Source of the DNA: Saprospira grandis DSM 2844
GTDB taxonomy: Bacteria > Bacteroidota > Bacteroidia > Chitinophagales > Saprospiraceae
Direction of reading: 5' to 3'
DNA length: 64,000 bases
Assembly: GCF_000275825.1 (NCBI RefSeq)
Contig: NZ_JH719942.1
Location: 1,060,988 to 1,124,987 of the forward strand
Shown here: piece by piece, positions 1-64,000 of the stretch
Numbering within the stretch: position 1 is the stretch's first letter
How the letters are laid out: each line of letters begins with the position of its first letter
Made by a program: the position numbers and the translations under genes
The notes under the pieces: generated by a model
The model's input: only the letters and a program-made list of their open reading frames with translations
The model's database searches: none
Told to the model about the DNA's origin: nothing

Positions 1-146
1 GGCAAAAACTTCTGCGGTCCCTTGGCCTAGCGATGTGCAGCAGTGGCCGTCAGGCCAGACCAAGGCGCTGCAAGCGCCGCAGGGCCGAGCGAACAGCGAG
101 CTGCGAAACGTAGCGCCCGCAGCCTGCTGCGGGAGGCCCCAAAAAA
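1..146. repeat. GC-rich interspersed intergenic repeat (family member, 'CCCCAAAA' end orientation)
   Basis: Shares the modules cagggccgagcgaacagcgagc...gaaacgtagcgcc...ggaggccccaaaaaa with many other copies in the window. GC is far above the flanks. Confidence 0.6.
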
Positions 147-166
147 TAAAACAAATCCCCTTAAAT

Positions 167-685
167 ATGCGTATATTTACAGTTATTATTTCATTCTTTT
201 TTTTGCTGAGTTGTTCATCTTCTCCAGAAGCTGTGGCCGAGCAGCCTGCGCCGGTGCCTGTAGAAAAAGAAGAAGCCGCCGCTCCACCTGCAGCCGAGCC
301 AGAGCCTATTGCGGTCATAGATAGCAGTGCGCCCAAGCGGGCCCAAAAGCCCAGTTTGCGGCCAGCTTTTCCTCAGTTTGATAGTTTGGCCCATGATTTT
401 GGGGAAATTATTCAGGATTCGGTACTTCGGCATCGCTTTCATTTTGAGAATATTGGAGAGCGGCCTTTAGAGATAGAATCGGTGCAGGGGAGTTGTGGAT
501 GCATACAGGGCAGTCAGCCATTTTTGCCTATTGGGCCGGGCGAAAAAAGTTATATTGATGTCCGTTTTGATAGTCGGGGGCGGCAGGGAGCTGAGTACAA
601 ATACGTTTTGGTTAATTGGAAGGGCAAAGAGGAGCCATTGAAGTTGGAAGTCCGGGCAAAAGTCTTGTTAAAAGAGAAAAAATAG
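167..685 (+). CDS. DUF1573-like lipoprotein (start moved to Met45 of the ORF; upstream part is repeat)
   Basis: Signal peptide MRIFTVIISFFFLLSC. The motif HDFGEI...FxFxNxGxxPLxI..V.GSCGC is typical of DUF1573. Confidence 0.55.
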   Translation: MRIFTVIISFFFLLSCSSSPEAVAEQPAPVPVEKEEAAAPPAAEPEPIAVIDSSAPKRAQKPSLRPAFPQFDSLAHDFGEIIQDSVLRHRFHFENIGERPLEIESVQGSCGCIQGSQPFLPIGPGEKSYIDVRFDSRGRQGAEYKYVLVNWKGKEEPLKLEVRAKVLLKEKK

Positions 686-722
686 TGGTATATTCGAGAA
701 GATAACCAAAAAACTATTTTCG

Positions 723-1436
723 ATGAAAAACTTTATCTTTTTGGCCTTTTTAGGGGCCTTGCTATTGGGGCAAACGGCCTGTAAACGCAGCGTAGAAGGC
801 GAGACGCAGAGCTGGGAGGCCAACAAGGGAAATGTACAGAAGCTATCGGCTAAGTACAGTAATTTTAAGCCTGCATTTGAGGAAATCTTAAAAAAAGCGG
901 AGGCCAAAATGACCGAAGCGCAGGCGATGACTGATGAGAAGGCCAAGATTTCGGCCATGGCCGAGGCCAACTCGATTATTCGGCCCAAATTTGTTCAGGG
1001 CTTAGAAGGGATGGACCGCAAGATTTCTACTTTGGAGGACCTAATGGCCAAGGCGAGTCAGCAATCTACGGACCATAGCGACCGCGATGCCGCTTGGGCA
1101 GCTAAAAGCAGTGGTGAGCGGGCTATTCGGGAGGCTCGTGAGCTTATTCGCGGCGCCAAGGTGAGCTCGGCAGCAGTAGCCGATGGCATTATTAATGATG
1201 CAGAGCGGCAATTGAGTTCGGCCCAAAAGCGCTTGCAAGAAGTGGTCAAAACGGCCCAGAAAAAAGCCGATGAGCAAGAAAAAGCAAAGGCCGATCAGAA
1301 AGCGGAAGAAACCGCTAAGCAAGAAGTTGAAGAGAAAAAAGCTTCGCCCATCAAATGTGGGTACTGCGGTACGATGAACAAGCCTGGCAGCTTAAAATGT
1401 AGCTCTTGTGCTGCCCCCTTAGAGGCCAATAAATAG
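723..1436 (+). CDS. hypothetical lipoprotein with a coiled-coil and a C-terminal zinc-ribbon (CxxC...CxxC)
   Basis: Lipobox LLLGQTAC. The protein is K/E/A-rich and helical, and ends CGYCGTMNKPGSLKCSSCAAPLE. Confidence 0.5.
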   Translation: MKNFIFLAFLGALLLGQTACKRSVEGETQSWEANKGNVQKLSAKYSNFKPAFEEILKKAEAKMTEAQAMTDEKAKISAMAEANSIIRPKFVQGLEGMDRKISTLEDLMAKASQQSTDHSDRDAAWAAKSSGERAIREARELIRGAKVSSAAVADGIINDAERQLSSAQKRLQEVVKTAQKKADEQEKAKADQKAEETAKQEVEEKKASPIKCGYCGTMNKPGSLKCSSCAAPLEANK

Positions 1437-1452
1437 GTGGAACTAGGGGCAT

Positions 1453-1500
1453 AAAAAAGCCGCAAAGGAGAAATTCCTTTGCGGCTTTGCTGTTTTTATT
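1453..1500. terminator. bidirectional rho-independent terminator
   Basis: AAAAAA-GCCGCAAAGG-agaaatt-CCTTTGCGGC-TTTgcTGTTTTTATT. It lies between convergent genes. Confidence 0.6.
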
Positions 1501-2026
1501 GGCCAAAAATCTGCGCCCAATAATAGCCCCATTCGCTATCTTCATCGGCAACAAAGCCTGCACCCATAAAGCGGGCGTCGGGGTCCAGCATATTTTTAAG
1601 ATGGCCAGGGCTGTTGTACCAGAGCTCAAAAACGGCGGCGGCTGTGGCGGTGCCCACCGCAATATTTTCGGACATAGGGAAAAGCTCCGTTTGGCAAAAG
1701 GGCTTAATTTTTTCAAAGGTATCGGCTACTTTTTTTAGTTTTCGGCCTTTGCGGTCATAGAGCCCATGTTCAAAATATCCGTCTATTATCATATCTTTGG
1801 CATGATATCTTGCTGCCCAACTGAGTTCCTTAGACCAGCTGAGGGCTGCCAGCCCCCTAGTTTGTCGAAGTTCATTAACGAGTTCTAGCAACTTTTGCTC
1901 CTCACTCTTATTAGAAGAAGCAATGCGTTCATTGCCCTGCGGCAAGCCCTTAAAACTCTGCGCCTCTAGGCGAAGGGCCGCCATAGAGAGCAAAGTCAAT
2001 AGGATGAAGAAGATTTGAAATTGCAT
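1496..2026 (-). CDS. CAP/SCP/PR-1 superfamily secreted protein (YkwD-like)
   Basis: Signal peptide. The motifs ...YHAKDMIIDGYFEH...ENIAVG...ELWYNSPGHLKNML... resemble the CAP domain. Confidence 0.55.
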   Translation of the reverse strand: MQFQIFFILLTLLSMAALRLEAQSFKGLPQGNERIASSNKSEEQKLLELVNELRQTRGLAALSWSKELSWAARYHAKDMIIDGYFEHGLYDRKGRKLKKVADTFEKIKPFCQTELFPMSENIAVGTATAAAVFELWYNSPGHLKNMLDPDARFMGAGFVADEDSEWGYYWAQIFGQ

Positions 2027-2051
2027 TGCGCTAAAAGTTAAAATTGAAATA

Positions 2052-3521
2052 ATGAAACAGCTATTTTGTCTGCTCGTTTTTTTGGGAGCCAGCCTTTTTG
2101 CTGAAAGTTGGGCCCAGACAAATTCTTGTCAAACGGTAGAACTCTATCTTTATGCCAAAGATAACAGCGGCTTGATTGCAGATGCAAATATTCGCCTTTG
2201 GCGGCCTGCCGATAGCCTGAGTTACCGCCTAAAAACCGATTCTCTGGGCCGTTGTCGGGCTTGTTTGCCCTTGGCCAAAAAGGAATATCAGGTCCAAGTT
2301 CGACACAAAATTTTTTCTACTCAAAATTTTTCGCTGCAACTCGACGGAAGCGATAGTACGATCTATAAAAAAATAGGCCTAGACCGACTGCCGGGCTATT
2401 TGCTCGAGCTCAGTATTACCGAGTTTTTGCAGGGCCAAGGCGATAGCCTAGCCGCTGGCGAATATAGCCTAGAGGGCGTCACGATCGAAATCTATAATAA
2501 AACGCAGTATAAACAGGAGCTCCGCCTAGTGGAACATCCCCATCATGAAATTTCTTTTTTGATGGAGCAGGGCAATGAGTACATTTTTATGCTCCGCAAA
2601 CAGGGCTATTATAGCAAGCGTATGCGGGCCAATGTGAATGTTAATGATTGCATTTTGTGCATGGAGGGCTTTGGAGAGCTTACCCCCGGGGTGGCCGAAT
2701 CGCTCACGCAGGACAATAGCATGGGCACTTTGGTCAGCAATGTAAATTTGAAGCCCTTGGCCGTGGGCGAAAAAATGAAGTTGGACAATATTTACTATGA
2801 TTACGGTAGCTCGCAAATTCGGCCCGAAAGCTATGCCACCCTCGACCAATTGGCCGAGATGATGCGCGACAACCCCAATGTGTATATGGAACTTTCGGCC
2901 CATACCGATTGCCGAGGGAGCAAAGCCTTCAATTTGGAGCTTTCGCAGAATCGGGCCAATAATGTGGTCCAATATATTCAAGAACGCCTCCCCAATGGGG
3001 CCGATCGGGTTAAGGCACAGGGCTATGGCGAGTCTAAACCCCTCAATTCTTGTGTCGATGGCATTAGCTGTAGCGAGGAGTTGCACCAACAAAATAGACG
3101 AACCGAGCTGTTGGTCCTCGATGTGGTCGATGATGAAGATTATATCAACCGCCCGCTGGCCTCAATCATGCAAGAAGAGCTGGAGTCCGAGATTTTGGCC
3201 GCCAATAATAGCTCTTACTTTAAAGAAAAGGACCCTAGCCAGCAAAAAGCACAACAAGAACCCAGCATTCCCGGCCCAATTCCCCCAAATTATAGCGGCT
3301 ACAAAATTGAGCTGAGCCGCAGCCAAGAGAGCCCAGCCCTAGACCACCCTATTTTTATGGCCTTTTCAGAGGTCTTTCTAGATATTGACGAGCAGGGATT
3401 TATCAGTTTTATGGTGGGCGATTACCCCGCCGAGGAGGAGGTCAATAAGGCCCTAGACAAATTTCGTTCACGCTTTTCTAAGGCAAAGGCAGTTTATTAC
3501 AAACTGGGAATTCGACAATAA
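2052..3521 (+). CDS. OmpA-family outer membrane/peptidoglycan-associated protein
   Basis: Signal peptide. OmpA C-like region NIYYDYGSSQIRPESYATLDQLAEMM...SAHTDCRGS...NLELSQNRANNVVQYI...NRRTELLVL. Confidence 0.8.
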   Translation: MKQLFCLLVFLGASLFAESWAQTNSCQTVELYLYAKDNSGLIADANIRLWRPADSLSYRLKTDSLGRCRACLPLAKKEYQVQVRHKIFSTQNFSLQLDGSDSTIYKKIGLDRLPGYLLELSITEFLQGQGDSLAAGEYSLEGVTIEIYNKTQYKQELRLVEHPHHEISFLMEQGNEYIFMLRKQGYYSKRMRANVNVNDCILCMEGFGELTPGVAESLTQDNSMGTLVSNVNLKPLAVGEKMKLDNIYYDYGSSQIRPESYATLDQLAEMMRDNPNVYMELSAHTDCRGSKAFNLELSQNRANNVVQYIQERLPNGADRVKAQGYGESKPLNSCVDGISCSEELHQQNRRTELLVLDVVDDEDYINRPLASIMQEELESEILAANNSSYFKEKDPSQQKAQQEPSIPGPIPPNYSGYKIELSRSQESPALDHPIFMAFSEVFLDIDEQGFISFMVGDYPAEEEVNKALDKFRSRFSKAKAVYYKLGIRQ

Positions 3522-3523
3522 TT

Positions 3524-3686
3524 TTTTGGGGCTGCCCCTGCGGCCTGCGGCCTTGGGTCGGGCTATGTCGCAGCTCGCTGTTCGCTCGGCCCTGCGCTTT
3601 TTCGCTACGCTCAAAAAGCTGGGTCTGGCCTGCGGCCACTGCTATCTATCCCTCAGCCTGCGGCCCTTTGGGCCTGCTAGACGCAA
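3524..3686. repeat. GC-rich interspersed repeat (TTTTGGGGCTGCCCC...GCCTGCTAGACGCAA form)
   Basis: Near-identical to 6981-7193 without the internal insertion. Confidence 0.7.
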
Positions 3687-3798
3687 TTGGACCAAAAAAA
3701 GCCGAGCCTGCAGTAGGCAGACTCGACTTCACTTAATAACCCTAAAACCTTAACCTTTGGCCTAAATTGACTTAAGCCTCTGGAAAACCAAAAAACGC

Positions 3799-4245
3799 TT
3801 ACTGAACATGAATGCTGATTTTCTCCTTTTTAGGCTCCTGATTTTTAGGAACCTCTAGTTGGAGAATGCCATTTTCATAGCTAGCAGTAATACTTTCTAA
3901 GTTGTATTTATTAGATAAACGGAGCTTGCGCTCAAAGGTTGTAAAGGCAAACTCTCTTCGTCTAACTTTAACATTTTCAGGCAGTTCCTTAACATTTTTC
4001 TGGGCCGAGATATGTAGCAGGTCCTTCTCTAGCTCCAATTTAAAGTCTTCTTTTTGGAAGCCTGGAGCCGCTAGTTCTAGCAAAAGGCCAGCTTCTGTCT
4101 CAAAAACATTGAGCATAGGTTGCTGATGGCTTTGGTCTTGGCCAAAAAACTGTTGTAGGGGTTCTTGCTTGAGCAGTTGCTCTAGCTCTTTACCAAATTC
4201 ATTGAAGGGGAACCCAAAGAAGTGATTTGCTTTTGCGTTTTTCAT
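3799..4245 (-). CDS. Hsp20/alpha-crystallin family small heat shock protein
   Basis: Alpha-crystallin domain pattern (...FAFTTFERKLRLSNKYNLESITASYENGILQLEVPK...). Confidence 0.85.
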   Translation of the reverse strand: MKNAKANHFFGFPFNEFGKELEQLLKQEPLQQFFGQDQSHQQPMLNVFETEAGLLLELAAPGFQKEDFKLELEKDLLHISAQKNVKELPENVKVRRREFAFTTFERKLRLSNKYNLESITASYENGILQLEVPKNQEPKKEKISIHVQ

Positions 4246-4449
4246 AACTCTATTATTTTTCTTACTCTTTTACTATTTAAGCTGGCCTTGGGCCAGTATG
4301 TCTATTGAAGCTTCATCCTCTATTAGACAAGTTTGGGACCAAGGGCCAAAAGAAGAAAAACAACTGCCAAAATGGCAAGAAAATAAAGAAAAGGCTGCCA
4401 AAATGGCAAAAACACTAATTTTGAGCTGTCATTTTGGTCCAATTGCGGT

Positions 4450-4598
4450 TTTGCAGGGCGCGCAGCGCCCGCAGGCCTAGCGATGCGGAGGGGGGCGGCG
4501 AAGCCGCAGACCGAGCCAGCTTGCTGGTGAAGGGCCGAGCAGACCTGCGAGCCCCAAAACGTAGCGCCTGCCGTAGGCAGGAGGCCCAAAAAAAATCC
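4450..4598. repeat. GC-rich interspersed repeat
   Basis: Carries the gcctagcgatgcggagg...gaagggccgagcagacctgcgagcc...ggaggcccaaaaaaaa modules. Confidence 0.6.
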
Positions 4599-4625
4599 CC
4601 TCTCTAAACGAAAGGGGATCTAGTT

Positions 4626-6758
4626 TTACTTTTTCAGTTTCATATAATCTTTAAGGATAAAGGCGACCTCTTCGAGGTAAGCGTCTTTTTCTAGGCCGGC
4701 ATGCCATTTCTCAAAGCTTTTGGCCTTCACGCTATCGAGAGCGATTTGCTCCTTATCGGCCTTGAGGTTATAGATAGAAAAGTCCTCAATTTTGGGCATC
4801 ATATCCTTATACTGTTCGGCCTCTTTATCGGTTTTGGCCTGATGGGCCTCATAATCTTCTAGCTGAAGTGGATAAACGGTTTCGCCTTGTTGTTTTTCCA
4901 GCCATTTTCCGTGCTCTTCTAGCAGCTGGAAAGTTTTGCTTTTTGCTTGGCGTTTTGCGCTTTTGCTTTGCAGTTTGGGCAAGGCCTTCATTTTCTTTTT
5001 ATGGTAATTGGCGGGATCAATTTCGGACCAAGCCATGGGATAATCCTCATCTTTTTCGCCTACTTTGAGGTAGCTATAGCTACCGGGCAGCACGATATCG
5101 GGTTCAACCCCTTTGAGTTGGGTAGAGCCGCCATTGATACGATAGAACTTTTGGATCGTAATTTTGAGGCTACCGAGTGCGCCTAAATCTTTGTAGCGAG
5201 GCGGCACCACTGCGTCTAGGTCCATAAAGCGCTGCACAGTTCCCTTACCAAAAGTAGAGGGGCTGCTGCCGACAATAATGGCGCGGCCATAGTCCTGCAA
5301 AGCGGCGGCCATAATCTCGGAAGCCGAGGCAGAATAGGCATTTACGAGAATAATGAGGGGGCCCTTATAGAGGGCGCCGGCCTCTTTATCTTCTAGTACA
5401 TAGGGGCGATTATCGCGGCTTTTGACCTGTACCACGGGGCCACGGTCAATAAATAGGCCAGTCATTTTGACCACATCAGAGAGCGAGCCGCCACCATTAA
5501 AGCGCAGGTCGATGACGATGCCATCAATATTTTCTTGGAGTAATTTGCGGACCTCCAATTCCACATCGGTAGCACAGCGGCGGCCTTTGGGGTCTTGAAA
5601 ATCGGCATAAAAGCTACGCAGATCAATGAGGCCCATTTTCACGCCGGCCTTTTTGTGTTCTACGATAGCCGATTTGGCATAACTTTCTTCTAGGACCACC
5701 ACATCGCGGATGATTGGAATCACCTTAGTTTCGCCACTTGTTTTCTTGACGGTTAGGCGCACCTCGGTGCCTTTTTTGCCTCGAATCATGGGTAAAACGT
5801 CATCAATGCGCATATCTACTACATTGACGGCTTCTTCATTGCCTTGGGCCACCTTAACAATTTTGTCATTGACCTCTAGCTCGCCTTGTTTCCAAGAGGC
5901 TGATCCGGGCACAATATTCACCACCTTAATGTAGCCATCTTCTTGGCGAAGCTGGGCACCGATTCCCTCCAACTTGCCCGACATACGGATATTAAAGTTT
6001 TCTTTTTCTAGTGGGGGGAAATAGCCAGAGTGCGGTTCGTGGGCATTGGCAAAAACATTAACATAATTGGCAATACGGTCGTCGCGGCTATCTTTCTTAA
6101 TATTTTCGGACCATTCTCGGTAGCTTTTGAGTAGCTTTTCGCGTTCCTCTTTTTCTATTTCCTCAAAGGTTTTGATCTTATCAACTTCTTGGGCTTTTTC
6201 TTGGGCTTTTTCTTGTCGCTCTAGGCGGTCGTGCACACGGCCAAGGACCTGCAATTTGAGGTAATCCTCCCAGCGGGCTTTTAGTTCTTCGGGGTCCTTG
6301 AGGAACTCTAATTTTTCGCCATCCATTTGAAACTCGCCTTTTTGGGCAAAGCGAAAGGGTTTGGCCAAAATGTCTTCATAGTAGCCTTCTACCTGCTTAA
6401 TTCTTTGGTCAAAAGTGTTATTGACCAGATTAAAAAAGCTAAAATCGCCAGCTTGGGCGGCATCATCGAGTTTAAATTTGAAGTCTTCAAACTTTTTGAC
6501 ATCATCGGCCAAGAAAAAGCGCTTATTGAGGTCCATCCGCTTCAGGTAAAGAGTATAGACCTTTTCAGAAAACTCATCATTGATGGCTTCTGGCGCATAA
6601 TGGTTGTAGCGCATACTTTGGAGCAGCACTTCGAGCAGCAGTTCTTCTCGGTTAGAGAGGTCCCCACTAATTTGGGGTTGATTATTTTGCCCTTGCTGCC
6701 AGCGGAAGGCAATGAGTAGGCTACAAGCGGCAGTAATTAAGAGGAGTTTACGGATCAT
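4626..6758 (-). CDS. prc: S41 family carboxy-terminal processing peptidase (tail-specific protease)
   Basis: PDZ plus S41 core (GLIDLRSFY...IDLRFNGGGSLSDVV...GPLIILVNAYSASASEIMAAALQDYGRAIIVG). 710 aa, N-terminal signal. Confidence 0.85.
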   Translation of the reverse strand: MIRKLLLITAACSLLIAFRWQQGQNNQPQISGDLSNREELLLEVLLQSMRYNHYAPEAINDEFSEKVYTLYLKRMDLNKRFFLADDVKKFEDFKFKLDDAAQAGDFSFFNLVNNTFDQRIKQVEGYYEDILAKPFRFAQKGEFQMDGEKLEFLKDPEELKARWEDYLKLQVLGRVHDRLERQEKAQEKAQEVDKIKTFEEIEKEEREKLLKSYREWSENIKKDSRDDRIANYVNVFANAHEPHSGYFPPLEKENFNIRMSGKLEGIGAQLRQEDGYIKVVNIVPGSASWKQGELEVNDKIVKVAQGNEEAVNVVDMRIDDVLPMIRGKKGTEVRLTVKKTSGETKVIPIIRDVVVLEESYAKSAIVEHKKAGVKMGLIDLRSFYADFQDPKGRRCATDVELEVRKLLQENIDGIVIDLRFNGGGSLSDVVKMTGLFIDRGPVVQVKSRDNRPYVLEDKEAGALYKGPLIILVNAYSASASEIMAAALQDYGRAIIVGSSPSTFGKGTVQRFMDLDAVVPPRYKDLGALGSLKITIQKFYRINGGSTQLKGVEPDIVLPGSYSYLKVGEKDEDYPMAWSEIDPANYHKKKMKALPKLQSKSAKRQAKSKTFQLLEEHGKWLEKQQGETVYPLQLEDYEAHQAKTDKEAEQYKDMMPKIEDFSIYNLKADKEQIALDSVKAKSFEKWHAGLEKDAYLEEVAFILKDYMKLKK

Positions 6759-6980
6759 AACTATAGTTCTATTGATTAAGCGGAGGGCAAAAAAGAAGAT
6801 AGTGTATTTTTGTTAAAATTTGCAGTTTCTAGATTTGGTTGGCTCGTAAAATAGGGCCATTCATTTTGCTTTAACAAATTTTAATACGCTAGAACGATAT
6901 TTTTAGTTGATTTCTTAGAAAAATTTGGGCCAAATCAATTTTGCCTTAAGCAAAAGTCTTTTTATTTCTTTTTTCATTTT

Positions 6981-7193
6981 TTTTGGGGCTGCCCCGCCCT
7001 TTGGGCGGGTCGGGCTATGTCGCAGCTCGCTATTCGCTCGGCCCTGCGCTTTTTCGCTACGCTCAAAAAGCTGGGTCTGGCCTGCGGCCACTGCTATCTA
7101 TCCCTCAGCCAGATTTAATTGCGCTGCTTTGGCTATAGTTTGCTATGAATTTTTGGCTATGGCCTGCGGCCCTTTGGGCCTGCTAAACGCAAA
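6981..7193. repeat. GC-rich interspersed repeat with a nested ~55-bp insertion (AGATTTAATTGCGCTGCTTTGGCTATAGTTTGCTATGA...)
   Basis: Aligned by eye to 3524-3686 and 18043-18385. Confidence 0.7.
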
Positions 7194-7241
7194 AGCCCCA
7201 ATTTGCTAGAGCAAATTGGGGCTTGGGCCGGGGGCTAGGCT

Positions 7242-7859
7242 TTATTGTACGGCTTCATTGAGGACTTGGAGGCGTTGAGACACTTCTTGTCCAGCCTCAT
7301 TATAGAGGCGAAAAATGTAGTAGCCATCTTCAAAAGTTTTGAGATTGATGGCCTTATAATTATTTCCTGGCGTCAGTTGCATTTTATTTTGGGCCACTAA
7401 TTCTAGGCTTTGGGCCTCATAAATTTCAAAGTCGAGCTCTTGAGCTTCTTGAGCTTTCACGCCAAAAAGGAAATAGCCTTCTTGCACGGGTTCTGGCGAC
7501 ATACTGAGGGTCACGGGCAATTCCTTTTGTTTATTTTCGGCCCCCATCAGGCTAGCGAGCAGCCGTTGGCTAAAGGCGGCATCGCCTGCGCTTCGGTCTG
7601 CGGGAGCTAGAGCCTCGATAGGTTCTTTAAAGAGCTCGGCGGGAATTTGGTCCTCTACTTTACTAATGGGCAGGCTTTCAAATTTTTCTACAACCAAGGT
7701 TTTTACATCTAACCGACCTCTTTGGGCAGACTCGGTAATAATCGTTTCGGTTTTAATGGCAGTAGCAGCACTATCTTCTGCATTTTCGCAGTCACATTGG
7801 CAGCCATAGGCCAAAAAAGCCATTGTGGCAGAAAGGTAAATTGCTTTTTTAAACATCAT
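7242..7859 (-). CDS. small secreted/lipoprotein paralog with T9SS C-terminal sorting-domain-like end (1 of 4)
   Basis: Lipobox. C-terminus ...FEIYEAQSLELVAQNK...GNNYKAINLKTFEDGYYIFRLYNEAGQEV... matches the T9SS CTD pattern. Confidence 0.5.
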   Translation of the reverse strand: MMFKKAIYLSATMAFLAYGCQCDCENAEDSAATAIKTETIITESAQRGRLDVKTLVVEKFESLPISKVEDQIPAELFKEPIEALAPADRSAGDAAFSQRLLASLMGAENKQKELPVTLSMSPEPVQEGYFLFGVKAQEAQELDFEIYEAQSLELVAQNKMQLTPGNNYKAINLKTFEDGYYIFRLYNEAGQEVSQRLQVLNEAVQ

Positions 7860-7956
7860 TTTAATTTTAGGGCCAATAATCGGTTAAAAAAAAGAGCGTA
7901 CTGTATGTACAGCCGCTCTTTTCAAATATTTCGTTTAGGCAAAAACAGCCTAAGAA

Positions 7957-8499
7957 TTAGTCACGTTTGATCACAACTGTATTAGTCATTTCTTTACCTG
8001 CTTCGTCTTTTAGCTTGAAGAAATACTTCCCTTCTTCTAGGCTAGTTACGTTGAGGGCTTTGTAGTTGTGGCCTTGGTTGAGGCTAAACTTGTTGTTGGC
8101 GGCTAGTTCGAAACCTTCTTCATCGTACATCTCGAACATAACATTTTTAGCTTCTTCTGCTTTGAGGCCAAAAACGAACATATCGTCAACGGCTTTATCT
8201 TCCATGGTGAGTTCGACGCCAGCAAGCTGGTCTTCTTTTTCGGCAGACATCAAAGAGCTGTGAATATCGTTTACTGCATCTTCGCTTTGCTTAGCGTTTG
8301 CTTTTTTGGCTTCTACAACAAAAACGTCTTCAGCAGTAATCGCTACATCTGCGCCTTGGAACTGAACAGTTTGTACACCACGAGTGCTATTTACATTTTT
8401 GATATTTACGGCAGTAGCAGCTTGTTGGTTATCAGAGCCACAAGAGCCCATAGTGAATAGTACAGCGGCAGCGAGGAGGAAGCTTGACAACTTTTTCAT
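7957..8499 (-). CDS. small lipoprotein paralog with T9SS CTD-like end (2 of 4)
   Basis: MKKLSSFLLAAAVLFTMGSCGSD. C-terminus FEMYDEEGFELAANNKF...NYKALNVTSLEEGKYFFKLKDEAGKEM... Confidence 0.5.
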   Translation of the reverse strand: MKKLSSFLLAAAVLFTMGSCGSDNQQAATAVNIKNVNSTRGVQTVQFQGADVAITAEDVFVVEAKKANAKQSEDAVNDIHSSLMSAEKEDQLAGVELTMEDKAVDDMFVFGLKAEEAKNVMFEMYDEEGFELAANNKFSLNQGHNYKALNVTSLEEGKYFFKLKDEAGKEMTNTVVIKRD

Positions 8500-8663
8500 A
8501 AGAGGTGGTTTTAATGTGATAGTAAATAATAGGTTTTGGCTTTTAGAGCCAGTTGTTTTGGGTTTATTGCGGTTAAAACGATGGGGTTTAATCCGCTCTA
8601 TATATGTTTATGGCAAAAGTACTGACTTTGTTACCTTTAAATCGGTTTTTTTTTCATTTTTTT

Positions 8664-9206
8664 TCAGACTTCCACTAAACCTAAATAGATTATTTCTAGA
8701 GAATTGGCCAGAAGTAGGATATAGGGGCCAGATTCTAGGCTAGCTGTAGGAATGAGCAGATTGGTTTTTCCTTTGGGTACTGCGGTAGTTTCTTTAGCTA
8801 GGCGATTAAATCCGTCTTGGTCAAAAAACTGAAGTTCTAGGTCCATTTCTTTGGTGGTAGCTAGCTCTAGGTAGAGGTAATCATTACCTTCTTTTTTGTA
8901 GGCTAGTTGAATAGGGCTTTCGTTTAGTTGGTTGGCCTTAGCGAGCAGCTCTCTAAATTGTGCTTGGCTTTTGCTTGATAGGCTTCCCTTGCCTCTCAAA
9001 AAGAGTTTAACTTCTTTCAGTTCTCGATCGACGGTTATTAAGCGTTGAAGCCTTGGAAAATCAGAAAAGTGGACCTGCTGTCCTCTAACACTACTATCTG
9101 CCTGCAAGCCTTCAATATTGACTTCTGGCCTAGGGGCTGGCCCTGGTCCACAAGCGCTGACCAAAAGAAGCAGGACAAAATAAATAATGCGATGTTTTAG
9201 ACACAT
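8664..9206 (-). CDS. small lipoprotein paralog with divergent T9SS CTD-like end (3 of 4)
   Basis: Lipobox LLLLVSACG. C-terminus LQFFDQDGFNRLAKETT...SLESGPYILLLANSLEI... Confidence 0.4.
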   Translation of the reverse strand: MCLKHRIIYFVLLLLVSACGPGPAPRPEVNIEGLQADSSVRGQQVHFSDFPRLQRLITVDRELKEVKLFLRGKGSLSSKSQAQFRELLAKANQLNESPIQLAYKKEGNDYLYLELATTKEMDLELQFFDQDGFNRLAKETTAVPKGKTNLLIPTASLESGPYILLLANSLEIIYLGLVEV

Positions 9207-9384
9207 TGGGAGTGATGTTTATAGACAGCTTGTCTATCGTTTAGAAGTGTAATTCAGTTGTCAAACAGTTGCTTAGCTCCTGTAGGGAATTTAGAGAGGA
9301 GGTTTTCTTTTTTAGGTCACGGAATAACACTTCTTGAGAAGTTAAATATAAGCATATTTAATGAGCCTTTAAGGTATTTTATCA

Positions 9385-9420
9385 CAAAAAAGGACAGCTT
9401 TTCAAGTGGCTGTCCTTTTA
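9385..9420. terminator. bidirectional hairpin terminator
   Basis: AAAAAA-GGACAGC-ttttcaagtg-GCTGTCC-TTTTA. Confidence 0.55.
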
Positions 9421-9448
9421 GGGGGTATAGGCTTATATTGAGGCTAAA

Positions 9449-9991
9449 CTATTCTCTTTCAATAGAGAACATTTGGTTTAGCTCGGCGCCAGCTTGGTTT
9501 TTCAGTTTGAAGTAGTAGGTTCCTTCTTTGAGGCTACTTACTTTGATGGCCTTATAGTTTTTGCCTTCTGTTACTTCAATGTTGTTATTGGCCGCCAGTT
9601 CAAATCCTTCCTCATCATACATTTCAAAGGTTAGATTTTCTTCGGTTGTTGATTCTAGTGAGAAAGCGAAGATATCATTGATGGGGCCTTCGGCCACAGT
9701 CATTTTAACGTCTAATTTCTGCGCTTCATTTTCGGCTTTGGCCAAAGAGCGCATGATGCCTGTAACGGCTTCTTCATTTTGCTTATCCTTTGCTTTTAGG
9801 ATAATCATATTCTCGGCGGGGATGCTAACGGCATCGCCGGCGATGCTAAACTTTTGTGCGCCGCGGGTTTCTTCTAGATTGATGCTTCCTGTCATGCTAC
9901 TGCCTGCCTTTTTGGCGAGGTCATCGCCACAGCTACTGAGGCTAAAAAGGATCATGGCGCTAAAGAGGAAAAGTAAATTGAGTTTCTTCAT
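9449..9991 (-). CDS. small lipoprotein paralog with T9SS CTD-like end (4 of 4)
   Basis: MKKLNLLFLFSAMILFSLSSCGDD. C-terminus FEMYDEEGFELAANNNI...NYKAIKVSSLKEGTYYFKLKNQAGAEL... Confidence 0.5.
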   Translation of the reverse strand: MKKLNLLFLFSAMILFSLSSCGDDLAKKAGSSMTGSINLEETRGAQKFSIAGDAVSIPAENMIILKAKDKQNEEAVTGIMRSLAKAENEAQKLDVKMTVAEGPINDIFAFSLESTTEENLTFEMYDEEGFELAANNNIEVTEGKNYKAIKVSSLKEGTYYFKLKNQAGAELNQMFSIERE

Positions 9992-10113
9992 GGTTGGTGC
10001 GATTTAAAAGTTGCTTTTTATAAATTTTCTATTGATTTTGCTATCTTATTTGGGTTGGCCTTTGGGCCAACCGTTTAATATTTCACTATTTCCTGGTCCT
10101 AATATCAAAAATA

Positions 10114-10428
10114 ATGCAAAACCAAGATAAGCAAGAACTTAATATTCAGATTTCTGAAGAAGTAGCTGATGGCATTTATTCTAACTTGGCCATCATTAGT
10201 CATTCTCCGGATGAGGTAGTTTTAGATTTCGTTCGTTTGGTCCCTAATATTGAGCATGCTCGGGTAAAATCTAGGGTATTGATGAGTCCGCATCATGCCA
10301 AGCGTTTATTGGCGGCTTTATCGGATAATTTGCAGCGTTACGAGCAAGAGTTTGGTCCGATTCAGGACCCTAGAAATGGCAGCCGCAACAGCAGTTTGTC
10401 TTATTCTGGTCCTAAGGGGCAGGCTTAA
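10114..10428 (+). CDS. DUF3467 family protein
   Basis: ...IYSNLAIISHSPDEVVLDFVRLVPNIEHARVKSRVLMSPHHAKRLLAALSDNLQRYEQEFGPI matches the family as I remember it. Confidence 0.75.
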   Translation: MQNQDKQELNIQISEEVADGIYSNLAIISHSPDEVVLDFVRLVPNIEHARVKSRVLMSPHHAKRLLAALSDNLQRYEQEFGPIQDPRNGSRNSSLSYSGPKGQA

Positions 10429-10454
10429 ATTAATACCGCCCAAAATCAAGCCAA

Positions 10455-10478
10455 AAGCCCTTTTTAAGGGCTTTTTTT
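10455..10478 (+). terminator. rho-independent terminator
   Basis: AAGCCC-ttttt-AAGGGCTT-TTTTTT. Confidence 0.55.
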
Positions 10479-10502
10479 ATGGGCCTAGGGGTATTTCTCT
10501 GG

Positions 10503-10668
10503 ATAAGGCGGCCAAGCCGCCGCAGAGGAGCGCAGCGACTTGGCTGAGGGGCTGTAGCAGGGCCGCCGCAGGCGGCAGACCGAGGCGGCTTGCCGCCGAA
10601 GGGCCGAGCGAACAGCGAGCTGTGCAATGGCCCGACCCGCAGCGAAGCGCAGGGGCAGCCCCAAAAAA
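10503..10668. repeat. GC-rich interspersed repeat (GGGGCAGCCCCAAAA end)
   Basis: gccgccgcagaggagcgcagcgac...gctgtagcagggccgccgcaggcggcagaccgaggcg...gaagggccgagcgaacagcgagctgtgcaatggcccgaccc... Confidence 0.7.
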
Positions 10669-10674
10669 GGGGTA

Positions 10675-12510
10675 TTAATCAAATAATTGCCAGAGAACAG
10701 AGAGTCGGAGCCAGTTATTGGCCTCGGCATATTGGTAGCTACTAAAGTAATTTTGGTTTTCCCAGAAGTAGCTAATATTTTGGTAATTGAGGCCAATTCG
10801 GAAGCGATAGACCTTGAGGACGGCAAAGGCGTCTAGTTGGGGATAAAACTGTAGGAGTTGTTGGTCTTGCAGGTAAAATTGGTTCCAAGTTGGGGCATAG
10901 GCTTGGGCGTAGAAGGCTGTTTGGTAGCGTAGGCGGAAGCCCAGTTGCCAGCTTGCGTTTCGGAAATATTTGCCTTTAAAGTAGAGTTTTTGTTGGAGTT
11001 GGCCTTGGGGCAGGGGCCAGTATTTTTCTTCTCCAACTTGTAGCTGCCCAACTAGGCGAGTCTTGGAATAAAAGCCTTTGTAGTGGAAGCTTTGCTGGAG
11101 TTCGGCTTGCAGCAAGCTCAGGCTACTATTGAGTTGTTCGCTTTGGCCGTTTAGGTTGTAGATAATGGGGTTTTGGCGGAGGAAATACTGGGCTTTGAGG
11201 CTTCCCTCCTGCCCTTTCCAGCTCAGGCCGAGGCCGAGATTGGCTTCTTGGCTTTGGCCAAAGTCATTGTTCCAGATTTCTTGGCCAGAGAGATAGGCTT
11301 TTTGTTCTAAAAAGCTGGGGCGAAACTGCTGCATTTGTCCCCAGGCTGCTACAGCTAGTCCTTTAGACAAGGGGCGTTCATAGCGCAGTTTGAGCTGATA
11401 ATCTAGGGTTTGATCTCCAAATAAAACTTGGCCTGAGGCGCTTAGATTTTGGCCTTGATAATTGGCGGCAGCAAAAACGCTATTGAGTTGTTCTAGGGGC
11501 AGGGGTTCTTGTGTAATGGCTTGAAATCTGTGGCCCAAAAAGAGCTGAATATCAGCGAGCTGATAGCTCAATTGATTTTGAATCAGCTGTTGTTGCATGG
11601 CCATTCTCAGGCCTCGGTTATTAACCTGAAGTGGTCCGTAGAAGCTACTATCTGTGGCTAGATTATTATCAAAAAACTTGAATTGTTCTTCTTGGTAATG
11701 CAGTTGGTGCTCCCAGTTTTTCCAGTTTTGGCGATAGAGCAGTTCCAAAAAGCGATTTTCCTGTCGGGGCGAGTCATTATCGCCTTCATTGAGGCTAGTT
11801 TCGGCAGTTTCTAAAAAATCATTGCTCAGGCCTTGCAAAACACTATCTTGCAGGCCGCCATTTTCGCTTTGATTTTGGCTAGAAGAGACGACAAACAGGC
11901 TGCCCTTATAGTTGGCTTTTTGGTAGTGAAGCTGCAGGCCGAGGTCTCTATGTTGGCTAGAGAGGCTATTAAAATAGCCTCTTTGGCTCAGCACGCTATA
12001 CTGGATGCCATAATAGAGTTGTTTATTGTATTGCTGGGCCAATTCGGCTTTGAGGGCCAGATTTTTCAGATTAATTTGGCTGTAATAAAGGTTGGTTAGG
12101 GCTTTATCATTTTCTACCTCATAGATGCGGAGTTGTTTGGGGCGCAGGCGGTAGCGGTCCAGATGTTCACCAGCGCCTAGGCGGGGGCCTAATTCTTTTT
12201 CTTCATACTGCCAAGTTTTGGCAAAAACGGGCGTTCCCCAATGGCCTAAATTCCCGTAGTTTTGGGTCCAACTTTCTTCTGCCCAGCCCCAGGCAAAATC
12301 ATGCATATAATGGAGGCTAGTATCTAGTTTGGCCCATTTGTTTTTGCTTAGGGCATAGCGCCATTTTATCTTCAGGCTATCGCCTAATTTCTGAAAGCGT
12401 TCGGCTTCTGTGGCTGCGGGCAGGCTATCTTGCTGAAGGCTATCTACTGGCGTTTGGGCCCAGCTGCTACTGGCCCAAAAGAGCAGAGTAGCGAAAAGAA
12501 CAATTCGCAT
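10675..12510 (-). CDS. hypothetical outer-membrane beta-barrel protein
   Basis: Signal peptide (...SSSWAQ). Q/N/Y/G-rich alternating pattern. C-terminus ...SVLWQLFD. Confidence 0.45.
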   Translation of the reverse strand: MRIVLFATLLFWASSSWAQTPVDSLQQDSLPAATEAERFQKLGDSLKIKWRYALSKNKWAKLDTSLHYMHDFAWGWAEESWTQNYGNLGHWGTPVFAKTWQYEEKELGPRLGAGEHLDRYRLRPKQLRIYEVENDKALTNLYYSQINLKNLALKAELAQQYNKQLYYGIQYSVLSQRGYFNSLSSQHRDLGLQLHYQKANYKGSLFVVSSSQNQSENGGLQDSVLQGLSNDFLETAETSLNEGDNDSPRQENRFLELLYRQNWKNWEHQLHYQEEQFKFFDNNLATDSSFYGPLQVNNRGLRMAMQQQLIQNQLSYQLADIQLFLGHRFQAITQEPLPLEQLNSVFAAANYQGQNLSASGQVLFGDQTLDYQLKLRYERPLSKGLAVAAWGQMQQFRPSFLEQKAYLSGQEIWNNDFGQSQEANLGLGLSWKGQEGSLKAQYFLRQNPIIYNLNGQSEQLNSSLSLLQAELQQSFHYKGFYSKTRLVGQLQVGEEKYWPLPQGQLQQKLYFKGKYFRNASWQLGFRLRYQTAFYAQAYAPTWNQFYLQDQQLLQFYPQLDAFAVLKVYRFRIGLNYQNISYFWENQNYFSSYQYAEANNWLRLSVLWQLFD

Positions 12511-12526
12511 AGAGCTTTAATTTTTG

Positions 12527-12568
12527 CGCAAAAAAAAGCCATGGACCCAAAGAGTCGATGGCTTTTTA
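12527..12568 (-). terminator. rho-independent terminator downstream of the HU gene
   Basis: The minus strand reads AAGCCAT...ATGGCTT followed by TTTTTTTT. Confidence 0.5.
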
Positions 12569-12593
12569 TCAGAACTTAGAAAGAAAAAGCAAT

Positions 12594-12920
12594 TTACTTC
12601 TTCTTTTTCTTGTCAGCAACAGCTTTAAGGCTAGTGCGTAGATCTTTGTTATCTACAGTACCAGCAAGCTCTTTACCTGCTTTAAACTTTACAGTTACCT
12701 TATCGCTGATTTGGATTTCCTTCTGCGTAGAGGGGTTGATTCCTTTACGGGCAGCACGGTAATTCACATCAAAAGTACCGAAACCCACCAAAGTGATTTT
12801 TTGGCCTGCTTTCAAAGTGTCAGCAATAGTTTCTAGGGTAGCATTCAAGGCTGCAGCAGCATCAGCTTTTTTCAAGCCAGCAGCTTCTGCAATTTTGTCG
12901 ATCAAATCTCCTTTGTTCAT
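12594..12920 (-). CDS. hup: HU family DNA-binding protein
   Basis: MNKGDLIDKIAE...TLVGFGTFDVNYRAARKGINPSTQKEIQI...K-rich tail. Confidence 0.9.
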   Translation of the reverse strand: MNKGDLIDKIAEAAGLKKADAAAALNATLETIADTLKAGQKITLVGFGTFDVNYRAARKGINPSTQKEIQISDKVTVKFKAGKELAGTVDNKDLRTSLKAVADKKKKK

Positions 12921-13149
12921 AGTTAAATTCTAGATTATCCAAATGATACAGTAATTCTTGCGCCCTAAAAAGCTAGCTTGGGGTAGTTTGAATAGGCAGG
13001 GGGGCTCTGTATCTAGGGCTTCTTACTGTTCTTCAAACCAATGGTCGAAGGTCTAGCTTTCGGCGCTTACAAATTTATGTCCTTTTGTAGCATTTCCAAA
13101 CATTTACCCAAAAAAAGCAAATAAAGGCCCTAAAAAAGGCCATTTTAGT

Positions 13150-13370
13150 ACTGTTTTGGGGCCTCCGCAGCCAAGCTGCGGCGGTTACTCCCTTGGGTCG
13201 TCGAAGACGAACTAAAGTTCTTGTTGTCGCTTCGGGGCTCGCAGGTTTGCTCGGCCACTCGTTTTTTCGCTGCGCTCAAAAACTCGGTCTGGCCCTCTGG
13301 GCCAGCCCTCCGCATCGCTAGGCCAATAAAGGCCTTCGGCCCAGAGCGGCTTCGCCGCCAAAAGAGCCTG
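13150..13370. repeat. GC-rich interspersed repeat
   Basis: ttttggggcctccgcag...ggggctcgcaggtttgctcggcc...ttttttcgctgcgctcaaaaactcggtctggcc...gcatcgctaggcc. Confidence 0.6.
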
Positions 13371-13378
13371 CCTAAAAT

Positions 13379-13412
13379 AACAACAGCCAGTCAGAAATCT
13401 GACTGGCTGTTG
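13379..13412 (-). terminator. perfect 16-bp hairpin immediately 3' of the tRNA-Gln gene
   Basis: AACAACAGCCAGTCAG-aaat-CTGACTGGCTGTTGTT. Confidence 0.5.
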
Positions 13413-13484
13413 TTGGCCTACTAGGACTCGAACCTAGAATGACAGAACCAAAATCTGCTGTGTTACCAATTACACCATAGGCCA
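13413..13484 (-). tRNA. tRNA-Gln (anticodon UUG), copy 1
   Basis: Hand-folded cloverleaf. Acceptor TGGCCTA/TAGGCCA, D stem GTGT/ACAC, anticodon stem GCAGA/TCTGT with loop TTTTGGT (U33, UUG), T arm CTAGG-TTCGAGT-CCTAG. Confidence 0.7.
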
Positions 13485-13532
13485 ATAAAATCTTTGCTAC
13501 GTATAAGAGCCAAACTCTTCTTGGAAAAGTTG

Positions 13533-13604
13533 TTGGCCTACTAGGACTCGAACCTAGAATGACAGAACCAAAATCTGCTGTGTTACCAATTACACCATAG
13601 GCCA
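13533..13604 (-). tRNA. tRNA-Gln (anticodon UUG), copy 2 (tandem duplicate)
   Basis: Identical 72-nt sequence about 120 bp from copy 1. Confidence 0.7.
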
Positions 13605-13654
13605 ATTCCGTAGCGGCACAAATATAAGAAGGAAAATTAAATGGCCAAAACTTT

Positions 13655-14086
13655 TCACATTTTTTCTAGAAAAATTTGTCGTTTCCCTTCTTCTTGGACC
13701 AAAATCCTCAAATGCAGTGCATTTTCGGCTAGCAAAGGTAGCAAAATTTCTGGCCATTCTACAAAAAAGTAATGTTCATCTTCTAGGTAATCTTCAATCC
13801 CAATATCTAGGGCTTCTTCTAGGCGATCTAGGCGGTAGAGATCGGCATGGCGGACGAGCAGGGGGCTGCCTTGCAAGCTATATTCGTTGATGAGGCTATA
13901 ACTAGGGCTACTGGCCTCTTCTTGGCCCCCTAGGGCTTGCAGTAAATAATGGACCAGGGTGGTTTTTCCGGCCCCCATAGGCGCATCTAAAAAAACTTTG
14001 CGGTAAGTTTGCAGGGGTCCGGCAGCTAGCTGCTGGGCCAGTTCGGCCAATTCGGCCAAATTGTTTACCGTATAATCTGCTTGCAT
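13655..14086 (-). CDS. tsaE: tRNA threonylcarbamoyladenosine biosynthesis protein TsaE (start trimmed to MQADYTV)
   Basis: P-loop FLDAPMGAGKTTLV. About 144 aa. YjeE-like. Confidence 0.75.
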   Translation of the reverse strand: MQADYTVNNLAELAELAQQLAAGPLQTYRKVFLDAPMGAGKTTLVHYLLQALGGQEEASSPSYSLINEYSLQGSPLLVRHADLYRLDRLEEALDIGIEDYLEDEHYFFVEWPEILLPLLAENALHLRILVQEEGKRQIFLEKM

Positions 14087-14138
14087 AATGAATTTAATTT
14101 CTGCAAAATTAGTCCAGTTTTTTGGGCTTCCCAAAAAA

Positions 14139-14927
14139 ATGAGCGCTGGCCTACTTCTTTTTGGCCTTTTTTTTACGGCCTGCAAAAGCAGCAGCCCGCT
14201 GGCCTACCTACAAGCCCCGCCCCAAGACAAGATGCAAATTGATGGACGGAGCGAGGATTGGCCAGAGGGTCTACAGCGGTTAAGAGAAAAAATTAACATT
14301 CAGTATGCGGCCAAAGAAGACGAGGAATTTCTCTACCTATATATACGTATAGATGAGGCGAACTACCAAAATTACGTTTTGGCCAATGGGGCGCAAATTT
14401 GGATAGACAGTTTGGGCAAAGACAAAAAAAGCTTGGGGCTCAATTATCCGCTGCCCTTGGCCAACAGCCGCTTAGAGGAATTGGCCCAAAAAGCAGGGGT
14501 TGACGAGGCCAAATTTTTGGCCCTCTACACCCAAGAATTGCAAGAATTTGAACTCCTCAATTTTGTTGCTGAGGATATTCGCGTAAGTAATTTGGCCTCT
14601 AAAGATTTTAAAACTGCCGCTCATTTTGATGCAGGCAAGCGTCTCTGCCTAGAGTTTCAACTGCCTAAAAAACGCCTAGGCCTCGCCCCAAAACAAAAAA
14701 CGCCTTTTTCCCTAGGCTTTTTTGTCCGAGCGGCCAAAGTCTCCCCCTTTGAGCAGGCAGAACAGGCGGGTAGTCTCTTTGACGAACAAGACCCCCAGAA
14801 TGGCGTAACCAGTAGCAACCCCATGCTGGGCGGTAGCAGTCAACAAATGAACAGAAATAACAGCTTATCTATTTCGCCTAAAAGTAACTTACCAAAAATT
14901 TGGACTAGACTTAGCCCCAAAGAATAA
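14139..14927 (+). CDS. hypothetical lipoprotein
   Basis: MSAGLLLFGLFFTACKSSS lipobox. Q/N-rich C-terminus. Confidence 0.45.
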   Translation: MSAGLLLFGLFFTACKSSSPLAYLQAPPQDKMQIDGRSEDWPEGLQRLREKINIQYAAKEDEEFLYLYIRIDEANYQNYVLANGAQIWIDSLGKDKKSLGLNYPLPLANSRLEELAQKAGVDEAKFLALYTQELQEFELLNFVAEDIRVSNLASKDFKTAAHFDAGKRLCLEFQLPKKRLGLAPKQKTPFSLGFFVRAAKVSPFEQAEQAGSLFDEQDPQNGVTSSNPMLGGSSQQMNRNNSLSISPKSNLPKIWTRLSPKE

Positions 14928-15280
14928 GATGTTTCGACATCTAAATAGTTGTTCAATTTTTGTGACAAGAGATATATTAGATATATTTCAACAGTGTTTT
15001 GCCTTAAAATGGCACTTTTGTCCTTTTTTTTCTTTCTCCTCTTCATTTCTGCTAAAGACTCAAAAGTAAAAAAATGCAAGATAAATAGCTGTTTATCAGC
15101 TAAATATATAGTAATATTACTAAATTCAGGAAAGCTAGGTAAAACACCTAAAAAACGGATAATAGGCCTTTTTCTGAGCCAGGAACGAACAAAAGCCACC
15201 ATATTTATAACACAACAAACAGCGACTAGCTTAGCTTGCTAACTAGGAAACTGTTTGGGGTAAATAATGGGGATTTTTAT

Positions 15281-15317
15281 AAGCATCAAACTTGGGGGAG
15301 TTTGATGCTTTTTTTTG
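15281..15317 (+). terminator. rho-independent terminator ending an AT-rich non-coding stretch
   Basis: AAGCATCAAACT-tggggg-AGTTTGATGCTT-TTTTTT. Confidence 0.6.
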
Positions 15318-15329
15318 GTCTATTTTGCG

Positions 15330-15502
15330 GTGGGCAGGCGGCAAAGCCGCCGCAAGCGAGCGAAGCGAAGCGGCTGAGGGGCTGAAGCAGGGCCGCCGCA
15401 GGCGGCAGACCAAAGCGGCGCAGCCGCTGCAGGGCCGAGCAGACCTGCGAGCTGTGCAATGGCCCGACCCAAGGCCGTAGGCCGCAGGGGCAGCCCCAAA
15501 AC
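15330..15502. repeat. GC-rich interspersed repeat
   Basis: Same module set as 10503-10668. Confidence 0.7.
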
Positions 15503-15505
15503 CTT

Positions 15506-16192
15506 CTATTCTGGAATAGGATGATCCAGCATTTTAAAGGTAAAGAATTCGAGCATATTAACCACTGCGTCTAGGCGGCCTTGCTCTACAGAAACATCGG
15601 TAATAGAGGGAAAATGCTCGGCAAAATAGATGTGGTCGCTGGCCATTTCGATCAGGCTAGAGGCCAGGGTATTGGGGTAGGGAAAATTGGGATTAACCGC
15701 CTGAATGGCATCTGCAATCACCTTAGACAGTGTTTTATAGTTGAGGAAAAGGCCATCTTTATTTTCATCATCGACCTCTTTGGTATGGTAAGCCTTAATG
15801 CCCTCGGCCACCACAATGCGGTGCAGGCGGTTTTCGTCTACATATTCTACGGCAGGATTGGTTTGGGAAGAAGTGACCAGGGTAGACAAAATAATTTTTA
15901 GTCGCTTGGCTGGGCAAGTAATATTCATGCTATTATAATCAATTTGGAACATGGTCCATTCCCAGTACCAGCAGACCAAATAGAGCAGCAATTTGTGCTT
16001 ATTTTCAAAGTAGCGATAGACCGAAGCCTCTGTTGATTGTATTTTGCAGGCCAGCTTTTTAAAGGTAAACTTCTCGAACCCCAGTTCCTCGATAAGGATA
16101 ATGGCATACTCGATAATTTTTCGGCCTAGTTTAGTTTGCTGCGGGTCGCGCAGATAGAGGTTTTCGTTGAGTTGAATATGGATAGCAATCAT
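15506..16192 (-). CDS. TetR/AcrR family transcriptional regulator
   Basis: N-terminal HTH: KLGRKIIEYAIILIEELGFEKFTFKKLACKIQSTEASVYRYFENKHKLL. Confidence 0.8.
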   Translation of the reverse strand: MIAIHIQLNENLYLRDPQQTKLGRKIIEYAIILIEELGFEKFTFKKLACKIQSTEASVYRYFENKHKLLLYLVCWYWEWTMFQIDYNSMNITCPAKRLKIILSTLVTSSQTNPAVEYVDENRLHRIVVAEGIKAYHTKEVDDENKDGLFLNYKTLSKVIADAIQAVNPNFPYPNTLASSLIEMASDHIYFAEHFPSITDVSVEQGRLDAVVNMLEFFTFKMLDHPIPE

Positions 16193-16250
16193 ATGTGATT
16201 GTTGAGCAGTGGTTCTAGAGCGGTATTAAGGGGCAAAGATAGGCTTAAAA

Positions 16251-16284
16251 TAAGAAAAAACCCTTTTGCAGCTACGCAAAAGGG
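16251..16284 (-). terminator. rho-independent terminator after the SulP gene
   Basis: CCCTTTTGC-agctac-GCAAAAGGG with a U-run on the minus strand. Confidence 0.5.
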
Positions 16285-16309
16285 CCTTATCCAAATAGCT
16301 AAGGGAAAA

Positions 16310-17905
16310 TTAGCTGGCTGTTTCTTGCGGTTGTATCCGCTTTAGTTCGGCCAAGGTTTCCCCTTTTCTATCTAGCCCCTGCCAATTCCATTTTATTTCT
16401 TTAAACTGGGCATAATCCTTAAAATCTTCAAAGACATCTAGGATATCGGGGGCAATATATTCTGTTCGGCTAACATCAATAATCAATTGACTTTTAGCGG
16501 GAAGATTAGACAAATATTTTTTTACTGCGCTTTTGTTGAGGAAAGAGAGATCTTCTGAGAGCGTTAGGTAAATCTTATTGCCCTCTTTAGTTTCTACAAA
16601 AGGCAGGCGATAGTTATTGCGTAAAATATAGAAAACGGCCACTGCCATCCCGATCATAATTCCAATGAGCAAATCGCTGAGCAAGATGGCTATAATGGTA
16701 ACCAAAAAGGGCACAAACTGTTTGTAGCCTTGTTGCCACATCTGCTTAAAAACGCTAGGGTTGGCCAATTTATAGCCCACCATTACCAAAATAGCGGCTA
16801 AGCTAGCCAATGGAATCAGGTTGAGCAGAAAGGGAATCGTCAAAACGGCCAAAAGCAGAAAAAGCCCATGCAAAAATGCCGCAGTTTTTGAGCGTCCGCC
16901 CGACTGAATATTGGCCGAAGAGCGCACAATAACTTGGGTTACGGGCAATCCGCCTAGCAAACCGGCCGCAATATTCCCTATGCCCTGCGCCTTGAGCTCC
17001 TGATTGAGGTTGGTGGTCCGTTTGTGTGGGTCCAACTTATCGGTTGCCTCGGCACAAAGCAAAGACTCCATACTCCCCACAATGGCCAAGGTAATCGCCG
17101 TGGTATAAACAGCTGGATTAAAGAGCTCGGCAAAATTGGGAAACTTCATTTCATTAGAAAAAGCCGCCCAAGAATCAAAAATGGGCAGACTGACCAGATG
17201 TTCTGGGGCAATTTCTAATTGCGGAATCCCTTTAAAGCTCAAATTCAGTACGATGCCTGAAAAAACCGCCACCAAAGGCCCTTGAATCCATAAGGCCCAA
17301 GGCTGCTTTTTAATCATCTCTTGTTGCCAAATAATGAGAATGATAAAGGCGACCAAAGCCGCTACGGCAGGTCCCCAGTTTACATTCAGCCCCTCAAAAA
17401 CATCCGTAAAGGCCTTAAAAATTTCACTAAAAGTGGTCTCTCCATCGGGCTGAAGATAAGCCATCTCCCCCTCGGGGTCCTTATCGTCGCCTAGTGCATG
17501 CGGAATTTGCTTGAGGATAATGATCAAACCAATTCCCGATAGCATGCCTTTAATCACTGCTGCAGGAAAAAAATACCCAATGCCGCCAGCCTTAAAAAAA
17601 CCTAATAACAACTGCAAAAGGCCAGAAATGACCACGGCTAGCAAAAAGGTCTCAAAACTGCCCAATTGCTCAATTGCTGCAATGACAATAGCCACCAAAC
17701 CCGCAGCCGGGCCGCTAACACCTAGAGATGAATTGGAAAAAAGCGTAACCACTACGCCACCCACAATGCCGGCAATAATGCCCGACAAAAGAGAGGTGCC
17801 TGAGGCCAGGGCAATACCTAGACATAGAGGAACCGCTACCAAAAAAACGACAATTGCCGCAGGTAGATCGTTCTTCCAGTGCTTGAAAGTAAGGGGAGCT
17901 TTCAT
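16310..17905 (-). CDS. SulP family anion transporter with C-terminal STAS domain
   Basis: About 10-12 TM helices in the SulP pattern. The cytoplasmic C-terminal ~130 aa are STAS-like. Confidence 0.85.
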   Translation of the reverse strand: MKAPLTFKHWKNDLPAAIVVFLVAVPLCLGIALASGTSLLSGIIAGIVGGVVVTLFSNSSLGVSGPAAGLVAIVIAAIEQLGSFETFLLAVVISGLLQLLLGFFKAGGIGYFFPAAVIKGMLSGIGLIIILKQIPHALGDDKDPEGEMAYLQPDGETTFSEIFKAFTDVFEGLNVNWGPAVAALVAFIILIIWQQEMIKKQPWALWIQGPLVAVFSGIVLNLSFKGIPQLEIAPEHLVSLPIFDSWAAFSNEMKFPNFAELFNPAVYTTAITLAIVGSMESLLCAEATDKLDPHKRTTNLNQELKAQGIGNIAAGLLGGLPVTQVIVRSSANIQSGGRSKTAAFLHGLFLLLAVLTIPFLLNLIPLASLAAILVMVGYKLANPSVFKQMWQQGYKQFVPFLVTIIAILLSDLLIGIMIGMAVAVFYILRNNYRLPFVETKEGNKIYLTLSEDLSFLNKSAVKKYLSNLPAKSQLIIDVSRTEYIAPDILDVFEDFKDYAQFKEIKWNWQGLDRKGETLAELKRIQPQETAS

Positions 17906-18042
17906 AAACTAAAATAGAATGTAGAACACATTTAAGGACTAAGCCAACTGTGCTCAAGGGTAAATAATAGTAATACTATCAAGCACAAAGGTAATTAACT
18001 TAAATTAGTTAGTTTTCCTTTTTTTTTATTTTTTTATTGATT

Positions 18043-18385
18043 TTTTGGGGCTGCCCCTTCGCTTCGCTCGGGTCGGGCTGTGTCAGGGCTCGCAGGTCTG
18101 CTCGGCCCTGCGCAAAATTTCGCTAGGCTCATTTTGCTAGGTCTGCGGCTTCGCCGCCCCCTTTTCCATCCCTCAGCCAGATTTAATTGCGCTGCTTTGG
18201 CTATAGTTTGCTATGATTTTTTTGGCTAGACCAGCTATTTTTTAAGGGCATAGCCTTCGCTATAGCCGAGAAAAATAGGGCCGACTAGCGGAAAATTGCT
18301 GCAAACTATAAAAGTGAGTGCATTTAAATTTGGCTATGGCCTGCGGCCCTTTGGGCCTGCTAGACCTAAAAAAGGCCCAAAACCT
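18043..18385. repeat. GC-rich interspersed repeat carrying a two-level nested insertion
   Basis: It starts like the 3524 copy, then carries the AGATTTAATTGCGCTGCTTTGGCTATAG... insert. That insert is interrupted by a further ~105 bp flanked by TTTGGCTA direct repeats. It ends cctgcggccctttgggcctgctagac. Confidence 0.6.
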
Positions 18386-18422
18386 TAGGGTTTTGGGCCT
18401 TTAGGGCCGGAGCGCTTTCTCT

Positions 18423-18902
18423 TTATTCTTCTTTTAGGCTAAAGCTCCCCATAAAAGCTTCTATTTCTTTTGGGCCAACTTCTTGGGGTTGCCTGTTCAC
18501 AATCAGCAGTTGATAGACCTTATTGTCTTTGCGGTAGAGCTCGTAGACGGCGGCGGCATCAAAGCCGAGCAGCCTATAGCGTTTAGACTTTTTGGGCCAG
18601 GGGCCTTCTTCTCTTTGGATGCTTAGGGGTTGGAGGCGGATAGCGGCGCCTAGGAGCAGGGCTTCAAAGAGGCTATCGTTGGCAAGGGCTTGTTGGTCTT
18701 TGTTTAGTGGCATACAGGCCGCCTGATACTCCCAGATAGAATCGGGACTTTTATAGAAATAGGCTTCTATTCCATTTTGTTCTAGGCTATCGAAGGGGGC
18801 GGGAAACTGCAGGCTATAATGGCCCAATTTGGAGTGGACCTTTTGGCCCTTTTGGCAGGCAAAGAGGCTAAGCAGCAGGGTTAAAAAGATAAAAACTCTC
18901 AT
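18423..18902 (-). CDS. hypothetical lipoprotein
   Basis: MRVFIFLTLLLSLFACQ lipobox. Confidence 0.4.
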   Translation of the reverse strand: MRVFIFLTLLLSLFACQKGQKVHSKLGHYSLQFPAPFDSLEQNGIEAYFYKSPDSIWEYQAACMPLNKDQQALANDSLFEALLLGAAIRLQPLSIQREEGPWPKKSKRYRLLGFDAAAVYELYRKDNKVYQLLIVNRQPQEVGPKEIEAFMGSFSLKEE

Positions 18903-18934
18903 GATTGATTTTGGGCCAAAAGTACGTTTTTTTT

Positions 18935-19105
18935 GGGAGAGATTGGAGGCGGCGAAGCCGCCCCGGCCGCAGGCCGAATGGCCCAGCGCTGCGGAGGGGT
19001 GGCCGAAGGCCAGACCGAGCCGCCTTGGCGGCGAAGGGCCGAACAGCCTTGTGAGCCCCGCAGCATAGCGGCGGCCGCCCCAAAATGAAGGGCGGCCGCG
19101 GGCCC
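18935..19105. repeat. GC-rich interspersed repeat
   Basis: ggcggcgaagccgcc...gcagcatagcggcggccgccccaaaa. Confidence 0.6.
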
Positions 19106-19978
19106 CTAAAAAATACTTTGATTTGTGAGTCGGAGGGCAGCACGGAGTGCATTGAGCATATTTCCATGCGTTTGAATTTCTTGAATATCGAGACCAATAT
19201 CGACAATAGTTTGGGCCACATTGCCAGAAATGCCAGAGAGCATTGCTTGGCAGCCCATCAGTTTGGCGGCCTTGCTCATTTTGATCAGGGCATTGGCCAC
19301 CTCGCTATCCATAACGGCGATACCGCGAATATCGAGAATAAAGACCTTGGCGTTTTTTTCAGCAATGGCCTCGAGCATAGCGTGCATCACCTGTTGGGCG
19401 CGTTCGCTATCTAGAAAGCCCACCAAAGGCAGCAGCAGAATGCCTTCCCAAAGCGGGGTAATGGGTGTAGACATAGAGGAAAGCGTTTCCTCTTTTTCTC
19501 GGAGCAATTCATCTTTGGCCGAGCTATAGCCATCGGTGAGGGTAGAGACCGCAATGCCCGTAAACTTTCGGTAAGTTTTGAGTAGATTCAGGCTGAGCAG
19601 GCCTTGTTGTTCTAGTAGATCTTGGACCTCTTGATGGTAATAATTGAGGAATGCCAGGTAGGCATCGAAGGGGATGCCCACGCTGGCGAAGACCTGTCCA
19701 AAAAAGCGTTGGCGTTCGATATACTCATCATCGGCTTGGCCGGAGAGCAAATCATCCCAGAAAATGTCTTCACTATCTCGGATTGCCTGCAAGACATCTT
19801 CGGTATAATAGCTTAGGAAGAAAGGGTGATTTTGCAGCCAATCATAGAAGCGTTGATAGAGTGCATCTTTTTGATCATAAATTTTTTGGCCTGCTTGGGC
19901 AAGTTCTGTTAGCTCTTCATCTTGGAGAAAAAAGAGTGCTTGATAGTAGGGCCAATTTTTTTCGTTAGGATCAATCAT
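19106..19978 (-). CDS. RsbR-like protein with an N-terminal helical sensor-like domain and a C-terminal STAS domain
   Basis: The C-terminal ~110 aa (VFILDIRGIAVMDSEVANALIKMSKAAKLMGCQAMLSGISGNVAQTIVDIGLD...) look like STAS. Confidence 0.6.
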   Translation of the reverse strand: MIDPNEKNWPYYQALFFLQDEELTELAQAGQKIYDQKDALYQRFYDWLQNHPFFLSYYTEDVLQAIRDSEDIFWDDLLSGQADDEYIERQRFFGQVFASVGIPFDAYLAFLNYYHQEVQDLLEQQGLLSLNLLKTYRKFTGIAVSTLTDGYSSAKDELLREKEETLSSMSTPITPLWEGILLLPLVGFLDSERAQQVMHAMLEAIAEKNAKVFILDIRGIAVMDSEVANALIKMSKAAKLMGCQAMLSGISGNVAQTIVDIGLDIQEIQTHGNMLNALRAALRLTNQSIF

Positions 19979-19984
19979 CTGTAC

Positions 19985-20968
19985 TTAATAATTTTGGATA
20001 TGCAAGAGGACCAGGGTTTGGTTGAGCAGGATGTAGCCTACTTCACCAAAGGTAAAGGGTCCTTCATAATTGCCTAGCTGTTCGCCATCTAATTTAAAGT
20101 TCAGATAATTCACGATACAATTGCAGGCTGTAATGGCGGGGGAATTGGGCATTTCTTTACGGAAAGCCTGGGGATTATAATCTACTGTTTTGGCCAAATG
20201 ATAGACTTGGTCTGTAGAAACGGGGGCATAAAAATAGACTATTTTTTCCTCTACTCGTTGGATAGTGGTGTTAATCAGGGCTCCGGAATAGTTGGAAATC
20301 AGGGGTAGGCTTCCGTCTATGCCCTTCCTTTTACAATAATGTGCAAAATTTTGTTTTTCGCCATTGATCAGGGCTTCGCTGGCTTGAAAATCGGTAGTTA
20401 AGAACTGAATATCGTCATCTTGGCCTTCTTCGTAGGGATTATAGATTTCGATTTCGGCATACTGTGCTGCGGGCAATTCGACATGCATAAGGACCGCTCG
20501 GTTCTTCATTTTTTCTGCTTTTGGGCCATAATAGGCAGCGGGCAGATGGCTGGGGTCGGCTTCTAGTTGTCGGCCAGTGATCCAGCCTAGAATGGGTTGG
20601 TCGTAGAGTCTATCATATTGGCCAATATCTAGGGCATAGGCCTTATGCACTTCTGAAAAAGCGGGCAGTGCAATATAGCTAAAGCCATTTTCTGGGCGAT
20701 CGTCCAGTAGTTGTTCCAGTTCTTGGGCCGAGTAGCTTTTGATTTCGGCTTTTAGGGCCAGATCGCTCAGATTAGAGACAAAAAGGCGGTTAAGATCTTT
20801 TTGCGCTCCTTCTCGGCTCATGAAGTAGGGCGTACTTCCGCCCAGCCATTGGCCGGCGGGCAGTTGGTCTAGTAAGCGTTGGCTACCTGCGATCAGCAGT
20901 ATTTGGCCAGATTCAATTAGTGCTTGGGTTTCTTTTAGGGAGAGGAGTTGATTTTGAAGCTTAGCCAT
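19985..20968 (-). CDS. uncharacterized cytoplasmic protein, tandem paralog 3 of 3
   Basis: 327 aa. About 75% identical to paralog 2 over long runs (LPAGQWLGG..PYFMS, FVSNLS.LALKAEIKSYSAQE). Confidence 0.6.
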   Translation of the reverse strand: MAKLQNQLLSLKETQALIESGQILLIAGSQRLLDQLPAGQWLGGSTPYFMSREGAQKDLNRLFVSNLSDLALKAEIKSYSAQELEQLLDDRPENGFSYIALPAFSEVHKAYALDIGQYDRLYDQPILGWITGRQLEADPSHLPAAYYGPKAEKMKNRAVLMHVELPAAQYAEIEIYNPYEEGQDDDIQFLTTDFQASEALINGEKQNFAHYCKRKGIDGSLPLISNYSGALINTTIQRVEEKIVYFYAPVSTDQVYHLAKTVDYNPQAFRKEMPNSPAITACNCIVNYLNFKLDGEQLGNYEGPFTFGEVGYILLNQTLVLLHIQNY

Positions 20969-21071
20969 ATTGTTCTATTGTTAAGTTAGAAAATGGCCTA
21001 TTGTGTTTATTGCTTAATTTTGCTCAAGGAACAAAGTTCTTCAAAAAGATAGTGGGTTAGTGTAATCGTTT

Positions 21072-22049
21072 TTACTTATCCTGAATATAGAGCAGGACCA
21101 GCGTTTGGTTGAGTAAAAGGTAGGCAATTTCGCCAAAGGTAAATGGCCCGCCATAGTTGGCCAGCTTTACGCCATTCAATTGAAAATTGAAATAGATAGA
21201 AATGCAATTAAAGGCTGTTTGGGCGTTTTCATGGGGCATTTTATCTAAGAACGCATTAGGGCTATACCTAATTTCCTTGGCCCAATAATAAATTTGGTCG
21301 GTAGATACTGGGCCATAAAAATAGACTCGATTTTCTTCAATCCGTTCAATATCGATATTGACCAAAGCGCCAGAGTAATTAGCGAGCAGGGGGAGTTGGC
21401 CCTTAATGTTGTTGCTACGGCAATAGTGGGCAAAATTTTGTTTTTCGCCATTGATGAGGACCTCTGCGGCGGAGAAGTCATTTTCTAAGAACTCGATACG
21501 GTCGCCTTGGCCTTGTTCGTAGGGATTATAGATTTCGATTTCGGCATATTGGCTTTCGGGCAGTTCAATGTGCATCAATACGGCCTTATTGCTTAGGCAA
21601 CTAGCTGTTGGGCCATGATAAACGGCTGGAAACTGTTCATCTTTGGCCTCTAGGTCTTTTCCAGTAACCCAACCTAAAATTGGAGAGTCGTAGAGGCTTT
21701 CATATTGTCCAATTTCTATAGCATAGGCTTTATGGACCTCAGAAAAAACGGGCATAGCGATATAGCTAAAGCCATTTTTGGGCCGATCGGCCAGTAGTTG
21801 CTCAAACTCTTGGGCCGAATAGCTTTTAATTTCAGCTTTTAGGGCCAGATTGCTCAGGTTGGAGACAAAAAGATGGTCGAGATCTTTTTCTGCGCCGGCT
21901 TCACTCATAAAGTACGGAATAGTTCCCCCTAGCCATTGGCCTGCGGGCAACTGATCGAGTAATTCTTGGCTAGCGGCAATCAGCAAGAGCTCTCCGGCTT
22001 GAATGAGGCGGCAGGTTTCTTCTAAGGTTAATATTTGGTTGTTCGGCAT
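21072..22049 (-). CDS. uncharacterized cytoplasmic protein, tandem paralog 2 of 3
   Basis: 325 aa, the same family. Confidence 0.6.
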   Translation of the reverse strand: MPNNQILTLEETCRLIQAGELLLIAASQELLDQLPAGQWLGGTIPYFMSEAGAEKDLDHLFVSNLSNLALKAEIKSYSAQEFEQLLADRPKNGFSYIAMPVFSEVHKAYAIEIGQYESLYDSPILGWVTGKDLEAKDEQFPAVYHGPTASCLSNKAVLMHIELPESQYAEIEIYNPYEQGQGDRIEFLENDFSAAEVLINGEKQNFAHYCRSNNIKGQLPLLANYSGALVNIDIERIEENRVYFYGPVSTDQIYYWAKEIRYSPNAFLDKMPHENAQTAFNCISIYFNFQLNGVKLANYGGPFTFGEIAYLLLNQTLVLLYIQDK

Positions 22050-22086
22050 GAGCCATTTTGTTAGCGGTTAAGATATGTATGGCCAA

Positions 22087-23070
22087 CTATTCTGTTTTAA
22101 CATCTAGAATAACCATAGTTTGGTTCAGGACCAGATAGGCGATTTCGCCAAAAGTGAAGGGGTAATGGTAGCCTTTGGTGTAGTTTTCTTCTCCGCCCAA
22201 TTGCATAAAGTTAGCGATACAATTGTAGGCGACTAAGGTCGTTTCGGTTTTTGGGGGCAGTTTGGCCTTAAAAGCGGCTTGTCGATTTTCTATAGTTTTG
22301 GCAAAGCGGTACGTTTGGCTTTGAAAAACGGGAGCAGCAAAACTGACAGTTGTGGCAGCTTCTTCGGCCTGATAGATAGAGGTATTGAGTTGGGCACCGC
22401 CAAAATCTCCGACCAAGGGGTATTCCATATCAATTTGATGTTCTTGCAGATAGCTCAGAAAGTTTTGTTTTTCGCCATCAATCAAACAGTCCTCTACCTG
22501 ATAGCCATCTTCTAGGAATTGGATATTGGGGCCATCATTTTGTTCATAAATATTCACAATAGAGAGCTCTGCATATTGCTCTGCAGCAAGTTGGGCGTGC
22601 AGGGCCACAAGTTGGTCCGTATAGACCGCTCCATCTTGGCCATTCACCACTAGTGGTTGAGCGGCCTCGCCCCAAACAATACCTGTGACCCAACCTAGGG
22701 TAGGCACATCAAATAGCTTTGGGTTTTGGCTAATTTGCAAGGCATAATTGGCCTGTACTTCCTGAAAAGCGGGCATAAGTAAATAGCTAAAGCCATTTTC
22801 TGGACGATCGTCCAGCATTTGCTCCAATTCTTGAGCGCCATAGGCCTGAATGCTAAAATCTTGAATTTCAGTAGTCAGATCTGTCACAAAAACCTGCTCT
22901 CGGTTCAAAGCACCGCCCTCTTCAGTCATAAAGTAGGGAATGCTGCCGCCGATCCAGTTGCCTTTGGGCAAAGTTTTCAAAATTGGTCCATCTGCGGCAA
23001 CAACTAAGGTTCGGCCTTGCTCAATCCATTCTGCACAGGTTTTTTGGGAAATCAGTTGGTTTTTATTCAT
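22087..23070 (-). CDS. uncharacterized cytoplasmic protein, tandem paralog 1 of 3 (most divergent)
   Basis: 327 aa with shared motifs (LP.G.W.GG.IPYFM, GFSY...PAF.EV...YAL, GEKQNF..Y, PFTFGE..YL.LNQT.V.L). Confidence 0.55.
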   Translation of the reverse strand: MNKNQLISQKTCAEWIEQGRTLVVAADGPILKTLPKGNWIGGSIPYFMTEEGGALNREQVFVTDLTTEIQDFSIQAYGAQELEQMLDDRPENGFSYLLMPAFQEVQANYALQISQNPKLFDVPTLGWVTGIVWGEAAQPLVVNGQDGAVYTDQLVALHAQLAAEQYAELSIVNIYEQNDGPNIQFLEDGYQVEDCLIDGEKQNFLSYLQEHQIDMEYPLVGDFGGAQLNTSIYQAEEAATTVSFAAPVFQSQTYRFAKTIENRQAAFKAKLPPKTETTLVAYNCIANFMQLGGEENYTKGYHYPFTFGEIAYLVLNQTMVILDVKTE

Positions 23071-23085
23071 GGGGGAAGGGAGGCT

Positions 23086-23307
23086 TTAACGTTTAAAAAT
23101 GGCTTTTAGGTCGGCCGCATACATCTTTTCATTTTTGGCACAATAGGCCCAAAGCTGTTGCCTAGCTTCATTTAAGCTTAATTTTCCTTTGCGGAGCTGT
23201 ACCTTGAGGCTATTCAGTTTTAGCTGTAGCGACAAGCTTTTTAACTTGGGCTTAATGCGCTCTTCTAAGAGGGCTGCCCATTCTTCTTCTTGAGGATCTG
23301 CTAGCAT
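23086..23307 (-). CDS. small coiled-coil protein, first gene of the paralog/STAS operon
   Basis: 73 aa. Its stop is 15 bp before paralog 1. Confidence 0.4.
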   Translation of the reverse strand: MLADPQEEEWAALLEERIKPKLKSLSLQLKLNSLKVQLRKGKLSLNEARQQLWAYCAKNEKMYAADLKAIFKR

Positions 23308-23379
23308 AAAGTTTCTGATTTAGTTGTTTCTCTCTACAATTTAATAAAAAAAGGCTTCTTTAGGAAGCCTTTTTTATTC

Positions 23380-24096
23380 TTAGTCTAGTGGTTCACACTG
23401 CGGTCGCATTTTGTCAATTGTACTTTTTGCCAAATCATTAACGCCTTCTAGTTCGCCTTCTTCGGCTTTCCAGAAAGTAGCACAGGTCTTTAAGGGACTA
23501 TCACAAAGCATTTTAGATTGTAGTTTCCCCGTGCTATCTTGGGCATATAGCCAGAGCTCGCAATGCTCATAATTTCCCAGATAAGTCCCTTTGGCTTTGG
23601 GTTGGCCATTCTGATAAAATTCTGCAAAAGGCCCATTAGCCTCATTATTGCGCATAACCACCCATTCTTTGATCTGCCCATTGGGGTAGTAGGTTTTCAG
23701 GCTATCATCTAAGGCGCCCTCCTTATAATGGCCGGCCTGTTTTAGTTGGCCATTGGGGTAATAATAGCTCAGCGGACCATCTAGTTGTCCTTTTTCATTG
23801 TACTGAAAATGGCCAGCCAATTGCCCATTTTGGTGATATTGTTTTTCTTCTCCAACGCTTAGGCCCGCCTTCATTTTGCGCTCCAAAAGCAATATTTTTT
23901 GGCCTTCTTGCAGGCTATACTCCTTATACTCGCCTTCTTTTTGCTGATTGATGGTATCAAATTGGTATTCCATCAATAAATCGGCCTGCTGTTCTGTTTT
24001 CCAGATTTTTGGATCTTCATTTTTTGGAGCCTGCTCCTCGCCTTGGCAAGCCATAAGAAGAAGAAAACTGCCTGCGGTTATTATTTTTTTGATCAT
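23380..24096 (-). CDS. MORN-repeat (YwqK-like) lipoprotein
   Basis: Repeated G-x-Y--NGQLK/NGQPK units and an LLLMACQ lipobox. Confidence 0.55.
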   Translation of the reverse strand: MIKKIITAGSFLLLMACQGEEQAPKNEDPKIWKTEQQADLLMEYQFDTINQQKEGEYKEYSLQEGQKILLLERKMKAGLSVGEEKQYHQNGQLAGHFQYNEKGQLDGPLSYYYPNGQLKQAGHYKEGALDDSLKTYYPNGQIKEWVVMRNNEANGPFAEFYQNGQPKAKGTYLGNYEHCELWLYAQDSTGKLQSKMLCDSPLKTCATFWKAEEGELEGVNDLAKSTIDKMRPQCEPLD

Positions 24097-24111
24097 GCTA
24101 ATTAAGATTTT

Positions 24112-24252
24112 TATTTTTTGGGGCCTGCCGCCTTTGGCGGCCGGGCTGTGTCAGGGCTCGCAGGTCTGCTCGGCCCTGCAGGCTTTTTCGCTTCGCTTCA
24201 AAAGCCTTTGGTCTGCGGCTGCGCCGCCCCCTTATCCATCCCTAGGCCAATT
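24112..24252. repeat. GC-rich interspersed repeat
   Basis: ttttggggcctgccgcc...gggctgtgtcagggctcgcaggtctgctcggccctgc... Confidence 0.65.
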
Positions 24253-24342
24253 GAGGCTTAATTGATTGGGCTAAAATAAGCAAGTTGTTTTTCTAGAAAA
24301 GGACATTTCTGCAAAAAGTTACGTTCTTTAAAAATCGGGCGC

Positions 24343-24371
24343 TTGACAAAATAGTTGTATCTTTAGATACT
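24343..24371 (+). promoter_or_regulatory. candidate sigma70-like promoter (TTGACA-17-GATACT)
   Basis: Sequence match only, about 60 bp upstream of the 24431 start. A TATTTTTG (Bacteroidetes TAnnTTTG-like) element also sits at ~24377. Confidence 0.3.
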
Positions 24372-24430
24372 CCCTTATTTTTGGTACTCATTCAATTCAC
24401 AAATTAGTTATTCCCCAACCCTTTTGTCCT

Positions 24431-24937
24431 ATGAAAATTTACGCTTTTTTTTTGGCCATTTTGGCCATTAGTCTTGTTTCTTGCCAGTCTGCCCCCAAAT
24501 CTTCAGTTACTGATGAGCTGGCTAGTTTTCCTAAAAAAGAATTTGCCAAAGTAGTAGCTTATGATTATGAAAGCATGCAAGGCGACTATATTTTGAATAA
24601 AAACGGGGAGTTACACCCTTCTGTTAAGGCTGAAAAAGAACTGACGGAGGAGCAGCAAAAGCTTTTGCTGGCCACATTGAATAGTAAAAACAGTTATGGT
24701 GGCTCGGTCACTCGTTGTTTTTATCCTCGTTTGGGTTTTGTTTTCTACAATGCTGCTGATGAGCCGGTGGGCCAAGTAAGTATTTGTTTTCAGTGCAATC
24801 AGCAGGTGGCTGGGCCGCAGATTCCGGTACAAGAGGCCTTATTGGCCGAGGGCGAACTGATTGGTTATAGTGCATTGGGCCGAGAGAAGTTATTGGAGCT
24901 TTGCCAAAGTTTGGGGTTTAGCAATTGTAATGAATAG
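24431..24937 (+). CDS. hypothetical lipoprotein
   Basis: Signal peptide/lipobox LVSCQS. Cys pairs CFYP...CFQCNQ. Confidence 0.45.
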   Translation: MKIYAFFLAILAISLVSCQSAPKSSVTDELASFPKKEFAKVVAYDYESMQGDYILNKNGELHPSVKAEKELTEEQQKLLLATLNSKNSYGGSVTRCFYPRLGFVFYNAADEPVGQVSICFQCNQQVAGPQIPVQEALLAEGELIGYSALGREKLLELCQSLGFSNCNE

Positions 24938-24955
24938 CTGGTTTAAGAAAATAGA

Positions 24956-24992
24956 AAGGCCGTTTTCCGGATAGGGAAAACGGCCTTTTTTT
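24956..24992 (+). terminator. rho-independent terminator
   Basis: GGCCGTTTTCC-ggatagg-GAAAACGGCC-TTTTTTT. Confidence 0.6.
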
Positions 24993-25015
24993 GGTCCAAT
25001 TTTCTGCGTTTTACA

Positions 25016-25185
25016 GGCGGCGAAGCCGCCGCAAAGGAGCGCAGCGACGCGGCTGAGGGGCTGTAGCAGGGCCGCCGCAGGCGGCAGACCGAGGCGCGCT
25101 AGCGCCGAAGGGCCGAGCAGACCTGCGAGCTGTGCAATGGCCCGACCCAAGGCCCAAAGGGCCGCAGGGGCAGCCCCAAAATAGC
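25016..25185. repeat. GC-rich interspersed repeat
   Basis: Same module set as 10503-10668 and 15330-15502. Confidence 0.7.
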
Positions 25186-26637
25186 TTAATCTACAGGCGT
25201 AAGCAGTCCTTCATTATTGGTTTTGATGAGGCAAACCATAGCGTTGGTGGCTACATTCATGGTGCCCGTCATGAGGTAGCCCTTGAGTTCTCGGCGGGTA
25301 GTACCGGGGACCAGCTCGCGGATAGGCATGACCGTTCCGGCTTGGTTACCGGCTAGGGCTTGGCTACCATTATTGACAGAAGCGCGGCCAAATTGGCGAA
25401 TTTCGCCATCCCATTCTGGGGTGAGGTTGGGGCCTACTTTTGCCATAGCGAGTTCATCGCCAAAGTTGGCATCATCATATTGGTAGACGGCACTGATGAC
25501 AAAGCTAGGTTCATTGCCAGCCACCTCGGAGGGGACCAAAGCGATGCTACCGGCTAGCAAATCTTCTGTGGTATTGGTAAAGCCGCCATTTGTTTTGCCT
25601 AGATATCGGCGTTGAATTTCTCCGACGCCTTCATCGACTTGTAGGAGGAGGAGGTCCCCTTCATTCACTTCATTTCTAGTGGGGTCTCTATTTTCGACAT
25701 GGCTCAGAATCGTAATTCTGGCATTTAGGGAATCGTAGCAAGAGCCTCCGGCCACCAAAAACATATCTTGGCCGCCAAAACTTTGTTGCGAGACCTCGCT
25801 ACCCGAAGAGGCGCGAAATCTGATGACGAGGATATCGGTCGTAAAGTTGGGGTTGGTTGGGGTACCATTTTGCTCATCTCGTTTTTCGGCGGTAGCGGTT
25901 ACCATATAGGCGCCATTGAGTACCTCTACAGAGGCGGCGCGATCTTCACCGACAAATCCGCGGACAGAGCGCCAGATGATATTGCCATCTAGGTCTAGGC
26001 GCATAAGGAGCACATCTGTTTTATCTAGGGCTTGATAATCTTGGTATTCGGGTTTACCGATATAGACATCGGTAGTTTCTCCGGCCAAGACAAAGCCTCC
26101 ATCGGGAAGTTCCTTAATATCATAGACAAAGTCCTTATAAATTTCTGAAGAGCTTAGGGTAGATCCATTGAGCAAGACTTTTTCCCAGACCACATTTCCT
26201 TCTAGGTCTAATTTATAGAGCACGATATAAGTGGCATCTAGGGTAGATTGTCCGCCAACTGTCACTACGGTAGTTCGGTTACCGGCTACTAGGTAGCCAG
26301 ACTCATCGGAGAGGACCAGCACGCGGTGGCCTGTTTCTTCATAGCCGTTACTTCCATCGCCAAAGGTTTTGCTCCATTCCTCATTGCCCAGAGAATCTGT
26401 TTTAACGAGGTAGAAGTCATTGTAGCTAGCGGCATTGACAAAAGCGTTGGAAGAGCCGAGGATAATGAAGCCTTTATCGGTAGTTTCCTTAACGTCTTTT
26501 CCGATTTGGTCATTTACATGTCCGTAATACTTAACGAAAGCATCTTCTTGATTGGAGGGAGAGATATTCTCTTTTTTGCAAGCGCTAAGGCCCAGTAGCA
26601 GGAGCATACAGCTAGCGAAGAAATACTTATTGATCAT
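25186..26637 (-). CDS. lipoprotein with beta-propeller-like repeats
   Basis: LLGLSAC lipobox. Periodic D-x-x-G-N-x-x-W motifs. Confidence 0.4.
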   Translation of the reverse strand: MINKYFFASCMLLLLGLSACKKENISPSNQEDAFVKYYGHVNDQIGKDVKETTDKGFIILGSSNAFVNAASYNDFYLVKTDSLGNEEWSKTFGDGSNGYEETGHRVLVLSDESGYLVAGNRTTVVTVGGQSTLDATYIVLYKLDLEGNVVWEKVLLNGSTLSSSEIYKDFVYDIKELPDGGFVLAGETTDVYIGKPEYQDYQALDKTDVLLMRLDLDGNIIWRSVRGFVGEDRAASVEVLNGAYMVTATAEKRDEQNGTPTNPNFTTDILVIRFRASSGSEVSQQSFGGQDMFLVAGGSCYDSLNARITILSHVENRDPTRNEVNEGDLLLLQVDEGVGEIQRRYLGKTNGGFTNTTEDLLAGSIALVPSEVAGNEPSFVISAVYQYDDANFGDELAMAKVGPNLTPEWDGEIRQFGRASVNNGSQALAGNQAGTVMPIRELVPGTTRRELKGYLMTGTMNVATNAMVCLIKTNNEGLLTPVD

Positions 26638-26660
26638 AGTTTTCTAATTTAGGTAGGAAA

Positions 26661-28055
26661 TTAATTCCCTTTAATATCTGAGGCTTTATCTTTAATTTCG
26701 TCAATCACCTTAGAGCTAGCGCGGCCACGGCGAACATCTTCGATGATACCGGGTTGATCTCTTTCGAGTTCTCGAACGAAGCTATTGAGTTCTCGTTTTA
26801 GTTCGGAGTCTGTAGTTCGTTTAGCGTTTCGTTTTTCTTTTTTGATAATTTTATTGAGTCGGCGATTGATATAAATTTCGTTGTACTGTCGTTTTTTTCT
26901 GGGTTTGTAGAAAGACTTTTCGAAGCCGATAGTTAGCGAATAGTTATCCATACGGAAGTCATTATCTACATGTCCGTATTCGTAGAGTAATTCGGGGTTA
27001 CTATAGCGATTTTCTCTATTGACGGAATTCATCAGGAAGCGGTTATATCGGGCTTCGATAATAACGAAATCGTGTCCTAGGCGAATTTTTGCGCCTGCGC
27101 CAGCGAGTAGGGAGACATTAAATCCTTCTCTTAGGGAGAGGCGGTCGGCTTCTCCGGCTTGGGTTTCGGCAGAGAGGCCAGATCCGGCGATAACGAAGCT
27201 ACGTTCGCCACCGACAACGGCTCCTCCGCCATCAGATTCTCGGGTGGTATTTCTTTGGATATTGACCATACTTGCAGAGAGTAAGAAATTGGGTGCTCCT
27301 CCGATATAGGCGTAGGGGATTACTTTTTTGTAGCGTTTAAAATAGTGTTCATAGCGTAGCATCAGGGGGATATCGATCCAGTACTGTCGTTCATCGAACT
27401 GCAGGCTAGAGTATTGCAGTGTATTTTGGGCGGGGTTTTGCAAACCTGTCGAGAGGAACATACTATCGATAGCTCGGTAGCTTCTGAGGGCAAAATTACC
27501 TTCTAGCGCGAGTGTAAAGTCTCTCCAGATAGGCATTTCTATACCGATAGCGCCAGAAAAGCCGAGTACAAATTGGTTATAATTTTCTGCTCGATAATTA
27601 TTATTATCTACATTATAGGTTTCTAGTGTTTGCAGGCGGGTATTATTGACGCCAATATTTCCATAAATAGAGACTAGGGGTTTATGTCTGTAAGTTCTAG
27701 AGAGATAAATCAGGTCATAAGAATTACTGGGGTTCAGAGAATCTGCCTCATAGAGGGGATTAATTTTGAGGAGTTCTTCAAAGGAGCGGGTAGCATCATC
27801 TAGGTCATTTCGGAAGAGGTAACTTTCGGTAAGTAATTTATAGCCTTCTTCTCTTTTTGCTTTAACGGGAAAAGCTCTTTTATTCGCTAGGCAATCTCGG
27901 ATCAGGTCGCCCACTTCTTCTAGCTGCCCTTCTTCATAGGCTCTTTTAGCCTCATCTAGGTGATCGTTACAGAGGTCCTCATCTAGTGATTGTGCAGATA
28001 AGGCTTGAGGGCTGAGGGCTAGGGCGACAGCGGCCCAAAGCAATTTTAGTTTCAT
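26661..28055 (-). CDS. hypothetical outer-membrane protein (start at MKLKLLW) with a helical N-domain, a beta-barrel-like core and a charged coiled-coil tail
   Basis: Signal peptide ...ALSAQ. Alternating hydrophobic strands. K/R/E-rich C-terminus. Confidence 0.4.
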   Translation of the reverse strand: MKLKLLWAAVALALSPQALSAQSLDEDLCNDHLDEAKRAYEEGQLEEVGDLIRDCLANKRAFPVKAKREEGYKLLTESYLFRNDLDDATRSFEELLKINPLYEADSLNPSNSYDLIYLSRTYRHKPLVSIYGNIGVNNTRLQTLETYNVDNNNYRAENYNQFVLGFSGAIGIEMPIWRDFTLALEGNFALRSYRAIDSMFLSTGLQNPAQNTLQYSSLQFDERQYWIDIPLMLRYEHYFKRYKKVIPYAYIGGAPNFLLSASMVNIQRNTTRESDGGGAVVGGERSFVIAGSGLSAETQAGEADRLSLREGFNVSLLAGAGAKIRLGHDFVIIEARYNRFLMNSVNRENRYSNPELLYEYGHVDNDFRMDNYSLTIGFEKSFYKPRKKRQYNEIYINRRLNKIIKKEKRNAKRTTDSELKRELNSFVRELERDQPGIIEDVRRGRASSKVIDEIKDKASDIKGN

Positions 28056-28207
28056 AATAAAAAGCGAATTAGTAATTATTAAACTCGAACTCATTTTGGT
28101 AGACGGCAAGCGTCTGGCTTGGCTAAGGAGTAGATAAGGCCTAAAAAAGGGGAAAGCTAGCCCGGCTAGCCCTCCCCTGGCTCTATCTTTAGAGGTATAT
28201 TATTGTA

Positions 28208-31200
28208 TTAGCTCCCTTGTTGGTATTCATTACCACAGGTAGAAAGGGGAACGCGTTCGCCTTCTGCAGTAATAATATACAGGCGTTGGTTGCGTGGATC
28301 TCTTTCGGGATCATCGGTACCGATATATTTCTTCCATTCTTTATTAGAAAGGTTGCGGCGCACCATAGCGCAGAGTTGGCTAGCGTAGCGGAACATATCC
28401 ACCTCATAGATTTTCACTTCTCCATTAGCGCAGCCGGTAAGGACTTTTTGTCCATCATGAGTAAAGGCCACAGAGAGGACCCAATCTTCATGATCTTCTA
28501 GGCGAACGGGCTGGAACTTAGGATCTTTGAAGGGGAACTCCTCTTCATTATCATAGTTCTCATAGGCTTGATTCCAGATTTGCCAAAGTGTAGCTCTTTT
28601 ATCGAGGCTACCCACCACGAGCATAGTTCCATCATCAGAGAAGCTGAGGTCACTAATTTTGGCGCTATGATAAACCAGGCGTTCGGGAACATAGCGGTTG
28701 CCGTCTTGGTCCAGACCATTTTTATAATGGTAGATATCAAAGATGAGCAAAGAGCCATCTTGGTAGCCTACGGCAACAAATCGGCCAGTGGGGCTAATAG
28801 CTACAGCGGTAGCATTGCGTTTGTTGTAGGGGTTTTCTAGTTTAAAATCCTCTTGGCCCGACTTAATATTCCAGATAGAGACATCAGGAGATCCTCCGGC
28901 GCCAGCCACATGTTGTCCATCGGCAGAAACGGCAATAGAAGTCACTCGGTAAGGCGTACGTTCTACAATAGGAGTAACTTCTCCTTTCATATTGGTATAC
29001 TTGATACTGCGGTCATCTCCGGTAGAGATTACGGCATTGCCCGTAGGCAAGAAAGCGAGGTCCCAAACGCGGCGGCCACGGTGAACGTCTACCTTAAGCA
29101 TGCGTTCTTCTTTGGCCACATCCCAAATTTCCATATAATCTTCATCGCCAGCACGGACCAAGAACTTTCCTTCGGCACTCATATCCATACAACGATAAAC
29201 TCGGTTATTGCGGTTGCGGGTAAGCACCTGCGGAGCGCCTGCGGTTTTTTGTTCCTCTTTGCTATCAAAAACCTGTAGGGGCCATTTAAACAGCCAGCCA
29301 TCAGAACCTGTAGTATAGACTTTTTGGTCAAATTCTCCTTCTGCGGTAGAGACTACAATAGATCTCATGGCACCAAGGTGCGAGAGGCCATCAGGAGCTA
29401 CATTCAGGCTATTAAAGTCTGGGTTATCTCCTACCCCCTGCATTTTATCTATTGCCTTATAAAGGGCTTCATAGATATAGGCATCATGTTCTTTTCCCCC
29501 ATTTACCCGATTCAGCTCAAAGGCTTCTTTAGCCAAAAGTGCTTCTAGGTCGGGTTCTTCTACTTTCCAAGACTTTACGGCTACAGACTGGGCCAAAGAA
29601 AGGCCTTTTGTCATAATCGCCTTAAGGCGTTCTTCTTGGGCTCTACGTTCTGACTTCATGGCATCGCGGCGAGCTTGTTCGGCCCTGAGCTTAGCAATTT
29701 CTGCTCTTTGGCGTTCCAATTCTGCCGTATCCAGAGCGATTAGGGCCTTTGAGCGAGCCTGATTGGCGGCTCTAGACTTCAATTCAGCAATATCTGAAGA
29801 GCGAATTGCCTTTTCGGTAGCCTGACGGGCCAAGAAACTTTCTCTTTGGGCACGATTAGCATTTACCTTGGCCATATAGCGGCTCTCATTGGCTCTTTGC
29901 TTGGCTATTTCTGCCTGATAAGCAGCTAGGCGAGCCTCTTTTTCTTTGCGGCCAGCCACCTGAGCCGATCGGCGGGCACTATCTAAGGCCACACCGGCCA
30001 AGAGCAATAGAATAAGACAGATGGCCCCAAAGCCCAAAGAAAGATAAGTAATCAGCATACGGGTTTTCCGTTTGCGGTCATCATCTTCCCGCTTATCTCT
30101 AAGTTTTTTATCAGAGGCTTCATGACTTTTGAGTAAAAAGTCAATCGTTTCATCATAAGTAGTATTATACCGAGAAGCCCAAGCCTTAGTAGGCGCTAGG
30201 CGCTCAGGATGTTCCTCATCATAAGTATGCGGTTCATACCATTTGAGGCCCAAACTCAATTCGGGTTCTACCCAAAGTGCCCCCTTCCCTTCAAAGTAAA
30301 GGGCAGCGGCAGTAGATAAGCGAGTATAGGTTTCAGCGGCCTCATGCTCTTCTTCAGCCCAATGCGCCAAACGATCCCAATAAGAAATTAAGCTTTCATG
30401 CGTAATACTAATTACGGTATCTAGCTCCAAATCATCCCGATTTGGGGGCGCCTGCAAAAAGCGGCGGTCCGCCCGAGAAAAGGCCACAATAACCGGAGCC
30501 AAACTCTCTATACTTTGGTCCGTCAACTTGCAAAGCTCGCCTACAGTAGCCACCCTACGACTAGCCGAACCATCGGCATTGCGCTCAGAAAGCGCCCGAA
30601 ACATTCGTTGACAAGTAACTTTTTGCTCTTCTGTTTTCAGCTTATTATAGGCCTCCTCGGCATGCACAGAAAGTGCCTCCTTAATAGTCCCTACATTCTC
30701 ATAATGCTTAATCCCCAAAGGAAGACTAGGGTCAGAATCTACCTCTACCCAATTATCCCAGACACGCATCATCAAATGCTGCAAACGAGGCAAATCGTCA
30801 AAGTCTTCTCCAATATCGGAAATCATGCGGCTCACTAGGTCCGGAGCAATACTCGCCCCCACCGCCTTAACCGGCATAATCATCACCTTCTTGAGCTCTT
30901 CTACCTTCATTTTCGGAATCAGAAACTGCCCATCGTTAATCGCCTCCGGCAAGCCCCTAAAATCCGTACAACGTCCAATATAATCCGAGCGCATCGTCAA
31001 TACAATATAAATAGGCGCTTCGCGCTGCCTAGATGCATTGAGCAATAAATTGACAAAGGTAGCCGCATCTTCCTGAGCCGCTGAAGAAGTTTTTGCAAAG
31101 GCAAAAATCTCTTCAAATTGGTCAATGACCACCATCAAATTGGCCCGCTCTACATCCGCATCTTTATACGCGTCTACCAAACCCAAACTCCCTCGGCGCA

Positions 31201-31567
31201 AGCTTTTCTCGACAATAGCCGGATAGTTAGGGTCCATCTTACTGTCAGGGTGCAAAACCCCTCTAGAAGCCAATTGACGACTCAAGTTTCCAATCGGATT
31301 ATTGCCAGGCTGACAAACCGCAATTCGCCAACTCTGCCCTGCCTGCCCCGCAAAACCATCTTTTAGCTTGGGGACCAAGGCCGAACGAACTAGCGAGGAC
31401 TTACCTCCACCTGCACCTCCTACCAACGCCAAAAAACGATTGCCACGAATTTTACGCAACAATTCATCAAGCTGCTTATTCCTTCCGAAAAAAAGCTCTC
31501 TTTCTTTGGCCTCATAAGGGCGCAGTCCAGGATAAGGTTCCTTAGTTAAAATTTCAAAGGATGCCAT
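28208..31567 (-). CDS. STAND-type P-loop NTPase - TM helix - coiled coil - WD40 beta-propeller protein
   Basis: N-terminus PYPGLRPYEAKERELFFGR...LVGGAGGGKSSL (Walker A). TM LITYLSLGFGAICLILLLLAGVAL at ~aa 500. A/R/E/Q-rich coiled coil of about 150 aa. C-terminal WD-like repeats (...ISTGDDRSIKY.., SIWNIKSGQ, LWQIWNQ). Confidence 0.65.
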   Translation of the reverse strand: MASFEILTKEPYPGLRPYEAKERELFFGRNKQLDELLRKIRGNRFLALVGGAGGGKSSLVRSALVPKLKDGFAGQAGQSWRIAVCQPGNNPIGNLSRQLASRGVLHPDSKMDPNYPAIVEKSLRRGSLGLVDAYKDADVERANLMVVIDQFEEIFAFAKTSSAAQEDAATFVNLLLNASRQREAPIYIVLTMRSDYIGRCTDFRGLPEAINDGQFLIPKMKVEELKKVMIMPVKAVGASIAPDLVSRMISDIGEDFDDLPRLQHLMMRVWDNWVEVDSDPSLPLGIKHYENVGTIKEALSVHAEEAYNKLKTEEQKVTCQRMFRALSERNADGSASRRVATVGELCKLTDQSIESLAPVIVAFSRADRRFLQAPPNRDDLELDTVISITHESLISYWDRLAHWAEEEHEAAETYTRLSTAAALYFEGKGALWVEPELSLGLKWYEPHTYDEEHPERLAPTKAWASRYNTTYDETIDFLLKSHEASDKKLRDKREDDDRKRKTRMLITYLSLGFGAICLILLLLAGVALDSARRSAQVAGRKEKEARLAAYQAEIAKQRANESRYMAKVNANRAQRESFLARQATEKAIRSSDIAELKSRAANQARSKALIALDTAELERQRAEIAKLRAEQARRDAMKSERRAQEERLKAIMTKGLSLAQSVAVKSWKVEEPDLEALLAKEAFELNRVNGGKEHDAYIYEALYKAIDKMQGVGDNPDFNSLNVAPDGLSHLGAMRSIVVSTAEGEFDQKVYTTGSDGWLFKWPLQVFDSKEEQKTAGAPQVLTRNRNNRVYRCMDMSAEGKFLVRAGDEDYMEIWDVAKEERMLKVDVHRGRRVWDLAFLPTGNAVISTGDDRSIKYTNMKGEVTPIVERTPYRVTSIAVSADGQHVAGAGGSPDVSIWNIKSGQEDFKLENPYNKRNATAVAISPTGRFVAVGYQDGSLLIFDIYHYKNGLDQDGNRYVPERLVYHSAKISDLSFSDDGTMLVVGSLDKRATLWQIWNQAYENYDNEEEFPFKDPKFQPVRLEDHEDWVLSVAFTHDGQKVLTGCANGEVKIYEVDMFRYASQLCAMVRRNLSNKEWKKYIGTDDPERDPRNQRLYIITAEGERVPLSTCGNEYQQGS

Positions 31568-32045
31568 ACTTTATATATAGTGTTAGTCTTGGGGGAGTTT
31601 TGGCAAAATAATGTTGCCTAGTTGATTCTTCTCAGTGTAGTATGTTTTCAGCTTTAAGATAAGCGAATTATCCAGAATAATAAAACCCCTCCTTAATTAT
31701 TCCTTAAAATTCAAAGGGCCTTTTTTCTTTCTAACTTTACTTTTGTCACCTCTCCTCCTGCCCTTTTTTAGGGCCTAGCCCTAGCTCCTTACCCCCCTCA
31801 TAAAAAACAACCAAGCCAACTTGCCCCAAAAGCCCAAGCAGCAACAACAAATAAATGGTACCAAAAGTCTACCCTCAACAACTAAACGCTAAACTATTCC
31901 CCCAAAAAAAATCTATCCTTTTGCGCAAAATTTTATTTTGCCCTCCTACTTTAATTAGTATCTTAGCCCCGGAAAGCAGTATTTGCAGCCTTTCAACCGC
32001 TCAAAATACTGCAAACCAATTCTTTAAGATAAAAACTTCAGGAAT

Positions 32046-33053
32046 ATGGCTAAGCGCAAAAAAAAGCCTGCATTTTCAAAAGAACAGTACCTCTCTTGGT
32101 ACGAATTGATGTATCTCACACGCAAATTTGAAGAGCAGTGTAATATTGTATACTATCAGAAAAAAATTCGTGGATTTCTCCACCTCTGTATTGGCCAAGA
32201 AGCCATCTACGCCGCTATGCAGTCGGCCTGCAGAAAAGAAGACTCTTGGATTACCGCCTACCGCGTACACGGTATGGCCCTAGCCGCAGGCATCTCCCCC
32301 AACGAAACTATGGCCGAACTCTACGGTAAAGCCACTGGCAACGTAAAAGGTAAAGGAGGCTCTATGCACTTCTTTAATGCCGAACGCAACTTTTATGGCG
32401 GCCACGGTATCGTGGGCGGCCAAATTGGCCTCGGTACCGGACTCGCCTTTGCCGATAAGTACAAAGGCAACGATAATGTCACCCTCGCCCTCTTCGGCGA
32501 TGGCGCATCTCGCCAAGGGATCCTACACGAAAGCTTTAATATGGCCATGACATGGAAACTTCCCGTCCTCTTTATTTGCGAAAATAATAAGTACGCTATG
32601 GGAACCTCTGTAGAACGTACCTCTAATGTGACTAATCTCCACATCTTGGGCGAAAGCTACAAAATGCCCAATAAAGCCATTAACGGCATGGATGTAGAAG
32701 TGCTCCACAACGAATTGAGCGAGGCCATCAACTATATCCGCCAAGGTAACGGCCCTATGCTTATCGAAATCGAAACTTACCGCTATAAGGGCCACTCTAT
32801 GTCAGACCCCGCTAAGTATCGAACCAAAGAGGAAGAAAAGGAATATAAAGAGAAGGACCCCGTAGGCCGCATAGAACACCTTCTGCTCGATAATAAAATG
32901 ATTACGGAAGAAGAATTGAAGGAAATTCAAAATCGCCTCAAAGAAAAAGTGAAGGCCGCTGTAGACTTTGCCGAAAATTCTCCTCTCCCCCAGCCCGAAC
33001 AGTTGTACGAGGATATGTACACCCAAGAAGATTACCCTTTTATTAAGGACTAA
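32046..33053 (+). CDS. pdhA: pyruvate dehydrogenase E1 component alpha subunit
   Basis: TPP-dependent E1 alpha motifs (...HLCIGQEA...GGHGIVGGQIGLGTGLAFA...LFGDGA...ICENNKYAMGTS...). Confidence 0.85.
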   Translation: MAKRKKKPAFSKEQYLSWYELMYLTRKFEEQCNIVYYQKKIRGFLHLCIGQEAIYAAMQSACRKEDSWITAYRVHGMALAAGISPNETMAELYGKATGNVKGKGGSMHFFNAERNFYGGHGIVGGQIGLGTGLAFADKYKGNDNVTLALFGDGASRQGILHESFNMAMTWKLPVLFICENNKYAMGTSVERTSNVTNLHILGESYKMPNKAINGMDVEVLHNELSEAINYIRQGNGPMLIEIETYRYKGHSMSDPAKYRTKEEEKEYKEKDPVGRIEHLLLDNKMITEEELKEIQNRLKEKVKAAVDFAENSPLPQPEQLYEDMYTQEDYPFIKD

Positions 33054-33109
33054 ATCTCTCCCTCAGAAACCCAAAGAGCAATGGATAACTATTTCTGTTG
33101 CTCTTTTTT

Positions 33110-33283
33110 TGTTTTGGGGCCTCCGCCTCGCTTCGCTCGTCGGCGCTACGCTTTGGGGCTCGCTATTCGCTCGGCCCTGCGCAGGCTCCGCCTGCTTGGT
33201 CTGGCCTGCGGCCACCCCGCCGCATCGCTAGGCCTGCGGCCCTTCGGGCCTGTAGATCGCAAAACACCAAACCTTTGGACCAA
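33110..33283. repeat. GC-rich interspersed repeat
   Basis: ttttggggcctccgcctcgcttcgctcg...tgcgcaggctccgcctgcttggtctggcctgcggccacc... Confidence 0.6.
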
Positions 33284-33319
33284 AAAAAGAGCGACTGAAA
33301 ACTTCAGTCGCTCTTTTTA
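33282..33319. terminator. bidirectional rho-independent terminator
   Basis: AAAAAAAG-AGCGACTGAA-aa-CTTCAGTCGCTCT-TTTTA. Confidence 0.6.
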
Positions 33320-33335
33320 ATGAAATGATGTCTAA

Positions 33336-34127
33336 TTATTCATCCCCATCATCATCTAAGTTCATCGCTGTAGATTGGCCCTTAGGCATCATGCTCGTAT
33401 CATCCCAGAGCTTAGATACCCAAAAGCGAAGTACCGCCTGTTTCTTCTCTTCCTTATCCAAGTACCCGTAATTTCCAGCTGTTTTTGCTTCTAGTCTGAA
33501 ATTGTTTTCTGCGCCCGTCCAACGGAAACTGATTTTCCGCCAAAACAAACCATAGCTTGCTTTTACATGCTTGACCACCCCTTGGCCATAAGTAGCCGTG
33601 GCAATTGCATAAGTAAGGGCATACTTCGCTCTTTTCTTTCGGCCAGCAGCATGGGCAATAATTTCAAAAGCCTGAACGCCCTCCAAATCTGAAACGATCG
33701 GGTGCCAGCGGCCATCGGCAGGGATTTCTCCTTGAATAAAAGTGCCTACCCGACCATTTGCTCCAAGCATGCCATTCACCTCTAGCTTAAAATTGGGCAA
33801 AGTGGTCCCGATCCCTACATTACCTCCCTTACGTAAGAAAAGAAGGCTTTCATTTTCGCCATCATTAAAACTGAGTCCTTCACTATGTGGAGTGGGGTTC
33901 ATAGAAATGCTAAAAGAGGCCTGAGGGTCTCGGATGCTTTGATAGAAGCTCATCAAGCGCTTATTTGGGCCCTGAGTGGCCAACATAAGGCCCTCAGTTG
34001 AACTTTGGGAAAAACCATCGTCTACTTTATTGACCGTAGAGTCGATAAGGTCGGCAAAGTTCACTTCAGTGGGGACCATCCCCCTTTTGAATAAATTTTT
34101 GAGTGTGCTACGCGTGAGTAAAGCCAT
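33336..34127 (-). CDS. phage tail-fibre-like protein (candidate eCIS fibre)
   Basis: The motif GNVGIGTTLPNFKLEVNG is common in tail-fibre and collar proteins. It is the last gene of the contractile-system cluster. Confidence 0.35.
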   Translation of the reverse strand: MALLTRSTLKNLFKRGMVPTEVNFADLIDSTVNKVDDGFSQSSTEGLMLATQGPNKRLMSFYQSIRDPQASFSISMNPTPHSEGLSFNDGENESLLFLRKGGNVGIGTTLPNFKLEVNGMLGANGRVGTFIQGEIPADGRWHPIVSDLEGVQAFEIIAHAAGRKKRAKYALTYAIATATYGQGVVKHVKASYGLFWRKISFRWTGAENNFRLEAKTAGNYGYLDKEEKKQAVLRFWVSKLWDDTSMMPKGQSTAMNLDDDGDE

Positions 34128-34199
34128 TGAGTTGGATACTTTAACTTGAGCTTGTTTAAATTTTTTAGTCAGCAGCTAGACTAAGGCAAAAAAAAATGC

Positions 34200-35185
34200 T
34201 GCAAAGCGCTTATTATTGTTGATTACGACAAAAACAAAAAAAGGCTTTGCAACATGGTTGTGAATTTATCAAAAGAATTTATTACGGAAAAAATATTAGC
34301 ATTTTTTCCCGAAAAAAAATTGGCTCGAAAAACCAAAGCGCCTCTGTGGCAAATTGTTAAAGCGATAATTTATAGGCTTAAAACAGGTTGTCAGTGGAGA
34401 GAATTACCGATACAATCTTTTTTTGACGAAGTTCTAATTTGCTGGCAAACAGTATATTACTACTTCAATAGCTGGTCCGAGTCTGGTATTTGGCAAAAAG
34501 TGTGGATCCAATTTCTAGCCCATGAAAAATCTTGTTTAGATTTATCTAGTATACAGCTTGACGGAAGTCATACCCCAGCGAAAAGAGGGGGCGAAGCTGT
34601 GGGTTATCAGGGCCGAAAAAAGTCCAAAACCACAAATGCTCTCTTTCTCACAGATAAAAATGGGCTGCCAATCGCTATGTCTCCGCCTTTTGCGGGAAAC
34701 CATAATGATTTGTTTGAAATCGAGAGTCATTTCCAAAAAATGCTTGCCGATCTGCAGCTTTCAGACATCTCTCCTGATGGTTTATTTATGAATGCTGATG
34801 CAGGGTTTGATAGCAAAAAACTTAGAGAAAACTGCCAAAAAATGGGCATTATCCCTAATATTGACCACAACAAAAGAAATAGAAAAAAAGCTTATTATCA
34901 AGATATTATAGATGAGGAACTTTACAAAGAACGCTTTTCTGTTGAGCGAACTAACGCATGGATTGACGCATTCAAAATTTTACTCATTCGTTTTGAAAGA
35001 AAAGCCGACAACTGGGCGAGTCTACACTATTTAGCCTTTATACTTATTTTCCTAAAACGAAATTTTTAAACAAACTCTTAAATGTAAAGGCGGGTGAATG
35101 CCATCAAATTTAAAAAATTGTTTGGAAAAGGCGCAGTCAAAACGATTTTATAATTTAGATTTTCTTAATAACGCCTTTATTTATT
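34200..35185 (+). mobile_element. IS5-family insertion sequence (approximate ends)
   Basis: A single DDE transposase ORF with imperfect terminal inverted repeats (AAAGCGCTTATTATTG / CAATAAATAAAGGCGTTATT). It sits inside the injection-system locus. Confidence 0.45.
34254..35069 (+). CDS. IS5-family DDE transposase (DUF4096 N-terminus)
   Basis: N-terminus ...WQIVKAIIYRLKTGCQWRELP... is typical of IS5/IS1182-type transposases. Confidence 0.7.
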   Translation: MVVNLSKEFITEKILAFFPEKKLARKTKAPLWQIVKAIIYRLKTGCQWRELPIQSFFDEVLICWQTVYYYFNSWSESGIWQKVWIQFLAHEKSCLDLSSIQLDGSHTPAKRGGEAVGYQGRKKSKTTNALFLTDKNGLPIAMSPPFAGNHNDLFEIESHFQKMLADLQLSDISPDGLFMNADAGFDSKKLRENCQKMGIIPNIDHNKRNRKKAYYQDIIDEELYKERFSVERTNAWIDAFKILLIRFERKADNWASLHYLAFILIFLKRNF

Positions 35186-35191
35186 GTTTTT

Positions 35192-35395
35192 TGGGCTTTG
35201 GCGAGGCGGCGCAGCCGCCTGCGAGCGCAGCGAGCCATGGCCCAGCGCTGCGGAGTGGGTGGCCGTAGGCCAGACCGAGTTTTTTGAGCGCAGCGAAAAA
35301 AACGAAGGGCCGAGCAGGCTTGCGAGCCCCGCAGCATAGCGGCGGCCGCCCCTACTAAAAAGGGCGGCCGCGGGCCCCAAAAAATGGATCTTATA
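35192..35395. repeat. GC-rich interspersed repeat
   Basis: ggcgaggcggcgcagccgcc...gcagcatagcggcggccgcccc...aagggcggccgcgggccccaaaaaa. Confidence 0.6.
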
Positions 35396-35460
35396 GCACT
35401 AAAAAAGGCCCAAAAGTGCGTAGACTTCTGGGCCAAATCGGTTATGTTTTATACTATTGT

Positions 35461-38400
35461 TTAATCGTCTAATTCTCGTTCTTCGGTCATTACAAAGTCG
35501 CCATCAAGCATCATATTGTCTAGGCCAGCTTTGGCTGGAGACTGGAAGGCCACCTCGTCGAGGAGATAGAGTGGATTTTTCTCGAAAGGAATGAGGACAG
35601 ACCAAGGCGTGGTAGCCTTGAGCAAGGGAGAAGAAGAATTATCGATAGCGGTATCACCTACATCGAAGCCCTCGCCGCTGGGGAAGACCTGCACGGCAGA
35701 AAACTTAGTGACAAAATCGACATATTCTCTTTTTTCGATAAAGCTAAGGAGGACATCCTTCGCCATTGTGCCGCCTAATTCAAGTTCTCTTTGGCCGCCA
35801 TACATCCAGGGGCAGACAAAGTCCATAATATCCTTATTCAATTTTTTGAGGAAGGTACCGTTGTTCATACCTTTTTGGAAGCGGAGACCGCCGGCCACTT
35901 TCACTCTTTCGTAGATAGGATTACGGAGTTTGATATCGACAAAAGGCGAAGCTAGCGGGATGAGATAATCGCGGATAGCCTCTAGGGTGGCGTTATTGAC
36001 CATGGGGAGTCGGCCTTGGTGAGAAGCCTTAATTCTGGGTACAACAACGAGGACCACCTGTCCTTTTTCGATGAACTCTTCATTGCCAATATGCGTCACA
36101 CATTTAACTTGGAAGATATCGGGAAACTGGTCGAGGATAAGGCGTTCATAATCCCAGGCAGAGACGGCTCTACCTTTATGGCGGAGGCGTTCGCTGCTTC
36201 GGGTATAGAATTCTTTTTTATTTTCGCCGGGTCGGCCTTCAAAGGAGCCAAAAGGTTGTTGGACCGAGCGAATTTGGACCAATGGGCTAGCCAGATTTTT
36301 AATCTTATTGGGGGCTAATTTTTCTTCTAAGTGTTTCACCTCCTCTTCGGGGTTTCCGGCCCAGGTTGCCGAGATGGCTTGGGTAGAGAGGTGCAAAATG
36401 GTGGGCATACGGCTAGCGTCGCCACGGAGCGAGGCGCGCAGCCAGAACTTTCCTTTTTTGAAGATGGTATTATTATCTGAAATATCTCTGGGGATATCGA
36501 AAGTGATAATTCCGGAGTTATTAAAGAAATTGGTGGTATCGTTTAGGATTTGGGTTTGCGAGAACTCCTTCCATTCGTCATTAACGAGGAAGCTCCAAAC
36601 GATTTCGGCCTGTTTTGCTTCGCTGCTTCGGCCCTTCATCATAGAAAAATAGTCTTGATTTTCTTTGAGTTCGAAGTAGATAGAGAGCGTAGCGGGTGGA
36701 TTAAAATCTTTGACTCCGAGGAAGAGGTAAGCGTCTTCATCGTAGGCGGGAAGCAGAGTGGGTTTAACTGGGCGGCCTTGAGAGAAGTTGCGCATCACAC
36801 CGAAGGGGTGGATATGGAACAACTCTTCAGCCACAGCTCCAGAGCTATTTACGGTACCGATAGACATGATATTGACTTGGGCCGTAGCGGTATAGTCGAT
36901 ACTCATATTTCGGATAACGGGTGTAAAAGGTTGGTTGGGGAGTTTCTTTTTCTCCTTCGTTTTGGGGTCTGCATTATGGGCAGCCACATCGGCGTAGAGA
37001 TTGGGAAACTCATCGTGGGCGAAAGCCGAGGGCGGGTTGGTCAATTCCATGCGGAAATAGCCCGTTTGGGTTTCGCTGGTATAGGTATCAATTTGTTTAA
37101 GGTTGGCCTGAGGTTCTAGGTCAAAGAGTTTAAGGTCGATATGATTTAGGCAGGTAGTCTTACTAATGCCATGAACATTATCTTCATCTTGTTCGAAGAG
37201 GAAATACTCTTTAACATTGTTCTTATTTTTGGGGAAGAACTCCCCTTCTTGGAGGGCCGACAATTTGATTCGGTAATCTTCATTGCGGATACCGAGGCCA
37301 TATTCTCGATAATAGCCACGGAGGCCTTTTGTATTATCGGGTAGATTATGCCAATTGATATTGATTTTGAGGTTAGTCAGTTCCTTTTTGAAGAGCTCGG
37401 TTTTTCCGATAAGGAGATAAGAGCCTAGCTTTGGGGTAGGGCCAAAAGCTTGGAAAGGGATACTACCTTCTAGTTGGCCGTATTCATTGCTTAGGTTGAG
37501 GCGTTTGATTCCTTTGACTTCAACATCAATGTTAATGCGTTCTAGGCTTAGCTCTTTAAGGAAAGAGTAAGAGTAGGTCACATTTTCGTTTTTGTGGAGG
37601 ACCTTCATAACGGGAAGGCTAGTATCGAAATCGGGGCCTAAGACATTGGCATTATAGCCTACGATAGCGGGGGCATTGGCGGATACGGTAGCGAGCAGGC
37701 TAAACTCGGGGATATTCCAATTTTCTGGGGGAAGGAGTTCGCAGCTTTTGGCTTCGATCCAACCTTCTTCTCCAGAGAGGACTAACTTCAGGCTATTTTT
37801 AAAGACCTTAGAGAAGGCATCTTCTTTAGAGAGGCCTTGATTTCGGCTAATATCCTTAATCAGAAGATTTAGGGTATACATAGAAGACTTATCGAATCGC
37901 ATGCGCAACTTGATACTACGGTGGCCTTCTTCCATTTCGAGGATAGGGGCAGCCATGGCCCAGCCTACTTCGGCATAGACCATTTGGCGTTCATCGGAGG
38001 CTTTTTCGAGTAATTCTTCTCCGAAGGAGGGCCATTCCTCTTCATTATTGATAAAGCGTTTGCCTAGGCCATCTCTAGAGTTGGCGATAGGGGCGGCATA
38101 CATATTTGTGATAAGGCGATAAGAGCTCCCGATACCGATTTTGGGATTTTTGCTCACAAAAAGCGTCTTGACTTCATCTATTTTAGCTTGGTTTAGTTCT
38201 ATGCCATAATCGGTTTTATAGCGAATAGCTTTACCGTCTTCATCGACGCCAGCGTCTAGGAGTGTGCCTGCGGGCAGGAAGAAGCTATCAATATGTTTAG
38301 CTAAGTTGAAATAGACATTCACCTGATCGGGTTGCAGGCCTCTTTCTTGCATTTTGAGCACATCGTAATAATAGAAATCGAGATGCTTTTCGGTGAGGGT

Positions 38401-39231
38401 ATTCAGGTGGTCCTGATTATGTTTAAAGAGTTTCACGAAAGCGATAAAGAGCGCCAAATCGGGGCGGTGATCATCTTTTTCTTTGAGTGATTTCTCTAGA
38501 TATTTTGGTGCTTCTTGTACGATATAAGAGAGCACGCTATAGAAGGTCCGAAACTGTAGGCGGATCTTTTTGGTATAGTCTTGAATTTTGAAGTTGGCTC
38601 TGGGGTCTTCTGCCTCGATAGCGCGGGCAGAGAGCAACTTTTTAGAGGGGAACCAGATACTATGAAAATGCTCTTCAATTTCATTGGGGCTATAGGTACC
38701 TGTTTGGTGAAACTCGAGGAAGCGATCTTGTTCTAGGAGTTCGATTAAATTGGAAGAGAGTTGCTGTTTGATGGCGTTCTCTAATTCGTTCTCTAGTTCA
38801 TCGGTATCGCCGGGTTGGAGGGTATTCATTTTGAGGGCATGCACATACCAGTCATTAAACTGTTTGGCCATGTCGAACACCTGTGTATAGAGGGCCTTAA
38901 GCGCTTCTAGGCGGCCTGTGGTGCGGGCTGCATTTTCTAGCTCGGTAATATATTTGGCGTGTTCCTGCTCAATTTTTTTAAGATCGGTTGCAATAATAGA
39001 GGCCAAGAACACCGAGAGGTCATTGCGCAAAAAGCGCGACCAATCTCCTGCGGGGGAATTAGTTTGGTCATAAAACTGGACCATTTCGGCATATTTGGCC
39101 GAAAAGGCGAGGAGGTCACTAGTAGAGCGTTCATCTACCTTAATATATTCTGGGATGAGAGCTTTGAGCAATCGTTGGCTCTGCGTTACGCCATTCCAGG
39201 ACAGGCTAGATTTATTCTTTTTGGTACTCAT
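35461..39231 (-). CDS. large baseplate protein, gp6/gpJ-like (Afp11-like), 1256 aa
   Basis: Sits directly downstream of the gp25-like wedge gene. Its size and C-terminal region fit baseplate-J-like proteins, but the assignment is not motif-proven. Confidence 0.45.
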   Translation of the reverse strand: MSTKKNKSSLSWNGVTQSQRLLKALIPEYIKVDERSTSDLLAFSAKYAEMVQFYDQTNSPAGDWSRFLRNDLSVFLASIIATDLKKIEQEHAKYITELENAARTTGRLEALKALYTQVFDMAKQFNDWYVHALKMNTLQPGDTDELENELENAIKQQLSSNLIELLEQDRFLEFHQTGTYSPNEIEEHFHSIWFPSKKLLSARAIEAEDPRANFKIQDYTKKIRLQFRTFYSVLSYIVQEAPKYLEKSLKEKDDHRPDLALFIAFVKLFKHNQDHLNTLTEKHLDFYYYDVLKMQERGLQPDQVNVYFNLAKHIDSFFLPAGTLLDAGVDEDGKAIRYKTDYGIELNQAKIDEVKTLFVSKNPKIGIGSSYRLITNMYAAPIANSRDGLGKRFINNEEEWPSFGEELLEKASDERQMVYAEVGWAMAAPILEMEEGHRSIKLRMRFDKSSMYTLNLLIKDISRNQGLSKEDAFSKVFKNSLKLVLSGEEGWIEAKSCELLPPENWNIPEFSLLATVSANAPAIVGYNANVLGPDFDTSLPVMKVLHKNENVTYSYSFLKELSLERINIDVEVKGIKRLNLSNEYGQLEGSIPFQAFGPTPKLGSYLLIGKTELFKKELTNLKININWHNLPDNTKGLRGYYREYGLGIRNEDYRIKLSALQEGEFFPKNKNNVKEYFLFEQDEDNVHGISKTTCLNHIDLKLFDLEPQANLKQIDTYTSETQTGYFRMELTNPPSAFAHDEFPNLYADVAAHNADPKTKEKKKLPNQPFTPVIRNMSIDYTATAQVNIMSIGTVNSSGAVAEELFHIHPFGVMRNFSQGRPVKPTLLPAYDEDAYLFLGVKDFNPPATLSIYFELKENQDYFSMMKGRSSEAKQAEIVWSFLVNDEWKEFSQTQILNDTTNFFNNSGIITFDIPRDISDNNTIFKKGKFWLRASLRGDASRMPTILHLSTQAISATWAGNPEEEVKHLEEKLAPNKIKNLASPLVQIRSVQQPFGSFEGRPGENKKEFYTRSSERLRHKGRAVSAWDYERLILDQFPDIFQVKCVTHIGNEEFIEKGQVVLVVVPRIKASHQGRLPMVNNATLEAIRDYLIPLASPFVDIKLRNPIYERVKVAGGLRFQKGMNNGTFLKKLNKDIMDFVCPWMYGGQRELELGGTMAKDVLLSFIEKREYVDFVTKFSAVQVFPSGEGFDVGDTAIDNSSSPLLKATTPWSVLIPFEKNPLYLLDEVAFQSPAKAGLDNMMLDGDFVMTEERELDD

Positions 39232-39296
39232 GCTAAGATGCGCTTAAGAGATGGTTATTGTTGTTCTGATAGTGATAGTAGTGGGGTCTAAAGGAA

Positions 39297-39713
39297 TTAG
39301 AGTTCGGTACCTTCTGCGAGATAGAAGGGATAGACCATATTATTACGAGCATTTACGCCCTTAATTTCATAGACCACATTGACATTCACACGGCCACGGA
39401 GCTGCTCGCTTTCGTCTACATCTACAGAGATGAGGCGGATACGGGGTTCGTGATAAAGGATAGCCGTAGTAATGAGATCTTGTATACGGATTCGGGTAGC
39501 GTTATTGATACTTTGAAAAGCCTGGCTATGGATATCGCAACCATAGCTAGGGTTCATGATTCGTTCGCCGGGGAGAGTAGAAAGAAGGATATTAAGGGAT
39601 TCCCTAATATCTTCTTCATCTTGAGACATCACAATTCCGCGGGTAGAGTCGCTAAAGCGGGGCGGGAAGCTCCAGCCTGAGCCTAAAAATGATTTTTGGA
39701 TATCGTCTGACAT
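39297..39713 (-). CDS. gp25/GPW-like baseplate wedge protein
   Basis: SFLGSGWSFPPRF...ESLNILLSTLPGERIMNPSYGCDIH... is the GPW_gp25 signature. Confidence 0.75.
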   Translation of the reverse strand: MSDDIQKSFLGSGWSFPPRFSDSTRGIVMSQDEEDIRESLNILLSTLPGERIMNPSYGCDIHSQAFQSINNATRIRIQDLITTAILYHEPRIRLISVDVDESEQLRGRVNVNVVYEIKGVNARNNMVYPFYLAEGTEL

Positions 39714-39769
39714 GCTTAGAAATTTCTTATCGTCTAAAAATTGGGATCAACTATTTATCTTAAGAGCAG

Positions 39770-39905
39770 AGCGGGCAGTTGCATTGGCCTAGCGCTGCGG
39801 AAGGGTGGCCGTCAGGCCAGACCGAAGCCCGCAGGGCTGAAGGGCCGAGCAGACTTGCGAGCCCTGTAGCATAGCGCCGCAGCTTTGCTGCGGAGGCCCC
39901 AAAAA
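39770..39905. repeat. GC-rich interspersed repeat lodged between the PAAR and gp25 genes
   Basis: gcctagcgctgcggaagggtggccgtcaggccagaccgaagcc...gaagggccgagcagacttgcgagccctgtagcatagcgccgcag...ggaggccccaaaaa. Confidence 0.6.
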
Positions 39906-40196
39906 CTACCCAATCAATACAGTAGGAGCACCAGCCACTACGGCACCACCATGGCCACAAGAGTCGCCGATACGGGCAGCGGGTTTCCCCTCAATCATGA
40001 CCGTTCCGGAGCCAGAGGCAATAGAATCGCCTGCGCAGGCACAGACGGCAGAGTCGCCAAGGCGGGCGGCTGGAATTCCGGTAACCATAACGGTACCGGC
40101 ACCGCTAACAATGGGCCCACCTACATGAGGTGAAGGACCGGGGCAAACGGCGGGGCAAACGTGCATATCGCCAATTCGAGCAGAGGGCATTCCCAT
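39906..40196 (-). CDS. PAAR-domain spike-tip protein
   Basis: Three PAAR-like repeats (PSARIGD, PAARLGD, PAARIGD) in 96 aa. Confidence 0.85.
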   Translation of the reverse strand: MGMPSARIGDMHVCPAVCPGPSPHVGGPIVSGAGTVMVTGIPAARLGDSAVCACAGDSIASGSGTVMIEGKPAARIGDSCGHGGAVVAGAPTVLIG

Positions 40197-40217
40197 AACT
40201 TATTGATTTTAATACTG

Positions 40218-42062
40218 TTAATTAATCTTTACTATACCACCTTTCACTTCGCAAAGTCCGCCGCCTTCCAATTTGGCCGAGGCAGAACCTTTGAGTTCCA
40301 TAGTGGTAGAGCCTTCTCCTTTAACGGCAAGGGCCTTGATAGAGAAGTTGGCGACCGCCTCCATTTTGGTATCGGACTTTGATTTTGTCTCGATGTTAAT
40401 GTCGGCCTCCATTTTAATATTTTTCTTGGCTTTAACGACAAAGTCGCCATCGGTCTCGAAGAGAATCCCGTTCTTATCCATCAACATTTTGTTGACGTTT
40501 ACGGGGTCTTCAATCAGGATCGTATCTTCATCATCATTGAGCTCGATAATCATCTTGTCTTCTGTAATGATCTTGACAATATTTTTGCCTGGATCATCTT
40601 GAAGTTCAATTCGGGTTTTTCCCTTATTGATAGAAATCGACTTAAAGATGTTGGGGTCTGCGGGAATATGCGTTTCCTCGGTCGTAATTCCTCTGCCGCT
40701 ACTATACATAGAGCCCAGAATGACCGGATAAGTGGGGTCTGAGTTGAAAAAGCCAACCACCACCTCATCCCCTACTTCGGGATAAAAAACAAAACCGCAA
40801 TCTTCGGTAGCATAATAATGCGCCATACGGGCCCAAACGCCCTCCCCGGCTTGGTCATCAATAATTGGGATATTGATCAGGACGCGAAATTCGCCATCGG
40901 GATCCGAGTCAATTTGCTTGACCACCCCATGTTGCAGCCCATGAATAGCGGGCAACATTCCGCCTGCGGGGCGAGAGCTAGCCGTAATATTGGCCTCCAT
41001 ATAAGGTTGAGGGTCCATACCCAAGCCCACCTCGGTCAACCATTGGCCTTTCATGACCGTATGGCGAATTCGGCTAACATAAGCATCGCCGACAAAGCGA
41101 GTTCCAAAGCCAAATAGCTCAATCGTTTTGCCCAATTCCGCCTTAGCAGAACCATAAAACTTGAGGCTGCCTCGGATACGAGAAAGATGTCCTCTTTGAT
41201 AAACAGAATCGGCCCAAGACTGAATCACATCCTTAGTCACTGGCGGAGTTGTTTTGACCGTATTTTTGGGTTCAATCACTGCCCCCAGCTTTCCAGAGTC
41301 CAAATCCCCCTGAGCATTTACAGCAGGTTTGGCTCCATCGGCTGTAACAATAGCCAAGTCGGTATGGCTCCAACAAGTAGCACCCACCTCCGTATATTGA
41401 TGAGTCGAATCGATATTCATATCCATCTCCACCAAATCATTTCCATAAGAAATGACCAGTTCAGACTTTTCGCTCACCGTAGGTTTCTTAATCGTAATTT
41501 CGCCATCATTGATAATGGTCACCAAGCTATTCACATCGGCCCGAGACTGGATAAAATCCCAGTCCGTACTCCAATACTGAATCAGTTTTTTGTGTGTGCC
41601 CGAGGTCCCTTCCACATCTGCAGAAAGTCCAGCTTCACTCACCACTGCCGAAATAATATCCGAGTCTGCCTGCTCATAAAACACCTTGTTTTTACGACCA
41701 ACCGTTAGTTTGAGCGCCTTATCCTTACACTTGAGCACCAAAGAGGCACCACTATAATTAGACTGCTTGATACCGTGCTCCACCAAAATCCCCTTATAAA
41801 GAGTTTCCTCCTTACCTGGGCCATACCCCGCTTTCACCTCTACCTCCTTGCCTGGTTCAAACATGGCATCTTCAGAGGTAGGAAACTTTTGCTCCCGAGT
41901 ATCTCCGTCCTTAAGTGTAATACGTGCATAAGGAATTTTATTCAGCTCCTTAACAATATCTACACTCTCCACGACCATTGTTTTAGGCACCTCAGTTCCA
42001 TCAATCAGTACAAGTACCGACAGATAGCCTTCGCCCATGCCTTTTACTGGAGAATCTGCCAT
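40218..42062 (-). CDS. VgrG/gpD-gp5-like central spike/baseplate hub protein
   Basis: 614 aa. Its N-terminal half resembles phage late control gene D / VgrG (...KAGYGPGKEETLYKGILVEHGIKQ...LVLKCKDKALKL...). It lies directly upstream of PAAR. Confidence 0.7.
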   Translation of the reverse strand: MADSPVKGMGEGYLSVLVLIDGTEVPKTMVVESVDIVKELNKIPYARITLKDGDTREQKFPTSEDAMFEPGKEVEVKAGYGPGKEETLYKGILVEHGIKQSNYSGASLVLKCKDKALKLTVGRKNKVFYEQADSDIISAVVSEAGLSADVEGTSGTHKKLIQYWSTDWDFIQSRADVNSLVTIINDGEITIKKPTVSEKSELVISYGNDLVEMDMNIDSTHQYTEVGATCWSHTDLAIVTADGAKPAVNAQGDLDSGKLGAVIEPKNTVKTTPPVTKDVIQSWADSVYQRGHLSRIRGSLKFYGSAKAELGKTIELFGFGTRFVGDAYVSRIRHTVMKGQWLTEVGLGMDPQPYMEANITASSRPAGGMLPAIHGLQHGVVKQIDSDPDGEFRVLINIPIIDDQAGEGVWARMAHYYATEDCGFVFYPEVGDEVVVGFFNSDPTYPVILGSMYSSGRGITTEETHIPADPNIFKSISINKGKTRIELQDDPGKNIVKIITEDKMIIELNDDEDTILIEDPVNVNKMLMDKNGILFETDGDFVVKAKKNIKMEADINIETKSKSDTKMEAVANFSIKALAVKGEGSTTMELKGSASAKLEGGGLCEVKGGIVKIN

Positions 42063-42098
42063 TTTTCTTTATTTATCTTCTAGTTAATTGAGTCAATT

Positions 42099-42287
42099 CT
42101 ATCGATTCATTTTGTACTCCCAAGCTTCCATTGCTCGGCGCACCGCTTCCTGAATCAGGATTTCTTTATCTTTTTCGGTCATGCCTTTTCCCTGTTCCTT
42201 TCCATCTTCTTTTCCCTGACCTTTGCCCCCAGCATTTTGTGCATTCACATTGGTGTTGACATTCATTTCTTTTACTGTTACTGCCAT
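42099..42287 (-). CDS. small hypothetical protein (62 aa) inside the contractile cluster
   Basis: ORF with a K/G/E-rich N-terminus and a helical C-terminus. Confidence 0.3.
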   Translation of the reverse strand: MAVTVKEMNVNTNVNAQNAGGKGQGKEDGKEQGKGMTEKDKEILIQEAVRRAMEAWEYKMNR

Positions 42288-42321
42288 AAGCTGTATATTT
42301 TTTTGCTGTTTTTAAGCAGGT

Positions 42322-42472
42322 TTTTTGGGGGCCTGCGGGCTTCGCCCGCCGCTATGTTGCAGGGCTCGCAAGCCTGCTCGGCCCTTCGCAAAATTTCGCT
42401 ACGCTCATTTTGCTTGGTCTGGCCCTACGGGCCACCCTTCCACAGCGCTAGGCCAAAAACGGCTTCGCTTAA
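42322..42472. repeat. GC-rich interspersed repeat inside the contractile cluster
   Basis: ttttgggggcctgcgggcttcgcccgccgctatgttgcagggctcgcaagcctgctcggccc... Confidence 0.6.
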
Positions 42473-43158
42473 TGAGCTACCACCTTAGAGAAAGCGTAAG
42501 AAAGTTCAATTTCTTGGACCAGCAAATCCTCTGAAGTAGAGTTGAGCGAGCTCAAACTCATTTTAGAGGGATAGGCAAAATTAAACTCCATAGAAATCAA
42601 AATTTGCGGCTTTCCAGATTTTGTCAAGTTGGGGTGCATTACATTTACCTGAATCCCCTTGAGCTTAATTTGCTCATTCCAAGAAGCCATGGCCTCAAAA
42701 CTTTCTTCACACCATTTGGTCCAAGGATCCGAGCTTTTAATGATATCGGGACGCACCAATCGCTTTAGCGTAATGGCCGAGTTTTTCATTTTGTCGGGCA
42801 AGTCAATGGGGTAATTGTAGCCCCCCTCATTATACGTCTTCTTTCCCTCCAAACCAATCTCCAAACCACTCACCTCAATAAAAGAGTTATGAATATTGGT
42901 ATCACCTGGCGTAGGCAAGCCATTAGCTCCGCCACCGTCTATCTTATTGATTGCCTTTTTCATCATTCCTCCAACCATTCCTCCTACAAAGGTATCTACA
43001 GCCCCTTTAGCAACTCCAGCCAAAAAGCTATTCCCTTCATGCTTCTGATCATACATCTGCACATCAAAATAGAAGGCAGGAATAGGTGAGGTCGTTTTTT
43101 CGTCCTCTTTCATGACTTCATCTAAGAAGCGCTCAAATGGGCTAATGGTATTATTCAT
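42469..43158 (-). CDS. tube-fold protein with a Gly-rich insertion (candidate tube initiator / Afp5- or Afp7-like, no LysM)
   Basis: PIPAFYFDVQMYDQ...SFIEVSGLEIGLEGKKTYNEGGYNYPIDLPDKMKNSAITLKRLV...ISMEFNFAYP parallels the gp19-like motifs of the two tube genes. Confidence 0.45.
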   Translation of the reverse strand: MNNTISPFERFLDEVMKEDEKTTSPIPAFYFDVQMYDQKHEGNSFLAGVAKGAVDTFVGGMVGGMMKKAINKIDGGGANGLPTPGDTNIHNSFIEVSGLEIGLEGKKTYNEGGYNYPIDLPDKMKNSAITLKRLVRPDIIKSSDPWTKWCEESFEAMASWNEQIKLKGIQVNVMHPNLTKSGKPQILISMEFNFAYPSKMSLSSLNSTSEDLLVQEIELSYAFSKVVAH

Positions 43159-43220
43159 ATCTTATTGGGATTATCTACAGCGATTGGTCTAAAAGTTAAT
43201 ATGCTAAGCGGTATTTTATC

Positions 43221-43736
43221 CTAACCGCCCACCTCCGTTTCAAAATGACGGAAGGCAAACTCCATTTCTTCTACAGCCACCTCATTTTCAGATTCGGCAT
43301 CAAAGTTAGAGGGAATATATTTTGTAATAAAGGCCTTTTCAAGTCGCCAGATAAACTGCGTCTCCATATTGTGGTCCAAAAGGTGGATCTCAATAGTTCG
43401 GCGAGAAGTATACTCTCGACTCACCGCTACCTGGTCAAACAAACGGCTCATTTGATCATCTTGAGAAAACGATCCTTTTTTAAGGGTAATACGGCTGTAC
43501 TGCAACATACCGGGCATGCGCTCCTTTCCAAAAAAGGGAGAATTACCATCGCGGTACTCAATCACCCCAATTTCAGCCTCCAAACCATCTACAGTTTGAA
43601 AAGACATTTCAATTGGACCAATAAACACCCGAAAGCTAAAGCGCGTTAGGGGCCAAGTCATTGTGGAATCTGAACTCATAACATCTATTTTTGAGAAAGC
43701 GGCTGCCCAAGTTAACTCGCTAAATACTAGGGCCAA
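43221..43736 (-). CDS. phage tail tube protein (gp19/Afp1-Afp5 family), paralog 2
   Basis: TRFSFRVFIGPIEMSFQTVDGLEAEIGVIEYRDGNSPFFGKERMPGMLQYSRITLKKG. Confidence 0.8.
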   Translation of the reverse strand: MALVFSELTWAAAFSKIDVMSSDSTMTWPLTRFSFRVFIGPIEMSFQTVDGLEAEIGVIEYRDGNSPFFGKERMPGMLQYSRITLKKGSFSQDDQMSRLFDQVAVSREYTSRRTIEIHLLDHNMETQFIWRLEKAFITKYIPSNFDAESENEVAVEEMEFAFRHFETEVGG

Positions 43737-43866
43737 GGCAAGATTTTTTTGGGCCTATGCCCTAAAAATAGCGCTTAGCGATACTGCCTTTCATTATCAA
43801 GGAGTTAAGGCTGCTTATAAGTTAAGCGCTTTAGGCTACTAAATTAAAGAAAAAATCTTGATAGCA

Positions 43867-43900
43867 CAAAAAAAACCTAGCAGGTTTTTACCTGCCAGGT
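43867..43900 (-). terminator. intrinsic terminator/attenuator immediately downstream of the major tube gene
   Basis: The minus strand reads ACCTGGCAGG-taaaa-ACCTGCTAGG (one G-U pair) followed by TTTTTTTT. Confidence 0.5.
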
Positions 43901-43927
43901 TTATTTTATTGCTAAGCTAAGTTAAAC

Positions 43928-44383
43928 TTATGCAGTTTCCATAGTCCACTCTTCGCAGCAGAACTCAAGTTCTTCGATAGCGACTTCAGAGTCAGCTTCT
44001 GCGTCAAAAGGAGTAGGAGTAAACTTAGTAACGAAAGCGTTGAGTAGCGTCCAAGTGAAAACGATCTCATCAGCTTCATTCATCAAGTGAATGATTACAG
44101 TACGGCGCTCAGTGTGTTGGTGGTCAACTGAAAGCTCTTTGTACCACTGATAGAGGTAGTCATCGCTCTGGAAAGTACCCTTCTTCAAGGTGATGTTGCT
44201 ATAAGACATCAAACCGGGACGCTTAGTCTTGTAGAAGTTGGTAGAGTTACCTGCACGGTACTCCATTACAGAAATCTCAGTCTCAAGACCTTCGATTGTC
44301 TGGAAGCCCAAAGTGTTGGGGATATTGTCAATCTCGATAGAGAAATAAAACTTAGGCAGTGGCCATTCTGTTGTTGCAGACAT
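43928..44383 (-). CDS. phage tail tube protein (gp19/Afp1 family), paralog 1
   Basis: PKFYFSIEIDNIPNTLGFQTIEGLETEISVMEYRAGNSTNFYKTKRPGLMSYSNITLKKG. Confidence 0.85.
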   Translation of the reverse strand: MSATTEWPLPKFYFSIEIDNIPNTLGFQTIEGLETEISVMEYRAGNSTNFYKTKRPGLMSYSNITLKKGTFQSDDYLYQWYKELSVDHQHTERRTVIIHLMNEADEIVFTWTLLNAFVTKFTPTPFDAEADSEVAIEELEFCCEEWTMETA

Positions 44384-44497
44384 GATATATGGCGTTTAAA
44401 AGTATGATCTAAATTTAAAATGTTGATGCTCTCCCGTTTGAGCCCAAGAGAAAGGCTAAAATGCTTTAGATAGTGATCTCTAAGTTAAGCACAAAGC

Positions 44498-45991
44498 TTA
44501 CTCAGCACCACCGGGCATTTTCTGCTGGAAAGTGATAACGATGAATTCAGCAGGACGAGAGATAGCTACTTTTACAGAAACCTTCATGTAACCATCTAGG
44601 ATATCCTGAGGAGTCATAGTTGTACCCAAACCAACCTCAACTTGGAAAGCCTGATCTTCAGTAGCACCTACCAAAGCACCTGCTTGCCACTGGCTACGCA
44701 AGAAAGAACCAATCATTGATTTAACTGCGATCCAAGTGTTAGCGTCATTGGGACGGAATACGAAAGGCTCACAAGCGAACTTCACAGACTGCTCCAACAT
44801 GATCATAGTACGACGTACGTTGATGTAGCGCCAGTCTTGGCTGTTACCGTCTAGCGTACGAGCACCCCATACCAAAGTACCTTTTCCTACGAAAGGACGG
44901 ATGGCATTGATTGCTTTACCGCTCAAGGGCAAGTTCAAGTCTTCTTGCTCAGTAGCAGAAATGTTTACAGTAGGTCCAGTTACAGAAGAAACTGATACGT
45001 TAGCAGGCGCTTTGAATACACCTACAGTGCTATCTACCAAAGAGTAAAGACCAGCTACAGCTCCAGAAGGAGGCAATACGTTCAACATATCGCGCATTTG
45101 ACCCAATACATCATTGTATACGGGGCTTACCGCCTTCATGATGTTGTGTACAGCAGTTACGTTAGCATCAGCGTCAGCCATCTTAGCGATTTCAGCTTTG
45201 ATCAACTCACCTTTTTCAGCTTTAACGAAACCAGCAGCTACGTTGTCATCTACTTCTTTGTTAAGCAACTCAACGAAACCTTCTAGGTTAGCAACATTAG
45301 TATAGTCAAACTCATCAGCTTGAACAACAGTAGCTTTCAACCAAGGGTAGTAAGCTGCACCGAAGTCTAGGAAGTTGTTGCCATAAGCCTCACGAGCGCA
45401 AGTTACAACATCATCATCTAGCATGCTGCGAGATTCGTTACCGTTCCATACGTCTAGGATAGCGAAGCGGCTACGAGTGTCAGCACCACAATGCTTCAAC
45501 ATTGCTTGTTGTACTGTACCACAGTCACCTTCTTCCAAAGAGATAGCATCGGGAACTACAAGCAAAGTAGGCTCTTGCTCCTTCAACAAAGCAGTGATAC
45601 CACCACCGTTCTCAGTACCCACTAGGGTCTTGGGAGAAACGTCGTCGTTGTATCCACCAACAGAAACGATGTAGCAAGTTCCACCGCCGTTAGCGTAGAA
45701 CATTTGAAGGCTACGGAACAACATGTAGTTACCGGCATCAACAGAAACGGTATAGTTGTCACCTTCAGCATCAACGTTGAAAGTAGTTTTGGGAGCACCA
45801 CCAAAGTAAGATAGGTACTCAACCAATGAAGTAATGCGCATTGGCGTGTTGGTCAAGTCGCGCTTACCAGCAGCGGCTCTCTCTGTGTGGCCAATGAAAG
45901 CAGGGATAGCAGTTCCTACTGCTACAACAGAATTCGAAAAGGCGCTTTTTTCTTCGATATAAACGCCTGGTGTTGCATACTGTTTTGCCAT
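44498..45991 (-). CDS. contractile tail sheath protein
   Basis: The N-terminal TPGVYIEE motif is a hallmark of phage and eCIS sheath proteins. 497 aa. Confidence 0.85.
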   Translation of the reverse strand: MAKQYATPGVYIEEKSAFSNSVVAVGTAIPAFIGHTERAAAGKRDLTNTPMRITSLVEYLSYFGGAPKTTFNVDAEGDNYTVSVDAGNYMLFRSLQMFYANGGGTCYIVSVGGYNDDVSPKTLVGTENGGGITALLKEQEPTLLVVPDAISLEEGDCGTVQQAMLKHCGADTRSRFAILDVWNGNESRSMLDDDVVTCAREAYGNNFLDFGAAYYPWLKATVVQADEFDYTNVANLEGFVELLNKEVDDNVAAGFVKAEKGELIKAEIAKMADADANVTAVHNIMKAVSPVYNDVLGQMRDMLNVLPPSGAVAGLYSLVDSTVGVFKAPANVSVSSVTGPTVNISATEQEDLNLPLSGKAINAIRPFVGKGTLVWGARTLDGNSQDWRYINVRRTMIMLEQSVKFACEPFVFRPNDANTWIAVKSMIGSFLRSQWQAGALVGATEDQAFQVEVGLGTTMTPQDILDGYMKVSVKVAISRPAEFIVITFQQKMPGGAE

Positions 45992-46046
45992 GATTTAATT
46001 TATTTTGAAAAGTTTAATTGATTTACAAATTTATTTTGTCATCTGA

Positions 46047-47174
46047 TTACAAATATACAATTATTTCGGAAAACACAGCATTCTCAACGTTAAAATCTGT
46101 TTTTAATATTGATTTTGCTGAATGGTTAGGTAAATCTGTAATCCATTCGATTCCATTTTTGCCTCTTTTGGTCCGAAGCTTAAAGCGGCTCAGCTGTTTT
46201 TCCTTAAAAGGAATGGGCGCTGAAGTTTTGACCAAAACGGCCAGTTCGCCAGAAGGCATAAGCACCTCCTCGGCCTCTTCAAAGTCTACTGTTTCGCCAG
46301 CTCGGCCATTATCGTAGGCCTCATGTCCTTTGTGCTGCCTATCCTCATTCATTTCTACTATATAGTAGTGCCAAGGTAAAGCCCTAGCAGGGAAATGGAT
46401 GTTATACTCTCTTTTAGACAACAACTTTCCCTGCTCATCAAAAAAGCGGTAAGGGCTGTCATCCTCCTTATCGATATAAATATCCACCACGCCCCAAATT
46501 CCGGCAGTTCCCTCAGGAGCCAAATAAAAAGTATACTCTTCCAAGCCGTCTAGCTGCAAAATATACTTTCCGGCTGGGGCATCAGGCATAACCACATCTA
46601 CATGGGCATTTTCGCCTTCCTGCTCCAAAAAGAAATAAGACTGGCCCAACTCATCTACCACCTCGATTTCCGCATCCTCCTCTTCATCATCAAATTCGTA
46701 GCGGAAAACAGGGCCTTCAAGTGCTAAGCGATCCATTTCAGAAACCAACTCATCATTAGACAAATTGCCCTCCTCATCTTCAATCTTATCTTCGGCCCGA
46801 TTTGTAAAGTGATAAATATAATCACCAAACTCATAAGGGAGGCCCGTATAGTTAAGGAAGAAAGCATCTTCTACCTTCATCCAAAAACTTAACTTTAAAG
46901 GTTTTTCCAAACTTTCTAAAGCCGGCCCTCCAGAAACTGTCTCGCCATAACCAATCAGCAAATTATTGCCCTCAAAGGCCGTTTTAAGCTGATTTTGCTT
47001 TAGGCGAAAAACCGTATCGGAAGTAGGACTAAGAACTACATCTTTACAGATCTGCTCATCAAAGTAATCGTGCAGGATCGCTATGTTTAATAGCTGATTA
47101 TAGCGAGTTTGGATGTTCAGCAACATATGATGCTCCATCGGATTTCCTCGCCTGCTAAATTTACGTCTCTTCAT
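46047..47174 (-). CDS. hypothetical acidic protein between the cap candidate and the sheath (eCIS-associated, function unknown)
   Basis: 375 aa, D/E-rich, no P-loop. The alternative start MEHHM is 12 codons in. Confidence 0.4.
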   Translation of the reverse strand: MKRRKFSRRGNPMEHHMLLNIQTRYNQLLNIAILHDYFDEQICKDVVLSPTSDTVFRLKQNQLKTAFEGNNLLIGYGETVSGGPALESLEKPLKLSFWMKVEDAFFLNYTGLPYEFGDYIYHFTNRAEDKIEDEEGNLSNDELVSEMDRLALEGPVFRYEFDDEEEDAEIEVVDELGQSYFFLEQEGENAHVDVVMPDAPAGKYILQLDGLEEYTFYLAPEGTAGIWGVVDIYIDKEDDSPYRFFDEQGKLLSKREYNIHFPARALPWHYYIVEMNEDRQHKGHEAYDNGRAGETVDFEEAEEVLMPSGELAVLVKTSAPIPFKEKQLSRFKLRTKRGKNGIEWITDLPNHSAKSILKTDFNVENAVFSEIIVYL

Positions 47175-47339
47175 TAAGCTCTTCTGCTTTAAGTCCCTTA
47201 AAATTAGAGAATTTAATTTTGGTCTGCAAAGTTTATTCGCAGTTTTTTTTCTTTTTTTTTAATAAAAGCTAAAATTTAGGCCCAGTTGGCATTTTTCGTA
47301 GACCTAGCTAATATCACACTGTCATTAGTTAAGCGACAA

Positions 47340-47482
47340 AGCCCAACTACAGCCGCCCCATTTGGCCTAGCGATGTGCAGGGGGGGCCGCAGGCCAGACC
47401 GAGCAGGCAAAGCCTGCGCAGGGCCGAGCGAACAGCGAGCCCCGAAACGTAGCGCCTGCCGAAGGCAGGAGGCCCCAAACCT
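47340..47482. repeat. GC-rich interspersed repeat inside the contractile cluster
   Basis: gcctagcgatgtgcagggggggccgcaggccagaccgagcagg...gccgagcgaacagcgagccccgaaacgtagcgcctgccgaaggcaggaggccccaaa. Confidence 0.6.
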
Positions 47483-47484
47483 TC

Positions 47485-48045
47485 CTAAATCTTGCGAATA
47501 GAAGGAATTTCTGGCTCGGGCTTTTTATGCTCAATCGGAATTGTTTTGAAGCGATAGAGCACCGAAGGCAAATACTTGGCCCCTACCCCATTCCAAACAT
47601 TAGAAATATCGCGAAAATCTGGCGATACCATTTCGGCCACCAAACGACTGAGGCTGCCCGAAAGTGCGGGCGTATTTTGCTCATTAAAAACGCCTTGGCG
47701 GCTTTGGAAAAAAGCGATCACCGAGCTAACAAACTTAAGGCCCTCCAAATAATTTTCATTGGTAAAATAGGCCGAGAACAACATATATATATTGACTTCA
47801 ACTGGGGGGGTCACCTTAGTAAAATTCCCTCGCTTATTGGGCTGATAAGTCGCCGTGCTGCTCTTATTGCGCTCGGCCTCAATGTTAATGATCGTCATCA
47901 CGATCTTATCGGCCTCTTGCACCGCCATCGAGCCATCGGCATTAACCAAATGAGAAATGATGACTTTCTCTTCTAAAATATTGTGTTTAGACTGCAAAAA
48001 GCGGTTGAGCTCGCCCACCACCGCCGTGACAACTTTATCAATCAT
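47485..48045 (-). CDS. DUF4255-like protein (candidate Afp16/Pvc16-type tube/sheath cap)
   Basis: Size ~186 aa and position at the 5' end of the cluster fit. The N-terminus MIDKVVTAVVGELNRFL resembles cap proteins as I recall them. Confidence 0.4.
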   Translation of the reverse strand: MIDKVVTAVVGELNRFLQSKHNILEEKVIISHLVNADGSMAVQEADKIVMTIINIEAERNKSSTATYQPNKRGNFTKVTPPVEVNIYMLFSAYFTNENYLEGLKFVSSVIAFFQSRQGVFNEQNTPALSGSLSRLVAEMVSPDFRDISNVWNGVGAKYLPSVLYRFKTIPIEHKKPEPEIPSIRKI

Positions 48046-48050
48046 AATCC

Positions 48051-48308
48051 TTATTCTTCTTCCTCCTCAGCTTCTGGCTGAGTTAGTGTTTTGATAGAAA
48101 GCGCAATAAAACGCATAATATAGATGCCCAAAAAGGAGGTGAAATAACCAATCAAGTACATCCAGAACACCCAGTTGCGCTCAATTTCACTCATATTCAC
48201 CACCTCTCTGGTATAACCAAAGAACCAAAGGAACACCACCGCCATAGGCAGCGAGACGATCAGGGCCACAATTAGCCAAATGAACTCTCTTGCGATTATT
48301 TTAAACAT
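48051..48308 (-). CDS. small two-TM membrane protein with an acidic tail
   Basis: Two hydrophobic helices. C-terminus EAEEEEE. Its stop is 6 bp before the cap-like gene. Confidence 0.4.
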   Translation of the reverse strand: MFKIIAREFIWLIVALIVSLPMAVVFLWFFGYTREVVNMSEIERNWVFWMYLIGYFTSFLGIYIMRFIALSIKTLTQPEAEEEEE

Positions 48309-48357
48309 GCTCTATTTTTGTTAGCCTCGATATCGTACAAGGTTGTTTTTGATTTTT

Positions 48358-48530
48358 ATTTTTTGGGGCTGCCCCTCCTTTCAGTCGGGTCGGGCTGTGT
48401 CGCAGCTCGCAGGTCTGCTCGGCCCTGCGCTTTTTTCGCTTCGCTCAAAAAGCTGGGTCTGGCCTTCGGCCACTGCTATCCATCCCTCAGCCTGCGGCGG
48501 CTTTGCCGCCTGCTCGCCGCAAAAGGACCT
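48358..48530. repeat. GC-rich interspersed repeat
   Basis: Same architecture as 3524-3686, with ...cctgcggcggctttgccgcctgctcgccgc substituted. Confidence 0.65.
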
Positions 48531-50706
48531 AAGGCAATCGTTTTTGTTGGCGCTTGAGGAGCATGCTCGCCACCCAAGTTAAGAGCCCGCCCAAAATGGT
48601 CCCTACTAAAAAGGTGGCCACCCAATTATTGAACAAGCCCAAATTATTGCCAATTAACAAAACAATTGTGGCAAAAAGGACCAAGTAAAAAATCCGGAAA
48701 GCGCCACTGTAAAACATCACATCTCGCACCTTCCAATCTAATAAAGAGAAGCCAAAACCTAGGGCCATAAAAAACAGCATGGCCAAAAGGGTGGAGAAGA
48801 CTACGCCATTTGTTTTTTTAATTTGGTAGGCAATCGTATAATGGATTTTATTGCTCTTGGCCACCTTATAGCGTTCAATTCGCTCTAGCTTAGTATTCCA
48901 GATCTCTCTAGCGGCAAATTTTTCTTCTAAAGTTCGCCAAAGCTCGGTATAACCATGATCATAGCTGAGGGCCCAAACGGCCACACCGCCCATTTTCTTT
49001 TCTAGTGCGAGGTCCATTTTCAGGCCCAAACTCGTCGAGTTATCAAAGTAAATTTCTTTCAAGGGATTGCCTAGGGTATCTACCAAAACGCCAATCATAC
49101 TATTGTGCATTTTATCGTAGCGCACCTTAAGGCGGTTGGCCCGGGCCAAATTCCGAATTTCAGAATAGGCCATATAGCCTTCAAAGCTCACGCCCTTATC
49201 GCCTTCTAGTGCCCAAACCGCACCGTGGTAAGGCAAGCCAAGGACCAAGCTAGTGCTGTGCTTGGCTCCAATTTCCTGAACATAGCGGTCAATGGTTTCC
49301 TCCAGACTTTCTTCCAGGCTATCCGATTCGGAGATAATGCCTTCTAGGCCAGAGAAAAGGTCAAATTCATGAATTTGAATGGTGTCCTGCTCTGGCTCAA
49401 ACAAAAACATATTGACGGGATTGCGGGCTGCATAATATTTGGCCAGTTCTGCCCGGCAGGCGGTTGCTTTTAGGGCTCGGCGCAAATAAGGGTCATCTCT
49501 TAGATCTTGAGTTGCTCGGATAATGCCCAAAACGGTCCCCAAATCATAGGTATTATACTCTAGGTTGGTAATTCCAGCTCTGAGGATATACATATTCAAG
49601 GTATCGAGCAACTGCTTTTTATAGCTATCGGTATGTAGTAGATCAATGCTTTTAATGGCAGAAGAAGTGCGGAGCACCGAATCGAGGCTAATATTTTTTG
49701 AGTAGCTCATATAGCTACGCTTCCATTTGGCTTCTGGCTTGAGCAAGGGCGTTAGGGGCACCTTACTTACCCCTGTGGGGCGGAGGTGGAAATTATAGGC
49801 AGAGACGATAAAAACGTCTACCCAATTTTGCAAAAAGCCTAAGTCATAGACCTTTTCGGGATCGCGTAGCGGCAAGCTCATTGCGATAGTAAAATTGGGA
49901 TTTTCTTCTCTTAGGGCAAAAGAAAGCTCTCGGACAAAGTCTTGAAAATCGGCTTTATACTCAATAGGGAGTTCTTCAAAGTTAATTTCTATGCCATCGC
50001 CACCTGCATAATTGAGCACCGAAATAAGGCTATCAATCAGGTTGCGTTGGACCACCTTGGCCGAAGTGAAGAAGATTTCGCTACGTTCGCCTCTATGGCA
50101 AGAAAGCGTAAGCATGGCTTTACAGCTATCTTTATGGGCTGTTTTTACAAAATCGCCATTTTTAAACTGATCAATGGCTTCAAAATCTTCATAGCCTCCG
50201 GTAAAGGGGTTAAGTTTATAGGCATAAAAAGCGGCATGAGTAAGTAGACCGAAATTATAGTTATGAAACTTATCGCCGGCCCAGGCGGGGTGCCAGCCCC
50301 AAACCACTAAATTTTGTTTACTGTTAATCTGAGTAGACTGTACATATACGGCAGGTTCTTGCTCATACATTTCATCAGCGCCCAAAGGTTTTTCGTATCG
50401 AGAGTAGCGGCCCTTAGCCATTACCTTTCGGTCAGTTTCCGTAGGCATACCCCACCAGTGGCGGGCTAGCGTTCTGAAGCGGGTTTGGCTCAGCTCCAAG
50501 ACCACCTTATTTTCAATAATGGTATCTTTCTCGCGCAGCTTTTCGAGTCGTTGCAAGCGCAACTCCGAAGAGTCTTCGGCTGTAGGTCTTAGGATTTGGG
50601 TACCGTTGAGCTCACTACCATCTAGCTGTGCCAAGAGCGTAGTAGTTGCCCAGGCAGAACAGAAAAGGAGGAGGAACAGGGTCCGTATATGAGTCCAGAT
50701 CAACAT
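48529..50706 (-). CDS. secreted GH18-like (chitinase-fold) protein with a C-terminal four-TM anchor, paralog A
   Basis: Signal peptide. GH18 strand motifs KAMLTLSCH, DGIEINFE (DxxDxDxE variant with E kept), VDVFIVSAYNFH, LVLGLPYHGAVW. Four C-terminal TM helices. Confidence 0.55.
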   Translation of the reverse strand: MLIWTHIRTLFLLLFCSAWATTTLLAQLDGSELNGTQILRPTAEDSSELRLQRLEKLREKDTIIENKVVLELSQTRFRTLARHWWGMPTETDRKVMAKGRYSRYEKPLGADEMYEQEPAVYVQSTQINSKQNLVVWGWHPAWAGDKFHNYNFGLLTHAAFYAYKLNPFTGGYEDFEAIDQFKNGDFVKTAHKDSCKAMLTLSCHRGERSEIFFTSAKVVQRNLIDSLISVLNYAGGDGIEINFEELPIEYKADFQDFVRELSFALREENPNFTIAMSLPLRDPEKVYDLGFLQNWVDVFIVSAYNFHLRPTGVSKVPLTPLLKPEAKWKRSYMSYSKNISLDSVLRTSSAIKSIDLLHTDSYKKQLLDTLNMYILRAGITNLEYNTYDLGTVLGIIRATQDLRDDPYLRRALKATACRAELAKYYAARNPVNMFLFEPEQDTIQIHEFDLFSGLEGIISESDSLEESLEETIDRYVQEIGAKHSTSLVLGLPYHGAVWALEGDKGVSFEGYMAYSEIRNLARANRLKVRYDKMHNSMIGVLVDTLGNPLKEIYFDNSTSLGLKMDLALEKKMGGVAVWALSYDHGYTELWRTLEEKFAAREIWNTKLERIERYKVAKSNKIHYTIAYQIKKTNGVVFSTLLAMLFFMALGFGFSLLDWKVRDVMFYSGAFRIFYLVLFATIVLLIGNNLGLFNNWVATFLVGTILGGLLTWVASMLLKRQQKRLP

Positions 50707-50751
50707 AAGTCTTAGGAATAAAATCGTCTGAATAAGAAATTGGGGTCTACA

Positions 50752-52638
50752 TTAAGGGGCTTTAGCTTGCTGCTTATCCACCAGATAGATGACGCCATAA
50801 GTAAAGAAGCCGCCAATCACGAGGCCGAGCAACAAAATAGAAGCGCCACCACGGAATAGGCCATAATAAGAGCCCACCATGAGCAGTAGTGCCGAGAACC
50901 AGCCCAGGTAGATCATTCTGAAGCGGCCATTGGCAAATAGGGTTCTACGCACCTGCTTATTAAAGAGGGCCATACAAAAGCCTGCGGAGGCAAAAATGGC
51001 CCAAAAGAGCAAGACGGCTAAAAGGGTAGCTCCCCAGCTTCTGGCTGCTTTACTGGCTGCGCCTAGCTTTTCGTAAGCTTCTAGCTTGGGCATTTCTATG
51101 GTGGTAAACTCTGAAGAGAGGGTATTCCATACATTATAATAGCCCAAATCGTAGCCTAGGGGCCAAACCCCTACTCCAGCCAAGCCCATATCATTGATAA
51201 ATTGATATTTGAGGCGAAGCGTACGCACATCATCATAGTAGAGTTCGGTACGTTCTATATCATCAATTTGTAGGGCGCCCCCTACTTTCTTAAAGATCGT
51301 ATCTTCTTTGGCCCAAACATAAGAGTAGTAGTTAGAGTCAATTCCTACGGCTGTACTATCTCGCATCACAAAATCATTTTGGATTTTGCTATAGGGCACA
51401 TAGCCTTCTAGATCAAAGCCACGGTTGCTACTTTTCCAGAGGGTTCCATAATTGGGCAGGGCCAAAATGAGTCGGTTGGTGGCATCTCGCCCAATAGAGG
51501 CAATATAATGCTCTACTGATGAGCGAATATCTTCTTCGCCAGAAGCGGCGGTAAAGTTAAGCGGTGCTCCTGGTTTCTTAATAATTTCGCCTGTTTTGGG
51601 GTCATTGTGGTAATCTATAGCCTTAATGATAAAGAAATCGACATGTTCTTTCATTTTGCCCAGATTAAACACCCCTTCAATATCTACAGCTGGAACGCTC
51701 ATACAAACCGCTAGGTCTGGCGAAACTGCTCTTAGGGTAAAGGAAAGTTGGCGAACAAACTTTAGGAACTCTATCTGGGCTAAGGCGGGCACATTCTCAA
51801 AGTTAATCTCTACGCCATCGGCCTTAGAGGTATCCATCAGGTAGACAATATTATCAATGAGGTTTTGCCTTTGCTTGGCATTTTCGGGAGCCAAGAAAAA
51901 AGCATTATTATCATAGCTATGGCTCGTAATACTAAGCAGCACCTTACAATCTTTGGCATGAGCGGTGGGCACAATGCCATTATCGGGATCATCGCCCCCC
52001 AAAAAGTCATGAATAACGGTAGAGTCTAGCGCTTCTCCAGTATAGGGGTCAATATCGTAGCCATAATAGGCAATGGCCGAAAGCAGGCCATAGTCATAGG
52101 TTTTGTAGGCATTGCCATTAAAGTGTGCATGCCAGCCAAAAACGGTGACAAACTGGCTAGCTGTTCCTTTGACCAATTTAGGCACTCGAAACTCAGAGCT
52201 ATCGATAGCGCTAATAGAATCTCTTTGGCGCTCAAAATCGAGTTTAGCGGCTAGGTCGGCATCGCTAGGGGTCATCCACCATTGGGTCAAGAGGTCAATA
52301 AAACGCTTTTTATTGTTGGGGTTTTCAATATCCCGCTTTGCGTTTTCGTCCTCAATCAGTTCTTCTAAGGTGGGGTCATATTCCCGTTCAAAGTCTTCTT
52401 TTTTAAAAGAGGGTAGCTGTTTATACTCATCGGATTTGGTCCGATAAGCATTTTTGACCGTTGTTTTTCGGCTTTCAAACTCATCGCGCAGGGCCCGAGT
52501 AGCTTTTTTCTCTAGGGCGTTGCCTCCGCCTTTTTTGGCAGTTTGGACGGCAATACGGCTTTGTCCCCAGCTATTGCTTGCCAAAAACAAGCAGCTAATC
52601 AGGAGTAATTTAGCCGTTATATGAATGAAAATTCGCAT
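50752..52638 (-). CDS. secreted GH18-like protein with a C-terminal four-TM anchor, paralog B
   Basis: KVLLSITSH, DGVEINFE, VDFFIIKAIDYH, LILALPNYGTLW. Same architecture as paralog A. Confidence 0.55.
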   Translation of the reverse strand: MRIFIHITAKLLLISCLFLASNSWGQSRIAVQTAKKGGGNALEKKATRALRDEFESRKTTVKNAYRTKSDEYKQLPSFKKEDFEREYDPTLEELIEDENAKRDIENPNNKKRFIDLLTQWWMTPSDADLAAKLDFERQRDSISAIDSSEFRVPKLVKGTASQFVTVFGWHAHFNGNAYKTYDYGLLSAIAYYGYDIDPYTGEALDSTVIHDFLGGDDPDNGIVPTAHAKDCKVLLSITSHSYDNNAFFLAPENAKQRQNLIDNIVYLMDTSKADGVEINFENVPALAQIEFLKFVRQLSFTLRAVSPDLAVCMSVPAVDIEGVFNLGKMKEHVDFFIIKAIDYHNDPKTGEIIKKPGAPLNFTAASGEEDIRSSVEHYIASIGRDATNRLILALPNYGTLWKSSNRGFDLEGYVPYSKIQNDFVMRDSTAVGIDSNYYSYVWAKEDTIFKKVGGALQIDDIERTELYYDDVRTLRLKYQFINDMGLAGVGVWPLGYDLGYYNVWNTLSSEFTTIEMPKLEAYEKLGAASKAARSWGATLLAVLLFWAIFASAGFCMALFNKQVRRTLFANGRFRMIYLGWFSALLLMVGSYYGLFRGGASILLLGLVIGGFFTYGVIYLVDKQQAKAP

Positions 52639-52681
52639 TTCGTTCTGCTTTTCAAATTCTCAATGGGGTGTCTAGCTAGCC

Positions 52682-53716
52682 TTATTCGGCTTTAAATACG
52701 GGGATTTTTTTCTGCAAAAAGATTTCTTGCACCCGTTCCCGCTTAATAATCTCCAAGATTTCGGCTCGTTTGAGCTGAAACTTGGCCACCTTAATATAGA
52801 CCCGAACTCCGGTGACCGTATTGAGGTTTCTGAAGCACATTTTGAGTTGCTTATAGGTTCCGGCTTTATAGGCGGGGATCACTCCAAAAGGAGCTGGGTT
52901 GAGGCCTTGTGTTCCTACATAATTATCGTTAGCTCGAGGGTCTTTAAAGTCGTATCGGAGGTTTCGGGCCAAAGAGTTGTTGGCCATAGGGAGGGTTTCG
53001 GTGAGGCCTAGTCCGTAGGCCATTAGGGGTTCAGAAACCTCTGCGGCAATCCAGCTAAGCTTAGGGTTGGCCTTGAGGTTTTGGTATTCTTGATGGGTTT
53101 TATCGCCAATGCCGATCCAGTAGACGGCATATTGATAATCGCCATCGAGTAGGGCTTCGGTGATACAGCTATCGGCTAGTGATTGATAATCGAGGGCGGG
53201 CTGTAGGTCCAGCTGAATTTCGGTAATATCTGGATAGGGGATAGTGTCGGGATAGGCGGTGCGCATGGTATCAATAGAGGTAGTGACCATAACATCATCG
53301 AGGACCAGGGAGTCTTGAAAAGACATGGCTGGAAATTTATAGATTTGCATCCGAAAGGTCCGGCCCAGTAGTCCTCTATTTTTCATCACAAAGTTGTGCG
53401 TTCCGTCTTTAGAGGCCATAAAAGACTCTCGTTCTAGGCTACGCACTTTTTTCATGCGCATTTTAAATTGGGTACCAGGCAATTCTACAATGAGGCGGCC
53501 CAATTTGCGGGCACCAATAGTTTGCATATCGATGACTACTTGTTCGCCTTGTTTGAGGTCATAGGAGAGCACCTTTTTTTTCCAGGCACCCAATTCTACG
53601 AGTTCATCAAAGAGGACAATTCGTTCGTCGTAGGAGCTTTGGGCCTGTAGGGGGCTATATAGCAGGCATAATAATAGGGCAAACCACTGCCAATGCAGCT
53701 TTTTGGGTATTCTCAT
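52682..53716 (-). CDS. hypothetical secreted protein (start at MRIPKK)
   Basis: Signal peptide ...PLQAQ. Confidence 0.4.
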   Translation of the reverse strand: MRIPKKLHWQWFALLLCLLYSPLQAQSSYDERIVLFDELVELGAWKKKVLSYDLKQGEQVVIDMQTIGARKLGRLIVELPGTQFKMRMKKVRSLERESFMASKDGTHNFVMKNRGLLGRTFRMQIYKFPAMSFQDSLVLDDVMVTTSIDTMRTAYPDTIPYPDITEIQLDLQPALDYQSLADSCITEALLDGDYQYAVYWIGIGDKTHQEYQNLKANPKLSWIAAEVSEPLMAYGLGLTETLPMANNSLARNLRYDFKDPRANDNYVGTQGLNPAPFGVIPAYKAGTYKQLKMCFRNLNTVTGVRVYIKVAKFQLKRAEILEIIKRERVQEIFLQKKIPVFKAE

Positions 53717-53917
53717 ATATCCGTAGCATCTAAGGTTCTGAAGCAAGTTTGGCAATTAAAAGTATAGTGTGTTGGCCAAAATTTGCTAGTACAAGCCCAA
53801 ATTAAAGCTTTTTTCAAAATTAACCTTAAAATTCTAGGGCCTTTTCTAAACAAAACCTTAAAGGTCTATCAATCGTCTACCTTTCAAAGTTTTAGGGCCA
53901 AATGTTTTCTAGATTTT

Positions 53918-54470
53918 CTTTTGGGGCTGCCCCAGCCTTTGGCTGGGTCGGGCTGTGTCAGGGCTCGCAGGTCTGCTCGGCCCTGCGCGGGCTTTGCCCG
54001 CTGGGTCTGCGGCTTTGCCGCCCCCTTTTCCATCCCTCAGCCGGGGCGCTGCGCGCCTTGGCAGGCGGCTTTGCCGCCTGCTATATGAATGAGCTGAGGC
54101 CCGGAGGGCCGAAGGCTATGCAGCTAGTGTTGGCCCCCAAGGCCAACGCTAGCTGCCCCCAGGCGGAGGCGGCTTTGGAGGGTCTTTTGCCTGAAATGCA
54201 ATATGTTGAGGGCCAATTTTAATAAAAAGCAAGAAAAAAAGTGGCCAGCCGCCTACCGCCGGCCGGGTCCAATCAGCCCGCAGGGCTGTCTAAACAAAAT
54301 GCCATTTTGCAGCGGCTCTGCCGCTGCAAGGGCCTAGCGCTGTGCAGGGGTGGCCGTTAGGCCAGACCCAAGCCGCCAAAGGCGGCTGCAGGGCCGAGCA
54401 GGCCTGCGAGCCCCGAAACATAGCGCCGCAGCAAAGCTGCGGAGGCCCCAAAAGAAAAAAGTCTAGCCCT
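53918..54470. repeat. composite ~550-bp repeat arm (three GC-rich modules plus a unique spacer), arm A of an inverted pair
   Basis: The reverse complement of 59340-59885 aligns along the whole length. Confidence 0.75.
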
Positions 54471-54520
54471 TAAAAGAGCTAGACCATTTTCAGTGCATCA
54501 AACGCAATGGGGATAATAAA

Positions 54521-57205
54521 TTAGTGTTGGATAACCAGCTTTTGGCTCTTGATGAGCTCCCCAGCCTTGTTGCGGAGCAAGACCACATAATGGCCATTGG
54601 TCCAAGACTGAATATTGAGCTCTAGGCTTCCTTCTGTAGGCAATCCTTGACGCTGAAACAAAGGCTTACCTTCCAAATTGAGGACCTCTACTTGTAGATC
54701 GCCCTTTGAGGCTGCAGCAAAACGCATTTGAAGCATCGTTGCGGCAGGGTTGGGGGTCACCAAAAGGTAGTTGCCCGTAGTAAAGGTAAATCCACCACGG
54801 TTGGGCAAGGGAGTAGAACCACCAGCATCACAATCCTGAATCAATTGGAAATTGCCCAAGCACTCCTGCTGACAGCCATTGGCATCAATTAGTTGGTAAG
54901 TATATTGGCCAGCAGCTAGGCCCGTAAACTGGCCGCTATTGTTGTTTTCTACGGTTTGCGTAGTCAAATTGGCCAAGCTAATTTGGAAAGGGGCCGTTCC
55001 GCCACTGAGGCCCAACTGCAAGCTTCCGTCATTATTATCGCAGCCAGGCTCTTGGCTACTTAGCACAGACAAGCTGATGGGGTCGGGCTCTACTACGGTT
55101 AGTTGTGTTTGTTCGGTACAACCATTTTGGTCCACCACCTCTACAGTATAAGTGCCTGCACAAAGCTGATCAATTTGATCTGTTGTGGCGCCATTGCTCC
55201 AGCTATAGCTGTAGCCAGCACTACCCGTAGCCACTACGGTAGCACTTCCGTCGCAATCGCCAGCACAGCTTACTGCGGTTGCAGCAGAGGTAAGGCTAAA
55301 GCCAGGCGTGCCCATCAAGACAAAAGTGGTATCATAAGAGCAACCATTGGCATCAGTAAGAGAAAGTTGGTAGGTTCCTTCGGCCAATCCAGTAAGAGGC
55401 GCATTAACGGCAACCATTTGACCATTTGCCGTTAGGGTATAAGGAGCCGTTCCGCCATCTAGATTTAGGCTAATGCTTCCGTTATTTTGGCCACAGCTAG
55501 GCGCTGTAAGCCCTGTAAAGTAAAGGTCTAGAGGTGCTGGGCTAATCACTTCTATGGGCTCCACATAAGAGCAGCCATTAGCATCTAGCACCACCACTTG
55601 ATAATTGCCCGCTGCCAATTGGTCGAACTGTGGACTTGTAGAGAAGTTGCCTCCAACAGAATAGATATAAGGAGCGGTTCCGCCAGTAGCCATAATATGG
55701 ATACTTCCGCCATTTCCGGCAGTTGCACAAAGTTGATTTTCTACATCAACTTGAGCATTTAGGGGTTGAACTTGGCCATCAATTTCAAAAGAGAGGCTAG
55801 AGCAATTGGGTTCACAACCGTTTACATCCTCTACCCAAATGCCATATTGGCCAGCAGTAAGATTGACAAAAACGCCAGAATTATTTTGGAAAAGCTCTCC
55901 AGTGGTCCAGTTGATCACAGAATACTGATAAGGAGCGCTACCGCCTGTAGCGTTAATAATAGCTTGGCCATCGTTGGTTGTACAGGCCAAATCTTGAGTA
56001 GCGTCTAGGCTCACATTTAGGCCAGCGCAGCTGCCACCGCCTGTAGTTCCGCCCACTACGTTAATCGAGTAGGTGTAGGTGTTTTGGCCCACCAAAGGAC
56101 AGGCATCATCATGAACATTGAGGGTAAAGCTATGAAAACCTACATCAGCTGCCGTAGGCGTCCAGCAAAACAAGCCATTTTGGAAAGGGAAACCAGAAGT
56201 GGTAAAGACTGCTGCGGGAATTGCCCCATTATAGCTAATAAAGCTATGTTGTCCAGAATCGGGATCATTAGAAAAGACCTCAAAGCAAAGTTGCTGACCA
56301 ACGACAATTGTGGTATCAAAAACTTGGCTACCGTTCATTCCAGTCAATGTGGGAGCCTGGTTTTGGCACTGCACCACCGTAAACTGGATATCACGAACAA
56401 TTTCTCCGATTTTTTGGCCATTTCTAAACTCTTCTACTAAAACGCAGAGTACGCCCACCTGCACCATAGAAGGTACAAAGCTAAGGGCTCCAGTTGCGGG
56501 GTCAATGTTTACGCCATTTTGCGTAAGCAAAGGAGAGCTTGCAGAAATTCCCTGAGCGGCATTATAAGTTACCGGTACATTAGCGGCATCATAGCAATTG
56601 GTTAGTGAATAGCGCAAAGAATCGCCATCCATATCCACTGCTCCATGATTATAAAAAACCGACTGTCCTACACAGGCAAAAGGCGTAGGGTTATTCAAAA
56701 AGGTAGGCGAGTTATTACAATTGCTCAAGGCAGTATTCAGCTCTGTTTCAATGTACATCATATTAGAGCCAGGCGTATTGAGCGTTGTAATTGCATTATT
56801 GCGACAACAAAGGCTCCAGCTAGCGGTCCAGTCTGTACAAGTTGTGGGTAGTGTAACTACTGTTTCATAAGTATATTTTTCAATTCCATAAATACCGCCA
56901 CCGCCATTACAGGCCGTACCCACAATACCCGGACAAGAGGGCGTAATTTCCACTACTCCAGCCTGCATCAAGGTGCTGCTGATTGTTCCACAATTGGGAG
57001 AACTTAGTTCTAGGGTGTAGCTATTGGCAGCATTGATACCATTACAATCTCTATAAAATTGTAGGCTAAACTTATATTGTCCATTACCTAAACAGACATA
57101 AGTCAAATCTGCACCCATAGCATGTGTGGCCTTTGCTTCTTGCGAGGAAAAGCCCAAGAGGAGAAGCATAAAGAACAGGCCTGTTCTTAGCATAGATGTT
57201 TGCAT
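54521..57205 (-). CDS. SprB-repeat cell-surface protein with T9SS C-terminal sorting domain
   Basis: At least five ~45-aa units (GGTAPY.YS...G.Y...V.D.NGC). C-terminus ...GHYVVLLRNKAGELIKSQKLVIQH. Signal peptide. Confidence 0.7.
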   Translation of the reverse strand: MQTSMLRTGLFFMLLLLGFSSQEAKATHAMGADLTYVCLGNGQYKFSLQFYRDCNGINAANSYTLELSSPNCGTISSTLMQAGVVEITPSCPGIVGTACNGGGGIYGIEKYTYETVVTLPTTCTDWTASWSLCCRNNAITTLNTPGSNMMYIETELNTALSNCNNSPTFLNNPTPFACVGQSVFYNHGAVDMDGDSLRYSLTNCYDAANVPVTYNAAQGISASSPLLTQNGVNIDPATGALSFVPSMVQVGVLCVLVEEFRNGQKIGEIVRDIQFTVVQCQNQAPTLTGMNGSQVFDTTIVVGQQLCFEVFSNDPDSGQHSFISYNGAIPAAVFTTSGFPFQNGLFCWTPTAADVGFHSFTLNVHDDACPLVGQNTYTYSINVVGGTTGGGSCAGLNVSLDATQDLACTTNDGQAIINATGGSAPYQYSVINWTTGELFQNNSGVFVNLTAGQYGIWVEDVNGCEPNCSSLSFEIDGQVQPLNAQVDVENQLCATAGNGGSIHIMATGGTAPYIYSVGGNFSTSPQFDQLAAGNYQVVVLDANGCSYVEPIEVISPAPLDLYFTGLTAPSCGQNNGSISLNLDGGTAPYTLTANGQMVAVNAPLTGLAEGTYQLSLTDANGCSYDTTFVLMGTPGFSLTSAATAVSCAGDCDGSATVVATGSAGYSYSWSNGATTDQIDQLCAGTYTVEVVDQNGCTEQTQLTVVEPDPISLSVLSSQEPGCDNNDGSLQLGLSGGTAPFQISLANLTTQTVENNNSGQFTGLAAGQYTYQLIDANGCQQECLGNFQLIQDCDAGGSTPLPNRGGFTFTTGNYLLVTPNPAATMLQMRFAAASKGDLQVEVLNLEGKPLFQRQGLPTEGSLELNIQSWTNGHYVVLLRNKAGELIKSQKLVIQH

Positions 57206-57403
57206 AAAAATTTGGTTTTAATGCGTTTGATGATCTGTTAAGATAACGGTTTGTTAAGATATTTAGCTGCTTTAGTGAAACATAATTCCTTGTTTAGGAT
57301 AGGAGTCAGCTCATAAATTAACACTCGTTAAATTCCATAATTTCTTAGGAGATATTTTTTTTAGCCACTACATTGTGCTTCTAATCACAGTAGCCCTCCA
57401 CTG

Positions 57404-57844
57404 ATGAAAAACTTAAATAACATACAGCCCAAAAAATCTGCATTCTCCTGCCTAGGACGAATGCTTTTGCTGTTGTTATTTCTCTTTAATGCTGGACTAG
57501 GATTTGCAGCCCAGCCCATTCAGCAACAAGGCCATCAGTTGAGTTTTAATAAAAAGCTTAGTAGTGACTGGCAGCAACATTTATATGATTTCGATGGCGA
57601 GGAAAAAGACGCCAATGAAGAAGAAGTAGACAGCCAAGAAGCTGAAGAATTAAAACAGCTCTTGCTTTGGTCCAAAGACGTTCTTCCCTCCTTTTCTAGA
57701 TGGTCTCCTCCCCTCCCCTCTTTCCACTGTTTTTTCATTTCCAAGCCGCACCCTTCTGCTTGCCGCTTTCGGCCCAATACCGAGGCCCAAAAGCAGCAAA
57801 AACTCTATTTGCGCTTGCACTCCCTTAAATTAGATTTGGCTTAA
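57404..57844 (+). CDS. hypothetical protein (weak call)
   Basis: ORF with a signal-like N-terminus and acidic middle. No recognisable domain. Confidence 0.2.
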   Translation: MKNLNNIQPKKSAFSCLGRMLLLLLFLFNAGLGFAAQPIQQQGHQLSFNKKLSSDWQQHLYDFDGEEKDANEEEVDSQEAEELKQLLLWSKDVLPSFSRWSPPLPSFHCFFISKPHPSACRFRPNTEAQKQQKLYLRLHSLKLDLA

Positions 57845-57982
57845 GTCGATCTGCTTCATAGCAGATACGCCTTTGTATTGATGTACAGCTTACTGTACAT
57901 CCAATAACCTATTTCCTTTCTTTATTGCTAAAGATTGGGCAGTCCTCTCCTTGTCCAATACTTAGACTTAAGCCTCCTAATC

Positions 57983-58966
57983 ATGAATTTTCTTTTCGAT
58001 ATGTCTATGGTGACAGGCAATATCCTATCGCCTCCCGTTCTTTTCTTCTTTTTGGGCCTTATTTCCGTTGCCCTCAAATCTGACCTCGAAATTCCGCAAC
58101 CACTTCCCAAGCTCTTCTCGCTCTATCTCTTGATGGATATTGGCTTGCATGGTGGACATGAGCTTTATCATAGTGGTTTTTCTTGGGAGTTGGTCACGGT
58201 CCTTGGCGCCTGTTTCCTTATGGCCTCTATCATCCCTATTTATAGCTTTTTTATTCTTAGATCTCGCTTTGGATCCGCAGATGCTGCGGCTATTGCCGCC
58301 ACCTTTGGTTCTATTAGTGCCGTTACCTTTATTACCGGAATTTCTTTTCTTGAAATCCAAGAGGTGCCCTATAAAGGATATATGGTAGCTGGTATGGCCC
58401 TGATGGAATCGCCCGCTATCATTATTGGGGTCTTGCTCTATAATATTTATGGCAAAAAAGAGCAGAAATCAAAGAAGAAGACTAATTGGGGACATATTCT
58501 CCGCGATGCCTTTTTTAATGGCTCTATTATGCTATTAGTCGGGGCCCTACTCATTGGTATTCTTTCTGGAGATAAGGGCTGGCACGATTTCCAACCCTTT
58601 GATAGCATCTTTAAAGGAATGCTCTGCTTCTACTTGCTCGACAATGGTATTGTGGCCGCTCGCCGCCTAAAAGCTCTGCGCGGAAACCTAGGGTTCTTGC
58701 TTTCTTTTAGTATCCTGATGCCTTTGTTTAATGCCGCTTTAGGGATTGGCATCGCCTACCTCATTGGCCTAAGCAAAGGAAATGCCCTCTTGTTCTGTCT
58801 GCTCACCGCTAGTGCTTCCTATATCGCCGTTCCAGCCGCTATGCGCTTGGCTATCCCCAAATCTAATCCCGCCTTTACGGTTCCTGTGGCCCTAGGTATT
58901 GTTTTCCCTTTCAACGTAATTGTAGGCATTCCGCTCTACTATTATCTCATCCAACAAATTCTCTAA
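57983..58966 (+). CDS. sbtA: SbtA-like sodium-dependent bicarbonate transporter (DUF897 family)
   Basis: About 10-TM inverted-repeat protein. The downstream PII-like gene supports an sbtA-sbtB pair. Confidence 0.6.
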   Translation: MNFLFDMSMVTGNILSPPVLFFFLGLISVALKSDLEIPQPLPKLFSLYLLMDIGLHGGHELYHSGFSWELVTVLGACFLMASIIPIYSFFILRSRFGSADAAAIAATFGSISAVTFITGISFLEIQEVPYKGYMVAGMALMESPAIIIGVLLYNIYGKKEQKSKKKTNWGHILRDAFFNGSIMLLVGALLIGILSGDKGWHDFQPFDSIFKGMLCFYLLDNGIVAARRLKALRGNLGFLLSFSILMPLFNAALGIGIAYLIGLSKGNALLFCLLTASASYIAVPAAMRLAIPKSNPAFTVPVALGIVFPFNVIVGIPLYYYLIQQIL

Positions 58967-58968
58967 TT

Positions 58969-59268
58969 ATGAATATCGTCAAATCTGTCAAAATAGAAGT
59001 CATTCTCGAAAGTATCCAAGTAGAGCGCTTTATTGAAATGCTAGAAGAGGCCGGTGCCCATGGCTATACGCTTTTTGGCAATATTTCGGGAAAGGGCCAA
59101 AATGGCATGCTCGATCATAACTGCCGAGCCAAAATTTTCGCTAATAGCTATCTCTTTACCATTTGTTCTGAAGAGGTGGCCCAAAATATTTTGCCCCAAA
59201 TTGCCCTCTTTTTAGAGGATTGCTCGGGGAGTTGTTTCACCTCTGAGGTGAATCACCTAAAGCTGTAA
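58969..59268 (+). CDS. sbtB: PII-like signalling protein SbtB
   Basis: About 99 aa with a PII-like fold pattern (KIEVILESIQVERFIEMLEEAGAHGYTLF...). Start is 3 bp after the sbtA stop. Confidence 0.6.
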   Translation: MNIVKSVKIEVILESIQVERFIEMLEEAGAHGYTLFGNISGKGQNGMLDHNCRAKIFANSYLFTICSEEVAQNILPQIALFLEDCSGSCFTSEVNHLKL

Positions 59269-59339
59269 AAGGGCGTTTTTATCCCTTTTCTTTTTTGTAG
59301 CTTGGGAGCAGCAGTTTACTGTTGCTCCCTTTTTTTATT

Positions 59340-59885
59340 CTTTTCTTTTGGGGCCTCCACAGCTTTGCTGCGGCGCTATGTTTCGGGGCTCGCAAGCCTG
59401 CTCGGCCCTTCGCAAAATTTCGCTTTGCTCATTTTGCTCGGTCTGGCCTACGGCCACCCCTACACAGCGCTAGGCCCTTGCAGCGGCAAAGCCGCTGCAA
59501 AATGGCATTTTGTTCAGACAGCCCTGCGGGCTGATTGGACCCGGCCGGCGGTAGGCGGCTGGCCACTTTCTTCTCTGCTTGAATTTAAATTTGGCCCTCA
59601 ATATATTGCATTTCAGGCAAAAGGCCCTCCAAAGCCGCCTCCGCCTGGGGGCAGCTAGCGTTGGCCTTGGGGGCCAACACTAGCTGCATGGCCTTCGGCC
59701 CTTCGGGCCTCAGCTTATACATCCTGCAGGCGGCAAAGCCGCCGCAAAGGCGCGCAGCGCCTCGGATGAGGGATGGAAAAGGGGGCGGCGAAGCCGCAGA
59801 CCAAGGCCGTCAGGCCGAAGGGCCGAGCAGACCTGCGAGCCCTGACACAGCCCGACCCAGCCGAAGGCTGGGGCAGCCCCAAAAT
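59340..59885. repeat. composite ~550-bp repeat arm, arm B of the inverted pair
   Basis: Reverse complement of 53918-54470. Confidence 0.75.
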
Positions 59886-59947
59886 AAAAAAACACCTAGC
59901 CCCTAAAAAGAGACCAGATGTTATATATCATCTAAAAAAGAGGAAAA

Positions 59948-61975
59948 CTACTCCTTTTCTTCTGCATCCTCCTCGCCCAAATCGGGCTTAGGGTCTTGCA
60001 AAGTATCTACGCCATGGTTTTCGCTTACCGCCTCGCCGTTCTCGCCGGGCAGCTCATCAAAAATGCGTTTACCAATCAATTGCTCTACAGCATCCTTATT
60101 GAGGACCTCCTTATTGAGGAGTTCATTGGCCAACAACTCTAGCTCTTGGCGTTTTTCTCTCAGCAAGTTTTTGGCCCGTTCATATTGGGAGTCGATCAGC
60201 TTGCGGGTTTCTTGGTCAATTAGGTCTGCAGTAGCCTCAGAATAAGGCTTACTAAAGCCGCCGCCTTCCTTCATCATACCATAATAAGAGACATTGCCCA
60301 CACGCTTATTCATTCCATAAACCGTAATCATAGAGTAAGCCATACGGGTCACATGATCGAGATCAGATTGAGCGCCAGTAGAAATTTTACCAAAGATGAT
60401 TTCCTCTGCAGCGCGTCCCCCCATCGTCATACACATACGGTCTAGCAGTTGCTCTACGGTAGTAATGTGTTGTTCTTTGGGCAAATATTGGGCATAACCG
60501 AGGGCTGCGATACCGCGGGGAACAATAGTCACCTTAACCAAAGGCATGGCATTTTCTAAAAACCAGCCGCAAAGCGTATGTCCAGCTTCATGATAAGCAA
60601 TCACTCGTTTTTCTTCTGGAGAAATCAGTTTATTCTTTTTCTCCAAACCGCCAATCACTCGATCAATAGCGTCATTAAAGTCATTCATTTCTACAAACTG
60701 CTTCCCTCGGCGGGCAGCAATTAGGGCTGCTTCATTACAGACATTGGCAATTTCGGCACCAGCAAAACCGGGAGTTTGGGTGGCCAAATTCTTGGCATCC
60801 ACATCTCCAGAAATTTTGATATTTTTGAGATGAACGGCAAAAATTTGCTCTCGTCCCACCAAATCAGGCTTATCAATAGAAATTTGGCGATCGAAACGAC
60901 CGGGGCGCAAAAGCGCTTGGTCCAAAATATCGGGACGGTTAGTGGCCGCCATCATAATCACGCCTTTTTCGGTGCTAAAGCCATCCATTTCTACCAACAA
61001 CTGGTTAAGCGTATTCTCTCTTTCGTCATTGCCGCCCTGCATAGCGCCACGTCCACGGGCACGACCAATAGCGTCAATTTCATCAATAAAGATAATACAG
61101 GGGGCTTTTTCTCGGGCTTGGCGGAAGAGGTCACGGACCCTAGAGGCCCCTACTCCAACAAACATCTCGACAAAATCGGAGCCAGAGATACTAAAGAAAG
61201 GCACGCCAGCCTCGCCAGCAACGGCTTTGGCCAAAAGCGTTTTACCGGTACCTGGAGGGCCTACCAGAAGCACCCCCTTAGGGATTTTACCACCTAGAGC
61301 AGTATATTTTTTGGGTTTTTTCAAGAAATCCACTACTTCCATAACTTCTTCCTTGGCCTCATCTAGGCCAGCAACATCTTTAAAGCTAGCATTTACTTTA
61401 CCGTCCTTATCGAACAAAGTAGCTTTAGAGCGGCCAATATTAAAGATTTGGGAGCCGGGGCCAGCACCACCGCCACCTACGCGGCGCATAATAAAGATCC
61501 AGATAATAATCAAAATGGCGAAAGGCAGAATCCAGCTCAGCAAGCCGCCGATATAATCGTAGCGGGTTTCATTTTTCTGGTTAATGCTAAAATTGGGATC
61601 ATCCTGAGCAATTTTTTGCTCTAGCGCGTCTAATTTTTTGAGGAAATACTCCATATCGCCCACCGTATAGCTATAATTGGGGGCATCATTATTAAAGGAA
61701 GAGCTGGGCAGTTTGCTATACTCCTCCTTTTCCAAGGCGTCTTCAGTTAGGTAAACCTCTGCTTGACTTTTATTGACGATGATAATTTTATCAACATCTT
61801 TTTGAGCGATAATCGTCTCTAACTCATTCCAACTTAGGTCTTTGGTTTTGGGGCTCACCCAAATCAAGTTCACACTAATGAGCAAGAGAGCAAGAAGGCC
61901 ATAAATCCAATAATAGTTGAACTTGGGGCCGTTGTTCTTCTCTCCCTGTGGTTGGTTATTGGGATTGTTTTGCAT
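59948..61975 (-). CDS. ftsH: ATP-dependent zinc metalloprotease FtsH
   Basis: N-terminal TM helices, AAA module ([23 protein letters not shown]...), HEAGH zinc site. Confidence 0.95.
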
Positions 61976-62095
61976 AATAAGATATCAGAAAATGTATAAT
62001 AATGGGCCAATTGAAAAGATAGGCCCAAGCTATGAGAAAGACAAGATTGCCTTTGTGTTGGTTTTTACTAAAGCCTAATCTAGATTGAATCTAGA

Positions 62096-62488
62096 CTAAA
62101 GAGTTGGGTACTCTTTACGGTTGGCATCACTCCAGAGACCTTCTAAGTTGTAGAATTTTCTTTTTTCCTCATTAAAAACGTGAATCACCAGCGTAAAATA
62201 ATCGAGGAGGCGCCAGTGGCCGCCCTGTTTGCCTTCTGTATGATTGGGGCGTTCGCCCAGTTGTTCCCAGAGGGTTTTCTCTATATTTTTGGCAATACCG
62301 TTGATATGTGTAGAGGAGGTACCATGACAAATTAGGAAAATATTTGTGCTGGCCTCATCTACATTAGAGAGGTCTAAAGAGATAATATTTACCGCTTTGC
62401 GGTCTTGCATAGCTTCTACAGCGACGGCCAATAGGTCCTGCAATTGAGGCATTTTTTCTTCTTTTTGCGAAAGCTCTTGTTTATTCAA
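62096..62488 (-). CDS. rsfS: ribosome silencing factor RsfS (Iojap family); likely true start at MPQLQD (62452)
   Basis: ...AVNIISLDLSNV...DYFLICHGTS..HI...NIEKTL...GHWRLLDYFTLVIHVF... Confidence 0.8.
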   Translation of the reverse strand: MNKQELSQKEEKMPQLQDLLAVAVEAMQDRKAVNIISLDLSNVDEASTNIFLICHGTSSTHINGIAKNIEKTLWEQLGERPNHTEGKQGGHWRLLDYFTLVIHVFNEEKRKFYNLEGLWSDANRKEYPTL

Positions 62489-62580
62489 ATCGACTTATAT
62501 TAAATTGTGGCCCCATTAAAAGACCAAAGAGAGTTAAAGGCCCTAAAGTTAGGGCTAAAAATCAAAAAAGCAGCTATGTT

Positions 62581-63351
62581 ATGCCCAAGCAATCAGATAA
62601 CAGTCTTTTTATCGGAAAGGTTGCCATCCGTCATAAACGCCTAGATTCGACCAACCGCTATGCCTTTGACTTCTTGTCAAAAAGTTTACCAACGGAAGGA
62701 ACTGCCATTATTGCAGACGAACAATGGGCGGGCCGCGGCCAAAAAGGCAACAACTGGCTATCTGAAGCGGGACAGAACATAGCCCTAAGCCTTATTTTGC
62801 GGCCAAAGTTCCTACTTGTTAAGGAACAATTCCTTTGGAACATGGCCATTTCCTTGGCGGTGCATGAGGTCCTGACAAATTGCCAGCTTCAACTGCCGCA
62901 TTATATTAAGTGGCCCAATGATATTTATGTGGGCAACTTTAAGGTGGGGGGCATCTTGATCGAAAGCCAATTGCGGGGCAGCTACCTCGACTGGTCTGTG
63001 GTGGGCATTGGTTTGAATGTTTTTCAAAAAAGCTTCTCGCCTAAATTGCCCAACCCTAGCTCATTAGCCCTACTGACAGAAAAAAAATTGAACATGGATT
63101 CAATTCTGTCACAACTATATGCAGCCATAGAGCGTCTATACCTCAAACTACGGCAAGGCCGAGGCCAAGAACTTTGGCCCTTATATGAAAGCAAACTTTG
63201 GCGCTATAAGAAATGGAGCAAGTTTAAATGGCAGGAAAAGGAACATGAAGGCCGCATTTGGGGCGTAGCTCCCAATGGGCAACTCAAAATTATAGACCGA
63301 AAAGGACAGCTACATTTGTTCAACTTTAAGGAAGTTCAATATATACTATAA
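62581..63351 (+). CDS. birA: biotin--[acetyl-CoA-carboxylase] ligase
   Basis: GRGQKGNNW (GRGRxGRxW-type) motif and the BPL catalytic domain, with a short C-terminal domain. Confidence 0.75.
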   Translation: MPKQSDNSLFIGKVAIRHKRLDSTNRYAFDFLSKSLPTEGTAIIADEQWAGRGQKGNNWLSEAGQNIALSLILRPKFLLVKEQFLWNMAISLAVHEVLTNCQLQLPHYIKWPNDIYVGNFKVGGILIESQLRGSYLDWSVVGIGLNVFQKSFSPKLPNPSSLALLTEKKLNMDSILSQLYAAIERLYLKLRQGRGQELWPLYESKLWRYKKWSKFKWQEKEHEGRIWGVAPNGQLKIIDRKGQLHLFNFKEVQYIL

Positions 63352-63458
63352 TTCCTTTTTTTCGGGCATACTATTTGTTGTTAAGCATTTTACAATACTG
63401 ACGATGTTGTAAGTTAGAGAATTCAAGGGACGAGCTTGGATTCTCTTTTTTTTTGGTC

Positions 63459-63920
63459 TTATTGTAAGATAGGCGGTTCATCTTTGCCCTCTTCCTTAAT
63501 TTCTTCTATATCTGAAAAAGGAATATCTAATGGTTTATTCTTCTTTTTGGAAGGCAACAAGCGGCTGCTGCCAAAATCCCAAAGGGTTTTTAGGTATAAA
63601 AAGCCCAAAAACGGACTAAAAGCGGCTAGGCCCAATAAACTTCCGCCTATTCCCAGCCAAATATTTTTGGCATATAGGCCTTTGATATAGTTATATACTC
63701 TAAGCAGCAACTGCCGATTGATGAGCAAGACCCCAACAGATAAGGCGGCAACAATCCACCAAACAAACTGCTTGAGAAAGCCAATGACCACATAAATTAG
63801 TACCGAGACAACAATTAGGGCCAATAACAATTGTATAAAGCGAGCTAAGGGGCTGCTCTTTTCTTTTTCTTCTAAGTTCAACATAGATCCGTATCTTTGG
63901 TCTGCTCTAAATATAGACAC
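63459..63920 (-). CDS. hypothetical membrane protein
   Basis: Two or three TM helices. Its C-terminus overlaps the intergenic region. Confidence 0.35.
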   Translation of the reverse strand: MSIFRADQRYGSMLNLEEKEKSSPLARFIQLLLALIVVSVLIYVVIGFLKQFVWWIVAALSVGVLLINRQLLLRVYNYIKGLYAKNIWLGIGGSLLGLAAFSPFLGFLYLKTLWDFGSSRLLPSKKKNKPLDIPFSDIEEIKEEGKDEPPILQ

Positions 63921-63959
63921 TTTTTAAAGGAGCTGCCTTATATTGGTCCCCTTTTTAGC

Positions 63960-64000
63960 CAGAGAAGGCGGCGCAGCCGCCGCAGAGGAGCGCAGCGACT
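63960..64000. repeat. start of another GC-rich repeat (truncated by the window end)
   Basis: ggcggcgcagccgccgcagaggagcgcagcgac. Confidence 0.5.

Follow-up and report, generated by a model that had tools for sequence, protein, structure and literature searches.

Results

A family of GC-rich repeats in the gaps between genes

Gaps between genes in Saprospira grandis DSM 2844 carry GC-rich, modular repeats, which raises the question of what these elements are and whether they act as DNA or as RNA. We analysed a 64,000-nt stretch (the window; NZ_JH719942.1, positions 1,060,988-1,124,987), in which a first-pass annotation had described more than 20 copies of a mosaic family in both orientations. 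A core regular expression, an nhmmer profile and a covariance model (CM) built from only 5 copies recovered the identical set of 21 full-length units, 10 on the plus and 11 on the minus strand, confirming that the family is real and lies in both orientations; a further copy is cut by the window end. The units are listed here, all full ones on the basis of nhmmer and CM matches.

21-144, minus: unit A (nhmmer 6.9e-18; CM 127.5 bits, full length)
3524-3661, plus: unit B; 3' extension to ~3700 (H4 and CGCAATTGGACCAAAAAAA); begins 2 nt past the stop codon of gene 2052-3521
4471-4592, minus: unit A; 3' extension down to ~4428; terminator hairpin directly 5' of the T-run
6981-7113, plus: unit B; next comes a nested AT-richer element in its short form (7113-7160), then a 3' extension to ~7195
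10539-10666, minus: unit B; 3' extension down to ~10490; begins 8 nt past the stop of porin gene 10675-12510; patchy H1/H2/H3 replacement in strain L031
13154-13327, plus: unit A; extra module between H1 and core; extension to ~13365
15369-15501, minus: unit B; 3' extension down to ~15312; begins 4 nt past the TetR gene stop
18043-18181, plus: unit B; then the full nested AT-richer element (~18181-18330) and a 3' extension to ~18371
18977-19110, minus: unit A' (P1 GGCCC/GGGCC); TAG stop of gene 19106-19978 inside the T-run/GGGG junction
24116-24251, plus: hybrid unit; P1 arms of A type, interior of B type; sole unit in a divergent (promoter) gap
25048-25181, minus: unit B; begins 4 nt past a stop; 3' extension to ~24988, then a host terminator hairpin
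33112-33237, plus: unit A; 3' extension to ~33290, then a terminator hairpin
35236-35382, minus: unit A' (GGCCC/GGGCC); long 10-bp H1; extension to ~35190
39783-39904, minus: unit A, contractile operon; directly past the PAAR gene stop codon
42324-42457, plus: unit A, contractile operon; antisense to the operon genes
47361-47480, minus: unit A, contractile operon; 5 nt past the Pvc16_N gene stop
48361-48495, plus: unit B, contractile operon; extension to ~48525; 5' half replaced in strains L018/L020/L028
53915-54457, no strand: doublet; unit B 53919-54045 (plus), GC-rich middle ~54063-54300, unit A 54328-54453 (minus); T-run ends outward
59342-59888, no strand: doublet, inverted second copy; unit A 59346-59479 (plus), middle segment, unit B 59761-59884 (minus)
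63943-64000, minus: cut unit, 3' extension only

In the window, TTTTGGGGCTGCCCC has 9 exact occurrences and 2 near matches against 0.41 expected, and the GC content of the units (0.60-0.73 against 0.456 for the whole window) bears out their description as GC-rich. The basic unit is ~120-140 nt long, and an internal insertion extends it to as much as 175 nt; the 140-220 nt originally proposed holds if an optional 3' extension is counted. All four modules quoted in support of a mosaic build turned out to be repeat families (D2, D5/D13, D15 and D20). Across chromosome and plasmid, 60 units in 159 kb amount to about one every 2.7 kb; by extrapolation the genome would contain roughly 1,600 units, which at a length of 120-200 nt would make up roughly 5-7% of it. 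The units have no coding capacity: element-derived peptides match nothing but very small S. grandis "hypothetical proteins", and the long ORFs called across units are, as suspected at the outset, artefacts. Frameshifts and stops break ORF 59302-59658 in a paralogue that is 93-97% identical, and ORF 10295-10678 lies out of frame over a genuine DUF3467 gene and carries a frameshift in a different strain. The units matched no Rfam family and no transposase, and no paper describing them was found.

The claim that almost every intergenic gap is occupied was too strong, as units lie in 18 of the 53 gaps in the window (18 of 31 among gaps of at least 100 nt). Occupancy was 7/9 for convergent, 10/36 for tandem and 1/8 for divergent gaps. 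Seven of 21 units start 0-8 nt past a stop codon, and in one more (18977-19110) the stop falls within the 5' end of the unit itself; 13 of 20 are sense to a neighbouring gene, and tandem gaps contain 5 sense and 6 antisense units. The flanking genes are unrelated housekeeping genes, with no link to a gene class. Copies had correctly been placed inside the contractile operon, where four units lie (39783-39904, 42324-42457, 47361-47480 and 48361-48495). Several units are located upstream of a terminator and are therefore transcribed, and some others lie beyond terminators. A role as intrinsic terminators, one option in the first-pass annotation, was rejected because, whichever strand is read, the T-run comes before the GC-rich stem.

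The units share a closed, covarying fold

All units share a scaffold consisting of a T-run, a 5-bp closing stem (P1) that pairs the unit's two ends and contains an invariant bulged T (35 of 35 copies), and a second stem (P1b). Every unit also contains an invariant ~20-nt core (GCTCGC-N5-6-GCTCGGCCC, then GGTCTG), which is probably unpaired; the fixed scaffold further accommodates three short, variable hairpins that are perfect palindromes (H1-H3), and a 3' extension often follows. Covariation was strong in five helices, nearly all of it via Watson-Crick pairs. In an alignment that had been fitted to the model structure, 89.7% of cells were paired; shuffles gave 65.2% and slid controls 25-47%. 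Both-sided changes were seen at 28 of 34 base pairs, and the covariation score of 0.504 (against 0.138) was reached by 0 of 500 shuffles. P1 occurs with five arm types (GCGTG/CACGC, GGCCT/AGGCC, GGCTG/CAGCC, GGCCC/GGGCC and GGCTT/AAGCC), and H2 has 16 distinct arms among 21 copies and a stem that can switch from T5/A5 to A4/T4 while its loop stays the same. Cells of P1, H1, H2 and H3 together comprise 699 Watson-Crick, 9 G-T and 3 A-C pairs. In RNA folding, the complement of the T-run strand did better than shuffles in 6 of 6 tested units, with z-scores reaching -5.1.

Subfamily A has the ends 5' GGGGCCT... and 3' ...GCT-AGGCC, subfamily B has 5' GGGGCTGCCCC and 3' CCCT-CAGCC, and subfamily A' has P1 GGCCC/GGGCC. 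Inverted termini had been assigned to every element; instead, a single unit carries the TTTTGGGGC terminus at one end only, the other end (...T-CAGCC or ...T-AGGCC) pairing with the 5' end, and inverted unit ends are limited to the two ~540-bp doublets. The same architecture is found in Lewinellaceae and other Saprospiraceae genomes and MAGs, and families spanning 36-64% GC have in common the fold and 22 nt of the core. Core and bulged T are invariant in every copy across the order, and unit copy number differs widely between genomes. The first-pass annotation had not seen the closed multi-helix architecture, its order-wide conservation, the A/B doublets or the alternating orientation.

Doublets and alternating orientation

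Tight inverted doublets of ~500 bp, always one A and one B unit, are themselves repeated. Blocks of the second window doublet are 92-97% identical to the first, with both H2 hairpins replaced; 4 plasmid loci carry an A-middle-B composite and 2 window loci a related one. Orientation alternates near-perfectly: of 56 pairs of successive units, 51 are opposed (p about 6e-11), as are 43 of 48 when tight doublets are left aside (p about 7e-9). Alternation was also observed in the plasmid pur/paa operons, which hold both orientations, and in all 3 Lewinellaceae loci with two copies. Both window exceptions lie in the one operon with documented independent insertion. The model that we favour below does not predict this alternation.

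Insertion into short spacers and patchwise replacement

In related genera (L023-L027), the spacers of the syntenic contractile operon measure 10-90 nt, and a search of this operon for units gave no match at E<=0.01. The spacer past PAAR is empty in L023, L024 and L025; in the more distant L026 and L027, a different gene follows PAAR. Because these genera carry the same operon with empty spacers, the units were inserted; they entered native spacers that were very short, and did so once S. grandis had diverged from its sister genera. These empty orthologous spacers agree with the first-pass proposal of a mobile element; the target-site duplications that it suggested looking for flank no unit or doublet.

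Within the species, unit positions are stable. All 12 chromosomal units compared occupy the same sites in another strain, at ~95% identity; all but one of ~20 plasmid units are also found at the same sites in other strains, and the strain comparison yielded no clean filled-versus-empty pair of unit sites. Units e48361, e53919, e10666, e15501 and e18043 are only 81-91% identical, owing to replaced H1/H2/H3/core blocks. Such patchwise replacement of hairpins and core diversifies the units and makes the mosaic, and we infer that it occurs by short-tract ectopic gene conversion. These swapped patches support the suggestion that the elements serve as recombination substrates. We found no parent insertion sequence and identified no partner enzyme for the units; the sole transposase in the window belongs to an IS5-family element (34254-35069), whose AT-rich ends are unrelated to them. 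The nested AT-richer element, which is different from the units and lies in the same gaps, shows insertion polymorphism with a ~8 bp direct repeat.

Discussion

By the descriptions in PMC3116915, PMC2817692 and PMC3733652 and general background, the REP/BIME/REPIN elements of Proteobacteria with their RAYT (TnpA-REP) enzymes resemble the units as GC-rich extragenic palindromes of very high copy number with mosaic module combinations, present as singlets and inverted doublets at the 3' ends of genes and in spacers within operons, persisting vertically at fixed sites and presumably recognised as folded single-stranded DNA by a trans-supplied enzyme. A REP, however, is a single 20-40 nt hairpin, whereas the units measure 120-140 nt, fold into five helices with a closing stem, contain an unpaired core that does not vary, and lack a conserved GTAG or CGTC tag. 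Their doublets are always A + B and ~500 bp long, their alternation extends over kilobases with genes between rather than within tight clusters, and their host belongs to the Bacteroidota; we identified no RAYT for them.

Other families share different subsets of these properties. ERIC/IRU elements of Enterobacteriaceae and Vibrio are ~127-bp imperfect palindromes, conserved across genera, intergenic, in both orientations and very unequal in copy number between species; to our knowledge they have neither coding capacity nor a transposase. The units are alike in all these respects, but they are unrelated in sequence, form a branched fold with replaceable hairpin cassettes rather than one long imperfect hairpin, and are far denser than ERIC in most of its hosts. 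Bacterial MITEs (the Neisseria Correia element, RUP, Nezha) are likewise small non-coding intergenic insertions that have short terminal inverted repeats, are missing from the corresponding sites of relatives and can be co-transcribed with neighbours, and the BOX element is also modular. Unlike these, the units have no target-site duplication or related insertion sequence that we could find, are constrained at the internal core and base pairing instead of the termini, and are GC-rich and conserved across a whole order. Integron attC sites and IS200/IS605 ends, which are folded single-stranded DNA substrates, similarly keep structure while sequence varies, and have an extrahelical base that never varies (in the units, the bulged T) and a variable terminal hairpin region; the units, in contrast, lack an integrase or cassette-array context and R/L boxes, and lie on both strands without the typical single-strand polarity.

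We considered whether the units are classical MITEs, in which case the ~500-bp A-middle-B doublet, or a single unit with TTTTGGGGCC...GGCCAAAA ends, would be an insertion-sequence deletion derivative moved by a DDE transposase encoded elsewhere, and single units would be solo ends. Recurrent outward-ended doublets, short terminal inverted repeats (TTTTGG(GG)CCT / AGGCCAAA and TTTTTTGGGGCC / GGACCAAAAAAA), empty orthologous sites and the polymorphic nested element in the same gaps are consistent with such an origin. Nevertheless, of the MITE option in the first-pass annotation, mobility stands, but the inverted termini do not form the two ends of one unit, and neither a target-site duplication nor a parent insertion sequence was found. 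Moreover, the window IS5-family ends are unrelated, conservation resides in internal core and fold, five complementary P1 arm types covary in one genome, for which a single binding transposase would give no reason, and a fold and core stretch kept across families of 36-64% GC are unusual for MITEs. We regard this origin as unlikely. Somewhat less probable still is selection for the fold at the mRNA level, where it would serve in 3' untranslated or intercistronic regions as a 3'-exonuclease barrier, RNase processing site or translational insulator. Roles of this kind have been shown for REP and ERIC elements, and the units just past or containing stop codons, those transcribed ahead of terminators, the enrichment in convergent and depletion in divergent gaps and the stable complementary-strand fold point in this direction. 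Against it, sense and antisense units are balanced in tandem gaps and alternate in the pur/paa operons, and transcripts of half of the copies would therefore contain the complement of the asymmetric core and bulged T; furthermore, G-U pairs amount to ~1% on both strands, some units lie beyond terminators, and neither an Rfam match nor a gene-class association was found.

The alternating orientation would be explained if the units were host-domesticated architectural sites, oriented for a chromosomal protein, with inverted neighbours bracketing genes as domain boundaries, loop anchors or recombination sites. The strength of the alternation, including the Lewinellaceae loci, the invariant core and bulged T and the stable positions within the species all argue for this possibility. 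Yet there is no known protein partner, sister genera have no units in this operon and evidently manage without them, copy number varies widely, hairpin turnover and mosaicism resemble the dynamics of selfish repeats, and both window exceptions fall in the operon with documented independent insertion. We therefore consider it improbable, more so than a role in mRNA.

Overall, we favour, at a probability of about 0.5, the view that the units are non-autonomous, structure-constrained interspersed DNA repeats, similar to REP/BIME/REPIN, ERIC and MITE elements but with an architecture of their own, which need a factor supplied in trans. Because pairing is almost exclusively Watson-Crick and antisense copies make up half of those inside operons, the fold most likely acts as DNA, as a single-stranded or extruded hairpin cluster, although Watson-Crick-only stems could instead reflect replacement of whole palindromes. 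A trans-supplied enzyme would recognise this fold together with the core, and spread would occur in the manner of REP/RAYT rather than by DDE-transposase cut-and-paste, with the repeated A-middle-B doublets as the most likely mobile form. Copies between stop codon and terminator would enter mRNA 3' ends as a side effect, and some may have an RNA role, given the complementary-strand folding in 6/6 units and the 13/20 units that are sense to a neighbour. Judged against Rfam and the literature, our best reading is that these units constitute a new repeat family.

Census, composition and anatomy of the repeat units

Three methods, namely a core regular expression (GCTC[AG]C-N5-6-G[CT]TCGGCC), an nhmmer profile and a covariance model trained on five copies only, returned an identical set of 21 full units in the window; an additional copy, at 63943-64000, is truncated by the window end. 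The units are 120-175 nt long, form five helices and have a GC content of 60-73%, compared with 45.6% for the window, which is near the published value of 46.6% for S. grandis (PMC10508125). One window protein matches SapgrDRAFT_0912 of S. grandis DSM 2844 without a difference, and a contig built from the public run SRR345599 has 100% identity to window 10594-13214. The motif TTTTGGGGCTGCCCC has nine exact occurrences in the window against 0.41 expected, and all the modules quoted in the first-pass annotation proved to be repeat families in a repeat search of the window. In a sample of 159 kb, made up of the window, the S. grandis Lewin plasmid and two more chromosomal regions, we counted 60 units, or one per 2.66 kb. 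Extrapolated to the genome, this gives ∼1,600 units; with individual lengths of 120-200 nt they would occupy roughly 5-7% of it, and the family ranks with the densest structured repeat families of any bacterium. The units break short-read assemblies (Logan contigs L001 and L002 terminate within them), and they are a source of false gene calls: their translations are annotated in Lewin as "hypothetical proteins" of 47-70 aa (SGRA_1996, 0372, 0131, 1720 and 0232).

Read 5' to 3' from the T-run end, a unit begins with the T-run, followed by GGGGC(CT or TG), which is the 5' arm of the closing stem P1, the variable hairpin H1 and the 5' arm of the second stem P1b. Its middle comprises the core GCTCGC-N5-6-GCTCGGCCC, the variable hairpin H2, YBGGTCTG and the hairpin H3, and its 3' side a C-rich linker, the 3' arm of P1b, an invariant T and the 3' arm of P1. 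Two main subfamilies can be told apart, A (GGGGCCT...GCT-AGGCC) and B (GGGGCTGCCCC...CCCT-CAGCC). Examined as possible terminal inverted repeats of a MITE, the unit ends show short matches (TTTTGG(GG)CCT/AGGCCAAA and TTTTTTGGGGCC/GGACCAAAAAAA), and the same arms also form the covarying stem P1. Many copies also carry a 3' extension consisting of an optional TCGCTNCGCTC module, the hairpin H4 and then CGCAAAATTGGACC with an A-run. The TCGCTNCGCTC module was counted 13 times, where 0.13 would be expected, and each time it has the same orientation as the unit that carries it; it reads GCGNAGC on the opposite strand, where the hairpin loops are mostly GNA or AAA triloops with C-G closure. A C-G-closed GNA-type triloop is a motif of unusually stable DNA mini-hairpins. 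The hairpin H2 has 16 distinct arms among the 21 copies, and its stem can flip from T5/A5 to A4/T4 about an unchanged loop.

A second, nested and AT-richer repeat with imperfect inverted ends (AGATTTAAWYGC...TATAGTTTGC) lies directly 3' of B-type units in the window, at 7113-7160 and 18181-18330. The same repeat is a 198-nt insertion in the plasmid of Saprospira sp. CCB-QB6 (L038, 21201-21400), where it contains the H4-plus-tail module and has a flanking direct repeat of ∼8 bp (ATTTCATT / ATTTAATC); it is missing from the Lewin and WH plasmids.

Covariation supports the fold

We aligned 38 copies to the model, taken from the window, from two other strains and from metagenome-assembled genomes (MAGs) of Lewinellaceae (four) and Saprospiraceae (two). 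Standard pairs occupied 89.7% of cells, compared with 65.2% after shuffling and 25-47% when partners were slid by 1-3 columns, in an alignment that had itself been fitted to the model structure. Both sides vary in 28 of the 34 pairs, and the covariation score of 0.504 (0.138 for shuffled copies) was reached by none of 500 shuffles. Individual support was obtained for P1, H1, P1b, H2 and H3; a further hairpin considered within the core itself (helix 4) shows no covariation and is disrupted in about half of the copies. The closing stem P1 exists as GCGTG/CACGC (n = 12), GGCCT/AGGCC (n = 10), GGCTG/CAGCC (n = 8) and GGCCC/GGGCC (n = 2), with a fifth type, GGCTT/AAGCC, found on the plasmid, and 35/35 copies have the bulged T. 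Within P1, H1, H2 and H3 the pairs are nearly all Watson-Crick.

The family extends across the Saprospirales

Among the matches listed, a 22-nt core pattern is found in Lewinellaceae and in MAGs of uncultured Saprospiraceae with GC contents of 36-64%. The unit architecture in these MAGs is the same, mostly without H2; Lewinellaceae and Saprospiraceae are both placed in the order Saprospirales. No copies were found in viral contigs, and among PLSDB plasmids Saprospira plasmids alone match the units. The searchable literature on repeats, MITEs, REP and RAYT in Saprospira and Saprospiraceae contains no description of the family. At gathering thresholds, Rfam 15 matched two tRNAs in the window and no unit, and permissive Rfam scans of two elements gave matches at chance level only. 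ARAGORN found only two tRNA-Gln genes in the window; these form a tandem tRNA-Gln(TTG) pair at 13412-13484 and 13532-13604 (Rfam score 64.1 bits each).

Units inserted in the S. grandis lineage stay in place and are replaced patchwise

The operon for a contractile system is syntenic in the relatives L023, L024/L025 and Aureispira (L026/L027), with protein identities of 61-73%. The operon spacers of these relatives (10-90 nt) are free of units, also when searched with permissive thresholds; the insertion of the units therefore took place in the S. grandis lineage. Empty sites, which the first-pass annotation proposed to look for in related strains, are seen in these relatives in the form of the spacers. 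No direct repeats were found around units or doublets, which makes target-site duplications unlikely, and the strains compared yielded no clean pair of filled and empty site.

The operon itself (contractile injection/T6SS-like; window 35461-53755), whose synteny extends to Aureispira and other relatives, has genes for a sheath, three gp19-like tube proteins, DUF5908, VgrG (Phage_base_V), PAAR, gp25, Pvc16_N and a 1256-aa protein; two GH18 genes precede it.

In other S. grandis strains (∼95% nucleotide identity), 12/12 comparable chromosomal units lie at the same sites, as do about 20 plasmid units on three plasmids, with one exception. The paaZ gap in the plasmid of strain QB6, considered as an empty site, actually holds a copy that has been replaced internally. 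Between orthologous units, the three hairpins H1, H2 and H3 switch together with the core variant and with entire loops, and the flanks and P1 are identical. Units with such replaced blocks are 81-91% identical, compared with 91-99.8% for the neighbouring genes; in the two window doublets the blocks are 92-97% identical and the H2 hairpins differ. These comparisons point to gene conversion in short tracts among paralogous units, which explains the "shuffled modules" of the first-pass annotation.

Position of the units relative to genes

Units occupy 18 of the 53 intergenic gaps in the window, and most gaps that have a unit carry one only.

Gaps with a unit, by orientation of the flanking genes
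Convergent: 7/9
Tandem: 10/36 (5 units sense, 6 antisense)
Divergent: 1/8

The coding region lies nearest to the T-run end of the unit, and this end is 0-8 nt past a stop codon in 7/21 units. In the unit at 18977-19110, the T-run/GGGG junction (TTTTTTAGGGGCC) includes the TAG stop of the protoglobin-STAS gene 19106-19978, so that this gene seems to owe the present form of its 3' end to the insertion. On the plasmid, antisense units have their T-run end 10-40 nt before a start codon. That the units might be terminators, as had been proposed, does not fit their layout: the T-run comes before the GC-rich stem, and read on the reverse strand the unit finishes in an A-run. Host terminator hairpins were found on either side, and separate ones flank many units. 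We found no association between units and a class of genes, the neighbours being unrelated housekeeping genes in S. grandis and other genomes alike; a gene-specific cis-regulator (riboswitch or leader) was rejected on this ground and because both orientations occur.

Two further gene clusters of the window are recorded here. At 19985-23070 there are three tandem DUF6976 paralogues with a DNA identity of about 75-80%, and the gaps between them have no units. At 28208-31567 lies the gene for an nSTAND1 NTPase of 1119 aa with WD40 beta-propellers, adjoining two genes of ∼480 aa, one of which encodes an OMP_b-brl_2 outer-membrane beta-barrel; the other has no Pfam match.

Neighbouring units alternate in orientation

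Overall, 51/56 pairs of neighbouring units are in opposite orientation (p = 6e-11), and with tight doublets excluded the figure is 43/48 (p = 7e-9).

Neighbour pairs in opposite orientation
Window: 18/20
Lewin plasmid: 21/22
L041, independent chromosomal region: 6/6
L042, independent chromosomal region: 6/8

On the circular Lewin plasmid, with 23 units, alternation is maximal for an odd number, and two-copy loci of Lewinellaceae alternate in 3/3 cases. Alternation has no ready explanation; we tested three ideas and none was upheld. Selection against recombinogenic direct repeats close to one another gained no support, direct and inverted pairs sharing exact matches of equal length (median 14 nt). 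Nor were (+,-) pairs in the contractile operon found to bring in cargo as imported cassettes, the gene order there being colinear with that of unit-free relatives; three pairs spanning 1065-1068 bp contain unrelated genes. Replicative inversion is unlikely where gene order is conserved, as in the same colinear operon. Alternation could mean that units originate in pairs, or that genome architecture constrains their orientation.

Tight doublets of 470-580 bp consist of one A and one B unit with the T-run ends facing outward, and were found at two loci in the window, four on the plasmid and about two more on the chromosome, with middle segments common to copies. On the plasmid, one and the same A-middle-B composite, whose middle segment is AT-rich, is found at four loci; a related composite, with a GC-rich middle, is present in two copies in the window. 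These composites recur, and the doublet itself is therefore a repeated entity.

Doublets
Window 53915-54457 and 59342-59888: ∼545 bp, mutually inverted copies
Lewin plasmid NC_016936 (L037/L040), AT-rich middle segment shared by the doublets, examples: 160-380, 5430-5660, 46300-46610 and 50355-50640

The middle segments of the Lewin plasmid doublets carry iterated AATAAAGAAATCTTTAATTAAAGA / AACGGAATCTTTATT motifs. This plasmid, of 55 kb and with 23 units, bears purine, pyrimidine and phenylacetate genes. Between the two window doublets lie three genes, for an SprB-repeat T9SS-sorted protein, a 146-aa ORF and an SbtA-like transporter, and the inverted arrangement could permit their inversion; strain L028, the only other strain that reaches this region, covers the first doublet and no more than a portion of the SprB gene.

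What kind of element the units are

The units resemble REP/REPIN-RAYT systems in that inverted doublets recur as a unit. A REP, however, is a short imperfect palindrome of 20-40 nt, one end of which bears a conserved tag, GTAG or CGTC, whereas the unit here measures 120-175 nt and has five helices. GTAG is not conserved among the units, occurring only in copies with GCGCTACG. No RAYT (Y1/HUH) enzyme was found among the Pfam-scanned window proteins and the annotated plasmid genes. The units share alternating orientation with BIMEs, but BIMEs are clusters of REPs with defined short linkers, whereas here 0.3-8 kb and intervening genes separate one neighbour from the next. The reading with the best support, to which we give a probability of about one half, is that the units are structure-constrained, non-autonomous DNA repeats that rely on a factor supplied in trans. 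Such repeats would spread in the REP/RAYT style by means of this factor, and gene conversion would diversify them.

That the units are a DDE-type MITE is rather unlikely. No parent insertion sequence with unit ends was found in the window, and the sole insertion sequence there, of the IS5 family, was rejected as a parent, its AT-rich ends being unrelated to the units. This element (IS5/IS4 family, about 34148-35077) has 18-bp AT-rich inverted ends (GAGCTTGTTTAAATTTTT) and a transposase at 34254-35069 with DUF4096 and DDE_Tnp_1 domains. Less likely still, in our estimation, is an RNA-level element of mRNA 3' untranslated regions, for all that the T-run end often lies just past a stop codon. The strand of the fold could not be assigned from wobble pairs, which are uninformative because G-T and A-C are both rare (9 and 3 cells, with 699 Watson-Crick cells, in P1, H1, H2 and H3). 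A domesticated architectural binding site appears the least probable of these readings.

A more specific reading, rather doubtful, is that an undescribed partner system of Bacteroidota uses the units as its DNA substrate; a dedicated enzyme or chromosomal protein would recognise the closed fold with its bulged T and invariant core, and copies would act or arise as inverted pairs that bracket genes. A partner system of this kind would jointly explain the order-wide conservation, the A/B heterodoublets and the near-perfect alternation on chromosome and plasmid, and identifying the partner protein would open the question of alternation to test. If it exists, the family would be more than a further MITE: a novel type of long-lived replicator, or of element that shapes genome architecture. 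Overall, a fold of ∼130 nt and a core of 20 nt persist across genomes of 36-64% GC, and the hairpins turn over faster than the neighbouring genes; this persistence is a natural experiment on the survival of selfish or domesticated DNA structures.

What the first reader, a model, noticed from the sequence alone, without database searches (positions are those of the whole stretch)
19106..23307. Operon of a small coiled-coil protein, three tandem ~327-aa paralogs of an unidentified family, and an RsbR-like STAS-domain protein
Five co-directional genes are spaced 6-103 bp apart. The three paralogs share LP.GQW.GG..PYFM, GEKQNFAHY and PFTFGE..YLLLNQTLVLL motifs. Paralogs 2 and 3 are about 75% identical, and paralog 1 is much more divergent. 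The last gene has a clear C-terminal STAS (anti-sigma antagonist-like) domain after a helical sensor-like N-domain. No kinase (RsbT/RsbW), PP2C phosphatase or sigma factor accompanies them. This could be a non-canonical partner-switching or stressosome-like sensory module. The size and predicted cytoplasmic location of the paralogs would fit a FIST-type sensor, but I cannot verify that from sequence.
Basis: partly seen in the sequence, partly recalled or inferred. Interest (0 to 1): 0.6.

Follow-up and report, generated by a model that had tools for sequence, protein, structure and literature searches.

The report
FIST-like sensor trio beside stressosome RsbR paralog
This Saprospira operon pairs three copies of an uncharacterised FIST-like sensor protein (DUF6976) and its small helical partner with an extra, probably heme-less copy of the stressosome protein RsbR, so it may be an accessory signal-input branch whose core genes lie elsewhere in the genome.

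Summary
Five co-directional minus-strand genes (23307-19106) in Saprospira grandis DSM 2844 lie between a terminator-like hairpin and a repeat element. The three paralogs are full-length Pfam DUF6976 (E ~1e-115), a family with no literature.

The 73-aa protein is its near-universal partner: adjacent in 81/82 loci and fused in 20/150 representatives.

The last gene is a true RsbR paralog (7o0i RsbR, E 7.5e-56). It has Phe97 at the heme proximal-His position and keeps both phospho-acceptor serines.

Across metagenomes, His-type globin-RsbRs sit next to RsbS/RsbT (48/50, 47/50) and never DUF6976 (0/39). Phe-type RsbRs sit next to small+DUF6976 (7/10) and never RsbT (0/9).

A canonical RsbR-RsbS-RsbT-PP2C cluster exists elsewhere in S. 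grandis, though rsbT is truncated, apparently by an IS element, in DSM 2844.

Best reading: an accessory FIST-like sensing branch feeding a stressosome RsbR paralog. The signal and the physical contacts are inferred. New variant of a known kind; moderate interest.

The parts
23347..23375 (.). Symmetric hairpin (13-bp stem flanked by an A-run and a T-run), terminator-like in both directions. It separates the upstream MORN-repeat lipoprotein gene (23380-24096, minus strand) from the operon and marks its 5' boundary.
   Evidence: terminator-like scan, longest stem in the region; sequence read.
23086..23307 (-). 73-aa helical protein, the obligate partner domain of DUF6976. It matches no Pfam or NCBIfam family.
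   Evidence: An iterated HMM finds a homolog directly upstream of DUF6976 (mostly within about 25 nt or overlapping by 4 nt) in 81/82 loci from many phyla. It is fused N-terminally to DUF6976 in 20 of 150 family representatives. In 26 proteobacterial loci it forms the extreme C-terminus of a protein with an ISL3-type Zn-ribbon/HTH N-domain.
22087..23070 (-). DUF6976 paralog 1 (327 aa), the divergent copy, 41% identical to the other two. It has decayed to a remnant in one related Saprospira lineage.
   Evidence: Pfam PF22396 E 3.8e-116; identities; pseudogene fragments in L083-L085; tree.
21072..22049 (-). DUF6976 paralog 2 (325 aa; SapgrDRAFT_0890).
   Evidence: Pfam E 2.4e-114; named hit P0004; 67% identical to paralog 3.
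19985..20968 (-). DUF6976 paralog 3 (327 aa; SapgrDRAFT_0889), used for the structure model. The fold is FIST-like and two-lobed.
19106..19978 (-). RsbR paralog (290 aa): a Protoglobin-type sensor globin (residues ~7-130, nt 19589-19960), a linker helix, then a STAS domain (residues ~178-264, nt 19187-19447). Phe97 (nt 19688-19690) replaces the heme proximal His. Tyr45 is retained. The phospho-acceptor positions are Ser191 (nt 19406-19408) and Ser225 (nt 19304-19306).
   Evidence: 7o0i_B E 7.5e-56; Listeria RsbR 3e-27; alignments; residue numbering; 57% identity in STAS but 23% in the globin to the canonical S. grandis RsbR.
18940..19100 (.). Copy of a GC-rich intergenic repeat element that follows the STAS gene and marks the operon's 3' boundary. 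It is not part of the signalling module.
   Evidence: Sequence; repeat families D8, D15, I21 and I25.

Best explanation
The operon encodes an accessory sensory input branch for a stressosome-type signalling complex.

1. The three DUF6976 proteins are cytoplasmic FIST-like sensor domains. They probably bind a small molecule or cofactor in a pocket lined by the invariant Trp, His, Asn-Cys, Thr-Phe-Gly-Glu and Asn-Gln-Thr residues. They work together with the 73-aa helical protein, which is the family's obligate partner domain.

2. In the Saprospira-related clade this sensor pair has become genetically coupled to an RsbR paralog. That paralog's globin domain has lost the heme-ligating histidine. 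Its STAS domain and both phospho-acceptor serines remain conserved.

3. The inferred mechanism is as follows. The DUF6976/small-protein complex binds the RsbR paralog, most likely at its divergent heme-less globin domain. It passes on its ligand state much as standalone FIST protein NosP modulates its partner kinase. The RsbR paralog assembles through its STAS domain with RsbS and RsbT, which are encoded at a distant locus next to PP2C and PP2C-kinase output proteins. The triplication would allow three ligand specificities or sensitivities.

Shown here: family assignment, fold similarity, use as a kinase input domain, conservation and fusion of the partner, RsbR homology, loss of His, the clade-wide triad, and the remote RsbRST core.

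Inferred: all physical contacts, the direction of signal flow and the signal itself.
For: - DUF6976 assignment at E ~1e-115.
- FIST_C weak hits in 7/57 members, best E 4.5e-4. In P0108 the hit spans residues 217-309, covering profile positions 23-130 of 131.
- DUF6976 is the N-terminal domain of (PAS-)HisKA/HATPase_c(-REC) kinases in 7 of 10 C-terminally extended representatives; one also carries the small domain.
- The small protein is adjacent in 81/82 loci and fused in 20/150 representatives.
- The RsbR paralog matches 7o0i_B at E 7.5e-56 over residues 18-286.
- Phe occupies the F8 His position in the window protein and in all homologs at 40% identity or more. His occupies it in more distant homologs, in Vibrio RsbR and in Geobacter GCS. 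That His is described as required for haem binding in PMC4976288.
- The triad small-DUF6976-globin/STAS recurs with unrelated flanking genes in L087, L092 and L093, where RsbR is 50-53% identical, and in Saprospira relatives.
- In 92 classified RsbR loci: His-type have RsbS 48/50, RsbT 47/50 and DUF6976 0/39. Phe-type have DUF6976+small 7/10 and RsbT 0/9.
- A canonical STAS-RsbR(His)-RsbS-RsbT-PP2C-PP2C/kinase cluster is present in two complete S. grandis genomes. Its RsbS sequence also carries a DSM 2844 accession (EJF52223).
- The paralog pattern fits: STAS 57% identical against globin 23%.
- NosP is a precedent for a standalone FIST sensor that binds and modulates a partner signalling protein (PMC12570481).
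Against: - No direct evidence of any protein-protein contact. The only attempt, an AF2 model of a natural small+DUF6976 fusion, gave a low-confidence N-terminal part.
- In the window's own strain, rsbT is truncated to 64 aa, apparently by an IS element. The stressosome output may be dead there while the operon stays intact.
- Membership in FIST is not met at sequence level. There is no FIST_N hit, FIST_C is below the gathering score, and hhalign against FBXO22 gives probability 0.2.
- Most standalone DUF6976 loci (57/82) have no signalling gene within 3 kb.
- Phe-type RsbRs without adjacent DUF6976 exist (L088/L089; the L097 tandem paralogs).
- In an NJ tree the STAS-linked single-copy DUF6976 genes do not group with the Saprospira copies. 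A single origin of the link is therefore not shown.
- The Phe-type count contains redundant contigs. It represents about 5 independent DUF6976-linked lineages.
Confidence: 0.5

Rival explanations
1. Self-contained module. The small protein, DUF6976 and the globin-STAS protein form their own signalling unit, independent of RsbS/RsbT. The STAS protein acts as an output adaptor, for example by binding another target or a transporter, rather than as a stressosome subunit.
For: RsbS and RsbT are never adjacent to Phe-type RsbRs (0/9). The operon is intact in DSM 2844 although rsbT is disrupted there. The triad moves as a unit among different genomic contexts. A SulP permease lies two genes downstream.
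Against: The STAS domain stays 57% identical to the canonical S. grandis RsbR. Ser or Thr is retained at both RsbT phospho-acceptor positions throughout the clade, including an invariant Asp-Ser-x-Arg motif. This is the pattern expected of paralogs that still enter an RsbS/RsbT complex. From established knowledge, B. subtilis RsbR paralogs encoded away from the core still join the stressosome.
Confidence: 0.22
2. DUF6976 is primarily an enzyme acting on a small metabolite, not a sensor. The neighbouring RsbR paralog merely regulates it or responds to its product.
Against: The best structural match by far is a non-enzymatic FIST domain. There are recurrent fusions to PAS/HisKA/HATPase_c/REC and to a DNA-binding partner. 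CheW and MCP neighbours are enriched (7-12 of 82 loci against 0 of 44 control windows). No metabolic operon context recurs.
Confidence: 0.12
3. The gene order is incidental, or the small+DUF6976 pair is a selfish two-gene cassette (toxin-antitoxin or defence-like) that happened to land next to an orphan RsbR.
For: A small upstream gene often overlaps the larger one by 4 nt. The distribution is patchy across many phyla with variable neighbours. In proteobacteria the partner carries an N-terminal DNA-binding domain, as many antitoxins do.
Against: No PADLOC match. Natural fusions of the two proteins, and fusions to histidine kinases, do not fit a toxin-antitoxin pair. The triad is conserved at 50% RsbR identity in different contexts and correlates perfectly with loss of RsbS/T adjacency and of the heme His.
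Confidence: 0.04

Closest known systems
NosP / NosK (standalone FIST-domain NO sensor with its partner histidine kinase; PMC12570481)
   Same: A single-domain cytoplasmic protein of ~330-400 aa with a FIST-type fold, encoded next to a signalling protein that lacks its own working sensor. The proposed mode of action, binding the partner and modulating it according to ligand state, is modelled on NosP.
   Different: DUF6976 does not match FIST_N and reaches FIST_C only weakly, so it is not a NosP family member. Heme binding is unknown. It always comes with a small helical partner, which the NosP paper read here does not describe. Here the neighbour is an RsbR-type STAS protein, not a kinase.
Vibrio vulnificus / V. 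brasiliensis globin-coupled RsbR stressosome (PDB 7o0i; PMC9237108, PMC4976288)
   Same: Same two-domain architecture (sensor globin + STAS) and clear full-length homology (E 7.5e-56). The distal Tyr and both phospho-acceptor positions are conserved.
   Different: The proximal His is replaced by Phe97, so heme/O2 sensing is probably lost. The gene is not followed by rsbS-rsbT-rsbX but preceded by small+DUF6976 genes. The canonical His-type copy sits elsewhere in the genome.
Bacillus subtilis RsbR paralogs (RsbRA-RD, YtvA) of the stressosome (PMC9765535, PMC11821858; gene locations are my own knowledge)
   Same: Multiple RsbR paralogs with conserved STAS and divergent N-terminal domains, some encoded away from the rsbRST core. 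The globin is non-heme. The STAS 57% / globin 23% identity pattern fits this.
   Different: No B. subtilis paralog is known to me to be operonic with a dedicated auxiliary sensor protein. The Saprospira paralog has three FIST-like proteins and a partner immediately upstream.
FBXO22 FIST domain (PDB 8ua3, 8ua6, 8s7e)
   Different: A eukaryotic E3-ligase substrate receptor with 10-11% identity. There is no detectable profile similarity (hhalign prob 0.2). TM-score is only ~0.4, so the lobes are arranged differently.
Pfam PF22396 (DUF6976)
   Same: All three paralogs are full-length members (388-397 bits against a cutoff of 27).
   Different: The family has no assigned function and no literature. 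The fold relationship, partner protein, kinase fusions and RsbR link reported here go beyond that.

Membership tests
Pfam DUF6976 (PF22396) | Whole-protein HMM score above the gathering cutoff (27 bits), full-length match | tested here: met
   388, 382 and 397 bits, profile positions 2-320/321 for all three paralogs.
FIST domain proteins (FIST_N / FIST_C PF10442) | Significant match to the FIST_N model | tested here: not met
   No FIST_N hit at E <= 10 in any of 57 family members.
FIST domain proteins (FIST_N / FIST_C PF10442) | FIST_C match above the gathering score (28.5 bits) | tested here: not met
   Only sub-threshold hits in 7/57 members, best E 4.5e-4. P0108 scores 13.1 bits over residues 217-309, covering profile positions 23-130 of 131.
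FIST domain proteins (FIST_N / FIST_C PF10442) | Fold shared with a solved FIST domain | tested here: met
FIST domain proteins (FIST_N / FIST_C PF10442) | Use as an input domain in signal-transduction architectures | tested here: met
   Seven of 10 C-terminally extended representatives are DUF6976-(PAS)-HisKA/HATPase_c(-REC). CheW, MCP and REC neighbours occur in a subset of loci.
NosP (heme-based NO sensor) | Heme binding and NO-dependent control of an adjacent histidine kinase | not testable with these tools
   No biochemical data. No adjacent kinase in Saprospira. Sequence membership in FIST is not met.
RsbR (stressosome co-antagonist) | C-terminal STAS domain homologous to RsbR, preceded by a linker helix and an N-terminal sensor domain | tested here: met
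   7o0i_B E 7.5e-56 over residues 18-286; Listeria RsbR 7b0u_A E 3.3e-27 over residues 148-289. Pfam STAS 51 bits and Protoglobin 58.6 bits, both above cutoff.
RsbR (stressosome co-antagonist) | Phosphorylatable Ser/Thr at the two RsbT target positions (VvRsbR Ser199 and Thr233) | tested here: met
   Ser191 lies in an invariant Asp-Ser-x-Arg motif. Ser225 is Thr in all other homologs. Site equivalences are from PMC9237108.
RsbR (stressosome co-antagonist) | RsbS and RsbT encoded with it or elsewhere in the genome | tested here: inconclusive
   Absent from the 64-kb window. Present as a canonical cluster in S. grandis Lewin and CP110854. RsbS also carries a DSM 2844 accession. However, rsbT is truncated to 64 aa in DSM 2844.
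RsbR (stressosome co-antagonist) | Assembly into the RsbR:RsbS core and binding of RsbT | not testable with these tools
   Needs biochemistry or multimer modelling.
Heme-binding globin-coupled sensor RsbR (Vibrio type) | Proximal (F8) histidine ligating heme | tested here: not met
   Phe97 aligns with the His of VvRsbR (GEIHARVG) and of Geobacter GCS 2w31. The requirement for this His is stated in PMC4976288.
Heme-binding globin-coupled sensor RsbR (Vibrio type) | Distal tyrosine | tested here: met
   Tyr45 is invariant in all 18 aligned homologs.
Known anti-phage defence / toxin-antitoxin systems | Match to a PADLOC model | tested here: not met
   No hit for any of the five proteins at E <= 0.01.

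The most novel reading that the evidence does not exclude
DUF6976 plus its ~70-aa helical partner is a widespread, entirely uncharacterised 'plug-in' cytoplasmic sensor pair: at least 774 clusters at 50% identity and about 580 matches in species-representative genomes from many phyla. Evolution has wired it to different outputs: an ISL3-type HTH protein, histidine kinases, chemotaxis clusters and, in a Saprospira-related clade, a stressosome RsbR paralog. In that clade it replaced heme-based sensing by the RsbR globin. As far as I could find, this would be the first case of a stressosome input defined by a dedicated, genetically linked auxiliary ligand sensor.
Probability: 0.4. Interest if true: 0.7.

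Novelty: new variant of a known kind. Interest (0 to 1): 0.55.

Why it matters
What RsbR paralogs actually sense, and how, is still an open question in stressosome biology. Recent work even doubts that they sense stress directly (abstract of PMC11821858).

This study finds an RsbR paralog that has lost its own cofactor ligand and is always encoded behind a dedicated FIST-like sensor pair. That gives a concrete, testable hypothesis: an auxiliary sensor feeding into an RsbR N-domain.

The work also gives a first functional frame for DUF6976, a family with hundreds of sequence clusters in many phyla and no literature:
- a FIST-like fold;
- an obligate small partner;
- use as a kinase input domain;
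- a DNA-binding partner variant in proteobacteria.

Genetically tractable genera such as Marinobacter or Bdellovibrio carry the two-gene core, so the ligand question can be addressed outside Saprospira.

Tried and rejected
- The search for homologous proteins with the 73-aa protein returned only itself because of the word-index limit. An iterated HMM on the fetched loci replaced it.
- Adding the small protein to the fusion alignment failed because it misaligned.
- The AF2 model of the natural fusion P0053 has pLDDT 34-72 in the small domain and pTM 0.77, so it is uninformative on docking.
- The afdb50 fold library was unavailable.
- The DUF6976 profile against PDB sequences found nothing meaningful. 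phmmer against PDB found nothing. hhalign against the FBXO22 sequence (verified identical to the PDB chain) gave probability 0.2.
- NCBIfam has no family for the small protein or the paralogs.
- PADLOC gave no hits.
- Rfam on 17900-24450 gave only chance-level hits far below gathering scores, so no riboswitch clue to the ligand.
- The sigma-70 promoter scan was at shuffle level, and Bacteroidota promoters are not covered by it.
- No papers mention DUF6976, or stressosome together with FIST.
- The initial conclusion that no DUF6976 locus carries STAS (0/82) was revised. That sample did not include the Saprospira-related clade. Searching from the RsbR side revealed the conserved triad.
- The 'RsbS' flag at L097 was a false positive caused by tandem RsbR paralogs.

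Full report
**1. Observation**

The window matches Saprospira grandis DSM 2844: paralog 3 is 100% identical to SapgrDRAFT_0889 and paralog 2 corresponds to SapgrDRAFT_0890. Five minus-strand ORFs lie at 23307-23086 (73 aa), 23070-22087 (327 aa), 22049-21072 (325 aa), 20968-19985 (327 aa) and 19978-19106 (290 aa). The gaps between them are 15, 37, 103 and 6 nt.

A 13-bp-stem symmetric hairpin at 23347-23375 separates the operon from the upstream MORN-repeat gene. A copy of a GC-rich repeat element follows the last gene.

Paralogs 2 and 3 are 67% identical, and paralog 1 is 41% identical to both.

**2. What the three paralogs are**

All three are full-length members of Pfam PF22396 (DUF6976) at E 4e-116 to 7e-119. 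No paper in the library mentions the family, and NCBIfam has no model for it.

The family is broad. They come from Proteobacteria, Bacteroidota, Spirochaetota, Bacillota, Myxococcota, Acidobacteriota, Chloroflexota and others. A full HMM scan of 1.84 billion representatives found 774 clusters at 50% identity.

The family is strongly conserved, at about 40% identity across phyla with 26 invariant positions.

An AF2 model of paralog 3 is very confident (pLDDT 95.2, pTM 0.91). Its only strong PDB neighbour is the FIST domain of human FBXO22:
- Foldseek finds only three FBXO22 entries, at prob 0.95-0.99 and TM about 0.4.
- FBXO22's substrate-binding part is called its FIST domain in PMC12407915.

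At sequence level the link is faint:
- FIST_C is hit below threshold in 7/57 members, best E 4.5e-4.
- In P0108 that hit covers residues 217-309 and profile positions 23-130 of 131.
- FIST_N is never hit.
- hhalign against FBXO22 is negative.

I therefore call DUF6976 FIST-like in fold, not a member of the Pfam FIST families.

**3. Evidence that DUF6976 is a sensor (input) domain**

About ten of the 150 best representatives carry long C-terminal extensions. In seven, DUF6976 is followed by (PAS-)HisKA/HATPase_c(-REC) histidine-kinase modules. Two more have only PAS domains and one has TPR repeats.

Among 82 standalone loci, a REC-containing protein clusters nearby in 23, an MCP in 12 and CheW in 7. 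Signalling genes lie within 3 kb in 25/82 loci, against 7/44 equally sized distant control windows. MCP and CheW occur only near the module. Even so, most loci have no signalling neighbour.

**4. The small protein is the family's obligate partner**

BLAST found homologs of the 73-aa protein directly upstream of DUF6976 in 14 loci. An iterated HMM extended this to 81 of 82 loci, mostly within about 25 nt or overlapping by 4 nt.

It is fused in frame to the N-terminus of DUF6976 in P0053 and in 20 of the 150 best representatives. One of those fusions continues into PAS-HATPase_c (P0220).

In 26 beta- and gammaproteobacterial loci the partner is 240-640 aa long. An ISL3-type zinc-ribbon/HTH N-domain precedes the small domain, which sits at the extreme C-terminus. 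HTH_Tnp_ISL3 scores E 2e-8, above the gathering score, in L080, and all 26 share the N-domain. Seven of these loci are followed by CheW/MCP/HK/REC genes.

The conserved core is therefore a two-gene, sometimes one-gene, unit.

Multi-copy DUF6976 occurs only in Saprospiraceae. Aureispira has 2-3 copies, and a small gene was found ahead of four of the five. Saprospira has three copies behind one small gene.

An NJ tree groups all Saprospira copies together (78% bootstrap). It shows three orthogroups that predate the sampled Saprospira species. One lineage has reduced paralog 1 to a remnant.

**5. The STAS protein**

It is a full-length homolog of the Vibrio vulnificus stressosome RsbR (7o0i_B, E 7.5e-56, residues 18-286) and of Listeria RsbR (E 3e-27). 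Pfam finds Protoglobin and STAS domains above threshold.

Both RsbT target positions are phosphorylatable. Ser191 lies in an invariant Asp-Ser-x-Arg motif and corresponds to VvRsbR Ser199. Ser225 corresponds to VvRsbR Thr233.

The heme proximal histidine is Phe97. It aligns with the His of VvRsbR (GEIHARVG) and of the Geobacter GCS 2w31. PMC4976288 states that this His is required for haem binding and that it is conserved in the Vibrio clade but absent from the Bacillus non-heme clade. The distal Tyr45 is retained.

**6. The RsbR link is clade-specific but conserved, and it anticorrelates with RsbS/RsbT**

None of the 82 DUF6976 loci sampled from the DUF6976 side has a STAS gene within 10 kb.

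Searching from the RsbR side gave a different picture. Homologs at 50-53% identity (P0123, P0124, P0125) each sit in a small-DUF6976-globin/STAS triad with unrelated flanking genes (L092, L087, L093). Saprospira relatives keep the arrangement.

A homolog at 41% identity (P0134) lies in a canonical STAS-RsbR-RsbS-kinase-PP2C cluster.

In alignment A4, every homolog at 40% identity or more has Phe at the F8 position, and all more distant ones have His.

A metagenome scan plus the loci already in hand gave 92 classifiable RsbR genes. Denominators below are the loci with enough flanking sequence to judge.

| RsbR type | n | RsbS downstream | RsbT downstream | DUF6976 + small upstream |
|---|---|---|---|---|
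| His | 80 | 48/50 | 47/50 | 0/39 |
| Phe | 10 | 0 real (the one flagged locus, L097, is three tandem RsbR paralogs) | 0/9 | 7/10 |
| Leu | 2 | none | none | none |

The Phe set is partly redundant and represents about five independent DUF6976-linked lineages. It also includes exceptions without DUF6976 (L088/L089 and L097).

**7. The stressosome core exists elsewhere in the same species**

A Saprospira-specific repeat motif marks contigs L097, L098 and L136 as Saprospira-like. L136 encodes STAS110-RsbR(His)-RsbS-RsbT-PP2C.

Exact-sequence cluster look-ups tie these proteins to annotated S. grandis proteins:
- RsbT clusters with SGRA_3212 in strain Lewin and with SapgrDRAFT_0478 in DSM 2844.
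- RsbS clusters with SapgrDRAFT_0479 of DSM 2844; the same sequence also carries a strain Lewin accession (AFC25939).
- The 110-aa STAS protein clusters with EJF52225 of DSM 2844.

Two complete S. grandis genomes show the full cluster: GerE, GerE, STAS, RsbR(291), RsbS(119), RsbT(132), PP2C(200), PP2C+HATPase_c_2(542), then further genes ending in SulP.

The operon's RsbR is 38% identical to that canonical RsbR. The STAS domain is 57% identical and the globin only 23%. This is the paralog pattern known from B. subtilis.

By locus tag, the core (0478-0481) is about 410 genes away from the operon (0889/0890).

One caveat applies. In DSM 2844 itself, rsbT is collinear with Lewin for 62 codons and then diverges into sequence that ends in a stop. 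The 64-aa product equals SapgrDRAFT_0478. The breakpoint sequence is identical to the end of an IS4/IS5-family element present in the window at about 34.2-35.08 kb. The kinase is therefore probably IS-disrupted in this strain.

**8. Mechanism**

Best-supported model (confidence about 0.5): the small protein and the DUF6976 proteins form a ligand-sensing complex. That complex docks on the heme-less globin domain of a dedicated RsbR paralog. The paralog enters the RsbR:RsbS:RsbT stressosome through its conserved STAS domain, adding a new input to the PP2C/kinase output encoded at the distant locus.

NosP is the functional precedent. It is a standalone FIST protein that binds and modulates its partner kinase (PMC12570481).

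The anatomy, homologies and genomic correlations are shown. The contacts, the signal and the direction of flow are inferred.

Rival explanations:
- a self-contained, RsbT-independent module (0.22);
- an enzyme rather than a sensor (0.12);
- incidental or selfish cassette (0.04; no PADLOC hit).

**9. Novelty and score**

DUF6976 is a catalogued but uncharacterised family, and RsbR and stressosomes are well known. Four things appear new:
- the FIST-like fold assignment;
- the obligate small partner;
- the kinase and HTH architectures;
- the clade-wide coupling of this sensor pair to a heme-less RsbR paralog in place of RsbS/RsbT adjacency.

No paper in the library combines stressosome with FIST, or mentions DUF6976.

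I rate this a new variant of a known kind, with interest 0.55.

Noticed in passing
window 34200-35080 (transposase ORF 34254-35069, + strand); related locus L179 3091-3301: An IS4/IS5-family insertion sequence (DUF4096 + DDE_Tnp_1). Its terminal sequence GTTTGTTTAAAAATTTCGTTTTAGGA (window 35050-35075) is identical to the sequence at which rsbT (SapgrDRAFT_0478, 64 aa against 132 aa in strain Lewin) breaks off in DSM 2844. The stressosome kinase therefore appears to be IS-disrupted in this strain.
   Followed up: partly
window, many intergenic sites, e.g. 3504-3690, 6961-7130, 10500-10650, 15330-15500, 18023-18180, 18940-19100, 24094-24250, 25010-25155, 33090-33265, 35228-35350, 39775-39905, 42300-42455, 47363-47480, 48341-48510, 53899-54460, 59326-59890: A modular GC-rich intergenic repeat family with core motifs TTTTGGGGCTGCCCC, GGGCCGAGCAGACCTGCGAGC and GGTCTGGCCTGCGGCCAC. 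These occur 11, 14 and 8 times respectively in 64 kb at up to 2 mismatches. Among about 180 fetched loci, the 21-nt GGGCCGAGCAG... motif occurs only in Saprospira-like contigs, so it worked as a lineage marker. Its function (REP/MITE-like, terminator?) is unknown.
   Followed up: partly
window 54064-54357 and 59450-59743: A 294-nt inverted repeat pair, 93% complementary, flanking about 5.1 kb. It is built at least partly from the same GC-rich repeat modules. It could bracket a mobile or invertible segment.
   Followed up: no
window 7242-7859, 7957-8499, 8664-9206, 9449-9991 (all minus strand): Four tandem small ORFs (205, 180, 180 and 180 aa). Three give weak matches to the type IX secretion C-terminal sorting domain (Por_Secre_tail). 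This looks like another local paralog expansion of small secreted proteins.
   Followed up: partly
window 16310-17905 (minus strand); L176 10528-12777 and L177 10487-12736: A SulP-family permease lies two genes downstream of the operon's RsbR paralog. A different SulP permease (749 aa) also follows the canonical RsbRST cluster in S. grandis. From general knowledge, SulP transporters carry STAS domains. This could be coincidence or a functional link; it was not examined.
   Followed up: no
L097 1454-4141: Three tandem globin-STAS RsbR paralogs (294, 286 and 296 aa) on a Saprospira-like metagenomic contig. A further Leu-type paralog is on L098. Saprospira-like genomes appear to hold at least six RsbR paralogs.
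   Followed up: partly
L080 8145-14241, L069, L013, L031, L036-L038: In some gammaproteobacteria the DUF6976 partner is a 500-640-aa protein: an ISL3-like Zn-ribbon/HTH, a long linker and then the small domain. The pair is followed by REC, CheW, MCP and kinase genes. This is a distinct chemotaxis-linked variant of the module.
   Followed up: partly
L083-L085, between the small gene and the first intact DUF6976 gene (e.g. L084 1127-1598): Paralog 1 has decayed to about 500 bp of fragments in one Saprospira lineage, while the small gene upstream stays intact. This suggests the small protein also serves paralogs 2 and 3.
   Followed up: yes

What the first reader, a model, noticed from the sequence alone, without database searches (positions are those of the whole stretch)
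25186..31567. Transmembrane STAND NTPase with an extracytoplasmic WD40 propeller, followed by an outer-membrane barrel and a propeller lipoprotein
The 1119-aa protein starts with the PY.GL.PYEAKERELFFGR and GGAGGGKSS NTPase signature of STAND-like signalling ATPases. A single TM helix follows near aa 500, then about 150 aa of coiled coil, then a roughly 450-aa WD40 region predicted to lie outside the membrane. The next two genes on the same strand encode an outer-membrane beta-barrel with a charged coiled-coil tail (23 bp from the third gene) and a beta-propeller lipoprotein. Together they look like an envelope-spanning sensing or defence module rather than a cytoplasmic STAND.
Basis: partly seen in the sequence, partly recalled or inferred. 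Interest (0 to 1): 0.5.

Follow-up and report, generated by a model that had tools for sequence, protein, structure and literature searches.

The report
Envelope-spanning STAND NTPase module beside injection system
Three adjacent Saprospira genes encode an inner-membrane ATPase switch whose sensor half sits outside the cytoplasm, plus two outer-membrane partners. This uncharacterised set is conserved across Bacteroidota and repeatedly lies in or beside gene clusters for a phage-tail-like injection weapon whose envelope-spanning parts are unidentified.

Summary
Gene 1 (28208-31567, minus strand) has four parts:
- an nSTAND1 P-loop NTPase (E 1.6e-86);
- one TM helix (aa 504-528);
- an about 19-nm heptad helix;
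- a WD40 propeller.

The TM helix is present in 119 of 120 homologs, and charge bias puts the N-terminus inside. Gene 2 is an 8-10-strand outer-membrane barrel with a TPR-like, two-Cys N-terminal domain. Gene 3 is a beta-propeller lipoprotein (AF2 pLDDT 87).

Both refutation tests failed. An outer-membrane protein carrying the same N-domain follows the STAND gene in 65 of 72 evaluable Bacteroidota loci. It is either a small barrel (usually followed by the lipoprotein) or a TonB-dependent receptor.

New finding: the window's STAND gene starts 1.8 kb from the end of a T6SSiv-type contractile injection system cluster (33336-52638). nSTAND1-TM genes are the only recurrent non-core family in 36 sheath-anchored metagenome loci, in five different arrangements, some inside the operon.

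Best reading: a trans-envelope signalling or anchoring module coupled to the injection system. It is a candidate for the unidentified trans-envelope complex seen in Aureispira. No experiment supports this yet. PADLOC gives no defence-system match.

The parts
28208..31567 (-). Gene 1: bitopic inner-membrane nSTAND1 NTPase, then TM helix, stalk and WD40 propeller (1119 aa)
   Evidence: ORF and translation. Pfam. 99% identical to a Saprospira grandis protein; 4798 homologs at E<=1e-10.
30296..31537 (-). Cytoplasmic nSTAND1 NTPase module (aa 11-424). Walker A GGAGGGKSS at aa 50-58, Walker B-like VVIDQFEE. No N-terminal effector domain.
   Evidence: PF20703 E 1.6e-86. PYPGLRPY, FFGR, GKS and DQFEE columns are >=90% conserved in 117 homologs.
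29984..30058 (-). Single transmembrane helix (aa 504-528)
   Evidence: KD 2.55. Conserved in 119 of 120 homologs. Hydrophobic run is 20-27 aa long, with positive-inside bias.
29600..29983 (-). Periplasmic stalk (aa 529-656): 18 heptads with Ala at one fixed position, about 19 nm if it is one continuous helix
   Evidence: Register string AAAAAAAAAAAAAAAAAASV. Ala occupies 61-91% of each such column across 117 homologs. Stalk length varies only in steps of 7 residues; 69 of 117 are exactly 130 aa.
28364..29242 (-). WD40 beta-propeller (Pfam hits aa 776-1068), inferred to be periplasmic
   Evidence: WD40 PF00400 E 4.5e-27 and many propeller models. Location inferred from topology.
28235..28372 (-). 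C-terminal segment holding the conserved Cys pair C1066/C1111 (probable disulfide)
   Evidence: Both Cys present in 91 homologs, both absent in 24, one only in 2 of 117.
28148..28178 (-). Terminator-like hairpin between gene 1 and gene 2 (14-bp stem, 8 GC pairs, T6)
   Evidence: Absent at the same place in the related locus L003. Its function was not tested.
26661..28055 (-). Gene 2: outer-membrane protein (464 aa from ATG 28055)
   Evidence: PF13568. 98% identical to a protein that NCBI names 'outer membrane beta-barrel protein [Saprospira grandis]'; the Aureispira ortholog is named 'PorT family protein'. AF2 model.
27681..27992 (-). N-terminal TPR-like four-helix domain with two conserved Cys (aa 22-125). 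This is the hallmark shared with the TonB-dependent receptor partners in other lineages.
   Evidence: BLASTP against the L018 TonB-dependent receptor aligns only aa 9-109 (E 5e-8; E 2e-11). Helices at aa 26-98. An HMM of this domain hits 65 loci. 229 representative clusters at E<=1e-3, mostly 340-400-aa proteins.
26910..27674 (-). Beta-barrel (aa 128-382), ending in the conserved ...GFxKSFYKPRKKR
   Evidence: AF2 strands. Foldseek matches OmpT/Pla, OmpA, NspA, OmpW and OmpX. Alignment A2.
26667..26879 (-). Charged three-helix C-terminal tail (aa 393-463), found only in Saprospiraceae
   Evidence: Orthologs in other families end at the barrel (350-400 aa).
25186..26637 (-). Gene 3: beta-propeller lipoprotein (483 aa, lipobox Cys20)
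   Evidence: AF2 pLDDT 87, all-beta. Foldseek matches propellers. A signal peptide ending in Cys is visible in the 37 locus homologs; the lipobox pattern search itself matched 32 of them.
24955..24988 (-). Terminator-like hairpin after gene 3
   Evidence: 14-bp stem, 7 GC pairs.
33336..52638 (-). Linked context: T6SSiv-type contractile injection system cluster. Gene order: GH18 x2, Pvc16, f14, sheath, tubes, gp19-like tube, VgrG, gp25, a 1256-aa protein, a 263-aa fibre-like protein. It ends 1.8 kb upstream of gene 1.
   Evidence: Pfam. HMMs built from 36 sheath-anchored loci hit every gene in the conserved order. Alignment A4 covers the last gene.

Best explanation
**What it is**

The three genes form a conserved Bacteroidota trans-envelope module.

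- Gene 1 is a bitopic inner-membrane protein. Its cytoplasmic half is an nSTAND1 nucleotide switch with no effector domain. Its extracytoplasmic half is an alanine-striped heptad helix, long enough (about 19 nm) to reach the outer membrane, topped by a WD40 propeller.
- Gene 2 anchors a TPR-like, disulfide-type N-terminal domain to the inner face of the outer membrane through a small barrel.
- Gene 3 adds a propeller lipoprotein.

**Proposed mechanism (inferred)**

- The WD40 propeller docks on the N-domain and the lipoprotein. This resembles an anti-sigma factor contacting the N-terminal signalling domain of a TonB-dependent transducer.
- Events at the outer membrane or cell surface travel down the stalk.
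- They drive nucleotide exchange and oligomerisation of the NTPase on the cytoplasmic face of the inner membrane.

**Likely client in Saprospira (inferred)**

The likely client is the neighbouring T6SSiv contractile injection system (the 'rhapidosomes'). The module would position it or trigger its firing.

**Shown**
- Domain content.
- Conserved TM helix, charge bias and Cys pair.
- Conserved synteny.
- The shared N-domain.
- Recurrent embedding in injection-system clusters.

**Inferred**
- Physical contacts.
- Direction of signalling.
- The client.
For: **Architecture and topology:**

**Outer-membrane (OM) partners**
- Structures.
- Synteny: 65 of 72 evaluable loci have the partner, with abutting or overlapping genes.
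- The partner is either an N-domain plus small barrel plus lipoprotein, or an N-domain plus Plug plus TonB-dependent barrel. Only the N-domain is shared.
- The partner type follows the STAND clades.

**Signalling context in other lineages**
MFS-HEAT-cNMP_binding is present in 42 loci, HAMP/Reg_prop-SpoIIE in 15, and a TIR-like protein in 11.

**Link to the injection system (CIS)**
- The window's CIS cluster ends at 33336 and gene 1 starts at 31567.
- CIS core genes lie within 10 kb in L007, L008, L041 and L044.
- In 36 sheath-anchored metagenome loci of at least 12 kb, an nSTAND1-TM protein is the only recurrent non-core family (8 loci; 7 in one BLAST cluster). A ninth locus carries an N-domain OMP plus MFS-HEAT.
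- Five arrangements occur: divergent from the first CIS gene (L095, L137), between tube genes (L131, L151), and directly upstream as TIR-like-STAND-OMP (L110), STAND-TBDT (L115) or STAND-OMP-LIPO (L147, L008).

**Literature**
- Aureispira T6SSiv has a C6 trans-envelope complex with OM, periplasmic and IM parts. Its proteins are unidentified and there are no TssJLM homologs. The authors propose outside-to-baseplate signalling (10.1101/2024.01.29.577165).
- Streptomyces CIS firing needs the bitopic membrane protein CisA, whose N-terminus is cytoplasmic (PMC12237407).
Against: - No experiment and no interaction prediction supports any of the contacts.
- Most STAND-module loci (about 72 of 80) show no CIS gene within 10 kb.
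- The closest relatives with enough flank show none either: Aureispira anguillae L165, L004, L002, L003.
- In the window, an opposite-strand pyruvate-dehydrogenase E1 gene separates the two clusters.
- A terminator-like hairpin follows gene 1.
- The CIS-embedded nSTAND1-TM proteins tested (L151, L095) have no recognisable WD40.
- The sheath-anchored loci are CIS-adjacent by construction. Their placement as sister to the Saprospiraceae clade rests on one NJ tree with long branches.
- The cytoplasmic output is unknown.
Confidence: 0.5

Rival explanations
1. It is a general cell-surface signalling pathway unrelated to the injection system. The OM partner (a small barrel plus lipoprotein, or a TonB-dependent receptor) reports a ligand or an envelope state to the STAND switch. 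The switch then controls gene expression or second-messenger pathways. The adjacency to the injection cluster in Saprospira is a coincidence.
For: - The TonB-dependent receptor variant carries the N-domain directly before the plug, as in FecA-type transducers.
- Neighbours in other lineages are SpoIIE phosphatases with HAMP or Reg_prop, and an MFS-HEAT-cNMP_binding protein.
- Most loci have no injection-system gene within 10 kb.
- Several Cyclobacteriaceae-type loci sit next to thrS-infC-rplT.
Against: - The module is embedded in or abuts injection-system clusters in five arrangements, and it is the only recurrent non-core family there.
- A whole STAND subclade (L044, L008, L007, L041, L110, L147) is adjacent to injection-system genes.
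- The window's gene 1 lies 1.8 kb from the cluster end.
- No sigma factor, anti-sigma factor or DNA-binding domain is conserved with the module.
Confidence: 0.25
2. It is the structural trans-envelope complex of the T6SSiv itself, a functional analogue of TssJ-TssM. A ring of STAND NTPases would lie under the inner membrane, with six stalks and propellers crossing the periplasm and the barrel and lipoprotein in the outer membrane. Together these would form the conduit and anchor for the baseplate.
For: - It has the three-layer composition (IM, periplasm, OM) that matches the three densities described for Aureispira. No TssJLM homologs exist there.
- STAND NTPases form rings (established knowledge of the family).
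- Stalk length is conserved and changes only in 7-residue steps.
- The genetic linkage is as described above.
- TssM also combines a cytoplasmic NTP-binding domain with a periplasmic domain that meets an OM lipoprotein (own knowledge).
Against: - The module is much more widespread than the visible linkage. It occurs in loci with TonB-dependent receptors and phosphatases, which looks like signalling.
- Aureispira anguillae keeps the triad far from any visible injection gene.
- No fit to the density was made.
- The held supplementary text of the Aureispira paper contains none of the searched terms (WD40, WD-40, beta-barrel, NTPase, PorT, lipoprotein).
Confidence: 0.15
3. It is an anti-phage or conflict system. 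The STAND protein senses an invader at the envelope, for instance a phage binding or injecting at the OM partner, and triggers abortive infection through a separately encoded effector.
For: - nSTAND1 was defined in predicted counter-invader systems (PMC8195603).
- Acidobacteriota relatives are preceded by an FxsC-like TIR-like gene that overlaps the STAND start by 4 nt, and in two loci by a SLATT gene.
- A TIR-like gene sits directly upstream in 11 Bacteroidota loci.
Against: - PADLOC gives no hit for any of the three proteins or for the TIR-like partners.
- There is no effector domain, and the window has no TIR-like or SLATT gene.
- Similarity follows taxonomy (65% in Saprospira, 47% in Aureispira, 37% in Saprospiraceae, about 30% in other orders).
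- The neighbours are not defence genes.
Confidence: 0.07
4. It works inside-out as an energy transducer or tether. The cytoplasmic NTPase drives or regulates an outer-membrane process through the stalk, like TonB-ExbBD or Tol-Pal but powered by nucleotide. Possible targets are OM tethering or gating of the partner receptor.
For: - The stalk composition and length resemble TolA domain II (own knowledge).
- The combination of an IM anchor, a periplasmic propeller and an OM lipoprotein recalls TolA-TolB-Pal.
- Bacteroidota lack a canonical Tol-Pal system (PMC12204202).
- There is no cytoplasmic output domain.
Against: - STAND NTPases are switches, not motors (established knowledge).
- The N-domain lies ahead of the plug in the receptor variant, which suggests that TonB is still used.
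- There is no peptidoglycan-binding domain.
Confidence: 0.03

Closest known systems
nSTAND1-type STAND NTPases of predicted conflict systems (Kaur, Iyer, Burroughs, Aravind 2021; Pfam PF20703)
   Same: The NTPase module is a clear member (291.7 bits). It has C-terminal superstructure-forming WD40 repeats, as in Apaf-1-like STANDs.
   Different: It has no N-terminal effector or adaptor domain. A TM helix and a periplasm-length stalk separate the NTPase from the repeats, so the 'sensor' is extracytoplasmic. It has obligate outer-membrane partners. No description of this architecture was found in the papers searched.
FecA-FecR-FecI type cell-surface signalling (TonB-dependent transducers)
   Same: An OM protein has an extra N-terminal periplasmic domain ahead of the plug (in the receptor variant). 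It is paired with a bitopic inner-membrane protein whose C-terminal half is periplasmic and whose N-terminal half is cytoplasmic.
   Different: The N-domain is TPR-like, and Pfam reports no STN domain. The inner-membrane partner is a STAND NTPase, not an anti-sigma factor. No ECF sigma factor is conserved alongside. In the window the receptor is replaced by a small barrel plus a lipoprotein.
TssJ-TssL-TssM membrane complex of canonical T6SS, and the TagQRST-PpkA envelope sensor that controls firing
   Same: There is an inner-membrane protein with a cytoplasmic nucleotide-binding domain and a large periplasmic part, together with an OM lipoprotein. It is genetically linked to a contractile system.
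   Different: There is no sequence relationship: no TssM/IcmF or TssJ family hit was returned. The only trace is a weak hit of the N-domain to TssQ_fam (E 0.0038). The NTPase class, symmetry and components are different.
CisA, membrane adaptor of the Streptomyces contractile injection system (PMC12237407)
   Same: [quoted passage not shown] This is a precedent for cluster-encoded membrane adaptors.
   Different: CisA has no NTPase, no propeller and no OM partners, and its host is a monoderm. No homology was tested or claimed.
Tol-Pal (TolA stalk, TolB propeller, Pal lipoprotein) and BamB
   Same: These have a long Ala/Lys/Glu/Arg-rich periplasmic helix, a periplasmic propeller and OM lipoprotein partners. 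BamB is among the Foldseek hits of gene 3 (rank 18).
   Different: There is no TolQR-type motor, no OmpA-like peptidoglycan-binding domain, and no sequence homology.

Membership tests
STAND NTPase, nSTAND1 clade (PF20703) | Match to the family profile above the curated threshold, with an intact Walker A and Walker B | tested here: met
   291.7 bits against 27.1, aa 11-424. GGAGGGKSS and VVIDQFEE are conserved at >=90% in 117 homologs.
STAND NTPase, nSTAND1 clade (PF20703) | C-terminal superstructure-forming repeats acting as the sensor | tested here: met
   WD40 PF00400 E 4.5e-27, aa 776-1068.
STAND NTPase, nSTAND1 clade (PF20703) | N-terminal effector or effector-associated domain, with all domains cytoplasmic (the typical conflict-system architecture) | tested here: not met
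   The NTPase starts at residue 11. A single conserved TM helix at aa 504-528 separates the NTPase from the repeats.
Known anti-phage STAND systems (Avs, bNACHT and others in PADLOC) | Match to a defence-system protein model | tested here: not met
   No PADLOC family at E<=0.1 for any of the three proteins. None for the TIR-like partners of relatives.
Known anti-phage STAND systems (Avs, bNACHT and others in PADLOC) | Protection against phage, or toxicity on activation | not testable with these tools
   Needs plaque assays.
TonB-dependent transducer / anti-sigma cell-surface signalling | TonB-dependent receptor (Plug plus 22-strand barrel) with an N-terminal STN signalling domain | tested here: not met
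   Window gene 2 is a small barrel (PF13568). In 21 other loci the partner is Plug plus TonB_dep_Rec, but its N-domain is the TPR-like one and Pfam reports no STN.
TonB-dependent transducer / anti-sigma cell-surface signalling | Adjacent anti-sigma factor and ECF sigma factor | tested here: not met
   No such family is among the conserved neighbours.
T6SS membrane complex TssJLM | Sequence membership in the TssM/IcmF, TssL or TssJ families | tested here: not met
   No such Pfam or NCBIfam hit. The only trace is TssQ_fam at E 0.0038, 17.7 bits against a cut-off of 65.
T6SSiv / Bacteroidota contractile injection system accessory module | Recurrent location in or next to CIS gene clusters | tested here: met
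   In the window it is 1.8 kb from the cluster end. Also L007, L008, L041 and L044. 9 of 36 sheath-anchored loci, in five arrangements.
T6SSiv / Bacteroidota contractile injection system accessory module | Requirement for assembly, anchoring or firing; presence in the trans-envelope density | not testable with these tools
   Needs mutants and cryo-tomography. The components of the Aureispira complex are not named in the paper.
OMP_b-brl_2 / PorT-like small outer-membrane barrels (PF13568) | Profile match above threshold, signal peptide, barrel fold | tested here: met
   37.8 bits against 27. AF2 barrel and Foldseek matches.
Bacterial lipoprotein with beta-propeller fold | Lipobox Cys after a signal peptide; propeller fold | tested here: met
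   LSAC at Cys20. A signal peptide ending in Cys is visible in the 37 locus homologs, 32 of them matched by the lipobox pattern search. AF2 and Foldseek. Which membrane leaflet or face it occupies was not determined.

The most novel reading that the evidence does not exclude
The STAND-TM-stalk-WD40 protein, the N-domain barrel and the propeller lipoprotein are the so far unidentified trans-envelope complex of the Saprospiraceae T6SSiv, or its trigger. Under this reading a nucleotide-switched STAND ring under the inner membrane is coupled through six alanine-zipper stalks to the outer membrane. It relays prey contact to the baseplate. This would be the first STAND NTPase that works across two membranes, and a new kind of secretion-system membrane complex.
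Probability: 0.2. Interest if true: 0.85.

Novelty: new variant of a known kind. Interest (0 to 1): 0.68.

Why it matters
STAND NTPases (NLRs, Apaf-1, Avs, MalT) are understood as cytoplasmic sensors. Here the repeat 'sensor' lies outside the cytoplasm, at the end of a length-quantised stalk, and is wired to outer-membrane proteins. At least 65 Bacteroidota species genomes examined here show this arrangement. That widens what the STAND switch can be used for.

It also yields a concrete, testable set of candidate genes for an open question raised in 2024. Which proteins build the trans-envelope complex of the ixotrophy T6SSiv in Saprospiraceae, and how is firing coupled to prey contact?

In addition, it defines a new N-terminal periplasmic domain shared by small barrels and TonB-dependent receptors.

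Tried and rejected
- **PADLOC** on the three proteins and on partners from other lineages gave nothing useful. The only hits were a cNMP-binding resemblance and a WD40/HEAT-ARM resemblance.
- **Sequence search of solved structures** found no relative of the NTPase half or of gene 2.
- **A window-only operon reading** was weakened by the hairpin after gene 1. The hairpin is not conserved and synteny is, so 'three unrelated neighbours' was rejected.
- **A fusion of the barrel and the lipoprotein** was my first reading of the 860-917-aa downstream ORFs. I rejected it. They are TonB-dependent receptors that share only the N-domain, and the first 'OMP' HMM had been contaminated by them.
- **Two viral-contig scans** with CIS proteins led nowhere. 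The 1256-aa protein gave no hit. Its neighbour matched only a 30-50-aa N-terminal motif.
- **The single-sequence search of 1.84 billion representatives** with the N-domain recovered small barrels and generic TPR proteins, but not the receptor variant.
- **The supplementary text of the Aureispira paper** held no occurrence of WD40, NTPase, beta-barrel or lipoprotein.
- **Surface exposure of the lipoprotein** was left undecided. The residues after the lipid-modified Cys vary between lineages (CKK, CQK, CDT).
- **Not available:** DeepTMHMM/TMHMM and complex prediction. Topology therefore rests on hydropathy, charge bias, the Cys pair and partner localisation.


Full report
**1. The observation**

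The window comes from Saprospira grandis. The three proteins are 98-100% identical to S. grandis entries.

Gene 1 (1119 aa):
- It matches Pfam nSTAND1 over aa 11-424 (E 1.6e-86).
- It matches WD40-type propeller models over aa 776-1068.
- It has one strong hydrophobic segment, aa 504-528.
- A heptad-periodic helix follows the TM segment.

Gene 2:
- It really starts at ATG 28055, not TTG 28109.
- It has a signal peptide, then a four-helix TPR-like domain, a beta-barrel (aa 128-382) and three C-terminal helices (AF2 pLDDT 83.5).
- Foldseek finds OmpT/Pla and OmpA/OmpX/OmpW-type barrels.

Gene 3:
- It has a lipobox (Cys20).
- It folds as a beta-propeller (pLDDT 87, pTM 0.87; best match the CylK propeller, E 1.6e-16).

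**2. Topology**

No transmembrane predictor was available, so I used comparative evidence.
- The hydrophobic segment is present at about aa 490-545 in 119 of the 120 best homologs, including Acidobacteriota proteins at about 30% identity.
- The hydrophobic run is 20-27 residues long.
- The N-side flank carries more Lys+Arg than the C-side flank (6.3 against 3.5; higher in 97 of 117).
- The N-terminal half is an NTPase and there is only one TM helix, so the stalk and the WD40 propeller must be extracytoplasmic.
- Two C-terminal cysteines (C1066, C1111) are present together in 91 homologs and absent together in 24 of 117, which is the pattern of a disulfide.

**3. The stalk**

Between the TM helix and the propeller, one heptad position is Ala in 18 consecutive heptads. 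The window protein reads AAAAAAAAAAAAAAAAAA.
- Each such column holds 61-91% Ala over 117 homologs.
- No register exceeds 26% large hydrophobic residues.
- Stalk length is exactly 130 residues in 69 of 117 homologs.
- Most of the others differ by multiples of seven residues (109, 116, 123, 137, 144); the longest stalks (161-296 aa) do not all fit this pattern.
- As one continuous helix this is about 19 nm, roughly the width of a periplasm (own knowledge).
- The packing mode is unexplained.

**4. Are the three genes a unit?**

In the window, a strong terminator-like hairpin follows gene 1 (28148-28178). That argues for separate transcripts. Comparative data outweigh it.
- I examined 80 loci from one-genome-per-species contigs with iterated HMMs over six-frame ORFs.
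- An outer-membrane (OM) protein lies directly downstream on the same strand in 65 of 72 loci that have enough downstream sequence. Start and stop often overlap by 4-11 nt.
- The lipoprotein follows in 37 of the 44 small-barrel loci.
- None of the other window neighbours is conserved.
- The hairpin is absent in a related Saprospira-like locus.

**5. What defines the partner**

The long downstream ORFs (860-917 aa, 21 loci) are not barrel-lipoprotein fusions.
- They are TonB-dependent receptors (Plug plus barrel).
- They share with the small barrels only the N-terminal domain of about 100 aa with two Cys (BLASTP E 5e-8 and 2e-11).
- This domain sits immediately before the plug, where FecA-type transducers carry their signalling domain.
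- The partner type follows the STAND clades.
- I therefore infer that this N-domain is the element that meets the periplasmic part of the STAND protein.

**6. Wider context in relatives**

Outside Saprospiraceae, the cluster often also contains:
- a protein of about 1000 aa with MFS-like TM helices, HEAT repeats and a cNMP-binding domain (42 loci);
- a HAMP- or Reg_prop-SpoIIE phosphatase (15 loci);
- a TIR-like protein directly upstream (11 loci).

In Acidobacteriota there is no OM partner. Instead, an FxsC-like TIR-like gene overlaps the STAND start, and a SLATT gene is present in two loci. None of these partners is found in the 64-kb window. PADLOC recognises nothing.

**7. [quoted passage not shown]

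The window carries a CIS cluster on the same strand. Its gene order is GH18 x2, Pvc16, f14, sheath, tubes, gp19-like tube, VgrG, gp25, a 1256-aa protein and a 263-aa fibre-like protein.
- HMMs built from 36 sheath-anchored metagenome loci hit every one of these genes in the conserved order.
- The cluster therefore spans 33336-52638, and gene 1 starts 1.8 kb beyond its last gene.

Seen from the STAND side, CIS core genes lie within 10 kb in four loci:
- L008: same strand, with gaps of 6-106 bp.
- L044, L007 and L041: divergent from the MFS-HEAT gene.

Seen from the CIS side:
- 8 of 36 loci of at least 12 kb carry an nSTAND1 protein with a TM helix at aa 483-513. A ninth carries the N-domain OMP plus MFS-HEAT.
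- Only about 3 kb outside the cluster is visible in these loci.
- It is the only non-core family present in more than four loci.
- It occurs in five arrangements, including between the tube genes (L131, L151).

In an NJ tree, the CIS-adjacent genes found through STAND similarity fall in one subclade. The window's Saprospiraceae clade is sister to a clade of CIS-embedded genes. That second placement rests on long branches and on loci chosen through the sheath.

Caveats:
- Aureispira anguillae and other Saprospiraceae loci show no CIS gene within 10 kb.
- The two CIS-embedded proteins tested lack a recognisable WD40.

**8. Literature**

- nSTAND1 was named as a conflict-system NTPase (PMC8195603).
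- I found no paper describing the TM-stalk-WD40 architecture, its OM partners, or any STAND-CIS link.
- Lien et al. (10.1101/2024.01.29.577165) show that the T6SSiv of Aureispira, the old 'rhapidosomes', also encoded by S. grandis, has a C6 trans-envelope complex with OM, periplasmic and IM parts plus extracellular antennae.
- They note that there are no TssJLM homologs, they do not name the proteins, and they propose signal transduction from outside to the baseplate.
- Streptomyces CIS firing needs the bitopic membrane protein CisA (PMC12237407).

**9. Interpretation**

The best-supported reading is a trans-envelope module. Its STAND switch sits on the cytoplasmic face of the inner membrane and is coupled through the stalk and propeller to OM partners. 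In this lineage it probably serves the neighbouring injection system, either as a trigger or positioning device or, less likely, as the structural envelope complex itself.
- A CIS-independent surface-signalling role is the main rival.
- A defence role and an inside-out energy-transducer role are less likely.
- All contacts, the direction of signalling and the output remain inferred.

**10. Verdict**

This is a new architectural variant of a known NTPase class, in an uncharacterised conserved gene set. It comes with a specific, testable connection to an open structural question.

Noticed in passing
window 34148-35077: An IS4/5-family element sits inside the injection-system cluster. It has 18-nt imperfect inverted repeats at 34148-34165 and 35060-35077, and its transposase is at 34254-35069 (plus strand). 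It lies between the 1256-aa gene and the last gene, 21 bp upstream of that gene's start. In 25 other loci these two genes abut. The Aureispira paper reports IS insertion into T6SS genes as an on/off switch for predation.
   Followed up: partly
window 33336-52638 (minus strand): A complete-looking T6SSiv-type contractile injection system cluster (sheath 44498-45991, tubes, VgrG 40218-42062, gp25 39297-39713, Pvc16 47485-48045). It lacks the three genes (f11, the DUF4407-containing f10, f12) that head the cluster in many other loci.
   Followed up: partly
window 48529-50706 and 50752-52638: Two tandem GH18 (chitinase-like) genes head the injection-system cluster. A GH18 gene occupies this position in 28 of 36 related loci. 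Its role in a contractile system is unclear.
   Followed up: no
window 33336-34127: The first 30-50 residues of the last cluster gene (MALxNRxTLKNYFKKGxxPTExHFxDLIDS) match ORFs on 17 IMG/VR viral contigs, and only over that stretch. This suggests a tail-fibre-type N-terminal attachment motif. The protein could be a fibre or antenna component.
   Followed up: no
window 29600-29983 (gene 1 aa 529-656): Alanine sits at one fixed heptad position for 18 heptads. It is conserved across phyla, and stalk length varies mostly in steps of seven residues. There are few large hydrophobic core residues, so this is not a canonical coiled coil.
   Followed up: partly
window 28148-28178: A strong terminator-like hairpin lies between gene 1 and gene 2. 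It is specific to S. grandis among the loci checked. It may set different expression levels for the inner- and outer-membrane parts.
   Followed up: partly
window 19106-23070: Three tandem DUF6976 paralogs (19985-20968, 21072-22049, 22087-23070) lie next to a protoglobin-STAS protein (19106-19978). A MORN-repeat protein is at 23380-24096.
   Followed up: no
L081-L084 (Acidobacteriota): Relatives of gene 1 with the same TM position have no OM partner. They are preceded by an FxsC-like TIR-like gene that overlaps the STAND start by 4 nt, and in L083/L084 also by a SLATT-domain gene.
   Followed up: partly
L008-L074 (many loci), e.g. L009 6670-9831: A protein of about 1000 aa with MFS-like TM helices, HEAT repeats and a cNMP-binding domain accompanies the module in 42 of 80 loci. 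In L044, L007, L041 and L163 it is the gene facing the injection-system cluster.
   Followed up: partly
L151 12585-15779; L095 80-3136: nSTAND1-TM proteins embedded in injection-system clusters have about 500 C-terminal residues with no Pfam match. Their periplasmic domain may therefore differ from WD40.
   Followed up: no
window 25186-26637: The repeats of the lipoprotein also occur in many proteins that carry a T9SS C-terminal sorting domain (PF18962). This propeller type is therefore also used on secreted or surface proteins.
   Followed up: no
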